Assembly: GCA_025786725.1 (NCBI GenBank) | Contig: JAHLTZ010000002.1 | Span: forward strand, 434,001-498,000 | Reading direction: 5' to 3' | Length of the DNA: 64,000 nt | Source of the DNA: Syncephalis fuscata S228 | Taxonomy: Eukaryota; Fungi; Zoopagomycota | Shown: positions 1 through 64,000 of the stretch, in pieces | Layout: every line of letters starts with the position of its first letter | Numbering within the stretch: position 1 is the first letter of the stretch | Position numbers and translations under genes: made by a program | The notes under the pieces: generated by a model | What the model saw: only the letters and a program-made list of their open reading frames with translations | The model's database searches: none | What the model was told of the DNA's origin: nothing

Positions 1-72
1 ATAGACTTTGTCACGGCCCACAGTGGTGGCAGCGAAACGCAGCTGAGCCTCTACATTCAACGACTTGGGCAT
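1..72 (-). CDS. PEX11: Peroxisomal biogenesis factor 11, N-terminal fragment (runs off the window start)
   Basis: Manual minus-strand translation from ATG at 72 gives MPKSLNVEAQLRFAATTVGRDKVY, which contains the Pex11 N-terminal T-x-GRDK motif. An in-frame upstream ATG also exists at 165. Confidence 0.75.
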   Translation of the reverse strand, partial: MPKSLNVEAQLRFAATTVGRDKVY

Positions 73-289
73 TGTAAGAGGTAGAAAGTGGAATAGGAAT
101 TCAAACAATAGTAAGCAACTGGGTGGACAATCGAGAAAAGGCGACAAATGACGTAGATTTGCCATGACGACTGCAATTACTTGCAGCGATGAAGAGAAGT
201 GCTGCTGACACGTCAAATCGGATCCATGGATCACCGAGGTTCATCCGATGTTTTCACGTGCTGTCACAGCTCTCTAGAATACAACAAAT

Positions 290-1407
290 ATGACTACGGC
301 AAGTAATTGGGCACCAGAGCTAGTGAAGCCCTTGCCGGCAAGCGAACGTATCCGCATCTATGTGATTCGTAACGAAGCACTTATATGGCATGCTATGGGT
401 AAGTGCTACTTTTATTAATAAACTGTGGTTGGTTTAATAAGAAAAGAAAAGACGTGGCCCGATTACGCGATTGCTACCATATAACTGGCACTCTGGTCGA
501 ATCATTGCCCAGACAGCCGCTGCAGAATATTATACATGGTCTACCGCTTCAATTAATGGCAGAGGAGGTCACTCTTTTATTAGAACTGGGTAATTAATGA
601 TATAACTATGTAAATGTACCTATGCATTAATAGTATTGATATGGCGTATCATAGGTATTGGACGACTGGTCGATGAGACGTGTGCCTATAGATCACCAAC
701 ATCGGATGAAATACTAGCTTATGAACAGTTACTGAGAGAAGGGGAGCGAGAAAGAGATCGTGCGGTGGCAGTACAAAAACAAACAACAGCGGCTGAACAT
801 CGTACTCAACAAAATACATCCAGCACTGATGACAATGTTATTAGAGTAGAAGATTTAGTAGATAGTTGTAGTGAAAATAAGAGTTTGCAAACATCTGTTG
901 TGGCACACGTACCAACAGCTACACCCAGTGTCCCTTGGCATATAGAGCAGCTAGGAAAAAATGTTTACGATACATGGATAGATGCTCAAAAGGCAGGTGT
1001 TTGGCGCTTTCCATCAACAGTATTGGAATGGCGCTCCTTTCAAGTATATCGGGATTTATGGCGACAGGGATGGTGGCTAGGCAGTGGTCTAAAATTTGGT
1101 GGACAATATCTAGTTTATGCTGGTAAGTAAACAGATTTTGTTGTTATAAAGCCTAATGGATAATATAGATAATCCACGACATTGCCACTCAACCTTTGTT
1201 GCAACTGTGTGTTCACCACACGAGCAGCATAACTTTACACATTTCGTTAGACTAGGCCGACTTGGAACAGCGGTACGCAAAACGCGTCTGCTTTGTATTG
1301 TAGCCGATCCGGACAATTTAACATTTGAGAAAGAGCAGCTCGAAATAGCCTCTAAAATGCTATATTCATCTGTATATTATTTACGATTAGAATGGTCAGG
1401 ATGGTAG
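290..1407 (+). CDS. SEN34: tRNA-splicing endonuclease subunit Sen34 (multi-exon)
   Basis: Exons encode LRDCYHITGTLVESLPRQPLQNIIHGLPLQLMAEEVTLLLE, VYRDLWRQGWWLGSGLKFGGQYLVYA and NPRHCHS...GRLGTAVRKT, typical of Sen34; GT-AG introns. Confidence 0.9.
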
Positions 1408-1514
1408 TATAAGAGTTAATAATCAAGCATGGATGCAATAAATTGACAGTGTTTAAATTAAATAAAGCTTTAATAGAATTTGTAATTGCATAAGCAGCGT
1501 TATGAACTTTTCGC

Positions 1515-1871
1515 TCACTTGGGCACAAATTTCTTTGCTGCCTTCTTTGCTTTGTGACCAGCCTTGCTTAGCTTTTCAGACATGCTATGGGTAGCAGCAC
1601 GGGCATTGCCACTGATACCACCGCGCAGTTTATGAAACTCCTTTCCAACCTTGCGGGTGGATTGCTTGAGATAGTATGCAGCTGATTCACTCAAATTGTG
1701 GACAGCATGATTAACTTCTTTGATACTTTGTCTGGCCTTGCCTCCAATACTACGACCTCTTGGCTGTAGATTTGGGTGTACAGATGGTGCAGCGGTGATG
1801 GAAGGCGCCAAGAGAGCGACGTTCAAAAGGCAGCTGACTACAGCGATGAAGAGAATAGCAACGCGGACCAT
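1515..1871 (-). CDS. Small secreted cationic amphipathic protein, copy A (118 aa)
   Basis: Intronless ORF from ATG 1871: signal peptide MVRVAILFIAVVSCLLNVALLAPSITA, short pro-like segment ending QPR, then a Lys/His/Arg-rich Cys-free helical region. Confidence 0.8.
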   Translation of the reverse strand: MVRVAILFIAVVSCLLNVALLAPSITAAPSVHPNLQPRGRSIGGKARQSIKEVNHAVHNLSESAAYYLKQSTRKVGKEFHKLRGGISGNARAATHSMSEKLSKAGHKAKKAAKKFVPK

Positions 1872-2762
1872 ATTGTTAAGATTCGTAATATGAAAACTAA
1901 GGCTGATAATATCGTAACTAGTCAAAGGGAATATAAGCGTATAACGTTTACTTGCATTAAAATCTAAAACTATTTATATTAGTTTATACAGAATATTTTT
2001 TCGGCAAATAATAATGACATTTAAAGAATAGTTAATTACACTGAGATATATGAGTAAATTTTGCACAATGTAATAAAACCAATTTAGAATAATCAGCATT
2101 TTAAATTACAACAGCCACGTGCGTACCCGTTCAGTGCTATTTTTGGTAATTCTCATTTGAGCAGGTGTAATTTATACTGATTATAGGTATATTAACCTTT
2201 TCGCCATATCCATATTTATATAGCAATAAAAAATAGAATATTCATCTAAAATTGCATAACTAGAAAAGCACCGTTTTAATTTGTAATGGAAAAGTGCTGA
2301 TAAGACTACGTCATTTGAATGGTTTGCGATAGAATTATACAGAAACATCAATGTTGATTGCTGTTTTTGTCATTATGATTCAATATGGTTATTACCCAAA
2401 ACATAACTCTAGGTTACGCATTTTATTTATGCTTTTTGTATTAAATAAAATGGTCAGGATGGTGGTATAATAATAATAATTAGCAATCAAACATTGGTGT
2501 AATAAACTATCTGTATAAACAAAACAGATACTTAACAATAATATCACTAACTTGCAATAATACAAAGATCAAATTATATGTTGTGATTATTATCTGCAAT
2601 TATATTGGTGCTAATAAAACACATGTACAATAATAAACAGCAATATTAATGGCATGTATTATAAAAGATATTTATTATTGGCAGTGTTTAAATGATAAAG
2701 TTTGATGGAATTCGTAAAATGGCATCGTAATTGCTTGATCAGCATTATGAATTTTTGTTTAT

Positions 2763-3116
2763 TTAGTGCACAACCTTCTTTACTGTCTTACTTATGCTGT
2801 GGCCAACATTGCTCAAGCCTTGAGCCACGCTATGACCAGCAGCACGGGTATTACCAACGATACCGCCGCGGATTTTATCAGCTTCTTTATCAATTTTGCG
2901 GCTGAATTGTTTGACATGGTGCACGGAATCGTCGCTTAGTTCTTTAATAGCATGTTCGGTTTCTTTAATGGCTTTTCTGATGCTCTTCCCAATACTACGA
3001 CCTCTTGGCTGTAGATTTGGGTGTACAGATGGTGCAGCGGTGATGGAAGGCGCCAAGAGAGCGACGCTCAAAAGGCAGCTGACTACGGCGATGAAGAGAA
3101 TAGCAACGCGGACCAT
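2763..3116 (-). CDS. Small secreted cationic amphipathic protein, copy B (117 aa)
   Basis: Paralog of 1515-1871 with a near-identical 5' region and a diverged mature region. Confidence 0.8.
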   Translation of the reverse strand: MVRVAILFIAVVSCLLSVALLAPSITAAPSVHPNLQPRGRSIGKSIRKAIKETEHAIKELSDDSVHHVKQFSRKIDKEADKIRGGIVGNTRAAGHSVAQGLSNVGHSISKTVKKVVH

Positions 3117-3876
3117 ATTGTTAAGATTCGTAATATGAAAACTAAGGCTGATAATATCGTAACTAGTCAAAGGGAATATAAGCGTATAACGTTTACTTGC
3201 ATTAAAATCTAAAACTATTTATATTCAGTTTATCACAGAATATTTTTTCGGCAAATAATAATGGACATTTAAAGAATAGTTAATTAACACTGAATACACG
3301 TGTTTGGAGTCTACACGATGTAATAAAACCAAATTTAAATAGCTAGAACTTTTAAGTTATGGAATTCACGTGTGTGCAGTGGTTGGCCGAGTTCAGCACC
3401 GTACTCGACTGCGTTATTCTGAACAGGTGCAGCTTTATACTGCTTGCAGATGGACCAGCCTTTTCACCATAGCTTTATTTATATAATAATAGAAAAATAG
3501 AACATTCGCTTTTATATCATTATAACTCTGTAGTAGTTCATAATGATACTTTAAAGCAGCAACTCTACACATATATCAGTGCGTAAACTATAAGTTAGAA
3601 AGTTTCAGCTACTATTTATTATTGATATAAGTAATTAGTAAGTGAAAAATAACGGTTGGAATATGATAAAAATATGCAGTTGCAATTCTACAACGTGAGA
3701 AGACGAGCAATTACAATTACCAAATATGAAGATGCCAAATTCATAGTGGAAAAATACTGATAAGACTACATAGTGGATATGACTACACGGTAGCAGTATA
3801 CGGAAATATCAATACTAATTTTATGATGATGCGACGGTTACCTATGCAAAACTAGTAATCTTTTTATTCTGCCATC

Positions 3877-5018
3877 ATGCCGCCCAAACTTCGTAAACGT
3901 GTTTTTTCACAGCTATCTGTGGCAAAACCAGCCTCAGTAAAACGTAGTACGACGCTGAAGCGAGCCAAAGTATGTAAATACAAAAAGTGCATTTGCTAGT
4001 AGCTAATTACACATAGGTGGCAGCGAAAGAACAAGTAGCATCAACATGCAAAGATAGTGCTAACATTCCAAACTCGTCACTAATAATATCGTCGACAGAG
4101 TCTGTATCAGCGGTAAGATGCGCGACAATAGAAAAAGCAAATTTAAATTTACGCGTTGTCGTTATAGAATTATTGGCTTATGAAGGCTGAGCCTGAGACG
4201 CGCATTGTCAAAGGAAAAGATGTAAAGTTTAGGTTGGATAAAACTACTGTTGTCTTATTAAACTCAATACACTAATTAATTTAGTATTGATGATTTGGCA
4301 GCCATACCCAATGCAACCGCTTCGTGGGATGGTGTTGTAAGTGAATGTCATTTATTGTTATTGTTATTTTTTAATCAGTATTGATGTTAATCAGCGCAAT
4401 TATGAAGCGCGTAATATAATGCGCGATCAGATGCGTATTGGAGATAAGGTGAAGTAGTGTACTATTTGCCATTGAAAACAACACTGACAATTACTAGGTT
4501 CTTTTCTATCATTCTAATTGTAAGAAACCCGGTATTGCCGGTGTTGCACAGGTAATTCACGCTTAATATTTTATTAGTTGCTATTTATAAGTAATATTGG
4601 CAAATAGATTGTTCGCGAAGGCTACCCCGATCGTATCCTTTAAACAATATCACGACTGGCAATAATAATGGCAATAATATGCTTGACTTATTCATAGATA
4701 CGGCACTTGACCCTTCTCATCCCTATTATGATGCCAAATTGAAACCAGGCGACACTACTCGATGGTTCATGGTAAGTAGCGCTGGCGGTATATTGTAAAG
4801 CATTAATTAACCATGTAAATACACTCTAGGTGGATGTAGCATTTGTTTGTAAATTTCCTCGATTGGTCACACTCGAAGAATTAAAACACTTTAAATCGAC
4901 TGATTTAAGCGAAATGGTTTTATTGAATCGAGGCCGTCTTTCCGTACAGCCGGTAACTCGTTCTGAATTTGATTTTATCAATGATTTGGCACAGAAAACC
5001 GATGATTCTAATGAATAA
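3877..5018 (+). CDS. THYN1: EVE-domain (Thy28/THYN1-like, PUA-like) protein, multi-exon
   Basis: Spliced exons give YWLMKAEPETRIVKGKDVKFSIDDL, WDGVRNYEARN, FYHSNCKKPGIAG, YPDHTALDPSHPYYD, MVDV, LSVQPV. Confidence 0.9.
4633..4697 (+). other. U12-type (minor) GT-AG intron in the EVE gene
   Basis: 5' splice site GTATCCTTT; branch-like GCTTGAC ~10 nt before the AG; removal restores YPD-H-TALD. Confidence 0.75.
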
Positions 5019-5025
5019 ATTATAT

Positions 5026-7443
5026 TTACAAAGATTGCTGCATAGTCTGCATATTATATCGTTTATACCACTCAAGTGTATCATTAGATAGAGATGCTGG
5101 CACAATGGCCAATGCATCGTCAAAATCATTTGCTGTCTATTGTAACGGTCAATTAGTATATAAGCTATTTACGACAGTCTGGCTTACCACATGTTGTGCA
5201 GATTGATCGCATCTCAAGGCAGATAGAGCCGCTTCCCGACAAACATTTTGTAAATCTGCGCCACTGTATCTATCCGTCTAACATATAAATTAGCTACGTT
5301 TTAATATGCTGCATTGCTGATATTCATTACTTTATCGGCAATAGCATCAAGAGATAAATTTGGGTCAATGGCATTTTCTTGGTGTGAACTTCTAATATTT
5401 GTAGTCGAGCTAATTGATCAGGTGGCGGAATCTGTGTAAGTTGTTCGTTGGTTAGTTTAGTAAATAGCAATCATATTTATCACATACGTATATCTGTTTG
5501 TCAAAACGGCCAGGTCGCAATAGAGCTGCATCTAGCATATCAGGCCGATTTGTAGCACCCTAAAAAATCATTAGTAGTGTCTATTTAGCGTGTAATCAAC
5601 CTACAACTACCAGCACCGCGTCGGCCGTTTCTACACCGTCCATTTCGTTCAATAGAGCAGCTAGTAGTCGATCTCGAACCGCATCGCTACTGCCGCCACC
5701 CAAGTCACGTTTACCAACCAATGCGTCCACTTCATCTAAAAAAATAACTGCCGGTACACTTTGTCTTGCTCTGTAAAATAAATCTCTTACTAAAAACGTA
5801 TTGTTAGTAGCATATATTGCTTAATATATATATGAAATGAATATGTACCAATTTTTTCGGATTCTCCTACATAAGCTGAATAAGCTGCTGCTCCAGAGAG
5901 TGTAAAAAACTGGCGCCCGACGTATTTGCTATGGCCTAAATTGTGTTAATGTTAATTAAATGGCAAATCACTATTATTACCTTAACTAGCGTGGTTTTAC
6001 TACAGCCTGGTGGACCATAAAGAAGTACGCCTCTGGGTGCTTTTAATCCAAGCCGTTTAAATGCGGCCGGATAAAGCATTGGCCATTCTACTGCTTGCTG
6101 TAGTTTCTAATTGCAGCTATTAGTTGTTATATAGATCCACTTAAGCCAGAATTACCTTCTTGGCTTCTTCTAGCCCACCAATACTGTCCCAAGTCGTAGA
6201 TGCCACATCGACTTGCGTGGATCTTAAAAGCGATGGTGTTACTACGGTAAGTGCCTGTACAAAATCAGCCTTTGCTACTTGAAGTTTATTATTTTGCTTA
6301 AAGGCTTCACCAGAATGGGATGTACGTAAAACTGCCAAGTTGACAGCTTCGCGACACAATGAGGCAAGTCTGCACCAACATATCCATTGGTTTGTCTTGC
6401 CAGCTCATCTATTTTATCCATTGCCATCAGGTTAAACAGCTAGTGTCAACTGAATTAACTACATACCGAATGATAGACCTGCATCTATGTTAAATTACTG
6501 GTCAAGTATTTAAGAATATTAAGCCTCGTATATTCCCCTGGTGGATCTACGCCAAGTTCTCGATCAAATCTATTATAACATCATTGAAATGATAATAACA
6601 ACGATAAAAGTATATGTTCAATAACCTATATCCATTTAAAATGGCATCCTAGTTTCTTACCGTCCAGGGCGGCGAAGAGCCGGATCGATTGCATTTGGCC
6701 GATTGGTTGCCGCAACAATGACCCAACGGGCAGCGGAAGCCATACCATCCATAAGTGTAAGTAACTGAGCTACTACTCGCGACTCTTGGCCTCCGCTACC
6801 GGCTGCATTTCTGTGTGGTGTCAATGCATCCTGTATCCTAGTAAATTAGACCTTATAGCGTTATACCTATTAATTCTTTTACTTGCCAACTCATCGATAA
6901 ATATAATTACTGGTCTTTGAGCATCTGTCAAGCAAATGTCGCGTGCCTCTGTAAATGCAGCTCGTAGACGAGCCTCACTCTCGCCGATATATGGGCCATA
7001 GATTGACGGCCCATGTATAGATATCTTGTGCGCGTATAAACATATGAATATTACAATCATTGTTACTGGAGCTTTCTTACCATTTTAGCCTGGCAAACGG
7101 CGGCTACTTGAACCACTAAATGAGTTTTGCCAACTCCCGGTGATCCATAAAGTAAAATGCCTAGTTTAATTTTTTTTAACCATGTATTGTTGAATTATCT
7201 ACGTAAAGCCCTACCTTTTGGTGGTTGGATATTCATCCGCACAAAATATTGTGGATAAAGCAACGGATAGACCACCATTTCCAGCAAGCCTTTATAGGCA
7301 CGCTCTAAACCAGGCAGTGGCTTTTTTCTGTTGCGCTCAGTTTGTAGTACTTTTTTAGAATTACTGCCTAAATGAATATCTGCTAGCTGTTCTGTCAGCC
7401 AGCCAAGGTCCGAATGTTCGGTGGACTCAGTTTGGGATTCCAT
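5026..7443 (-). CDS. Tandem AAA+ ATPase, AFG2/SPATA5(L1)-like, multi-exon
   Basis: Two AAA modules: [77 protein letters not shown]. No N-domain is visible. A few frameshifts. Confidence 0.85.
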
Positions 7444-7952
7444 AGTTTGAAATGCGATTAAGCGAAGACTATATAATAATAATAAAATTTTTAAAAACGC
7501 AAATCTATTTTTTACTAAACTTAATTATGTTATATTGCCATATTTGGCAAGTACAAATTATCTATTTCTTCCCACATTCCAATTGCTTTTTTGCGTATTT
7601 GTATATGTTTCTAATTGTTGGTGTTTTTTACAGTATTATTATAGCTTATTGCAAATTACTTTGTTTATAACATTGATGTACCGTAATTGTGTTACATATT
7701 AATAAATAGGTAATACTACATCAATTGATGGCTAATCTAAAATACTACTTTTAGGCTGGCTGGCAAAGGGGCATTCCAGCTGGCATGCACGGTCACGTCT
7801 CCTTTTTTTACGATATGCTGCATAGCATCTCCTTATTTACTGAAATTTCAATACTTGCATAAAGTAGTGGTAATATTGTCGTTTAAACTCGATGTTGTTT
7901 TGTATTAACTTTCATTAAACTTGGCGGCTTTCTATGTTTTTTACTGTTTAAA

Positions 7953-9028
7953 ATGTCGTTATCTGACTCGTGTACTGGTAAACAGGCACCAATGTGTTGA
8001 CACAACATAAAGCAGATGATAAACCTGCTTATTATTCACTTAAATTTGCCGTCGCACTCTGCTTGGCTGTTATAGCCACAGCATTGTTGGGTCGACTTTA
8101 CTTTCCCATCAATTTATTTGGTGAAGTATGGCGCAGTTTAATGGCTTATTGCCAAGAAATGACGAGATTCTACCCAGCTACGAATGCCAGCATGAAGGCA
8201 GCCTTGAAATGATTAGTTTGGATCCATTTATGTTTCGGATTCATGACTTTCTAAAGCCAGGAGAAGCCGATCATATTATAAGCATTAGGTAAATAAGACT
8301 AGAATGCTATATAAAAGCTTACATAGTTGGCCCATACCTGTTTAGTCGACCATTAATGGAGCGATCTCACGTACAAGCCGACGAGGGAAGCTCCGTTTCT
8401 ACATCAAGAACGTCAACACAAACATTTTTGTCTTTTAATCAGGACAAAGTAGCTGCGTGCATCCTTGTACGTGCAGCACATCTTTTCCAGGTTCCATTGA
8501 CGGATATCGAGTCACTACAGGTAGTTCGCTACACTGCTGGTCAAGAATACCAAAATCATTATGATTTTATGCGAACAGACGAGCAGCTCATGAGCAGTGA
8601 ATGGAGTCGAGCCAAGGGACAACGCTTAGCAACTATGATTATTTATTTACAAGAGCCGTTGGCAGGCGGTAATACAAGCTTTCCATCTCTGGGCCTTAGC
8701 TTTAAGCCTCAGAAAAATGAAGGGTTACTATGGTATAATCTAAACCAGGATGGCCTTGAAGACTGGCGGTAAGTGATACTTGATCATTACTAGCATACTA
8801 CTAAATTTAATATTTGTGGTGTGCTGTAGCATGGACCATCAAGGTGATCCAATCATTGAAGGAGAGAAGTGGGCCATGAATTTATGGCCACATAAAATGA
8901 CCGCGCCAATTGCGGAACGCATTCAAAAGCTTGAAGAGAGCCTTCGTACAACGGGTGCCTCATCAATGGCCGAAACACTGCCTCATCAATCCAATAATGA
9001 AGGTAATAACCATCATATTGAATTGTAA
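7953..9028 (+). CDS. Prolyl 4-hydroxylase-like 2OG-Fe(II) dioxygenase, copy 1 (2 introns), N-terminal TM anchor
   Basis: LQVVRYTAGQEYQNHYD, GQRLATMIIYL, GGNTSF, LWYN, DHQGDPIIEGEKW; C-terminus HIEL; introns ~8289-8345 and ~8769-8829; the 5' part is frameshifted. Confidence 0.85.
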
Positions 9029-9531
9029 TGGTTGCTATGTACTCCTTATCGATTGATTCGAATCGCGATGATTTTGGATCACTAGTTGATTATATTAATT
9101 TGAATGCAACAAAAGGGCGGCGTTTTAAATAAATTATCTATTAAATTGCAAAGATTATTTATTGCTATGTAGCCAGCTACTACATGCCATTAATTAGCTT
9201 TATTGCATGTTTATGGCTTTGCTCGATTGTCGTGTAAGTACAGTTATAATTAACTACGACTCATGTGCTATGTAACAAATCAGTCCGTGTGATTGGCCAA
9301 CATGTGAATCAATAAACGGCAAATCAGCTTAGCTGCATAAAAATACGCTCTTTGAAAGTGACCATTCACGTTCGCACACACATACAAAGAGTGATATAAA
9401 AATAGAACACCCTCCATCCACTAATCGGGACGGAGTAAATAAAAGGCGATTACGCCTTGATTCCACACGTCTTTGCACACATACGCACTTCTTTCGCACA
9501 TTTTATATCAACATTTTATTGTATTGCTAGT

Positions 9532-10739
9532 ATGTCCAACTCGAAAGCGGAAACTGAAGCGACTACAGCCGCGCCTCAACCTGTTGCCCAAGTGGCACCG
9601 GTGGCCCCAGCACCGTCAAAAGGTGTCAGTACTTCTACGCTTTTAGTTTTACTGGTTCTCTCCTCTCTTCTTTCTTCCTCTCTTGGTCCTTTGGTGCAGA
9701 CTGGTCTTCGCCGTGCCGCAGAAGCATATCTGGGCCTTCCAGCGGGCCATTCAAATCAAGCCTTTAATCAACCACAACAGCAACAGCCTAACTATGGATA
9801 TGCTTCTCAGCCTATAATACAAGCACAGCAGTACACAACAACAACAACAACAACAACAGCAGCAGCAGCAACAGCCAGCAACAGCAACAGCAGCAAGCTT
9901 CTTCAGTTAATATAGCTGCTCGTTCTGTTGCGCTAGATCCATCCACTTACGTATGCAAGCACAGCTACTCTATGAATGTAGTCAGCCGTGATCCAACCGT
10001 TATTCTTATCGATGACTTTTTACAGCCAGGTGAAGCAGAGCATATGATTGCTGTCTCATCTCCTAAGATGCAGCGTTCACGTGTATTTGGTGAAAAAGAG
10101 CATTCGGATTCACGTACCAGCAATAGTGCATACTTGTCAAAGGGAATGGATCACGTTATAAAATGTATTGAAGAACGTGCAGCACTGTTCTCCAATATTT
10201 CTGTAGCCGATTCTGAGCCATTGCAGGTCGTTTGGTATACGAAAGGCCAAGAATTCAGACCACACCACGACTACGTCAGCGAAAATGACTTGAAGCATGA
10301 CTATTGGACTCGCTTTGGCCAGCGCTATGTGACTATACTTGTATATTTGAACGAGCCAGATCAAGGAGGAAGCACTATATTCCCCAAGCTTAATCTTGAC
10401 TTGAAACCAAAGAAAAACTCTGCTGTGTTCTGGTACAATGTTGGAATAAACGAGGAAGAGGACGAGCGCACTCTTCACGGCGGCGCACCGGTTCTTGAAG
10501 GTGAAAAGTATGCCATCAACATTTGGCAACGCAAGATGATTCCTCGTGTGACAAAGATTTTGAACGAGAAGGCAGCACAGGAAGCGCAAAAGAATGCTGA
10601 TCCGGAGAAGCGTGTAGAATATGCTCCTAATACTGAGCAGCAACAGACAGCAGAACAGCAACAGCCGGCAGAACAACAACAACCAACAGAACAGCAACAA
10701 CAAGAGGTGCAAAAGCCAAAGAAGATCTTTGAGTTTTAA
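9532..10739 (+). CDS. Prolyl 4-hydroxylase-like, copy 2 (intronless; polyQ stem)
   Basis: TM anchor TLLVLLVLSSLLSSSLGPLVQ; FRPHHDY, GQRYVTILVYLNEP, TLHGGAPVLEGEKY. One frameshift in the CAA/CAG tract at ~9835 joins ORFs 9457 and 9972. Confidence 0.9.
9830..9897 (+). repeat. CAA/CAG polyglutamine microsatellite within P4H copy 2
   Basis: Direct reading of (CAA)n(CAG)n. Confidence 0.9.
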
Positions 10740-12151
10740 ATGATAGATGTAGAATTGAATTATACGCCGTTTGTGCGTAATTAATACAGGAGAAATAAAA
10801 TAATAATCCATAAGCTAAGCAATTTATACAACATGTATATACTGGTTGTTTATTTATTTAACTAGTAGTTTCTTACTTTATTTTTAAAGCATGCTGATGC
10901 TATTTTATAATTTTAGTAATGTGTTTCTATGATGGTGAGTAGTTTTTTGTAAGTCAAATGACTTTTATTATATTAATTGATCTTTTAATACATTCGCTAT
11001 TATACTGAATATATGTTCTATAATAATGAGTAGTTTTGAAGTAAATGACTTTTATTCTTCATTTATTCATTTGCTATTAATCTGTTCTATGATGTACAAC
11101 ATGTTGGGTAGATTGACTTTTATTATTTACGCTCCATTTATTAATCAATTAAACTCAGCTGTTTATAAATATTGACTGACAGGTTCACATCTTACAATCT
11201 ACGTCATCACATTTCCCTTTCTCTTTCTTCACACTTGATAGCATATATCCATTGCATATACTTGTACACTCCATATATACTAATGAGATAGTATTAGTAG
11301 TTGAATTACTACTAGTCAAGTATAAACACTATTTACACCACTTTTGTAATCTGACTTCTTTTTTTGCTAATCATATTCATTATTACGATCATTGGCGTTA
11401 AACCTTTATTTACATGATAAGTGTATTCTGGCTTTAGCTTATGCTCTGTTTTTGCTATGATTCATCATTACAGGTCATTTGACAACATGTGCGATCTTTA
11501 TAGTAGTAGGAGCACTACTATATTGACGCTGAGGATTTGTTTAGCAAACATATTGATAATGCATCCAACATGCTACTGCTGTATATACAACTGCCTCTTT
11601 GTTAATTGCTTTTCTTCTCTGCTTCTTCCACATCTTCTGCCTAAACTTTTTTTTACGTACAATCAATGATAGTTGTAAAAAATTAAACTTTCTCAGTATT
11701 GCGCTGCTTTTTAAACTGGCACTTTAATCAACATCAGAGATCGTGGTTAGTCTTTGACTGGATAATCTCTAGCAGTATGTTTTATCAATCTGCATTTAAA
11801 GTATCTGTCTTTTTTAAAAATCCTAATTGTTTTACTATATTTTATTAAGCTAAATATTATCCTACGTAAAACAAGGGTCAAATAGCTGTGGACATTTATA
11901 TTATTCAGTTATCTGACAATGGCACATAGCTAACACTAGTTCATTGTTTACATAAATATTATTGCCATGAAATGTGTATTTGTTTTATTATAAATAAATA
12001 ACATGATTCACATACCTAAATATTAGATATTAAAATGTAGCACATAGCACACGTCTGTTCGTGTAATGAAATAGCATAACAATTTTAACAGGTATTTAGT
12101 TGTCACATTTCTGATCACACTAGCATAACAACATAAGCATAATATTGGAAC

Positions 12152-12686
12152 ATACCGATAAATCAATAGTTTACAGATTTAAACGTAAAATCATTGCATT
12201 ATTGCTGTAAAAATACACAACAGTATTAACAGCGCAGTTATAGTGTAGCTAGATATTAAAAGACAATAAATTACAAGTTAAAAAATGATGCTAACAATTT
12301 AATTAATAAAGTGCTAATAATAATAAGCATAACTTTACGTAAAATAAAACAAATTACTTGGTATTTTTACACATTTATTAGCGCATTATTGCAATCACTA
12401 CACTATCATTCAATACAATCACGGTATACTTTACCAATAGCTATCTATATGCTATGTGCATGCTTGTGTAAAAATACCAAGCAATTTGTTTTATTTTACG
12501 TAAAGTTATGCTTATTATTATTAGCACTTTATTAATTAAATTGTTAGCATCATTTTTTAACTTGTAATTTATTGTCTTTTAATATCTAGCTACACTATAA
12601 CTACGCTGTTAATACTGTTGTGTATTTTTACAGCAATAATGCAATGATTTTACGTTTAAATCTGTAAACTATTGATTTATCGGTAT
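12152..12686. repeat. Long inverted repeat, 222-bp arms (12152-12373 and 12465-12686), 91-bp spacer; possible foldback/MITE-like element
   Basis: The arms are reverse complements with two mismatches found by eye. Confidence 0.92.
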
Positions 12687-13872
12687 TTTGAAGTATTATA
12701 AATAAAAATTAACTAAATTAAAAACTGGTCATATATTTATTGATGCTGAATATAGTTATCATTTGATACTAAATGTAGTTAATAATAAAATTTAAACGCT
12801 TTGTATTATTTCATCATTAACACAGAGTTATCGATTCATATTTTTAATCATATGCTAACAATTAACAAATACCTATGGCTACATCTATATAATAGTTGTT
12901 TGCTATTGGTAATTAGTGTTGGTGTTGATACATGTACTAATTCCTTAGTAAAGAATGATTGGGACGTCAATGTATATGCATTCTGCATATTTATAATATT
13001 GCCATTGTAGCATAGTTAATAAACCTTTATTGTAATTGGTATTTAGCACAATATGCCACGAAGCACTTTAAAAATGTAAAAATTTATATAGCATTTCAAG
13101 TCACAAAACCATGGAGTTGAAAAAGCACCATTTGGTTAAAAATAAAAAAACTAATTATAATATAATAGTAGTGATACTGATCATTTCATCTTATAGCCAG
13201 TTTGCAGAATTAACTATATCAGTGCTCTATGCTTTAATATTCTAAATATTTAATAACATTTGAGTAGCAAAATAATTAGTTAATTACAGCGTAGACAAGT
13301 CTGTTGTAAACGCTTTGTTAATATTTGATTAAGCAAGGTGTTACATTCCAAGCTGTTTTAGTTAAACTTTAAGTAACATAATTGCAGCGATTGAAATGCG
13401 GACATAGCTAAGAATTACTATTAACGCTTTTGTTTTGCTTAACAAAAAACAGTTTTAAAAACAATACATTGTTTATTAGCTGACTTAACCATAGGAACCA
13501 ACCATTAATTATTTGTCAATTTGATCATATCTGACGTAGTATAAACAATGACAAGCAGATTATTATACGGCCGATTCTTTGTTAAACAATTATTCAACTA
13601 CTTGACTTCCTTATTATGTATCAAGCCAAAACAAACAAACAAACAAACAAACAAGCACTCTTATCAAAATGGTTGCGATAAACAAAGACATTTCTTAACG
13701 ACAATTTGTTTTCTAAACAATATTATAAATATAAATACCAAATCTCAGGTCCGTATAGTTCTACTTGTAATGTGTATTGCAAGCTGTAGTAAAAGTCGGT
13801 ATTATTCTCGTAAATACATCTTTTTATTTTATTCATCTCTGTTATTTGATTATTTATTCAACAGTTTATACA

Positions 13873-15449
13873 ATGCGATCATTAACGGCTGTATTATGGC
13901 TGTGTGCCGGCGCGTCTCTGGCTAATGGTGCAACTATCCAGCGCTTTAGTGAAGAGCTAAAGCAGCCACTTGCTATGCCCGCCATCGATACTCTAAATAT
14001 GGCTTCTGAAGAAACTATTTTAAGAATTCCAGAAAATGATCCACGTCTGGTTCATGTTAAGCAACAAATACAGCAGCTAGCCCAACAGCTGCGCAAGGAT
14101 TGGGATACCGCAGAAATGGTCGTCAAAGATTCGAATGGTTTAACTGGCCAGATTGACAAAAATATGTTGCATAACTTCACGAGCCCGAAGAGACACAAAA
14201 AGTTGCCTCCGACATGTTTCCCCACATCTCTGATGCTCTTACCTCCACATTCAAAAAGACGTCGGCTAATGCGATAGCTCAGTTGCGACACTGGATGACC
14301 GGTCTATTCGGCGGCAGCCAAAAGGAGAACAGTGAGCTAACTGCCGCTGCAACACCCACTCAAATGCCTTCATCGGCATCGCCAACAATTATGCCAGCTG
14401 AGGAGATTGTCAACATTGCAACACCAGCTCCTATGGCTACGGATAGCCCAGCATTGGCCGAGACGCAACCGCAACCACAAGTAGAGCCACAGCCAATGGA
14501 CGAGACACAGCCGCAGACGCTAGTAGAGCCGCAGCCACAGACATTAGTAGAGCCGCAGCCACAGACATTAGTAGAGCCACATACACAGACAGAGTTACAG
14601 CCACAGACTCAACCACAGCCATTGGTCGAGCCACACACACATACAGAATCACTACCACAGACGCAGCCACAACCAAAAGCCTCTTCCCGACCAATTACCG
14701 CCGGAGAAACAGTATCCACCGGCCCTATTCAAGATAAAATTTCGTCACAAAAAGCATCAAACTCTGATATTGTAACAAATCCACATTTTAATAGCGGACC
14801 ATCAGAGGGACCGAAAAACACGCATGATCCACAAGAAAATGATAAATTCATATCACTCGAAATTGTCGACGAGGGTACCCATGATGTTGCAAGCGATGAA
14901 GAGCTGCGTAAACATGCCGCAGAAAACGAAAAAATTATCAAAATGGTACACGAAAGCCAGCCTGACCCAATTGTCGAGAGTGTTTTTGGTATTGCCACAC
15001 CGCTTGTGGTTGCCACCGCCAAAATAATAGTGTCTGATTTAGCGCAGCTACTTAGCTATGTCAGCGAGGTTAGAGAACAAGGCATTCCGGCATCCATGTG
15101 GTTCCCACAGGTCCAAAAGATTTTGCTTACTGATATCAACTATAATCTTGTAGCATTGGCCGATTTATCTGCTGCTCTAGTGCGCGAACACATCGTAGCA
15201 ACTGCGTCATTCATTAGCTCCCAAAGAAGTGCCAAAGGCATTTTAATGCGCATGCTTGCCGGCGAAAATGCCGGCGAATATGTAGGCCAAATGGCAGACA
15301 GGTGGATAAAGATATTCATTAAACGCTTACGCAGAACGTTAAAGACTCCGCCGACCAAGAGTAATCTAGCACAAGACAAGGCAGCCCAGGCGCTTGTTCG
15401 TTTGTTGGATGATGTAGACACGCAACACGAGGCAATTGATTCGCTCTAA
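13873..15449 (+). CDS. Secreted helical protein, family member A, with Pro/Gln/Thr/Glu-rich repeat insert
   Basis: Signal MRSLTAVLWLCAGASLANG; intronless; one frameshift at ~14185; (TLVEPQPQ)n repeats; shared C-terminal domain. Confidence 0.75.
14460..14675 (+). repeat. Coding minisatellite (24-bp unit, TLVEPQPQ / ETQPQP)
   Basis: GTAGAGCCGCAGCCACAGACATTA-like units in tandem. Confidence 0.85.
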
Positions 15450-15727
15450 TAGGCATGCCAACTGGAATGCAGGGAGATATAGTTTGTTTTTTATAAACTA
15501 TAAATTTATTCTTAAGTGATGCTTTGTTTATGTAACGTAGCTTTTAACATTATATAAAGTGTTACCAAATGCAGGATATTATTTACTCGTCTATCTCCCT
15601 GCATTCTGTCGTATCAGCTCCCTTTTGCACCCCCTTTATGTAACTATGTTTTTAATAAAACGTACAAATACAAAACATTAGAATATTTTGTTACAATAAT
15701 TTAGCGTTTTATTTATTAAATTTTGCC

Positions 15728-16695
15728 ATGAGATTAACAATATCATTATTATTAGTTGCTTTGTGCATTGGCCTGGTGAACGGCCAACCAGTCATTGATG
15801 CAGACATTGATCTGAAAAGCAGTATGGACTATCGTCCTGAAGATTTTGGTCATACAGCAACTGATGCTATTTCTATTGACATAATCGATTCGATTGAATC
15901 GTCGAACAAGCATGACGACAAGCCCGACTATGATGTAATTGGCGCAAAGCTGAATCTAGGCAACATGCTTCAGGATTTGGGCGAAATTTTTACCAATGAG
16001 GCAATTGAAGCATCGCGCGATTTTGCACGCGAGTTCCCAGAGTCTTTTTCAGACAAAGTTGCAACGACATTGCCATCAGAACTTCGTGTAGGCCATATCA
16101 GCTTCAGGGGGATCCAAAGATCGCTGAAAACAAGCAATGCTACTTGATATTTTTAGCGATCCAGAAAAGCTTCGCAGCTTGCTTAAGCAAGTAGCTAAGC
16201 CGGATGTTGACCGTGAAATGATTGCTATATTGGTTCCATTAAGCAAGGACGCGGCACAAATGCTTATTGGTGATCTTAAAATTGCCGTGAATGCAGCTTC
16301 TAATTCAATTCAGACGACAAGCTTTCAAGCCAGTGGCTTCCTCAATTAAAAGATTCAGCCCGTATAATCTTGAGACGGGACTCTGGCTTTATTTTGAACA
16401 AGATTCAGGAGAAGTTGGAGGAAAAGATCCCCGACTTTATTATTGATAGTCTGGTGATGCACTAGGTGCCGGTATATTCACTAGGCTACTTATCCGTAAT
16501 TTGTTGGGTGATACTATCAAAAAGGAGGTGTCGCAGGATTTGAGTATACTATCCAACGTAATAGTGTCACGATTCGGCAATGTTTTCAACTTGTTCTGGG
16601 ACCGTAGTGTTGAGTCTACAAGCAAACCAGCCATACTGGCTAAAGTCACCAGGGATGACGACCACAACGGCCAAACTTTCCAAATAGACATCTAA
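15728..16695 (+). CDS. Secreted helical protein, family member B
   Basis: Signal MRLTISLLLVALCIGLVNG; ORFs 15728, 16137 and 16501 join through single-base frameshifts; PLSKDAAQMLIGDL...QWLPQL motif. Confidence 0.7.
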
Positions 16696-17009
16696 CTTGT
16701 CATCAATCAGATTTGCTTTAACATTATAATAAATAAACACTTAATAGCACCTATACGATTGGCTACATCCTGAATTAATGTAAATTGGTTATCTTAAATC
16801 TGCAACAAAACATACTCCTTGACTTTTTATTGGTTTAAAATCACGATTCTGCCAGGTTCAAGTAGCCTGCATAGTTTTGATGTAGTATTGTAAAATAAAT
16901 CCGTAACTAGCTATCCCTTTAAATTCTCCTGAATTTATTTAATTACATATGATAGTTATTAGACTATTTCTCATCAATATTGCTGTTTTATTCATATTAT
17001 TCTGACACT

Positions 17010-18274
17010 ATGAAAGTTACTTTGGCTATTTTATTTTTTAGTTTTGCGGTATTTGTTCAGGCAATACCATTAGATAATGATGCATTGCTAGATGATCTAT
17101 TAGGCATGCTATCACTTCCCAAAAATGAACAAACCTTAGTTACATCAGATTCAAGCAATGTCAATGCCGATGCCGATGTCGATATTGAACAATTCGAAGA
17201 TATATTTTTGCAGCCAGACTCTGCTCCCTTAAGACCTACTCTATTATCATCTCTATCTGCTACACGACCATCTTTGTCGACGCCACGTCCGTCGCCAAAA
17301 TCGTTGCCGTCGCCAAAATCACTACCATCACCAAATCACCAAAATCACTACCATCGTCAAAATCATTGCCATCGCCATCCGTTAGTAATTCTAAAGTCTG
17401 ACTATTTATGAGACCATCTCAAAAGAAAACCATCCATTTTCTCCACTGCCACAAAATGTACGCCAGTCCCTTTCCAGCATGTTTATTAAGTTTAATCCAC
17501 CATTCAGCCCTTGTTTAACAATTTAACAAGTCAATTCCAGCAGATTAGAGAAAGTGCTACCAGTTCGTCTGCAGCAATCGCTCAATAATGCCACAAAAGA
17601 ACTTGAAGCACGCACCATTAACAATCGCTTGCAAACAATTCTTAGTCATATAAATACAAATAATAAAGACGAGACTCGTAGAAATGCAGGCCGTTTATTA
17701 AGCAGACTGTCAAAACAAGAAGGCATGGACGATCTGTTGGCTTATACTAAACAAACAATTAATAATTATTTTCAAGATTAAGTAATACACCAATCATGTG
17801 GGCAACTGCGCGTAATCTAAGCGATGATTTGAAAAAGACTGCAAGGACAATTCAGGAGCAAATTCGCCAAGAAGTTCCTGCTGATGAATGGCTACCAAAA
17901 CTACGTCGTAAATTAGCACGAACATTACGGCTTAACACTGGAGCAAGACTAGTTCTTATGCGAAAAGAAATTGACACACAGCTTGAAAGCCGTTTTCTCG
18001 ATAATATTACTAAGCTAGTGCAGTCTAATCCGAAGAAATGCGCATCGTAAACCACTACATGGAGAATATCATTCGTACAACAATTATTCCCAGTTTAGAT
18101 AAAATTGTTACTGGTATGCTGAAAGAGATTAATGAAGCATCAAAAGGCAAAAAAGGCAAAAAAGTGGCCAATAAATCTGTCCCGATAAAGATAGAATGCT
18201 ATAAAGGATGCGACAAAGTAGTACTAGTATTAATGGCTCAATTAAAACACATACAAAATAGCCTGTTTAATTGA
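17010..18274 (+). CDS. Secreted helical protein, family member C, with Ser-Pro (SPKSLP)n repeats
   Basis: Signal MKVTLAILFFSFAVFVQA; ORFs 16980, 17554, 17796 and 18038 join through frameshifts; ATARNLSDDL...EWLPKL motif. Confidence 0.7.
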
Positions 18275-18401
18275 AGTATTAATAAATAAATAACAATTTG
18301 TCAGTTAAATCACTGCTGTTTATTGATAAATATTTGAATGCAATCCTATTAAGACAATAATCCATAAAATGCTTGCCGTGCTGTTTCATAATTGAGACGA
18401 C

Positions 18402-19464
18402 TTAAGCAGCTGGGGCGGCAATTTCTTTCAAGCTGGTAGTTTTGGTCATAATGCTGTTGACCAATTGACTAACTTCAGGAATATTCCAAATGTTGCGTAG
18501 ATGGGCCGAAAGACGATTGATTTGGCTTGTAACCACCTGTGCTATAGCCGTATCGATAACTTCTCCGAACAATGACTTGATCAAAGCGGCGACAGGGCCG
18601 TTAATGTGAAGAGCATACACAATAGTAGCAATGATGACGCCACCAAGATTTTCAACCAAGGTAGTCTTGACAGTGGCAAGCATAGCCAAGGTGTTTTCAC
18701 GCAAGTCCTTGACCACCAAGTCGCGCAATTCCTTCAACCAGACAGATCTTTCGACACGCTTCATGATTGAGCCAGCAATGTGCTTGACGGCATGACTCAA
18801 ATCTTCAACAAGCATGTTCAATGCGCTGATAGCAATTGGACTAATCAATTTGCCAATACGAACAGCCAAATCCACGCCAAACAGCCCTGCGATCATGTCC
18901 TGCAATGATCCATTGACCATTTTGTTAACAAGCTGCTTGATTATTTCAGCAAGAGCAGCTGATGATTCGGCGTTTGTCATTGCCACAGCTGAAGAGCCGG
19001 GCAAGCTAATGGAGCCTTGTCGGCTAAGCTGTGTTTGGTACTTCTTGACAGCTACCGTAAATGGCTACTAAGGCTAGCTGTAAGCTTGGATGGTAGCTCT
19101 TGACCAAGTTGCTGGACACCAGGTACAGCATCGTTCTTAAACTGATTGCGCGCATCTTTAACGACAGAATAAAGACCTGTTGGCGTGGATTTATCGTTAG
19201 CCAGGGCATCAATGGCATCGGGAGCATTCATGTCTTTCGGGGCAAAGCCTTGCCGGGGACGCATATAGGTCACTAGTCGGGTCTGGGCGTTTACAACCTC
19301 AGCGTTGTTCCAGTCTAGGAATGGCTGGCCGCTTGGGTGTTCTGGCATGGTTTTGACTGGAGAATACTGAATGTGGGTGGAGCTTGCGGCTTCATCTCTT
19401 GTGGACTAGCCGTGGCAGCAGTCGCCAATAGCAAAGTAATTGCAATAAATGTAAAGCGTGTCAT
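18402..19464 (-). CDS. Secreted helical protein, family member D
   Basis: Signal MTRFTFIAITLLLATAATA from ATG 19464; joins ORFs 19052-19348 and 18402-19004; PIAISALNMLVEDL...VWLKEL motif. Confidence 0.72.
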
Positions 19465-20272
19465 ATTGACAAGTTCCTAGTGGTGACAATAAAAATACTG
19501 ATTCGTAACAAATAAATCGTAACAATAGTTCGTTGGCTTGGTTGGGTGGGGTCGTGATATCAAAGGCTTTTGAGTAGAGTATGCAATTTAACCTTCGTTG
19601 CTTTTGCAGGCTAGATTTTATAGTAAAAATTAGTAATCGGTAGTGGAATATTCTATATCTTGTAGTGCCTAGTTGTGTAGCACAACAATAATGAATACAG
19701 TGAATTGGCATAGGATAGTTCATTAATTGTTTCACGTGTATGGGCTAGCGAAACAACCGGAAAATACACGTGCTTTACTAAACACTTAAGTAGCACGAAT
19801 ACATACAACTATTAACGAGCTGCTACATAGTGTTGATGCAACAATGAAACCTGTTGGCGGCCAAAATCTACCGTTAGCCTGGCACAAGATGGAATTCGTG
19901 CTATAGTTGGTCACAGTGTCGGATGACCAGCACAGATTAAGCAAGGACTGTAGTTTGTGCATTGTTAATTTTCAATAAATTTATTGCTATAATGCAATGC
20001 GAATAAACAACATAGATTAAAGCCATGTAGTGATAGCAGTTTGTTTACCACGGTAGCCAAAAACAAATTAGTACACTGGATACCAAGTTAAAGATATGTG
20101 GAAAGATCTAACATAAGTAGAGTACATGCGAACACCTACATGCGATAGCTTGAATTCAAACAGTCCAGCCTATGTCATAGCGAGACACAGTCGCACAGAC
20201 AACGTGATTGCCAAAATAATCCCCATCTCATCAGTTTCAATAAAGTGTGCACCATCTCTTTTTCTCCCCATA

Positions 20273-21459
20273 ATGACTGCCGCCATACAATACATTGAAG
20301 TTGACCGCCCCCAGGGTCCCTATTATCCTGGAGATACTGTAACAGGTTAGTTAAGCCTTTATGCGATTATTAATCTAAACGTGCACCATCAATGATTTAC
20401 TCATTGGATAGGTACAGTTCATATTGCCATTAGTAGCGATATTCGAGCTCGACGACTATGCATATATGTAATTGGGTTTGAAAGAGTTTTATTCGACAGT
20501 ATGACGTCTAGGTAAGTGCTGACGTTGACGGTAACACTTGCACTTGTTCAACAGAGCAATTTTTAGCTTGTCGTCACAAAAGGCTGAGTTTTTTAAACAG
20601 AAGCATACGGCTTGGAAGTCTACCGCCATGATTGGACAAGTATTGCCAATGGGTGTACAGCAGTTCCCGTTTACACTACAGTTATCCAATGAATCTGCTA
20701 CCCAGGTGTTATTAGAAGCCTATGAGGTCAGAGCATGAAATTCTAAAACAATATGTTTGACGCTTGAATGTAGGATGAAATGGCCAGTATACAATATCAA
20801 TTGGTAGCAACGCTTGAGGATTCAAAACTGGTCGGCAGCAATGCAATAGCATCGGCAAGTATTCCATTAAAGTTCCAGCCGGGCTCTTACGCACCAGGAC
20901 ACGTATCACTGGCACCGGTTGACAAGCGTTGCATGCTGCAAATTCAACCGGCGCCAGATAGTGTCAACCAAATACCGGTTAATATTGGATTTCGCATTAG
21001 TCTACCTAGTGGTCGTGTCTATGCCGGGAAAAGTTTTAACGTTGCCGTTTCATGTCTAGATAATGTCCAATGTTTGTCGAAATACACACGAGAACAATGG
21101 CAATCCAATGGTCACGTTGTAGCGGAACTGCGTCAGTGTCGGCAATACACAACCCCAGGTATTTATTAGTATTTTATTAAGATTAGCCATTGATCAAAAG
21201 TTTTGCATTAATTAGTCACGCTACAACAGCGGAGTCTATAGTGGCTTCTGATATTAAGTCATGGCACGATATTAATGCACGCACTCTGGATTTCCAGCTA
21301 GACTTGCCATACTATCTACCTACATCGACAGATGGTGGCAAACTTATCCGTGTATCCTATCAACTGATCGTGAGACTAGCAATAGGGGACGGCACTACTG
21401 TTGCCTGCAGCATTGTAATGATAGCTGATAGTCCCAAAAACTTTACTTGCAAAAATTGA
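20273..21459 (+). CDS. Alpha-arrestin-like (Arrestin_N/C fold) protein, multi-exon
   Basis: YYPGDTVTG-TVHI, LPMGVQQFPFTLQL, ASIQYQL, LPYYLPTS...LIRVSYQLIV. The 3' end is uncertain. Confidence 0.7.
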
Positions 21460-22030
21460 AAACGCGTTTTATTCAATGTCACGTCTTTGACCAACTAGCC
21501 GAATATCACACTGTTGCTTATTCCACTGAATAGTTGATTAAGCACTATAATATTCAACATTATTTTCCTTACATTTTCCTTACATTCTTCGATGTTAGTA
21601 AATATTAAGATATGTTATTAATCAGTAAATAAATATAAATAACATTTATTTCTGTTGAATTAAAGCTATCGTCAGTTGATTTACCATTGAAATGATACTC
21701 TTGAAGCACATATTACACATGTGCTATCGTTTCACAGTCTTCACATGCTGTCTACCAATCGTATTGCTTGAATATGAGCAATATTGCAGACATTATGAAT
21801 ACAAAATAATTAATATTATGGACAATTGTAGGATGATAATTAATATTATTGCTAGTTCAACATTTAGAAATAATAAACAAAAATGACAAACAACTTTAAA
21901 GGAGTATTGTGTATGTTCGTCAACATTAATTCTAAATAGTATAACTAGTCTGTTAGCAAGCTTTACTATGGCTTGCAATTGAGTTTATTCACTATTGTTT
22001 TACAAAAATAGGCCAATATGATAGTCACTA

Positions 22031-24274
22031 TTATTTCAATGAACGTGTAGTCTTTTTAAAACCATGTGTGTACGAAGAACGTTGTGCCCGGGCGTGTAGA
22101 TGGTAGCCTAGATAGCCCATGCACGATACGGCTGCCCAAAACGCTAGTAACATCAATGCATTAAAGGCTATGGAGCCATGGTCATCAGCTTTGTATAATT
22201 TACGCTTGCAAAAGCTGGTATTGGTTGACATTCCGATGGAGGATTGTCGCCGCAACTGATATTGTAGTCTTTTGAACTATTTTGCAATAGCGCTGCAAAT
22301 CCATATTTGACCGGACTAACCCACTCGAGCCAGCGAATCCATGCAGGTATTGCGCCGAGATTGGAAAATAATCCACCAAACATCATCATGGTAATAGTAA
22401 ATATTGAAGCTATCGACGATACAATATCGTATTTGTTTGTCATGCATGAGACTACCACGCCAACCATCATGCCTGCAAGCGCAATCAACGCACAAATACC
22501 ACAGAATGTCAAGATTCGCTCGGTACCACCTGGCATTCCAACTGCAAAATAAGTTGCTAGTCCGTAGATAACACCAATGATTGCGTATAATGGCGTCTCA
22601 ACAGTGATCATGGAAAGGAAAAATGCCGGCACACCAAAGTAGCCATCACGATACTCGCGCATAAATAGCTTACGCGCTAGGCAAAATGTCGTTGCTGTAT
22701 CTAACAAATTGTTAAATACAGAGATTTAATACCAATAAACTTACCATAAGCAAACTGAGTTATCATTGTTGAGCATAGAAAGAATATATATCGGCCACGA
22801 TCCTACAGCTAGTGTAAATAATTAATCTAAATAACTATATGACCCACCATAATTTGTATGGACTGTTCGCGCGTAGTAATTTGCCAATAAACAATGTCAA
22901 TCAACATGGCTGCGCCCAATACTTGAACCAGTCTCAATCCTACAATGCTTGGATTGCGGATACGGTCGTAAAATCCGCGGCGTATCAAATATTTGTACTG
23001 GACAAAAAAGCTTGCCTTTTGCTTGCGGTAATGGGTCCAGTCTAAGCCACTATTCCGGAATTCGTCTTGTATATCAGCGGTTAACTGTGCCTTTTTCTTG
23101 GACCATCCTGTAAAAAGTGTATCTAGCCGTCTTTCTACAGTAATTTTTCTTGGCAAGACTATCGATTCAATGGGTGTTGCATTTTCATTATTTTGTAAAA
23201 GCGGAACAACCAAATTATCTATTTAAAGCTTATAAGCACCATTGTTACGACGTCAATATGCACACTGCCACTTACTTGTAGGCCGATCGGACGCATAATC
23301 ATCATATTCATCAATTTCATCTGTTTCAACGTAGAATAAATTAAGAAACAGATAGTCGATAGGATTGCTATAGGCCGGGCAGCTGATATCGTATTGCGAG
23401 AAATAATCCATCATTTTATTCGTAGGTCCAGCATATAAAACACGTCCCTCAGCCATAAAAAATATATCATCGATAAACTCGAGCATCTCCGACGATGGCT
23501 GATGTATTGTCAACACCACTGTTCGGCCAAGAAGTGCCAGATTGTGCAGCGTTTCCACTAATTGATAGGCCGCCAGAGCGTCCAGGCCTGTTGTGGGCTC
23601 GTCAAGGAACAGCACAACAGGCTCAGTGATCAGCTCCATACCGACACATACACGCTTCTTTTCACCGCCAGATATGCCGCGCTTAAGCGAATTACCAATA
23701 ACTGTATTGGCTACATGACTGAGATGAAGCACGTGAAGTGAATCGGCAATTCGTCTTTTTTGCTCAGTCGCCGATAATGAACGATCGCATCGTAATTTAA
23801 CTGACATGTCCAACGCTTCGCGAACTGTCAATGTTTCGTAAACTAACGAATCCTGATGAACAAATCCAGTGATTTTGTGCATTTCACTACTATCAATCGG
23901 CTGCTCGTTTAAATACAAATCGCCCGAAATCTGCCCTTGGTTTAATTGTCCAGCTAGAGCACTTAATAGACATGTTTTTCCTGTGCCTGTTGGCCCAATA
24001 ATTGCCTATTACACGATCGATAGACTGACGCTTCGTAAATGTGTTTGCGAGAATATATTAATTGCCTACCGTTACTCTACCGGCTCTGAATGTACCACTC
24101 ACGCCATGAAAATGGTTTTTATTTTCTTCTTACCAGCAGCAACAGAATATTTTACATTACGAAAATCGATCTACCATTAACCATTAACCATTAACATCAA
24201 CATAACAATGTTGATCAATTGATAACTACCTGGCAATTATGTACATTAGTCGATATTATTGATGATGCACGCAT
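22031..24274 (-). CDS. ABCG (White-family) half transporter, NBD-TMD
   Basis: Walker A GPTGTGKT, signature ISGGEKKRV, Walker B LFLDEPTTGLD, TIHQPS, ABC2 membrane region (FMREYRDGYF, WLEWVSPVKYGF). Start approximate. Confidence 0.9.
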
Positions 24275-24729
24275 TATGGATTTAGTGTTTTTTAACTTTT
24301 TTTAATTAATTGCACAATGTATTTATAAAACCAAATAGAAAATTAAAAGGTAACCATGGAGCTTTATTATCGTGTGAGCTAAGAATTAGATATATTTATA
24401 GCTAATCATTATAATATTAAAAGATAGGAAAGACGCTTCAATACGTAGATACCATTTTTTGGCTTAGTATACATTGCTTAACTGTTCAATCTAATAGAAA
24501 ACTGCTAAGATTTAATTCATGTAATATCGTATCAATATATATATATATATTAACAATTCAAATAAGCTATGCTAACTGTTACAAAACTGATAATTAATGA
24601 TATTAAATCAGATAGCTTAGCAATAATTTATGATAAACTAAAGTAGATATATTCAAAAAGCTCAAATAATAATACACGTTATAGTTTTCTATAAAAAAAG
24701 CAGAACTTTTGCTATGCTTATTTTATTTT

Positions 24730-25789
24730 AAATCTAGTTTTTGCTTGATGGACAAAGCGGAAATTACTCGATGATTCAAGAGTTGTTAGTTTTGAAAATT
24801 ATTGACCTTATTTTCAGTATTTTGTTGAGCATTTATAAATTCATTTATATCATTTTCAATTAAACTTAGATCATCATTTAACAAAATTTGTTTTTTTTGT
24901 TGAAAAATCAAGCGGATTCAATGCAGATTCCTTATTAGAAGAAACGAACTGCGTTACTGTAATCTTTGGACAAAATATAATCTTCATCGACATAAATAGC
25001 TAGATATCAAATTAGAAAAATGCTATATACAGTAGAATACAGCCATAACTTACTTTTCAATGTCGGCTTGTAATACCATCCAGCTTGATTCAAATAATTC
25101 AGGCCTAATCAAATTGTTAGTCGAGAATAAACACTGAAAGCGTAGTACACACCGAGTTTGACTTGTTTATTACTTTTTTTAAAAAATTCTCCTTGTCTAC
25201 TAAGCCTAGACTGTTTAGAATATAACGATACTGGAGATCTAGCATGGAAACAAATGGAACAGCATAGCAATGCCCATCTGCCAAAGGGAAATGTTGTAAA
25301 GGCCTTAAAATGAACCGTTTAACAACAAATTTAGTAAGCGATAGTGACGTAGGCATATTCACAAGACTCTATTGCAAAGTAAGTATTCGGCAATATTTAA
25401 ACATTTACAGTCAACAGCATACCTTATAAATCTGAAGAGTTTTATTTTTGCCGTTTTCTTGATCTTTGCCACATATTATTTCAACATATTTTATTTTATT
25501 GTTTAAATCGTGTCAGCCATAGGTGTGGTAAACTGAATTAGACTCGTCAAAAGTAAACGGGTTTTCAAGCCTCAGTTTGTTTTGATTTAATGTCGTAAGC
25601 TGGCCAGCTGGTAGATTGTTAAGGTGTTTAATTTATAATCTAGGTTTTATCAACTTGCTTGTAAAGCCGGTCATCTAGCACGACTGCTTACCGGTTGATA
25701 ATGTAGCTTGGACTGCTATGACATTCTGTGCACCTAATAAAAAGCTCAGTGCAAAATGGAAACCAATACATGGAATGCCCATAAAACAT
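24730..25789 (-). pseudogene. Degenerate gene, possibly a secreted protein-kinase-like protein
   Basis: Coding-like segments with a GTATGC...AATAG intron; FILRPLQHFPLADGHCYAVPF and GLNYLNQAGWYY resemble kinase beta4/5 and helix E; several in-frame stops. Confidence 0.35.
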
Positions 25790-26275
25790 TATAAAACTAA
25801 TTTTTACTGTATAAATTGTAGAAAATAGGCAATTAAAGCGAATGAAAATAAACAAGCTGTCAATCTAAATAAATTATACTAAAATATCGGAGTTTGATGA
25901 TTAAACCATTTGCTATAAGCATCCCACATCGATGAAAATACCATGTGTTAGCAAAATATAAATCTTTACATTGTTTAAGTGCTTCGTGGCATATTGTACT
26001 AAATACCAATTACAATAAAGGTTTATTAACTATGCTACAATGGCAATATTATAAATATGCAGAATGCATATATATCAACGTCTCCATCATATTTTATTAA
26101 TAAATTAGTAGTATAAATAATAATAATAAAATTGAACCAACATATAAATAACACATCAATAAACTTGCTCGAATATTGCATCTAGTAAGATTTATTTCTA
26201 ACAGAAATCTATGTCGTTTCCAAAAATAATTGTTTTTATCGAAAGACCAATCGCTGGACCATTTATTGTAATGGT

Positions 26276-29200
26276 TTAAACTAACTCGCTAGACATGGTT
26301 CCAAGCTGGCTAAGGAAGTGCTTGACAACGCGCTTGCCAGTCAGTAAGTTATGAAGTCTAATACGTTCGTTGTTTAAATGCGCCGAATCGGATGCCTGTA
26401 GCATTATTCGAATATTAAACATGTTAGACAATAGCACAATATACATGTATATGTAAATAGCTTACCTGGCCCATAGGCAAATTAACCGCCACTTTGTCAA
26501 AGCATCGCTCGAGCCATCGAACTGCGGGAATAGTGCCACCTTCACGAATCAATAGCGGTTTCTGTCCCCATTCCTTAACAAAGCCATTGTTTATTATTGT
26601 ATCAACGATTATTATCATTACAGCTTACCTTTTGAATAGCATCTTGTAATACTTGGAAATACTGGTTTGATGGATCAGCCAACCACCAATCGGCCGTCTT
26701 TCGAATGGTAATCTATTCGAATAGTTGTATAATAGCATCATAAGTATATAGCAAAAAACAACAACAACAATAACAACTTTGTAGTAATAGATAATACCTG
26801 CCTTAATTTCACAATCGGTATTCAATTTGACAAATAGTGAACGGACGTATGCTTCAAAATCTTGACAAATCTCGACAATATTCTGATCGGGAACCAAACG
26901 CATACTGACCGCAGCAGTGGCCGATCGAGAGATAACAGTTGTATCGTGTGGTCCACTTACATCAACGCGATGAACTGTAAAGGTAGGATACCGCCAACGA
27001 GACATAAGCTGCTCCTTAATTTTTTCTACTCGTTCTTCATCACCACCTTCCTCTCTAAAATTGAATTAAATTAAATTTGTGTTAATTTATCAATTTTTGC
27101 AATTAAACTTACTCGGCCACACTGGTTGCTACTTCGGTGTAATAAGCATCTTCTTCAGGGCTAAGGCTTCGTATACCATTACGGAAGCCTAGTAAATCCA
27201 AATAAATTAGTTACTTTAAAGCTTGCACCATTTAACCTACTAGGAATATTCAACGATCTATCAGGTCCGGTTAACTGGGCCAGTATTTGAATAAGATGCA
27301 TCAATGGCTCTGAGGCTGCACCTCCATCTACACCAGAATGGACATCACCCGACGGACTTGAAATCTAACATTATAAATGAATATTAGACGGTATTCTATT
27401 GCTCTATTTCTTGCTGTAGTTACCTTAATAGTGGCATGAACCAGTCCCCGTAGACCATAGGTCAAACAGGGTCGATTTTCGCCCAACCAATAGGAATTAC
27501 TAAATTATACGTTAGATTATTAATACAACTAATATATTGGACTACCTTAGAAGAATAACATCTGGTTCACCAAAATAGCTCTAAGTTATTATACAAATAA
27601 TTGATATTAGTATTTAGACTATTAATTAGTATATTAGTATTTACGTACCTTATGTTCTGTCATCATATCCGGGAATCCAGCACTGCCATTTTCCTCTTCT
27701 CCTTCAATCACAAAAGAAACATCCACCTCCAATGATTTCTCATCTTGTAGTTCGCTAGCAGCAAATATACACGCTAGCATTGGCCCCTTGTCATCAGTCA
27801 CACCTCGACCATAAAGATATCCATTCTCGCCTATCATTCATGAATAGATACATATCATTATGGTTAGTTAGTCAAGCCATTAGAACGAGTTACCATAAAT
27901 AGATGTAATACTGCACAACTACATACCAGTAACCTGGAATGGAGGGAACCGCCATATAGATTCATCAGCCGGCACCACATCATAATGACCGTAAATCAAT
28001 ACGTTTAATTTACGAGAAGGTTTATCCGTTGATGTTAAACTTTCTCTATTATTCCTAGAGAATCGACCAATCACTAATGGGTTTTTACCCTCCTTGCTAT
28101 AAATCTGTGTATATTGAATATAACATTAATCAATCAGTAACATAACACTAATTTCAACAAACCATTTTGGCATCTGCACCTAGTTGGCGCATAACACTTT
28201 TGAGGAAATTGGCTGCATGTCGACAATCTTCTCTGTGCCGTTCAACTCCACTAACTGATGGGATGGACACCCATTGTTCTAGTGCATACAACATCATATC
28301 TAAACATTATCATTACACAATACATTAGCCTGCATTATAGTAGTATAGACATTCAATTACCTGTTGGTACTTGTTCCGGTAATTGCTGTGGTACATTCGG
28401 TTGTCCTACATCCCAAAACTAATAGCATGTTATAGCTAGGAGAATAGCAGTATATGTATATACTCATACCTTGACATTATTATCGCCCGCACCACTCACT
28501 AAATAAGGGCCGGCAAATGATAATGAAAGAACAATGCCCTCATGTCCCATCGCTGTTTGAACACAGTCAAAATTGCGGTTCCACCGTTTAATTATACCAT
28601 CAGCCGATCCACTGTACAACGAGTCACGGAACATGGTAAGAGCCATAACATCGTCTTCATGGGCAAGTAGCGATCTAATATGTTGAAATGTTTCTAGATC
28701 CCAAATCTATAACTTGCCATTAAAAGCATATTCTGTATTCATTTAAAGCTAGCTACCTTAATTTCGCCGCCTTGACAGCCACAGAACAATAGCTCATCTT
28801 TCTTCACTACTAAAGCAAGTACATTGCCTTTACCACAATGAAGAGTACGCACATGTTCAATGGGTCCATCATTGGCCAACCAAATCTAATAGTAGACCAA
28901 ACTGCTATATTAGCCTATTATTTCCATTTACTTATTTAGCGTTCGCTTGCCTTGACATCACCGTCACCCGCGCCTAATTACAATAATAATTTATCATTCA
29001 ACCATTGTTATATTAGCTGAACACAGCTTGTATCATTCAAGCTTACCCGATAGCAAAACTTGACCACCCATAAATGGTAGATCAGCCAGTAATAATGAAT
29101 AGACATAGCCATAATGACTACTAGGCATAACATCTTTCTCGCGCACGTGGTATCGTTTTACTAGTGCTGCACCCTCTACTGTAGACTCTTCTGAATCGGA

Positions 29201-30181
29201 CATTTCCGATGGTGGTACAGATTCACTTGATACATCACTGACTGCTGAAAATGATGTCGGTAAAATCGGGCCTTGTCTAAAGAACTGTCCTGATTTCGAA
29301 ACATCATCTAAAAGATTGTGTGCTTCATCCAAGTCACGCGATTGATCTTTATGGCGTGTATCAAACCACTATGTTGACAATTAGTATTCAAGGCATTGTT
29401 GCACGCTGATTACTCCGTTTCTACTTATACTCACTTGAATGCTTGTGTTCTGACAACCAAAGTAAAGATAACCCGTCTTTTCAGAGTAGGTAAGGGCCAT
29501 ATATCACCTACGCCGGGGAGTGCGTGTACAATATAAAGGCACTCTAATGTTTTAGTATTCCAGGCCTGTTCAGATATTTATACAAATTTGTATTGCTGTA
29601 ATATGATGACTATAATAACTTACTCTGGCCGTTCCATCACCTTTTATAACAATGAGTGAGTATGATGTAATGTTATATATTATTTATAATTATAATTTTT
29701 ATTTACCTGATGCACTAAACAATGTTTTTTGATCGGCAGAAAGTGTTAAACAGAAAATGGCACCTTTGTGTCCACGTAGTACTTTGCTCAATAAATATGT
29801 CTGTGTACTCCATACCTAGTTGTAAATAGTAGTAGAAATCATGTACAAATTGTTGGTATGAATTACAAGTGTCACTATTTTACATACGTTAATACGTCCA
29901 CCTTGAGTGCCGCTAAATATGTATTGCTGAGTAGCTGCCAGTGCTAAAATGGAATGATTCTTCTGAGTTAGTGTTTGTACACAGCGAGCCATCGTTTGCA
30001 CATTGTCTAGTGAAGGACGCCGTGAAAGTGATGGTTTTATACTGCCTCGTCCACCAAAGCTGGGACGATACTGTGTATCTAGAGTAGTAGAGGTAGTAGA
30101 GGCAGTAGAGGTAGGGGTAGTAGAAACAGCAGCAGCCGTAATAGCAGCCGAATGTTGATGTCGTACCACGCAATCAGTCAT
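26276..30181 (-). CDS. DUG2: Dug2-like WD40 + M20 peptidase-fold protein (glutathione degradation), multi-exon
   Basis: N-terminal WD40 repeats, then YGHYDVV, YLYGRGVTDDKGP, IEGEEENGS, SRWRYPTFTVH, REGGTIPAVRWLE, AHLNNERI. Confidence 0.9.
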
Positions 30182-31430
30182 TGTTATATAGTTATTGTTA
30201 TTGTTATTGTTGTTTGGTAACAAAACTAAAAAGGATCTTACCCAACTGTAGATTGCTGAATGCACGATCCATAGTAAGTGTTGTATTCGGTTCTTACTGC
30301 TCTGATGACGCAATGTTAACGAGTAAGCACGCAATAACAAGAAACAAGTTTTTTTAATTCTACGATACTGCCCGCCAATTGTTGCCTTTTTACAGTAATT
30401 GAATTGTCAGTGTGACACCGATTAATCGTCATAACAGCATTAGTCTATTTTTCCATATATTCCACCATTGGCTACATTTACTTTGCGTTTTCTACTTTAG
30501 CGCAATAAATTATTTTACGCAATCGATCGTAATGATGGGATTAAATTAATTTATATAAATAATGCAACATACTATTTGATTTCTTTGAAAATTTTGAGGC
30601 TAATTATTATTGTCGTTGGCCATATGTAGAAAGATTAATTGAATATTAATAAAAGCCATATAATTGCAATTCCATGGCATTCCGCAGTTGTTATTGTTGT
30701 TACTATGTACAGCGTGGTTTCATGCATCTGAATGGTCTATTTTATTTTCTAATATTTACTATTGCATTTTGGGATATTTGTGATGTAAGATAAATTAATA
30801 TAATTATTATAAAAGTCGTTTATTAAACAGCCACTTTCCCTATAGCCAATCTGACTAAATAAATGGCATTTGAACAATTAATATTATAATGACAATATAT
30901 ATATATATTAAAGCCATAATAAAGATAATTAATTGATTAATTATTGTATTAATAATTACACATGAATTAGTCAATGTTGGATAATATTATACATGGAATA
31001 GTGATAAGTGAATGACGGATGAATATTTAATTATATCTAAAAGTATTAAAAAAAGCCAAAGTACAATAGCTCCATATATTTATTAAAATTTATTCATTTA
31101 TTCTTAGTGTTTATAATTTGTGTTAAAATAGCATGTCGTTTTTGTGGTTATAATTAACGTTAGATAGACACTACCAGATGTTATTTAGCTGGCAGTTAAT
31201 TATAATATTGTCTATAAGTAATTAGCAATTTATTAAATTTATACAATCAAAATAAAAACATATATAAACATTGATACCAAGTGTTTATAAATTGATAATA
31301 TTTTATTGAACATTAAATAAAACAGTATAACATATTCTTTATTTACGTTATCAAAATGAATTTGAAACAATTAACTATTATTAGTAAATCTATAGAACAT
31401 TTAAATAATAATGTTGCTTAATAAAAATAG

Positions 31431-32466
31431 TTATTCGCGCATTTCAACACTTGATGGGTATTTTTCGTCATTATAATTACCAGTTTGCTCTTCAATATGA
31501 CTATCTTGCTTATACGATTGTATATATGGTAGCATTTTACGCTGCCAAATGTTAATGGCATATTTTTCACCATCCTCAACTGGTGAACCACCATGCATTG
31601 TACGTTCGTCCTCGGCTTCATTATGATCAACGTTATACCAAAATACCGCACCATTTTTCTTTGGCATGACTTCAAAATCTAATTCAGTAAATAAAGTGCC
31701 ACCACCCTCCGTAGGCTCATTGAGATATACAAGAAATGTTGTATATCGCTGGCCAGTTTTAAGCCATTTACTGTTATTGGCATCACCAAATTCTTCAGGA
31801 TACAAATAATCATGATGAGGTCGGAATTCTTGACCTTTCGTATACCATACCACTTGTAATGATTCGGTATTTTCAACAGAAATATTAGTGATTTGCGATG
31901 CACGCTCTTCAATGCATTTTACAATATCATCTTGACTAGCTTTAAATGTGCACTGCTACTTGTACGATCTTCGGAATACTCATCAGGACCAATTACACGG
32001 GAACGGCCCATTATAGGCTTGGCTAGCTCGATTATATGTTCTGCCTCCCCAGGTTGTAGGAAATCTTCAAAGTAAAGAACCATTGGATCACGACTCAATA
32101 TAAATACTTGATAGCCATGTTTACACTCAAATTGACCAATTGATGATTCAGAACGCGCATCAAGCGGCACTGAAGTATTTTGGTGTTGCTCTGCTGTAGA
32201 AATTAAAGCAGCATGTTGTTTCTGATACGTTTGCTGTTGCTGAGAATAAAAATGATCTGCTGCATTTGGTGGCAGGTCAAGATATGCTTCCGCAGCACGC
32301 TTGAGCCCAGTTTGAACCAACGGTCCTAGCGCAGAAGACAAAACCGAAGAAAGCACCACAGAATAATCAATGTAGTGATACTTACACTTCCACCACTCTC
32401 TTGAACAACAACTGATGGTGGTGCCGCAAGTGTTTTTGCATGGCTATGTTTATTAGTATAGGCCAT
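31431..32466 (-). CDS. Prolyl 4-hydroxylase-like, copy 3 (intronless; left arm of palindrome)
   Basis: MAYTNKHSH..., TM anchor, FRPHHDY, TMHGGSPVEDGEKY; two frameshifts. Confidence 0.88.
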
Positions 32467-33841
32467 GTTGAAGACAATATTGGAAATACACTATAGGATT
32501 GAAAAGAGCAAGAACAATATAGTTGGGCTTTGAAAGGGCTTGCGTAGTATGCACATATCAAAACGGATCACGCGGTCAAATAATGCAGCTATACTATAAA
32601 TAGACTGCATGCAACTGGTTGCTTTTAAAACAACTGATAGTAATAAGAACAATGATTTCTTTATATGTATACATTGTAATAAAGCTTTGTCAATTTTTAC
32701 AATTTGTTTGAAATTACAATTGTTAATGATAGAATTAAAGCGTAAAAACTCAGTGTAAAGACTATGATTGGTTAACGGTAAGTTATTTATAGTATAGCTG
32801 CATTATTTAACCGCGTGGTCCGTTTTGATATGTGCATACTACGCAAGCACCTTTCAAAGCCCAACTATATTGTTCTTGCTCTTTTCAATCCTATAGTGTA
32901 TTTCCAATATTGTCTTCAACATGGCCTATACTAATAAACATAGCCATGCAAAAACACTTGCGGCACCACCATCAGTTGTTGTTCAAGAGAGTGGTGGAAG
33001 TGTAAGTATCACTACATTGATTATTCTGCTGGTGCTTTCTTCGGTTTTGTCTTCTGCGCTAGGACCGTTGGTTCAAACTGGGCTCAAGCGTGCTGCGGAA
33101 GCATATCTTGACCTGCCACCAAATGCAGCAGATCATTTTTATTCTCAGCAACAGCAAACGTATCAGAAACAACATGCTGCTTTAATTTCTACAGCAGAGC
33201 AACACCAAAATACTTCAGTGCCGCTTGATGCGCGTTCTGAATCATCAATTGGTCAATTTGAGTGTAAACATGGCTATCAAGTATTCATATTGAGTCGTGA
33301 TCCAATGGTTTTTACTTTGAAGATTTCCTACAACCTGGGGAGGCAGAACATATAATTGAGCTAGCCAAGCCTATAATGGGCCGTTCCCGTGTAATTGGTC
33401 CTGATGAGTATTCCGAAGATCGTACAAGTAGCAGTGCATATTTAAAGCTAGTCAAGACGATATTGTAAAATGCATTGAAGAGCGTGCATCGCAAATCACT
33501 AATATTTCTGTTGAAAATACCGAATCATTACAAGTGGTATGGTATACAAAGGTCAAGAATTCCGACCTCATCATGATTATTTGTATCCTGAAGATTTGGT
33601 GATGCCGACAACAGTAATGGCTTAAAACTGGCCAGCGATATACAACATTTCTTGTATATCTCAATGAGCCTACGGAGGGTGGTGGCACTTTATTTACTGA
33701 ATTAGATTTTGAAGTCATGCCAAAGAAAAATGCCGCTTTATTCTGGTACAATGTCAATTTCAATGAAGTCGAAGATGAACGTACAATGCATGGTGGTTCA
33801 CCAGTTGAGGATGGTGAAAAATATGCCATTAACATTTGGCA
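31543..33841. repeat. Head-to-head inverted duplication, arms ~31543-32602 and ~32784-33841, ~180-bp spacer
   Basis: The reverse-complement match covers the proximal promoter, 5' UTR and most of the CDS. Confidence 0.92.
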
Positions 33842-33964
33842 AAACAAAAAGATACCACGCATAGGATCATATAGACAAGAATATAGCCAAGAATATGGCG
33901 CTGAAAATCAAGCCAACGACTATAATAGCGAAGCATATCCATCAGTAGTGAAATGTACGAGTAA
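32921..33964 (+). CDS. Prolyl 4-hydroxylase-like, copy 4 (intronless; right arm of palindrome)
   Basis: Near-identical to copy 3; several single-base frameshifts; probable end EMYE* at 33964 by homology to copy 3 EMRE*. Confidence 0.82.
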
Positions 33965-34485
33965 TTGTCTTTATCAATGCTATTACCAAATTTGGCACTA
34001 CAGATTATACGTTTCTTTCACACCAAGAATTGTAAATTGTATACCTTATACCATATTCCAAATAGTATTTCTGTATAAGAATATCTATACACTCTAATTC
34101 AGATTTCCACGTACTTATACAGCTTATACTTACTACTCTATTTTTCTAATATCATTATAATTCATCACTTTAACTAACATTATTATTATTTAATTATTCA
34201 ATAAACATTATATTTTACAATAGCTTTTGCAAATATGTTGTAAATGCAACTTTATCAGAAACATTACTACTTTTGGTGTTTCTCAGGCAACTATCCAATC
34301 GTATTCGTTGCATACTAACTCTTTTAAAATGAACCAATCATATAGCACCTATTTTTATCTCAGTATATAGCTGAACACAATTATCCACACCAATAAAGGA
34401 CCATGCTACAGGCCCCTTTTTACACTCAAGTTATTTTATTTCTATTACAGCCTTCTCAAAGATATACGTATTATTGAATACACAA

Positions 34486-35577
34486 ATGGCCCAAATGAAT
34501 GGCAAACACGGCCATGTGGATACAGCCACTACGGCTCAGTCACCTGCACCAGCAGTTGCTCAACAAAGTGGTGGTGTAAGCACTACTACGTTAGTTATTT
34601 TGTTAGTGCTTTCTTCAGTACTTTCTTCGGCACTAGGACCGCTGGTTCAGTCCGGTCTTAAATTTGCTGCAGAGGCATATCTTGGCCTGCCACCTAATGC
34701 AGCGGATCAATTCCGTCTTCAGCAGCAGCCTCCTCAGGAGAAGTTTGCTGCTCCCATTTCTTCAGTGGCGCAGCCGCAAGCCTCCCCAGTGGCACTTAAA
34801 CCACGCGCTGAACCTAACAAAAGTCAATTTGGCTGCAAACACGACTATCAAGCGTTTATACTTAATCGTGACCCGATGGTAATTTATTTAGAAGATTTTC
34901 TACAGCCTGGCGAGGCCGATCATATGATTGAACTCGCTAAGCCCAAAATGATGCGTTCTCGTGTAGTTGGCGAACAAGAGTACTCGGACTCGCGTACAAG
35001 CAGCAGCGCCTACCTTGAGTCCAGCCAAGATAATGTAGTCAAGTGCATTGAAGAGCGCGCCTCATTATTCACCAACATTTCAATGGAGGCCACGGAGCCG
35101 TTGCAAGTTGTCTGGTACACCAAAGGTCAAGAGTTCCGACCTCATCATGACTATTTGGAACGTAAAGATCTCAAGAATGACTACTGGTCTCGTTATGGTC
35201 AACGGTACACTACTTTCCTTGTGTATCTTAATGAGCCTGAACTGGGTGGCGGCACGCTATTCAGCTCATTGGGCTTCGAGCTAGAACCAAGAAAAAATGC
35301 CGCTATCTTCTGGTATAATGTTAATTATAAAGAAACGGAGGATAGTCGTACACTGCACGGCGGTTCACCAGTCGAGGGTGGCGAAAAATACGCCATCAAC
35401 ATTTGGCAGCGTAAGATGTTGCCAGATTTAGCACCATTTATCCAAAATCCCAATGGACAAGACAAAATACACCGCCCAAAGAAGCCCGCAATACGGCGGC
35501 AACTAGTAAATAGCTTTTTAGCTTTATCGCTAATTTTAATAAAAAGTAAATTTAACTACTATCGTTCAAGCTATTAA
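34486..35577 (+). CDS. Prolyl 4-hydroxylase-like, copy 5 (intronless, uninterrupted ORF)
   Basis: TM anchor, FRPHHDY, GQRYTTFLVYLNEP, TLHGGSPVEGGEKY (HxD...H...K facial triad plus 2OG-binding Lys). Confidence 0.93.
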   Translation: MAQMNGKHGHVDTATTAQSPAPAVAQQSGGVSTTTLVILLVLSSVLSSALGPLVQSGLKFAAEAYLGLPPNAADQFRLQQQPPQEKFAAPISSVAQPQASPVALKPRAEPNKSQFGCKHDYQAFILNRDPMVIYLEDFLQPGEADHMIELAKPKMMRSRVVGEQEYSDSRTSSSAYLESSQDNVVKCIEERASLFTNISMEATEPLQVVWYTKGQEFRPHHDYLERKDLKNDYWSRYGQRYTTFLVYLNEPELGGGTLFSSLGFELEPRKNAAIFWYNVNYKETEDSRTLHGGSPVEGGEKYAINIWQRKMLPDLAPFIQNPNGQDKIHRPKKPAIRRQLVNSFLALSLILIKSKFNYYRSSY

Positions 35578-36885
35578 TGTTTGATTTGTGTTACATCAAC
35601 CATTGGTAAAATGGCAATAACAAATTATTACTGTGGTCAGTATTTATTTAAATCAATTTATTAGCAATATTTTAATAGGAATAATATAATTATATTGTGT
35701 ATAACAGTGCGACTTTAATTGGAACGAGTTTTGCTTTAAGAGGCTCAAAATAGGAAAGTCAAAGTGCAATCAAAGTTTTAGTAAAGTAAATAGGGTATGA
35801 CTAATTAACTAATAAATCACTATTTTTAACAATGAACAACTAATGCCTTTACCCATTTACACTGTTGCCATAAATTTAAATAAATTGTATTGCTAAATTC
35901 AGCTTTAATCCAATGCTGTACTGTAGTTTTGATTACAAGTATATCTTTACTATGCTAAAAAATAAAACACATAGTATTAGATCAAACACGCAATCTAAGT
36001 CGAATGCAATAGTATTTAATAATTATATCAAAACATAGTAATTTTTTCAAAAATTACTATTTTTACATCTATGGTACTTTTTAATTTCGTAAGCAAATTG
36101 CCTAAATTTTATATCCGCTAAAAATAGCAGCAACATTGATAATTAACTTATCTTTTTTATTTAAAATGCATTAATAACAATAAATAAGACATTTTTTATT
36201 TATAGGCTAGCATTTTAAAGATATTTTTTTTTATTACTAATGCTGGTTTAGTAAAAGATATAATGGTTTACGATAGAATAGATATACAATGCGAATATAA
36301 TAGGTAGATTAAATAATTTATCATGATAATAAAATATAACAATATAGTATAGTAATTATAATATTTCATATCAATTATATTATCAGCGCGCAATATGTCA
36401 GATCTCCTTAACAAGGCTTAGTATAATAAAGAGATTAAGTAAAATAAAAAAATAGCGAATGTAGTAAAAAGCTAAATACAGTTAATAAAGCTCATTTACT
36501 ACAGAGATGAGCGTGATTATAGAACATACCATTCGTAATAATCGTAGTAACCTCGTGGTTACGCAAAATGATTGTTTTCGTTGTTACATTTTGTCAAATG
36601 ACTAGCTTGTGTTAACAGTTGGTGGTGGCGCAATACTTAGCAAAAATATGAAATATGCATGTAATATTCTAGAAATCCAGACTTGACTCGCATTTGATTG
36701 ACTTAAATAGTGCGCTAATATCGCGGATTATACCCATGTTTATCACCCACCTTTCCTGTCTTACTCTAGCTATTTCTTTTCCGATTACACGGCAAATATC
36801 CTAACGAACACCTACCCTCCTACTTCAACATATCTTTGTGCTATTGAATACTCTTACTCTTGCTTATTTCTATTTTATTAACGTC

Positions 36886-38241
36886 ATGCAACTTACCAGC
36901 CTTTTGGCAGTACTATTTGTACTGCCAGCACTTACCCTTGGTCTACCAAGTCCCCAAGGGCCCAGTAAAGAAGATATTCGCAATGGCAAGCCAGGAGTCA
37001 AGGCCCGATTTGATGGACAGCAAGTCGTCAGCTTAACAGCTGGTGACCGCATTCCTCAAAATGTGTGGGATCAAGTGGAACAGCTTCACCTTGATGTGTG
37101 GAAACAAACCACGACGGAGCTACACGTTCGTGTAGATCCATCCGAGCGCATTGCACTGGCCGCACTGCCCAATGTCAAGTTGACCACCATCGTGGATGAT
37201 GTCCAGAAGCTTATTGACTCAGAAAAAGCCAACAAGAACTCTTTTGCTCCGGAAAAGTACGGCAGTCCAACGTGGTTCAATAACTATCACGAATTGACCG
37301 AGTTAACCAACTGGTATTACGATTTGGCCAAGCAACACTCTGACATTGTAACAACACCAGTTGTTATTGGCAACACAATTGAAAATCGCCCATTACTCAA
37401 ATTCACCATCACCGGCCCCGGAGATGCCAGTGGCCGCAAGCGTATTTGGCTAGAAGCAATGCACATGCACGTGAATGGATTTCGGCCGCTACATTGCAAT
37501 ACTTTGTCGATACTTTGGTAAACAGCTACGCCAAAGGTGACACACGTGTTCGTAATCTATTTCACAAGTTGAATTTGTTATTGTACCTGTCTGCAATCCT
37601 GACGGTTATGTCTTTACCTGGTCATCAAACAGACTATGGCGCAAAAACCGAGAAGGTATACAGAATGGCCGCACCTATGGTGTTGACATCAACCGCAACT
37701 GGCCAGATCACTGGGGTGCTCGAGGAAGCTCAACCAATCCATCGGCAGAAGATTATCGCGGACCATCTGCCGGATCCACGCGTGAAGTCCAAGCATTAAC
37801 TACTGCCTACATCAAAACACCAAATATTGTCAGCGCTGTTGATTTGCACTCTTACTCGCAACTAGTCCTTCGTTCATACGGCTGGACCACTGCTATCCCA
37901 CAAGATGAATCACGTCTTGCTAAAGTTGGTCAACAATTTGCCGACGATATTCGTGCGCAAAGTGGCAAGGAATATACCTCGCAGCGTTCCGTTGAGCTAT
38001 ATGTGACATCGGGAGAAGTGACTGACTGGTGGTATGGCGAAGCTTTGAACCAAAAGAAAAAAGCCGGCGTGCCTGCTCCTCGTCCCTATGCTTTCTGTAT
38101 GAATTACGACCGTCCGATTCTTTTGGCGGCCAAGGCTTTATTCTACCGCCAAGTCAAATAATTCCTACTGGTCAGGAAATTTACGCAGCATTGCTCCACT
38201 TTTCCGAAGAAACATCCAAGAATCCTCTGCCTAATGCTTAA
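36886..38241 (+). CDS. Secreted M14A zinc carboxypeptidase with propeptide (intronless)
   Basis: Signal MQLTSLLAVLFVLPALTLG; HAREWIS, NPDGY, RLWRKNR, GVDINRNW, DLHSYSQ, ELRP; frameshifts. Confidence 0.9.
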
Positions 38242-38751
38242 TGATTTTTGATGACAACTTACGCATATTAAAATAAACATATAAAACATGTCAAATTTAT
38301 AATACATATAGTGCAATGAGTGGAATAAGTAGAGTGTATTGGAGCATATAAACAATAGACTATGTCTAGTATATTTTAAAATAATATATAATAGCGCGGA
38401 ATAGAATGGGAATGATATAGACATACTAGATAATAAATCTACAATAATGAGTATTTTAAACTTTGCTGTCATTCGCCACCACCATCTTGTTCAATAGATT
38501 AAATTTTATTAAATTTAGTCATTTGACCATCAAATTGCAATAAATATCTATAAACTGTTTATAAAATTGTATATTGCTCTATAGCAGTATTACATTCAAA
38601 TAATGTGATATTTTAATATTTACGAAAAGAAATAATAAATATGATAAGCTTGTAACACAAATCGTGACCAGTTGACAAATTACACCACCTTTCTGAACTC
38701 GTCATATTTCATTACTCAAGTTAGTATACAATAAAGTCCAGGATGTGCATT

Positions 38752-40233
38752 TTAATTATTTTTCTGCTCCCACCAAGCAAAAAAGTTGCACTGGCGTCCT
38801 TGTCGCGAGTAGGCGCCCTTACAACAATAAAAATAGCGGCCAAACGTTTTTTCTTTCCGCGTAACGCTTTTTAATTGGCAGGGCAGATTGCATAAGCAGC
38901 GAGGGATGGTTGCCAGCTGTTGCTCCTGCCGGTAATGGCGGTAAGTAATGTTGATGCGTGTTGAACCGGCCAATGGATGTGGATGAACCGGCGCAGCTGG
39001 CACTTGATGTCGCCATTGTTCTTGCGTCGGCGGGTGCATTAGCAGTAGCGAATTGTGTGGCAAATATACGGAATAGGTTGCAGGCTGATCGCGTGCCAAT
39101 GCATACGATTGTAAACGAAATGGTCGGCCGGCCCCAAGCGACAATGAAGCAATGGTTGGCATTGGCCCAAGATAGGTTAGCTATTAACATGTGCGTACAT
39201 TAATAGGCTGCTAAAATAATACATTAGTTGCTTACCGTATCACTATGCCAATCGACTGATTCTTTTGCAGAAGCATAACAATTGGATGCTGCAACTGAGG
39301 GAAACCATTCTTCATTCGATTCGTGCGAATATCTGTAACAGCTATTAGCTTCTAGAAAATAAAAATAGCAAATAGTATTTGATACCTTTTTCGTGAATTT
39401 AATCGTTTGTTAACACATTTTTGAACCAGTTCAGCTGCTTGGATCATTGATGGAGAAAAAGTAGCGGCTTCTTTTAGCCGTTGTCCACTGTAATAATTCC
39501 AGTCTTGATCCCAATGCTGCTCTTCGGTTTGCTTGGCCAATGGTGTATCTTGTTTGCCTGGGCTGTTATCGTCTTCTTCGCATTCTTTCTTACGCGTCCA
39601 ACTACCTTCTGGATGCACAAAGAATGCGGATGTATGAGGTGAAACTATTTCACGATCAAACAGCCAGCGTCGATTGCGCTTCCAGCCTTGCGAAACAACC
39701 AACATTTCCTTTAGCAATACATTGGCCAGATCTACAGGTAGAAAATCTAGTATTAGCTCGCATGGCGTATGACGTTTAATATCCTCTGGTCGGTACAACT
39801 CTACAGTACGAGTTGGCTGACGTCGTTGTTTGCTTTCCGGTTGATCCACAGATAACCAGCGTAATTTTTCGTGCACACTTGGCAGCCCATCTGTTTTTAT
39901 GGTGTTCGGCGCGTCATTACTTGATGTTTTATTTATTGCATCATTGGATGGGCTACAGAAGGAAGGAAATGCAGGCATTAATCGTTGGCTTTTGTACGTT
40001 TCGCCAGCAGTATATTGATGTAGCGTTACTTGTTTGCGACGAATGGCTTTTTGCTTTATTAGTGGCAGCGTTTTTACAATAATATTGCCATCTAAAAGCA
40101 TCTCAGCTGCTCTATCAACATCTCCTTTAGTGTCTACCAATACTTGACGCAAACGAGCTACCGGCACAGTATCAAAAATCTGTGCCAGTTGTAGCAATGA
40201 CGTGCTATCACTGGATGAATGTTTGCTCGTCAT
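38752..40233 (-). CDS. CUE + AlkB-like 2OG-Fe(II) + GRF zinc-finger protein
   Basis: N-terminal CUE-like LAQIFDTVPVARLRQVLVDTKGDVDRAAEMLL; DWHSD, IASLSLGA, RINITYR; C-terminal CxC...GRYFYCC...CNFFAW. Confidence 0.85.
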
Positions 40234-40392
40234 TTTTAAGAGGAAATAAAAAAGCGTATTAGTAAAACGAACAAAAGTCGAGCAGCCATTTAAAATTCCA
40301 AAAATAGATACGAGAATTATTTATTGTGTGTTCAATTACCGCGTCGAGCGAAAAGGCACAATCAAGAAAAACCATAATGGCGACCAGCACAA

Positions 40393-41235
40393 TTATAGCT
40401 TACTAACTCGAATCCAATCAATATCCATGTTCATTTCCTTGACATCCAACGGTGCCTTGGAGCCGAATCCCGGTTCAACTGCCAAATTGATGATAAGATA
40501 GAATGGCTTGTCGTATGGCCATTCGTATGGCGTGACCGTCGTTGGCGGTGTGTAGCTACCATACATTTTATTGTCTAGCAAGAATTCAGCCCTGCCTTGC
40601 TTCCAAACAACCGAGTAAGTATGCCATTGGCTAGGATCATTACCTTCTGCCCAGAATGACTGAGCATTGTTGCCGTGATACTTGGCAAAATGAAGCGATC
40701 CTGGAGTACGGAACTGTTCGGGCTGGAACTTCTTGCGCCAGATGGATTGATATTCAGCAATGTCAATCTCGCCACTCCATGGCCAAGGGCCATAAGGATC
40801 GCCCTGAGGCATCATCCAAACGGCGGGGAATGCACCGTCAGTAATTGGCATGCGAACACGAACGTCAACACGGCCATAAGTGAAGCTGAACTTGCCACGG
40901 GTCGTAATTTTGCTAGAAGCCCAACGGTCACCGTTAGTGCGTTTGGCAGTAATTCGTAAGTATTTTCCTTCGAAGCCTGGTGTTATGCTGTTGGCATCGT
41001 ACACTTGATGTTCGTCATTGCCCCAGCCACAGATGCCAATATTGCAGCCGTCGCCCAAGTCAAATCCCCAAACATTAGTGTTCAGTGTGTTGGAGTTAAA
41101 ATTGTCTTCAAAAATTACGGAAGATGTAAGGTTTTTAGAACGAGCTGTGGCAGCCATCACCTGCCATGGAGTAGTAATCATGGCCAGAACGGCAGCAGCA
41201 GAAACGCCGAGGCGCCCCAAAGATGTATTTAGCAT
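40393..41235 (-). CDS. Secreted GH16 beta-1,3-glucanase (laminarinase-like), intronless
   Basis: Catalytic EIDIAE, WGNDEHQVY, FPAVWMMP, PYDKPFYLIINLAV; N-terminal signal-like segment. Confidence 0.92.
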   Translation of the reverse strand: MLNTSLGRLGVSAAAVLAMITTPWQVMAATARSKNLTSSVIFEDNFNSNTLNTNVWGFDLGDGCNIGICGWGNDEHQVYDANSITPGFEGKYLRITAKRTNGDRWASSKITTRGKFSFTYGRVDVRVRMPITDGAFPAVWMMPQGDPYGPWPWSGEIDIAEYQSIWRKKFQPEQFRTPGSLHFAKYHGNNAQSFWAEGNDPSQWHTYSVVWKQGRAEFLLDNKMYGSYTPPTTVTPYEWPYDKPFYLIINLAVEPGFGSKAPLDVKEMNMDIDWIRVSKL

Positions 41236-42205
41236 CGTTTTTTTGAAAGTAGTGCAGACAATGGTATAGCGTTAATGTTCGTGAAATAATAACTTGCAAA
41301 TGCGTAGTTGTTAATAAATCGACAAACGTAAAAAGTATAGCAATCTTAGCTGCTTGGATGAGCGATAGGACATCATTTATAATAGGTATTTTACTCACAT
41401 TGCTACTGATGTGTTTTACATATTTCTGCACGTACTACTTGATTACGTGTTGTATCAACCTTAGTATTAAGGGGGTAATGGAAGTGATAGCAATAATTGT
41501 CGTTACATTATGTTACAGAATGTCAGTTTGCAATAGCCGAACAAACTATTGAACACCCGTAAAACATAGAAATCTTTATGGATCACACTATTAGAAGATG
41601 TATTAGCCACACGTTCCATTCAAAGTACAACCACCAGTGCGCAATTACCCCAACAGAAAGTAATAATAAAACGTGAATTAATGTATCCATATATATACAT
41701 TCAGTAATACGAATAAAGGCCATTTATAGTGACCTATTTCCGATATGTATAGTCATTACCTATAATACCAATACATGAAACGGCATGGTTACATTGCAAA
41801 TTAAATATTACCATTTTCTTTACTCGTGTTTTAATTTGTGTAATAGTTCAGTTAGAGTACTACATGGACACGTTAGTAGCAATCACAAAGGGGCCTCTAT
41901 TACCGCTTTTTGTTCTAGTTAAATCAGAAAAAGGAGATAATAGTAGCTAAGGGGTGTATCAAATACTTCAAACGATCTTCTTTCTTTACAGCTGTGGTTT
42001 GGATACCGTTTGCAATTGACTTGCCGGTATCGGTTTTCAATGCAAGGGTCGAAAAGGAGACAGTGCGATAATGTCATTACACGATATCATAAATAATTGC
42101 TAGCTAATATTTATTATTTCTGAACTGTTCGACCTGCCAATGGTCCCAGTTTACTCTGTTACTTTTAATATTAAATTTTCATCATTGGCAAAACAAGCTT
42201 GTAAA

Positions 42206-43110
42206 ATGCGTGTATATGTTATTTTGGTAACACTGGCACTTGTAGCTGCAATTTCCGAGGTTAATGGAGCTTATGTAAAAAGAGCGACCTAACAAGTAAC
42301 GTCGAAAAAGATGCTGGTGTTACGAAAAAAAGTCCCGTATCTACCAATATCTTTCCAAAAGCCAAAAATCCTGCAGTTCAAGACAATGCCATCATTCGTG
42401 CCAACACTCTGATCGCAATAGATTCATCTGTCAATGAAATTCAAAAATACCTAGACGTCAGACTTTCTCAAATAGCATGGAACGATTTGAAAAAGCCACT
42501 GATGGATTCAATCATTGCTGCTTTGGATACGGAAATTCCAAAGACGATAGAATCAAGCAATCCAGAGCTTGCCAAAACGCTAAAAGGACTTACAAAAGTA
42601 GAAAAAGAGGCTATTGCCCAAGTGACTGCTAGTGCTTTATTGGACTACGTAAAAGCAATTCGCAATGCTTTCAGCGATGCACTTACTAATATTCTTACAA
42701 AGGATATACCGCAGTTGTTTGGCGCTTTACTCCAGGAAGTTCGAACAGGAACTCCAATTAATCGAGCTGTAAAAAAGCTAAAAAATGCACTGATTGCTGC
42801 AGTCCGTCAAGGAGTCAGTATGGCAATCGACAGTATTGAGGCTGCGTTTAACAATCTTGCGCCTGATGGCTTTTTCGATGCTTTAACCAATGCAATCGAA
42901 ACACTGCTTCCGGGTCTGGCCTCTTCCTTCACCTCAGTAGAGGGTGTTCTTCGACCGATTCTTACAAAGATTGTCAGTGGACTAATTGCAAAAGTCTTTG
43001 ATTTAATACGTTCAAACATTGGTGCAGATGTTGCTGATATCGACATAGAAGAAATATTTTCGAATACAGTCCGAATGATTGAGGGATTTAACAAGGGAAT
43101 GCTTCCATAA
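42206..43110 (+). CDS. Secreted helical protein, probable distant member E of the 13.9-19.5 kb family
   Basis: Signal MRVYVILVTLALVAAISEVNG followed by KR; frameshift near 42290; Cys-free amphipathic helices. Confidence 0.65.
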
Positions 43111-43876
43111 CCGTTTTCTGTTTGAGATATTTTGATATATGTTAATGTAATAAAAAACATTACACTTGATTTTTTTGAATCAATTTGCTTATTGATTTTA
43201 ACCTGTAATCAAAACAGCTAACGAATAGTTGGTTTGAGTAAATATAGACATCAAACCAATGCTGTGCACCAGTGCCCTCGAACTCTACATGTGCAAAGTC
43301 TACAAACATGCCTCAGGCATGGTAGCTGCAGAACAGTACCGGTGTCGCATGCATATTGGTTGCAGTAATTGTGACTTGCTCTTGTAATAGCCATTTATAT
43401 TGCTACGGAATATTATTGATACGATAATCCACATGTTGTAACTGCATGCAGGCTGGAAGTCGATGGAAAAAGAAGTTCCAGGGAACTCGAAGGGACCAAT
43501 TGCCTCTATAGGGTGCAAAGGGCTTCATTATCCAACCGCGTAAAATAAACAGACACTAGCTGGACATGCGAATGCTGCATTAGTGTCACCATATATCAGA
43601 GCTTTCCTTTAGCATGCGACAATGATTCCTATGCTTCTACCTGGTGGCGGGCCTGCATTGCCTGCAGCTAATGGCCTATACATACTGTATGTCCATCAGC
43701 AGTTGCTGCGGGCGACCATGTGTTCCACATTCGAAGGATTAATGGATTAAATCAAATCTGTACTACCCAAAATCAGCGGATTTAGTTATATAGATGATTT
43801 GCAGCATTTTATATTCCGTTAACGCATCCATTTTTATTTATTAGCGTTTTGATTTTAAATAGAAAAGTACTATTCA

Positions 43877-44880
43877 ATGATTATTTCATTAAATGCAACC
43901 CGCGGTGGCTATGATACATTGCCGTCTCAAACACCAAGTGTTACCTCGAATCTATCTGATCCAATAATCATAGCATCTGACATAGCGTCGATAGCAGGTC
44001 AACGATCCGATCAACGAGCCCGTTACAGCAGTGACGCGGTCCAATTGCTATTTTTTTGGCTAGCCTTTATTTTATTCAGTCGTAGCTCGTATATTACAGC
44101 TCAGATCACTAGAAAAAATCCAAACTCGATGGTTGGCTGGTGCTTATTTATGCAATCATTGGCCGGTATTCCCCCTAGCTTGTGTCGCATTTTAATGGCT
44201 CTATTTAACCAGCCAGACTGTCTATTTTTTTGTTTGACCGGTGCTGTAGGCCTTTGCATATCCAGTTATGTGTATCTATTATTTTGGCATGGAGAGCCCA
44301 TCTTGTTTATAATCGAAGTGTAGGATTGCTTGTTTTGGGTGGACTATTAATGCTACCCGAGCCATTTTTCGGCATTGCATTCTGGTATAAGACACAAGTT
44401 ATTCAGACAAATCACACATCATGTGAACTGATCTATCCTTCTTGGCTGCCATGGCTCCGCCTGGCCATTGATGTGCCGTTCAACGTGGTTTTCTCGGCAA
44501 TATTTCTTTTCGTCGTGCTACGACAATACCAAAAATATGGCGGCAAAATTTGGAAGCGACTACAGCAGAAAGGATTTATTTGTCTGTTTGCGCTTCTGGC
44601 CACCAATACATTCACGCTGTTGATGACTGGATATCTACTTAAAGAGCATTCAATAATCATTTGGGTGCTAGATTGTGAGTTGCTGCTTTATAGCTATCTT
44701 TCTATTACTGACTGTCTATTTATTCATTTGTAGGGATTATCACCAATCAAATTCTTTTGTTTCAACATCAAGATACAAATCATCCCGATTTACAAGAATT
44801 TAATCGTAAACGATGCCATAAACACAAACGCAACTGCCGTTCAATAAGAAGAGAAGAGGCTATAACACAGCCCATTGATA
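43877..44880 (+). CDS. Multi-pass (about 7 TM, GPCR-like) membrane protein
   Basis: Six to seven hydrophobic segments across ORFs 43877 and 44230 (frameshift at ~44265); extracellular Cys residues; intron ~44675-44733. Confidence 0.6.
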
Positions 44881-45628
44881 CTTTAATCATTGAAATTTAA
44901 ACCATGTAGCATACTAAAGATGGGGATATACATTTATCTAGTCCACTAATCAAGTTTTACAGTTTGCTATTTTCTTAGCAATATTTTGTATAATTGCAAT
45001 TAAATTACAATCAATATCTTGATTTCATTTCAAAATTTAACAACCTTTACAAATTCAATCGCTAAAACTACCAATATGTAAAGATAATTATCTTTATTGT
45101 TAACCAAAATTATTACGTTGTGTCACATGATGATTTAATAGGAAATTATCCATTTAGGTAATAGTTTACAATCTATTGTCTTTTTTATCTTTAAAAAATA
45201 TGTTCAAATAAACACAAACAAACCTTATAAAATGAATTCAACATAGCAAGATTAGAATGATGGCGTATTTTAGTACTGCCGCTCTCCCCCTTATTATCGA
45301 TTGTGCTGTGCCCCTTTTTAGTACATTTAAACGTACAGAATGGTCTGAGCGTACACCATAAAGCATAAAGCGCACGATGCTCTCCTTTTCGGACTGCCCC
45401 TGGTTATGCCAAGGATACTATCGGTTTTGCGGTGACAAAAGTTAAACACCGCCAGTATCCTTGGAGTTGACAACATTGCTGCTCTCCTTTTAGGCGTCAC
45501 TACTGCTCATTGATGGCTGTAGAATACCTTTAAAAACTGCACACCAATGAAAAAGGTATGTTCTTCTGATATATCCTTTATTTTTGTGCAATTTCTACTG
45601 CTTGTTTGGTTACCTTTCTAATTATATC

Positions 45629-46830
45629 ATGGCGCCACACGCTGAAGAGAAACATGTAAAGCAATCGCACCAGGAAGTTCGTTCCAAATCCTATCGCAAC
45701 AAGTCACGTAAAAGTGGCAAATACAGCACAGGCTATGGCGGTGATGTCAGATTTGGTAGTGGCTGGCTGGCGGGTGTAATAGCTGTAGCCGCTGTAGCAA
45801 GTCTGTATTGTGCACCGCTTCTAGATAGCGGACTTCGCTATGCAGCCCGATCTTTCTTGGAACTAAAAGAAGATCCTATACTAAAGATGAATCAAGTACA
45901 GCAGCCTATGGTACAAGAGAAGCAGGAGAAACAGGAGGAGCCCACGGGCTATGTTTGCAAGCATGGATACACTATAAAAATATTAAGTCAAGATCCGTTT
46001 ATTGTTTATCTCAAAGATTTCCTGCAGGAAGGAGAGGCAGAGCATATTAAATCGCTCGCGTAAGTAGACTAGCTTTACTATAAAACTGTAGTGAATTTAC
46101 CATATTTTTTAGAGAGCCATTTCTTTATCGTTCACCAGTAGGACATCAAAACGGCTACTCTGACCATCGCACGTCCTATACAGCATCCTTACATAAAGCT
46201 CAAACAGACATCGTTCGCTGTGTCGAAGAGCGTGCATCACACTTTATCGACACGCCTTGGGAAAGTATCGAATCGCTACAGGTAGTTAGATATGATGTTG
46301 GCCAGCAGTACAAAATACATCGTGATTACATTACAACAGATCAATTGGAGACAGACTACTGGGGCCAATTTGGACAACGATATGCATCTTTTTTATATAT
46401 CTCCAAGAGCCAGAAAGTGGCGGTAATACCACCTTCTACGATGCTGGCATTAGCGTTCCTCCAAAGAAAAATGACGGAGGTAGGATAATGAATCATTTTA
46501 TTGCAATCATTCAATTAACACATAACATTTAGTATTCTGGTTAAACGTAAACGCAGATGGCGAAGAAGATATAAAGTAGGCAAACAAGACTAGCTTTAGC
46601 AGTATGCGCTAACTATTTTATTTACATCTAGAACCAATCATGCTGGAGAACCAGTGCTATCCGGACAGAAATGGGCTATTAACATCTGGCCACACAAGTG
46701 GACGGATCAATTCAGAAAAGTATTCCAATGGAAAGGATGGTCGCAGAGGAGCCGGCACCAAAACGCTACTATGCCACCGATAAAGCCGAGCCCACCTACG
46801 TCGCATAAGCTTCAGCATGTTTGCAATTAG
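45629..46830 (+). CDS. Prolyl 4-hydroxylase-like, copy 6 (3 introns)
   Basis: TM anchor; LQVVRYDVGQQYKIHRDY, GQRYASF, FWLN, TNHAGEPVLSGQKWAINIW; introns ~46060-46112, ~46480-46532, ~46576-46631. Confidence 0.85.
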
Positions 46831-47315
46831 TGATTTAAATACATAACACGCTATCGCTTGTTTTTCTACCGCGAGTAATGCAGATAGTCGATAAACATCT
46901 TTAAGAAAGCATTCCTACTAACAAAAGTATTATTGTATACTGTAGTATATCGGCACTTAACGGATCTATTGCAATCCAATATTTATTGATCATCACTACT
47001 ACATGTACTCGTGTTCTTTCATTAGTGTGTAAAATGAATTTATTGATTCAGTCTTTAGTAAAACAAACAAACAAATATAGTCCCAACCTTCATTACTGTG
47101 GCTCTATAATTCATAAAATAGCCCAATTAGTCACTCTGAGCGTACTACAAAGGCAATCCAACATATTTGTACACTCTTAAGCATTTCTCCTCCATGACTC
47201 ACTCTTTCGCTCTTCTCCCCTTTTCTATCCATACTCCATCCATCCAGTTTCCCTATTTAACTAGCCATTTTTTTTGCACATTTTGGCTTGGTGATTTGAT
47301 CATTGAATAGTAAAT

Positions 47316-49328
47316 ATGCTCTGTTCAAGTAAGTACATAGCGAATGGTGAATCCTGCTGCTTTCTGTATATATTTCGACAATATCGTCGTATAGTAAGAC
47401 GTATTGGCGAAGAAACGCGCTTCAAAGCGTAGATTACTGAACAAATGTAATCACGCGTAGTCGCAACGTTGTTTTTGCAAGAAAACTCGTTGATCGGTGA
47501 CGCTACACTCGGTCTTGTATGTCCAAGGCCGGCTAATGGAGTAGCAAGACTTGGATCTATGCCACAGCTATATGATTGTCGCTCTAACGAGTTTGCGTTT
47601 TGTTTTGTCTTTCAGTTTCTGGAGAAACGCCGCAGGAACCAGTGGTAGTCAAAACCTCAGGACTTGTATTCGAGCATCGCTTGATTGCAAAATACATTGC
47701 GGAGCATGGTAAATGTCCAGTAACCGGAGAGGCTTTGTCCGAGAAGGATCTGGTTGAAGTAAAGACAGGTAAGTTGCATCTACTGCGCGCGCGAAATTAT
47801 AAACGTCATCGATTGACACGCCACATATAGTGCCCAAGATCGTTAAGCCACGCCCACCCACACTTGCGTCGCTACCTTCATTACTGGCCACATTCCAGAA
47901 TGAGTGGGATAGCTTGATGCTGGAGACGTTTTCATTGAAGCAACAATACCAACAGGTGCGTCAAGAGCTGAGTCAAGCGCTATACCAGCACGATGCGGCC
48001 TGCAGAGTCATTGCTCGCCTTGTGAAAGAACGAGACGCAGCACGCAAGTAAGTTTTATAACTAGATAGGCTATTATGCAGTATACTAATACAGCCGTTAA
48101 TACAATAGTGCAATTGCAACACTGCAAATGCAAGTGGGCAGTGCACCAGCTCAGTCAGGCGCTATGGACATGGACGTGGACCAGCAAGAAACGAAGGTCA
48201 AGGCGGAGCAAGAACCAGAAGAAAATGGCGAAGGCTTTTCTTCAGAAGTGATATCAGTACTAGACTCTACCGCCAAGGAGTAAGTGATTGTTGAGTCAAT
48301 AGCATGCCAATAATACTAAATATACCATCTACTACACTTATAGCTTGTCGAAGCAGCGCAAAAAACGTAAGCCAGGTCCTGGAGTTGCTACGCCAGACCA
48401 AGTACGCGAATACAAGGTGGCCAACACTGTTCCATCGATCCACTCTAGCACCTCGCCAGACGTTACCTGCATGGCTTCACGTGACCAACTACTGCTGACA
48501 GGAGGTGTAGATAAGCACGTTTGTATTTATCATCAAGAAGAAGGCAAGGTAGTGGCAACGTTGAAGGGCCACACCAAGCGAGTGAACGATGTGGCGTTCT
48601 TTGGTGGCCAAGATGCTAGTGGTATGCAGGATGGCGAACTTGATTTATCACTAGGTGTGGTGAGTGGTGCTGCCGATAAGGTAGTTCGCATCTGGAAGCA
48701 GAATAAGCCTGGTGTATTCAAAAGCCATTTGGTCAAAGACCATAAGGATGAGGTGACAGGTGTTTCCGTACATCCTAGTCAGCAATATGTGGCCACAGCT
48801 AGTTTGGACTCTACTTGGACGTTCACCGATTTAAATACATGCAAATCATTGATGGCAATAACGAGTGATGATGTGCAAAGCGGCTACTCTGCCATTCGTT
48901 TCCATCCTGATGGTCTGATTCTAGCCACCGGCACGGTTGATGCAATGATACGCATTTGGGATGTTAAGTCACGAAAGAATGTGGCCAACTTTGCCGGACA
49001 CCAAGGATCGGTAGGCTCACTAGCCTTTTCCGAGAATGGATATGTATTGGCTAGCGCGGATACGGCCCAGTCTGTAGTGAAGCTATGGGATCTGCGCAAA
49101 TTGGATAACTATGCTACCATTGAACTACCAGACGGCTATAAGGTAAATACACTGTCTTGGGATTACAGTGGACAATACCTTGGCGTAGGCGGCACAGATA
49201 CGCGCATCTATCAGAACAAGACATGGGCACAACTCGGTGTTTGGGACGTAGCAACTCAGCGATTGGCTATCAATGAGCGTAATGTCGATGCTGTAGCATC
49301 AGGAGGCGAGATTGTTAGAATAGAATAA
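47316..49328 (+). CDS. PRP19: Pre-mRNA-processing factor 19 (U-box, coiled coil, WD40)
   Basis: [15 protein letters not shown]...CPVTGE; [26 protein letters not shown]...[19 protein letters not shown]; WD40 repeats. Confidence 0.95.
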
Positions 49329-50011
49329 TGGCGGTTATAATAAAGATCCAAGTAGGCGTGTTTTTAGCTATTTGGCTGTTATTTTTTATTTATATCCCAT
49401 GGCCAGCTGTTATTCTACAATGAACATGAAGTTTAATATATCAAATAAACCCAGCTACTGTTATATATAACAGCTTTACGATTGTTACTAAAATCAGTGC
49501 AGTTTGCCTAATTTTAAATATATTGTAATTAATAAAATTGACTTTACTAAATAATTTTATAGGGGATTTTGGAAAATACACCAGTTTTGAATTTTATTTA
49601 GATTCATGCATATATACATACCAACTTTAACACCGTTATTCATATATTTTCTATTGTATAATCATTCAAGTTCACGTTATTGTATGTTTATTAGTTATAA
49701 TTTATTACTAAAAGTTGTTTATTTATTGTTAGCTATATTTTTTTGCAGATTTCAACTCAGTTCATTTAAACATACACACTTTATTACTAATATTCATGCG
49801 CTTTTGGCCATTATTTAATTCATATTATTTTTATAAGCTTAAAGCTATATATACAGTATAATAGTAAATAAAGCGCGCAATATAATGTTGAGAACGTATT
49901 CTGCTTTGGTCAATCTTTAACAATGGACATATTGCGCTGTAATAATAATAATAATTAATCAAAGTGTTATTTTCGCTCTTTTTTTTATCTGTTCAATTCA
50001 ACCGTACGAAT

Positions 50012-51836
50012 ATGGCGGTTTTACCCAAGGACACCACGTCCAACATAGAGGACTTTAATAAGCAGTTTCCTGGACGTGAGCAAGAGATTGACCAGCTCTA
50101 TTCATTACTTGGAAAGGTAAGCTATACAATTATATGGTCATGTTACTATTACGCTCGTTACTACAGCTTAATGGTCACTATTGTTGTTATATTAATACTC
50201 GTTGCTTATAGCCAGATAATCCGTTACCGCCCGTGATATTCATTAACGGCAAGTCAGCCACCGGTAAAACTTGCGTAGTACGCGCATTTGTCGAACAATT
50301 ACCGCGAAAGCATTGGGCGTATATCAACGCTGTCGATCGTTTTTCACCTCGACTTTTATTTGAAGACGCGCTTAATCAATTTTCAAACACACGGCCTACT
50401 TTTCGTGATGGTGTTTGTCATGGCTATGCACGCTGCGACACAGAGGCCGATTTCATACAGCATTTGCGCAGTTTATTTACCGAAACTTTATTTAATACTT
50501 CACTTGATGAACATCGGCGTGTTTTGGTTAGTTATTCGTCGATGCAAAGTAACAACTTACTTATAGCAGATCAATTGTAGGTAATTGATCGTGCAGAGAG
50601 ATTAAGAGATATGGCGCCTTCATTGCTGGCTTCATTATTGCGATTGGCTGAATTAGTAAGTATATATATAGTTTGTATTTATCAATAATTAATCTGCTAC
50701 TATTGCTACTACAATCTAGACAGAGGCAAATATCAGTGTTATATTGATATCATCTGTCATATGGGATAAATTCCGAGTACGTGCTGGCAGTTTAGAGCCA
50801 ATCCAGATCCACTTTCGAGACTATACAAAGCATATCCTTTATCTGCCTGTCATTATACTGTATTGTATATATTATTCTTTAACTTTGGCGTACAGGACAT
50901 GCTGTTAATTATCGCTAAAGATCGTCCGGCCGGTGAAGAAAATGCAGCGTTCTTTCTAGCATTTGCTAGTACTGTATACGATATTTTCCATCAAAACTGC
51001 AAAGATCTTAACGAACTACGCTACTTGGTGGCCATGATATTCCCCACTTATGCTCAGCCCGTTTATGATGGTCTTGGTAAGCAAATTATATTGAATTGAT
51101 ACTATATATTGTGGCTTATACAATGATCTAGTTCAACGTCATGAGACGTATAAGCTATTTCGAATGACTGAAACACATTTTGCCAGAGCAGCTGATAAAT
51201 TGTATTTACGCGATATATCAAGTGCCGAATGGGCGGCTGCCCGTAAAAACGACCAAGATGTACAAGAGCAAGATGTGGCCGGTAATTGGACAATTTCTAT
51301 TTGAATGCACAATAATACTAATCTATTACTCAATAGGACATGTCGAACTCCCTTATTATAGCAAATTTCTATTAATTGCCTCGTTTCTTGCATCTTATAA
51401 TCCTCCACGCATGGATACACGTTACTTTACACGACATGGTGATCAAGATGATCGCCGTAAACGACGCAAAAATGCGCCCATCAGTAAAGCAAAGGTGGTA
51501 AGTGTACACTGTCATAGTAAATTACAGTTACTAGATATTTATTAAACATTAAATATTAATGAATAGACACGGCAACAATTGCTAGGGCCAAAAGTATTTC
51601 CAATTGAACGAATGCTTGCCATATTCTATAGCATTATTACCGATGATGTCACTTTCTCGCAAGATATTCAATCACAAGTAACATCACTTATTACGCTACG
51701 ATTATTGACGCGTGTCTCGCCGGCCGACCGTCTAGACGATATACGCTGCCGATGTAATGTCAGCTATGAATTTATTCGTAAAGTGGCGTATAGTGTTCGT
51801 TTTGAAATTGACCATTATTTGTTTGAATTTTCCTAA
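50012..51836 (+). CDS. ORC5: Origin recognition complex subunit 5
   Basis: [72 protein letters not shown]. Confidence 0.93.
50832..50893 (+). other. U12-type AT-AC intron in ORC5
   Basis: 5' splice site ATATCCTTT, branch site TTCTTTAAC, 3' AC; removal gives [16 protein letters not shown] in frame. Confidence 0.88.
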
Positions 51837-52154
51837 TCTATTGACATTCATTATTGGATCAGTTTTCTTCATTTACCGCTACTAGTGCTTTCCAGCTTGC
51901 ATGTTAAATATTTGAATATACACAATTGCCTATTACAACAACTCATCGAACAAACAAATAACAAATAAATAAATGAAAGAAACGCGTACATAATGAGAAA
52001 ATCCTAGGTTATTTTTATCAATCGTTTAAATGTGCACCATATCAATTCAAATACTAAGCAAAGCAAAACCACAAGAAATAATGCTGATTGCTTACAGCGG
52101 TATTTATGATATCAATGATTGGCGCATAGTTGATTAGATATGGTGTTGTTTAGA

Positions 52155-52423
52155 TTAGTGAGGAGCGCTGGCCTTGCGTTTGGCGGCTATGACATAGTAC
52201 AGTGTTAGCATTGCATTGATCATAACGAACGCGTCGATATTAAATAGCACTAGGGCTACTTACCTTCTGGATTACGTGGATCACTGGCAAATGGCTCAAC
52301 GTTCATCAAAGTGTTTTGGGCCTTGCCAAACAAGTAGAGTGAAACGGCACCACCAACGGCAAATGGCCAAGCCGTCTTCATGATCGGTACATTGAATTTA
52401 CGAAGACCGGAAAAGAGCTGCAT
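52155..52423 (-). CDS. ATP18: Mitochondrial ATP synthase subunit i/j
   Basis: MQLFSGLRKFNVPIMKTAWPFAVGG...FASDPRNP; one intron. Confidence 0.88.
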
Positions 52424-52716
52424 AGTAACGAAACGAACGAGACAGATCAAACGAGAAGTTAAGAAAAGTGCTATGGCTGTGTTGTTGTGGTTAAAGGTGA
52501 AAAGAAAGACACGATAATGTTCGGAAGCCATTTGACTAATCTATTGATATCTTTCTACACTCACTCACCCATTCACCCATCTATCCACTTATTGATAGAT
52601 TTGCACACATTAACGTATTAATGTTAATTCTAATTTATGCTATTTAATTGATCCATTGATTCTTATGCCACCAAGCATCGTTTATTACATAAAAGAACTT
52701 ATAAAACTCTACGGCA

Positions 52717-54427
<1,711 letters not shown>

Positions 54428-54728
54428 TTAAAGCGACCGATGTTAAAAGGATTTAGCGATCGCACTGCAAAAGAAAAAGTGAATATGCCAGTGTGTGACT
54501 GAGGTGAAAAGACGCTATTAATTTTTTTCTTAATATCTTCAACGAATTTGATCGATTCAAAAATGTCCATCGACTTTGTCATGTCTATTTCATTTAATAA
54601 TAATAATAATGTATAATAGTTGTAGTAGTTACAGTCTTTGCTTGTATTTATCAAAAGTCATAATACACAAGTGGTGGACATTTTATTATTCGTTCAGCAG
54701 AGAGATAAAGATAGAGAAATACGATCCA

Positions 54729-55747
54729 TTAGAAAGCATTAGCATGAGCAATAATCTTGGTCATTTCTATTAAAATAAATGCATATTTAATAAACATCTA
54801 ATTAATATCTACGTAATATTCAATTACTTACGTTCAAACTCTAAACTTTCCGTTAATACTGATGATTTTGCTTCATTTGAATCGTTAACTGGGATTGACA
54901 CTGTACTACCATTAATCTCCCATCCTTGTAGATTAATAAATTCATCAAGTTCCTCGCCCGACATATTTAATTGCTTTTCCAATGCAGATTTATCAATAGT
55001 TTGGAAACACTAGTAATGACGCTAGCAATCACTATCAGGCCATGTACATACGTACAAATTAGCTTCCATATTCCATTCTACTAGTGTATGCATTACTAAC
55101 ATTGTTTAAGTGCCATGTCAAAGTCGGGCACACCGCTTACAGCCTCGCGATACAATTCATCATTCTTCAACTCAGCCCATGCCTCAACATATCGTGATTC
55201 TGTCACCAATTGTTGAAGAGAAATAAGGCGCGAGACCTTCTCATCAGCAATCTATAATATATTGCAATATCAACCATTAGAATACTTGTTTATCCATATC
55301 ATCTAAATATCCATGGCTATTTAGCATTATAACTTACAACTGTATCATTCAATAGATAGAGACATAGATTGAAATCTGGTTCTGGTGACATAACCAATGC
55401 TTTGGTCAATACTGTAGATACGACATCTAATTTCAACGCATCGGCATATAGTTGATACCTATATAAATACAAATAGATAAATATTCAAGTATAGTATTCA
55501 TTTAAATATTGTTGTGACTATATATGCTGCAACTAAAGCAAGGTATCTCATCTGGCCAATAGACTAACTACTTATCAAATACCTACAGCTTTAATAACGC
55601 AAGGTTAGCAGGTAGATCGCTACCCGATTCACGGCATTGCTCAGTCAAATATTCCTCCAAGAGTGGAATATGTGCTGGATTGTACCGGCCAATACCCGTA
55701 ATCAGCGAGTCAATGCCTTCTGGGCGTACCATAGTTGGTGTCGACAT
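54729..55747 (-). CDS. EIF3K: Translation initiation factor 3 subunit K
   Basis: RPEGIDSLITGIGRYNPAHIPLLEEY, ANLALLKLYQ, LTKALVMSPEPDFNLCLYLL, NEAKSSVLTESLEFEQMTKII. Confidence 0.9.
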
Positions 55748-55844
55748 GATGTTACGATTTAAACAACAAAGTATAGTTTATCCACTAGAATGACTGCAGT
55801 AACGCCAATAGATCAATTGAATAAATAGATCAATGGACAATGGA

Positions 55845-55910
55845 TAAATAGATGAATGAATAAATGAATGGATAGATGGATGGATGGATGGATGGATGGA
55901 TGGATAGATA
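55845..55910. repeat. (GGAT/GAAT/AGAT)n tetranucleotide microsatellite
   Basis: Direct reading of the TGGA repeats upstream of eIF3k. Confidence 0.85.
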
Positions 55911-56145
55911 CGCACTAAAAATGTCAGCTAGAATGACGATGCTTGTATTCCTAGTATTACTTTCGTCGTTGTTGTCGTTGTTACTATTACAATTGGATGA
56001 CGCGTATAGATAGAAGTTTATTTTGTGTGTGTATCATTGTTACTAGAGACAGATAGCCAATCAGAATACTAATATTTCACCTTTACTATTTAGCACAGTG
56101 TAATATGGCATTTATTTTATTATTTCTATTAGATAAATAGTATAT

Positions 56146-57282
56146 TCATTTTTTACGGTCGGCCTTCCATTTATATACAGGAAGGTTATGTTTATCAACG
56201 CCTACTTTCTTTCGCCGTCCCTTGGTCTAATCGTTATGTAAGAATGTGTATATTACAGTGACTATTGAATAGGATAACATTTCCATATCCATTCAACTTA
56301 CCATTAAATTACGTTGAATAATGACTTCTCGTTCTACTTCGGCCAGTTTACTATCACGGTCTAGACGTGACTCTAATTCACGATATTTACGGGCTCTTTC
56401 TTGTTGCATACTCTATTAATGATGATTGATGTTAATATTATAACGATTACAGTGTTATTGCCGTATAGTTATTACCTTTAAGCTCGCTCCTTTGGGTCCA
56501 CCAATCGTTTGTGTCTTTAATTGATCCACTGTCAATCGATTAAATCGTCGGTCCATTAATTCAGGTAATGTGTTGAAATGTTTTGATGGATTAAAGTTAC
56601 GAGCTGTAATAAATAGATTAGTACTATATATATATATATTATCCATCAATGACTTACCTTCAGTTTCATCATCTACAAATACAGTATGTTTAGGCTTAAT
56701 TGTAGTTGCTTTGATATCTTGTAAATCATCCATATCTGCATCCATATCTGCATTACTATCGGTAACACCAATAAATTGTAGCTCTCCTTGTAATCGTTCA
56801 ATTTTCTATTTAATTATATTAATATAGATAATTAATTAATCCAATACTATATTATACATAATAGAAAAATTCTTACCTTTTTATCGATATTTCGTGCGTG
56901 TGTAATATAATTAAGATTTTGTGATTTAATTAACTTTTGCATCTCTTCAGGTAGTTGTTTACTGCGATCATCTAGTATATGAACACCACCCTATATATAC
57001 ATATTATATATTATATATATATTGTTAATTAACATCTAATTTGTCCTAGTGTTTATTAATCTACCTTAGTCTTGGCGTTAATCATTTTGAAGTAGAACTC
57101 ATCAGGATTTTTAAAGAGTGCTTTGTGTTTAAGCGCTGTTAAACGCTTTTCTTTAGAATGATGATCCTTGGCACGTAGTACATATCCTTATGCTTCTCCA
57201 GCAATCCAAATCGTTCTCGACTGGCCAATTGACCGCGTTCACGGTGTTGGCGTTGCCGTACGGCATTCTTTAATGAAGACAT
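56146..57282 (-). CDS. UTP11: U3 snoRNA-associated protein 11
   Basis: MSSLRNAVRQRQHRERGQLASRERFGLLEKHKD, KNPDEFYFKM, KHTVFVD, HFNTLPELMDRRFNRL, VYKWKADRKK*. Confidence 0.93.
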
Positions 57283-57392
57283 GTTAAAGTGTAAATGAGA
57301 AAGATGAGAAAAAAGAAATAAAAAAGTACTAAGCTTTAATTAAATTTCCACTTGTTTATTTTGTTAACACCACCACCACCACCAAACAAAAC

Positions 57393-58844
57393 ATGAAACG
57401 AAAACGTGGTCAGCGTAAGCGGGCCAGTGAAGATACCGATACGTATAATGGTCGGGCTGTATTGCCAGTAGCGACTCATTTAACAAATCCTGACGGACCA
57501 CCGGCAACTGGCGAGGAATATTTGTGGCTTGTTCGGTAAGTAGTGTAGACTAGAATGACCACCTATTAGCTAGCTTATTACTCCTATCTATGTATACGTA
57601 TATATGTATATAGGAAAGAAGCAGAGAAATGTCCAGATATTGTAGCAGCTAGTAGGGTAGAAGAGCCAACAAGCAGTTCGACAGTAGATCCGGCATTACG
57701 ACCAGCACGGTGGCGAGTTCCAACAGAAACAGCTACAGCCACTTCAACTAAGCAATTCTTGCAACCAAACTCAAACTGGAAAGTATCATTTTTAGCAACA
57801 TTTGCCAAAAATCGTCAGGTAAATAAATGAGGGTATACTATAGAAAAATATTAATGTATTTATTATTATAAATAGCGTTTACAAACATATAGAGCAAATC
57901 ATAAAAATGGCGAAGCATTGGATATTGATATTCATTCGCTACCAAAAGCCAACAATGAAATGGGCTGGTTAAAATTTTGTTATGGAGATTCGGCATGGCT
58001 ATTGTATTCAGAAGCTGTAGAAGAAGAAGAAGGCGAAGTGGAAGAAGAGGAAGAAGAGAAAGAAAAAGAGCTATTTGACACTTTAGATATAGAAAATGAT
58101 ACGGAAGCTTTAGAAGAAGTAGAAACTAATGATAATATTAATAATATCGATGCTGATACTGATATAAAAGAAGAACAGGTCAATAATAATAAGAAAGCAC
58201 TAGATCAGAATGAAAATGCTTTACAATTGGCCAAAGATCGTTTATTGGCATCATTAAATAGTCTAATTGAACCATTAGTAACATCAACACAGACTATTTT
58301 TAATAATAATGAAAATAGTGCATCCACTAATACAAATGATGGTGTAGATCCATCATTGTCATTTATAGCCCATTTATCACAAGTATGTCATTATTTCATT
58401 ATTATTATTATTATTATTATATTTAACAAAAACTATAGAAATACGTAATTAATTTACTTCAATTCCATGCCAACATCTTGAAACTATGCCATTAACAGAG
58501 GCACAAGTAAGTAATTATTTTATTGCTAAAACATGTATTTAACATCCAAAATGGTTTATTTTTACTATTTACCACATCATAGGGACAATGGCTATACGCG
58601 CTATTGCTACGTGTAGATGCCGTTCTAACTAGCAGTGAAATGGCCGTATTAAGATCAGTTTGCCGTGGTTGTCACGCTATTCGTAACCAAATTGTAAGTT
58701 ATATAACATGCTGATCACTATTTAGCTAGCGATTTACTTTACGTACATTAATAGACTTGTCACGACGATCCAAGATTAATTATCGTGAATATGATTATTG
58801 CTATTATTGCCGAGCATTTTGGACAGCGCGACTTAGCCTACTAG
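57393..58844 (+). CDS. GEMIN2: Gemin2 / SIP1 / Brr1-like SMN-interacting protein
   Basis: AVLPVA...PPATGEEYLWLVR-KEA, QWLYALLLRVDAVL...LRSVCR, NMIIAIIAEHFGQRDL; acidic insertion. Confidence 0.85.
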
Positions 58845-59462
58845 TCATTTATTCATGTATTTAATAAACTATCCATGTATCAGTTCAGCTATATCGGCAT
58901 TCTATACTTATTTATAGAGTTACTACAGACGCTTGCATTAAATGACGAGATATTTTCATCAATTGTCATTTATAGTGATGTTTCAATGTCAGGCCATTCT
59001 CGGCGTCTATCCAATTTAGGATACCAATGTTTTGCCAAGCGAGACCATCAAGTTCAGTCTACATCTCCACTGATTGGTCAAGAATGTTTTGTATCCATTA
59101 ACGCCGAATTACTGCCACGTCAGCAAAGCAAATTTAAGACATACTCTGATACGTGCATGCAGATATAATAAGTGGCGTGACGGCACTCTCTCGCACTTTC
59201 GCTTCGACTATAGTGAACGACCGATTAATCTTGTTTCGCCTATTGTTGTTACTAACACTCCCTCTTCTTTTCTTCTTCTTTTTATCGCTATTACTTCTAT
59301 ATTGCTATCGTATTTTATATTACGATAAGAGTACAGCTATTCCAATACTTACTGTAACTTTTAGTATTGGCTACTATTCTTTGTAGGTAAGTGGCTGTGA
59401 ACACATTAGACTATAGCTGGTTTAATGAAACGTGTTTTTATTAGTTTATTCTATAGCTAGCA

Positions 59463-62400
59463 ATGTCTACCCCCGCGGAACACGCGGAGGCCGAGATGCC
59501 CGCTGAAGTGCCAGCGCAAGCCGAGGTGTCTGCTGAAGCTGCTGAAGCTGTAGAAGCTGCAGCCCAGGCCCAGGCCCACGCCGAAGGATATGCTGCAATA
59601 GCAGAGGAGGCGGCCGGCACGACTGCCGTTGTACATAATATCCCGCCCGATGTGACGCCTGAAGAGGCAGCCAAACAAGCGTTAAAGCGAACAATTGCTG
59701 CCGACAATAAAGAAGCCGAACAAATTAAAGAAAAAATTGATCGAGTGACTGGCGCCGTGAAGCAAGCTGGTCAAACATCGACGGCTAATTTGGCGGCTGA
59801 GACACCTGCCGAAGTGCCGGTGACCACCGTTGAGCAAATGGATCCACTTGCTATGGCCATTGCCGGCTACGAGCAAGAACGGGGTAATAAACAAGAACAG
59901 CTTGAAAAGATGCGTATTGGTCCGTTTAAATTCTTACCCGAAGATTTGCTCGGCGCTGTCTGGTTTGATGGCATTTGCATCATTGTTGTTGGCTTCTTTA
60001 CTTGGTTAATGTGCTTTATCGGTGGTGGCTTCTTTCTTTCCGCACCTATTTGGTTTGGTGGTGGTAAGTAGACAGTGTGATATTTATTATTTTGTTATTA
60101 ATCAGTGCTTATTACAATTAGCCATCTATTATGCTGGATCAATTAAACGTTTCCGTATTGTGGTGCGAGATGAAATTCAGCGTAATATTGAAAAGCAGCG
60201 AGTAAGTAGTTATTCCCATTTAATAGCTATTTATTTACTAATTATTGATTGAATAATAGCTCGATGAAGATATTGAGACGGTTGCTTGGGTTAATACGCT
60301 AATGGACCGATTCTGGCTTACTATGGAACCGGTCATTTCTGCCATTGTCATTGAACAAGTTGATCCCTACTTGCAAATGTACTGTCCAAGTGTACTTGAC
60401 TCGATCAAGTTGACTACATTTACACTAGGCAATAAGCCACCTCGAGTGGAATCTGTTCGTTGCTTCCAACGTACAGATGATGATATTATCGTAAGTTGTA
60501 CGAGTGCTTAAATAACATATATTTACGATGTATTATTGTACAAATTATTTAGTTGATGGATTGGCGTGTAGCCTTTCTGCCTAATGATCTATCTGATCTA
60601 ACTGGTGCTCAAGCCGCCGATAAAGTAAACCCAAAAGTTGCACTTAGTATTCACTTGGGCAAAGGTATGGTTGGTGCTGCCATGCCAATTATGGTAGAAG
60701 ACATGGCGTTCAAAGGTCATTTACGACTCCGATTCAAGCTGATGCGTACCTTCCCTTATTTGAAGACGGCCGATGTCATGTTTATGGAGCCACCGTATAT
60801 TGATTACAAATTAAAGCCTGTAGGCGGTGAACGATTTGGCTTTGATATTGCTCATGTAAGTATTTATAGTAATATAATGTCTACGTGGCTAATTATTGTT
60901 TTTATTCATTGTGTAGTTCCCTGGTCTACCAACACTGGTTAAAGATATTATGACAAGTGTTATGGGACCGATGATGTATCGTCCTAATGTATTTACTCTT
61001 GATATCGAGGGAATGATGGCTGCTACTGTAGCAGGAGGTAAGTTATCTGACTATTAAAATTGAAAATATACTTATGTATATATGTATGTATGTATATTTA
61101 TTTATATAGAACGAGCTATTGGTGTACTCAAGTTGACAATTCGTCGTGGTAAAGGACTGAAGAATGCTGAAATTATGGGCAAGTTTAACAAAATATTAAT
61201 AAGCATTACAGACTATTAATATACAATTATAGGTTCGTCCGATCCTTATTGTAAGATTAGCATTAGTGGTCGAGGCGAACTGGCTCGTACAAAGATTGTA
61301 CCTAGCACGTAAGTTAATACATATATTAACAACTAACTACAATAACATACTAACTATATTTGTTATTTATATTTGTATAGCCTTAATCCAATCTGGGATG
61401 AAACACACTATCTTATTCTTCAATCATTCCAGAATCAGTTGGAATTGGAAGTATACGACGATAACAAGATGAAGAAGGATTCGCCATTAGGTGATGCTAA
61501 TTTCGATCTAAGTGTACTCGAGAATGATCCTGAATTTGAAGAAATGTGCGTATTTGTAATATTACAAGTATAAGATAAACTAATATATAAATATTCTACT
61601 AGTGTTCGACCATTGGTACTTAAGAATGGACGTGAACAAGGAGAGATCAACTTTGGCTGTTCCTTCTATCCAGTTATAGAGCAGCAACAAGCATTGGAGG
61701 AAGGTCTGGATCCATTAGTTTTGAGTAAGTTATCTACATTTATTATTATACTAGACCATTAATAACCAATAATTAACTTTTATAGACAAGGGTGTACTAC
61801 GCATTACTATTCATCAAGCCAAGGAAATTGATGCCAGCAAATCGATGGTCGGTGCCTATAATCCATATGCTGTGATGCGCGTCAATGGCAAGGAAGTGTT
61901 CAAGACACGTCACTTGAAACGTACCAACAATGCCATTTGGGAAGAGACATTTGAAACGCTCGTCTACGATTTGGACAAGACTCAACTGTCACTTGATGTT
62001 AAAGACGATCGTGGCATTACTACCGATGTTGTTGTTGGTACATGGCAAGGCAAGGCACGTTCTGTTGTTGATCTTACGGCCAAACAAGAAAATTGGTTCC
62101 AATTGGCCAATGTGGCTACCGGACGTGTCCGTATTAGCGCCATATGGCTACCAATTACTGCCGATCTAGAAATGCACCATGAAGGCCAAGTTAAGCCACC
62201 GATCGGTGTTATTCGTCTACACATGCAAGAAGCCAAACGTCTCAAGAATGTTGAAGGTGTTGGTGGTGGCAAATCCGACCCATACGTCCAAGTATTGCTG
62301 GCCAATGTCCGTCGAGCCAGAACAAGTGTCATCGATGACGATCTTGACCCCATTTGGGATGAAGTACTTTATGTGCCAGTCCATCATGAGAGTGAAACAC

Positions 62401-64000
62401 TTGTACTTGAAGTCATGGACTTTAATCACAATACAAAGGACAAATGCATTGGTACTTGTTTACTTAAGGTATCTGACTTGTCCAGTGCACCCGGCACCAC
62501 AATTAGTCCCTGGGCCAATCTTTCCTTGGGCAAACAAACAGGACGTGGTGTTCTTAATTACGCGGCCACTTTCCACCCAATTATTGATATACATCCAAAG
62601 AAGAGCGAAGAATCATCGCCTGTTGAAGGTGGTAAAGAAGCAAGCGACGCAGCTTCAATTAAAACAGCTACCGAGAGTGTTAAGACATCTGCTCCAGCCA
62701 CACCTATTGACTACTCAATCTACACGTCTGGTGTATTGGGCATTAGTATTAACGAAGCTCGTGCTCTACCCAAGCCTAGTGATGCATTGGCCGAGGTCTA
62801 CATGAATATGGATCCAGATCAGCTGGTCTATCAAACAAAGAAGAAGCGCAAAACAACTACACCAGCCTGGGAAGAGTCTTGCGACTGCTTCATTAAAGAA
62901 CCGCTCATGGATATGCTTACGGTGGTTATTAAATCAAAGGAAGCCGAGTCAGAGGATGGACCAGTTCACAAGTTTGATATTAAAATGACTGAGATTATTC
63001 ATGTTCTAAGTAATTCGCCAGAACTTGCCTCTAAAGGTGATTGGTATGGCAGCCCACAAGGACCACAAATCAATCTGTCCTTTACCTATACACCAGTTGA
63101 ATATGAAATTGATCCAAGTGAAAGTGCACTCAGTAAGTATATTTTATTAATGTGTTATTCTATTAATTAATATGTTTTATTAGATGTTGGCATTCTATCG
63201 GTTGATGTCAAGAGTGCCGAAAATCTCCCTGCTGCCGATAAATCAGGTAAATGTATTTATTTAGTTGATACAAACGTCAATTAACACAACTGCTATGTCC
63301 ATTAGGACCAGTGATCCATATGCCGTATTCACATTAAACGGTGAAAAGGTCCACAAGACAAAGGTGATCAAGAAGAAGTTGAATCCAGTCTATGACGAAA
63401 AGTTCACCACGCCTGTTCACAAACTTAAGGGCGATTTACGAGTTGAAATATTTGATTGGAATCAAGTCAATCAGGATAAACGATTGGGCACAGGTGTAGT
63501 TGATCTTACTCAATTGGAGCCTGGTATGGGTTTACCGCAGCAAGTACAGCTTAATAATGGTACAGCCGGCATTGTAAATCTACAGCTATTATTCCGACCG
63601 ACTTTTATTTCAAAGATGACCCATCGTGCCTCAACAAGTTTGGGTCATATGGTTAATCCATTAACACAAGTCAAGACGGTGGGCAACATTGCTGGATCGG
63701 CTGCCCGTGGTGGTGTTCGTACTGTGAGCACTATTGGTGGTGCGGCAGGTGGTGCTGTCAAATCAGTATTCAGCTTTGGCAAACGTCAATCGGTGGGCCG
63801 AGTTTTAACGTCGAGTAAATCGACATCTCACTCGAGCTCTAACATGCCATCGGATGAACCACTTGAATTGCCGGAGAATGTTACACCTGAAGTGCCATTG
63901 CAACCGGTCACATCAGATAATCCATCACTGATGAGTACTGAAGGTAGTCACAACCCAATGATGCATAGTGGTTCGGTTGAAACATTACCGGTACCGGCTG
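59463..64000 (+). CDS. Tricalbin / extended synaptotagmin (TM hairpin, SMP, multiple C2), runs off the window end
   Basis: ETVAWVNTLMDRFW, FTLGNKPPRV, C2 motifs (SDPY, LNPIWDE, GKSDPYV, LPAADKSG); 5'-UTR intron 59387-59456. Confidence 0.92.

Follow-up and report, generated by a model that had tools for sequence, protein, structure and literature searches.

An old tandem family of prolyl 4-hydroxylase genes with N-terminal membrane anchors in Syncephalis fuscata

The clustered prolyl 4-hydroxylase (P4H) genes of Syncephalis fuscata probably encode an old tandem family of ER/Golgi-anchored, lumenal peptidyl-prolyl 4-hydroxylases that act on secretory proteins. A six-frame search of the window (the whole stretch of DNA analysed, 64,000 nt of contig C112; Table 1) with copy 5 as the query yields six P4H-like loci and no more, and two further P4H genes, U1 and U2, lie 8-10 kb upstream, outside the window, such that the family totals eight genes within one 57 kb stretch. 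An earlier note on this DNA had counted six P4H genes in 39 kb; the six loci lie where it placed them, but the family is larger than it supposed. In the 29 Mb S. fuscata genome no P4H was found outside the 57 kb stretch, barring a copy of U1/U2 on contig C219, which is a 99% identical duplicate of the upstream pair and is probably the other haplotype or an assembly duplicate.

Table 1 P4H loci and neighbouring features, in positions of the window
Feature	Position	Strand	Remarks
P4H copy 1	7953..9028	+	anchor; two GT-AG introns 8289-8345, 8769-8829; H-Y-D, H, K; ends HIEL
P4H copy 2	9532..10739	+	class common to Thamnocephalis; probably intronless
Four secreted-protein genes	13873..19348	.	mostly helical, no Pfam family; three with clear signal peptides
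Gln/Pro-rich repeat, first secreted protein	14455..14675	+	QPQTLVEP-like units
SPKSLP repeat, third secreted protein	17313..17377	+
P4H copy 3	31431..32466	-	one palindrome arm; intronless; transcript-like contig over body
Spacer between divergent start codons of copies 3 and 4	32467..32920	.	outer parts in inverted repeat
P4H copy 4	32921..33964	+	other palindrome arm
P4H copy 5	34486..35506	+	intronless; transcript-like contigs over body
P4H copy 6	45629..46830	+	basic N-tail (net +6), anchor, three introns, one frame break near 46390
Prp19	48345-49328		adjoins P4H copy 6

Catalytic domain and membrane anchor

The description of these proteins as a collagen/plant-type P4H domain behind an N-terminal anchor, with HxD...H...K kept, is borne out by the Pfam profile, by matches to solved P4Hs and by the alignment of all eight copies. 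The profile PF13640 (IPR006620) has a cut-off of 27 bits and scores 36.9-54 bits on copies 1, 2, 3 and 5; the last exon of copy 4, taken by itself, reaches 19 bits, and the exon of copy 6 that was tested is the N-terminal one, which carries no domain. All eight copies, U1 and U2 included, keep the HxD motif, distal His and Lys. The Fe(II) triad aligns to H220, D222 and H291 of P0001 and is invariant in alignment A1, and the Lys stands ten residues past the distal His in a G-E/Q-K-W/Y motif in every copy, where it presumably binds the C5 carboxylate of 2-oxoglutarate, the role known from solved P4Hs. The AlphaFold model of copy 5 gives the catalytic domain a pLDDT > 90 and places a helix at residues 33-46. 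The first 34 Foldseek matches are all P4Hs (E 5e-18 to 1e-11), with HIF hydroxylases ranking after them, and the best structural match of the copy 5 model is the Chlamydomonas P4H with a (Ser-Pro)5 substrate (TM 0.82 by target, rmsd 1.9).

Comparison with known systems places the family near several of them. Chlamydomonas reinhardtii P4H-1 and the plant type II P4Hs share the monomer-sized domain of ~200 residues, the fold and the Fe/2OG residues, and the plant type II membrane enzymes also have an N-terminal membrane anchor followed by a linker; the protein-language-model features of copy 5 fall beside plant P4H clusters, which is a lead only. Sequence identity to these enzymes is nevertheless ~30%, no closer than to bacterial or human P4Hs, and while structure ranks the algal P4H first by a small margin, sequence ranks the bacterial one first: Bacillus anthracis P4H scores 101 bits (E 7e-28), human C-P4H alpha-2 94 bits (9e-26) and Chlamydomonas P4H 86 bits (E 2e-23). 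The bacterial P4Hs, similar in size, differ in having no anchor and mostly no Cys pair (see below), and are cytosolic or periplasmic with other targets. Human C-P4H-II (7zsc) has the same catalytic domain (94 bits, TM 0.71) and the animal enzyme acts in the ER lumen, but the S. fuscata P4Hs are membrane-anchored single-domain proteins without the dimerisation and peptide-substrate-binding domains, or the soluble tetramer architecture, of the animal collagen enzyme with its C-P4H alpha chain. Collagen-like genes in the S. fuscata genome are few and short.

A hydrophobic 19-mer lies at the N-terminus of 8/8 copies. The charge of the tail preceding it favours an N-in orientation in copy 6 (+6) and U1 (+5), is neutral in copies 1-5 and is acidic in U2. 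Among 87 relatives, a Cys117/Cys187 pair is found in 28/35 with an N-terminal hydrophobic segment versus 7/52 without one, an association confounded by relatedness in that eukaryotic and bacterial sequences are mixed. A disulfide formed in an oxidising lumen would be expected to give such a pairing of cysteines and segment, and some relatives carry a signal-peptide-like N-terminal segment in place of the anchor. Taken together, the P4H domain, the anchor, the fold match and the Cys pair argue for a lumen-facing secretory enzyme as the most likely reading, as the earlier note had it. The HDEL-like signal ascribed to copy 1 fares less well: the protein does end in HIEL, but its sister U1 ends ...QQQVN and the other copies have no xxEL, and Ile at position -3 falls outside the usual HDEL/KDEL-type pattern.

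Could these P4H-fold 2-oxoglutarate oxygenases instead serve a role other than secretory-protein hydroxylation, such as oxygen sensing (human P4H-TM), modification of a cytosolic target (bacterial P4H/EF-Tu) or action on a free amino acid or small molecule? Bacterial P4Hs score no lower than eukaryotic ones, the solved relative 5v7y modifies EF-Tu, the lumenal orientation is itself a prediction, and the literature searched shows no characterised fungal member of the clade. However, human P4H-TM, which has an ER membrane anchor and a lumenal P4H domain in the orientation predicted for the fungal proteins, is a far weaker match (30 bits, TM 0.44-0.49) and has an EF-hand region that the fungal proteins lack. 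Moreover, the anchor and Cys pair accompany secretory signals across the relatives, and eight diverged paralogues suit many substrates better than one sensor. A role of this other kind is unlikely on balance.

Relatives, gene order and neighbouring secreted proteins

In the tree, copy 6 pairs with S. plumigaleata 'a', U2 pairs with an S. pseudoplumigaleata protein, and copy 2 groups with Thamnocephalis proteins. Copy 1 is sister to U1. Most paralogue classes are represented by orthologues in other Syncephalis species, and Thamnocephalis shares one; the eight paralogues form five or six classes, most of them older than the Syncephalis species split. S. plumigaleata has three P4H genes in tandem and one elsewhere, and its orthologue of copy 6, which is unannotated, likewise lies next to Prp19. 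S. fuscata is a fungus that parasitises other fungi.

Outside the Zoopagales, the nearest named relatives are those of Amoeboaphelidium, Gonapodya and Sorochytrium (aphelids, chytrid, blastoclad), some with the same anchor, which marks the family as an old one belonging to early-diverging fungi and the group sister to them. A tail, anchor and domain in this order also make up the Gonapodya and Sorochytrium proteins, and S. fuscata differs in having eight clustered genes, including a recent palindrome. Both this layout and the about equal bit scores of the bacterial, human and algal enzymes speak against the view that the architecture is specifically plant/algal, and no specific tie to plants emerges. 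Nor are P4H domains new to fungi: JGI names the early-fungal homologues 'prolyl 4-hydroxylase', and a survey finds the P4H domain in most non-metazoan eukaryotic proteomes (bioRxiv 10.1101/2021.10.08.463732). One preprint refers to earlier work that reported endogenous collagen P4H activity in fungi, and the literature searched describes no native fungal secretory P4H. The S. fuscata P4Hs are new, locally clustered members of a family that was known from early fungi before.

The earlier note had further joined the P4Hs and the adjacent secreted, Pro-rich helical proteins into one linked enzyme-substrate system, in which the SPKSLP and QPQ repeats of the neighbours would be hydroxylated to give adhesins, wall proteins or effectors. 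The Pro-rich repeats in two neighbours do exist, but they are short: the first protein has a 24-nt QPQTLVEP unit about 3.5 times over, with variants besides, and the third has an 18-nt SPKSLP unit about 2.4 times over. The SPKSLP repeat in the DNA runs on in another frame, so the assembly probably understates the length of the protein repeat. A linked system would fit the Thamnocephalis locus, where two secreted relatives of the family (E 5e-13 and 2e-4) come directly after a P4H gene, one with a Ser/Pro/Lys-rich stretch after its signal peptide; it would also fit the tiny size of the helical family in S. fuscata (the window cluster and only one further member, on contig C101) and the Ser-Pro peptides that are substrates of the closest solved structure. 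However, the Thamnocephalis block has also conserved the EVE and AAA genes, which are unrelated, so that inherited gene order suffices to explain the adjacency there, and no member of the helical family lies within 10 kb of the P4H genes in S. plumigaleata or Piptocephalis. Only 2/4 neighbours have Pro-rich repeats at all, and secreted proteins that are far richer in Pro, themselves candidate substrates, sit on other contigs. The linkage is therefore improbable, and the best explanation of the clustering is tandem and inverted duplication within a conserved gene neighbourhood rather than a co-adapted enzyme-substrate cassette.

In plants, hydroxyproline is glycosylated by GT31 galactosyltransferases and GT77 arabinosyltransferases. 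A six-frame search of the S. fuscata genome, which exon-split genes can escape and for which the bacterial control genomes gave no positive control, returned no match to PF01762 or PF03407 (GT31, GT77). This result speaks against a plant-like hydroxyproline O-glycosylation, and S. fuscata differs from the plant system also in that no extensin/AGP-type substrates were identified in it.

Frame breaks, transcripts and the copy 3/4 palindrome

As assembled, copies 1, 2, 3, 4 and 6 do not read as single open frames. Several of these breaks are missing single bases and not introns. Transcript-like contigs (X1, whose RNA origin is only guessed) were aligned to copies 3-5. On copy 3, one 1072-nt X1 contig is colinear with 31438-32507 without splicing and has two bases that the assembly lacks, one at 31941 and one at 32358; with both restored, the frame is open for 345 codons, anchor included. 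The public model P0003 instead sets false introns across both positions and loses the anchor. On copy 5, unspliced X1 contigs span 34364-35529 and add bases behind positions 35461 and 35485 as well as 6 nt behind 34567, which turns the C-terminus of the assembly's 367-residue frame into ...PQYGGN, in agreement with the S. plumigaleata orthologue. X1 depth is ~1000 on copy 3 and ~500 on copy 5, confined to the gene bodies, and ~3 on the single short piece of the spacer that is touched, the remaining spacer having none. With X1 taken as RNA, copies 3 and 5, the two window copies on which it is informative, are transcribed, and at least two of the eight genes are expressed.

In copy 1, the public model P0149 has the same two introns as ours and starts after a frame break near 8130, without the anchor; joining the ATG at 7953 needs a putative 35-nt GT..AG gap at 7978-8012. 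In copy 2, the frame changes at about 9840-9900 in an (ACA)n(GCA)n run, and since no GT..AG occurs there a missing base is likelier. Single bases missing from the assembly thus explain the apparent P4H frameshifts and the absence of the membrane helix from the public models of copies 1 and 3. Among the four public P4H models examined, two are anchorless, another is incomplete and gapped inside, and the last ends in a false C-terminus. Missing bases are frequent enough in this assembly to corrupt public gene models, which any secretome or topology prediction based on this S. fuscata genome has to reckon with.

The copy 3/4 palindrome is the only recent duplication in the cluster. Copy 4 is 96-100% identical to copy 3 over its 5' 900 nt and about 85-89% identical in its 3' part. 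The inverted repeat pairs I5 and I7, like the alignment of the arms, take in the outer parts of the spacer, and for this reason the two copies probably share promoter sequence. Copy 4 may be broken: four single bases present in copy 3 are missing from it, a fifth is absent from both, and its own 3' part has no X1 contig. If such breaks were real mutations, part of the cluster would be dead and only copy 5, perhaps with copy 3, functional; this has very little probability, given that every break open to checking by transcript contigs, two each in copies 3 and 5, comes down to a base that the assembly lacks, that the corrected tail of copy 5 is kept in another species, that all eight copies retain the catalytic residues, and that dN/dS between copies 3 and 4 is 0.24 (85 codons of the diverged part).

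A proposed role in the secretory pathway

How might such a family work? We hypothesize that the N-terminal signal anchor would hold each P4H in the ER/Golgi membrane and leave the Fe(II)/2-oxoglutarate domain on the lumenal side. There the domain would turn certain prolines into 4-hydroxyproline as secretory proteins pass through. The paralogues would probably divide substrates or expression conditions among themselves, a suggestion that rests on most of the classes predating the Syncephalis species split.

A bolder version of this proposal, which we put forward with considerable doubt, is that the zoopagalean mycoparasites have diversified lumenal proline hydroxylation into five or more old P4H classes with substrates of their own, placing 4-hydroxyproline on secreted proteins or peptides used in attack on host fungi without plant-type glycosylation; the substrates would include the adjacent helical proteins as well as Pro-rich proteins encoded on other contigs. 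Fungal hydroxyproline-bearing secreted proteins, and the roles of fungal P4H homologues, are largely unstudied, and the locus provides eight candidate enzymes, compactly grouped within a single organism, together with concrete peptide motifs. If this version were true, fungi would have their first defined hydroxyproline-protein pathway.

Number, identity and orientation of the P4H family

A six-frame search of the window (C112:434001-498000) with the uninterrupted copy at 34474-35577 as query returned six loci resembling 2OG/Fe(II) prolyl 4-hydroxylases (P4Hs), at the positions where the earlier note had placed six paralogs. A search of the whole 29 Mb genome extended the family to eight by adding two upstream copies, U1 and U2, and found P4H on no other contig besides C219, a 10 kb contig that duplicates the upstream pair (C219:1-9000 matches C112:420756-429853 at 98-99% identity) and is probably a second, uncollapsed haplotype or an assembly duplicate. 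Therefore, all eight P4H genes of S. fuscata lie in a single 57 kb stretch of contig C112. Copies 1, 6, U1 and U2 were handled exon by exon in these searches.

The identification of these genes as membrane-anchored P4Hs is sound. Exons of the window copies match Pfam PF13640 above the cut-off, and copy 5 matches the solved P4Hs of Bacillus anthracis (E 7e-28), human C-P4H alpha-2 (9e-26), Chlamydomonas (2e-23) and PBCV-1 (1e-11), with human P4H-TM a weak match (2e-6). The His-x-Asp, distal His and Lys residues and a hydrophobic N-terminal segment are retained in all eight copies. In an AlphaFold model built with 22 relatives the catalytic domain reaches a pLDDT above 90, and residues 33-46 form an N-terminal helix; all of the model's first 34 structural neighbours are P4Hs, and the top one is the Chlamydomonas enzyme with (Ser-Pro)5 (TM 0.82, rmsd 1.9). 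S. fuscata holds new, locally clustered members of a known and widespread family. A survey reports P4H domains from most non-metazoan eukaryotic proteomes (bioRxiv 10.1101/2021.10.08.463732). A metagenome protein of 1194 residues, P0135, carries five P4H-like stretches in a single chain as tandem fused domains, an arrangement shared by nine cluster members from several sources.

On which side of the membrane would the catalytic domain lie? The basic tails of copy 6 and U1 favour an N-in orientation by the charge rule, which is uninformative for the other copies. Cysteines 117 and 187 (numbering of P0001, the public model of copy 5) are kept in all eight copies, and among 87 relatives this pair occurs in 28 of 35 proteins with the hydrophobic segment and in 7 of 52 without it (Fisher p 4e-10, a count confounded by relatedness). 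Such an association, relatedness aside, is the pattern expected of a lumenal disulfide, and we infer a lumenal catalytic domain. The HIEL terminus of copy 1, previously read as an HDEL-like signal, occurs in neither the sister copy U1 nor any other copy.

Missing bases in the assembly and their effect on gene models

Contigs from X1, the only public sequencing run that contains this DNA and one guessed to be RNA, cover precisely the body of copy 3 (depth ~1000) and that of copy 5 (~500). One short piece of spacer (32533-32660) is covered at a depth of ~3, and no contig falls on the remaining spacer sequence or on the part specific to copy 4. This pattern fits RNA and not DNA, the run type being a guess. 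Over copies 3 and 5 these contigs align colinearly with the genome and show no joints; therefore, both copies are intronless. Relative to the genome they have one additional base behind each of 31941, 32358, 35461 and 35485, and six behind 34567. Once these are added, copy 3 reads as a single open frame of 345 codons, anchor included, and the C-terminus of copy 5 becomes ...PQYGGN in place of a hydrophobic tail; the S. plumigaleata orthologue of copy 5 ends in nearly identical residues. The restored frames and the conserved tail identify the breaks as assembly errors. The frame change of copy 2, inside an (ACA)n(GCA)n run that lacks splice signals, and that of copy 6, between adjacent codons, are probably errors of the same kind. 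Copies 6, U1 and U2 are interrupted at places matching the true introns of copy 1.

The transcript contig rules out copy 3 as a pseudogene. Copy 4, its partner in a gene palindrome, is four bases short by comparison with copy 3, a fifth base is absent from both, and the dN/dS of 0.24 between the two (85 codons of their diverged 3' parts) would count against copy 4 being long dead. Where transcript contigs permit checking, single bases are missing about once per 300-500 nt. The missing bases give rise to spurious frameshifts and mini-introns in the public models, and caution is warranted for other findings on the S. fuscata genome that depend on reading frames or tiny introns.

Coordinates of the P4H copies, their public models and other features (window positions unless a contig or locus is named)
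Feature	Position	Strand	Remark
Copy 1	7953-9028		model P0149: start lies after a frame break, anchor lost
True introns, copy 1	8289-8345, 8769-8829		GT-AG ends, confirmed by public model
Copy 2	9532-10739
Secreted family, four genes	13873-19348
Copy 3	31431-32466		model P0003: two false introns, anchor lost
Copy 4	32921-33964		model P0008: partial
Copy 5	34486-35506		model P0001: wrong tail
M14 zinc carboxypeptidase	36838-38161	plus	over three frames
GH16 and AlkB-like/GRF genes	38752-41235	minus
Copy 6	45629-46830
Missing-base/frame sites	31941, 32358, 34461, 34567, 35461, 35485; also about 8130, 9840-9900, 14176-14213, 17313-17377, 46390
U1 and U2	C112:424029-426290	minus	8-10 kb upstream of window
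GH16 and AlkB-like/GRF genes, Piptocephalis	L024:8722-13669
Third P4H and P0012 loci of S. plumigaleata	L023:5660-6483, L023:9596-10000		third P4H unannotated; model P0012 truncated
L028, secreted repeat protein	G000:C315:70670-73834	minus
L032, secreted repeat protein	G000:C133:2325-5480	minus

Age and relatives of the family

A tree was built from a single block of 98 residues, which each copy encodes within one exon; the frame breaks of copy 4 were written as X. In this tree an unannotated S. plumigaleata copy groups with copy 6 (100/98) and an S. pseudoplumigaleata protein with U2 (100/99). Thamnocephalis and S. pseudoplumigaleata proteins join copy 2 (96/97), and two further groups are U1 plus copy 1 (95/89) and copy 3 plus copy 4 (99/98). 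Copy 5 shares 74% identity with an intronless, full-length S. plumigaleata gene, and that species has three tandem P4H copies adjoining Prp19, as copy 6 does in S. fuscata, plus one elsewhere. Therefore, the family diversified before the species split, and only the palindrome of copies 3 and 4 is recent. The unannotated third S. plumigaleata gene has introns and is the orthologue of copy 6; the model of the second copy, P0012 (238 aa), is truncated, its N-tail and anchor missing though open in frame upstream.

Transfer from bacteria was considered. A profile search listed mostly Burkholderiales-like proteins after Zoopagales, the profile itself including a bacterial sequence, and the tree places a bacterial pair with U1 and copy 1, on long branches and with weak support (85/17). 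This origin is rejected, as an exhaustive single-sequence search recovered many closer proteins (40-57% identity) whose named members are aphelids and chytrids. S. fuscata and Piptocephalis both have, close to P4H, a GH16 glucanase gene and a gene of the AlkB-like/GRF zinc-finger type. This marks the GH16 gene as a long-standing member of the neighbourhood and speaks against its recent transfer into S. fuscata. The closest named relatives outside Zoopagales are from Amoeboaphelidium, Gonapodya and Sorochytrium, the latter two sharing the tail-anchor-domain layout, and the hydrophobic segment occurs in 61 of 103 complete close relatives; the nearest representatives are mostly metagenome proteins with sparse taxon labels. 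JGI labels such early-fungal proteins 'prolyl 4-hydroxylase'. The family is thus an ancient one, belonging to the early-diverging fungi together with their sister group.

Neighbouring genes and candidate substrates

The four genes of the secreted family encode mostly helical proteins of no Pfam family, whose Pro-rich repeats are real and short. Are they substrates of the adjacent enzymes, as the earlier note proposed? Two observations favour a link: S. fuscata has very few members of the family, and in Thamnocephalis two relatives of the family come directly after the P4H gene. However, the Thamnocephalis block also retains unrelated EVE and AAA genes, as beside copy 1, no family member lies within 10 kb of P4H in S. 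plumigaleata or Piptocephalis, and richer Pro candidates, both secreted, lie outside the window. Enzyme-substrate linkage is unsupported beyond resemblance. A search for homologues of the first secreted protein, with its C-terminal domain as query, returned only that protein, and the helical protein of ORF 42487-43110, near copy 6, was dismissed as a member, having no detectable similarity to the family. Secreted-protein genes are abundant around copy 5 and the GH16 gene; between these two lies a gene for an M14 zinc carboxypeptidase, likewise secreted, that has both a signal peptide and a propeptide.

The first outside candidate, L028, has a long Thr/Pro-rich repeat (TEPPTTPP/TVQPP units) followed first by a segment rich in Cys and then by a tail rich in His and Gly; as a candidate for proline hydroxylation it is far richer than the window neighbours. 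The second, L032, carries (IPGIPA)n, (KPH)n and a short collagen-like (GQPGTP)5 in which Pro precedes Gly, as at animal P4H sites. Collagen as a substrate class was rejected: PF01391 gave seven weak matches, with a convincing short Gly-x-Pro run only in L032 and Gly/Ala/Val or His-rich repeats in the rest. A six-frame search of the S. fuscata genome detected no match to GT31 or GT77. If hydroxyproline is made, nothing points to an arabinogalactan or extensin pathway like that of plants. The analogy to plant secretory P4Hs goes no further than resemblance.

Endogenous collagen P4H activity in fungi was reported earlier (cited in bioRxiv 10.1101/2021.10.08.463732), and our literature search found no paper characterising a native fungal secretory P4H. 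The S. fuscata cluster offers a moderately interesting way into the study of proline hydroxylation in fungi.
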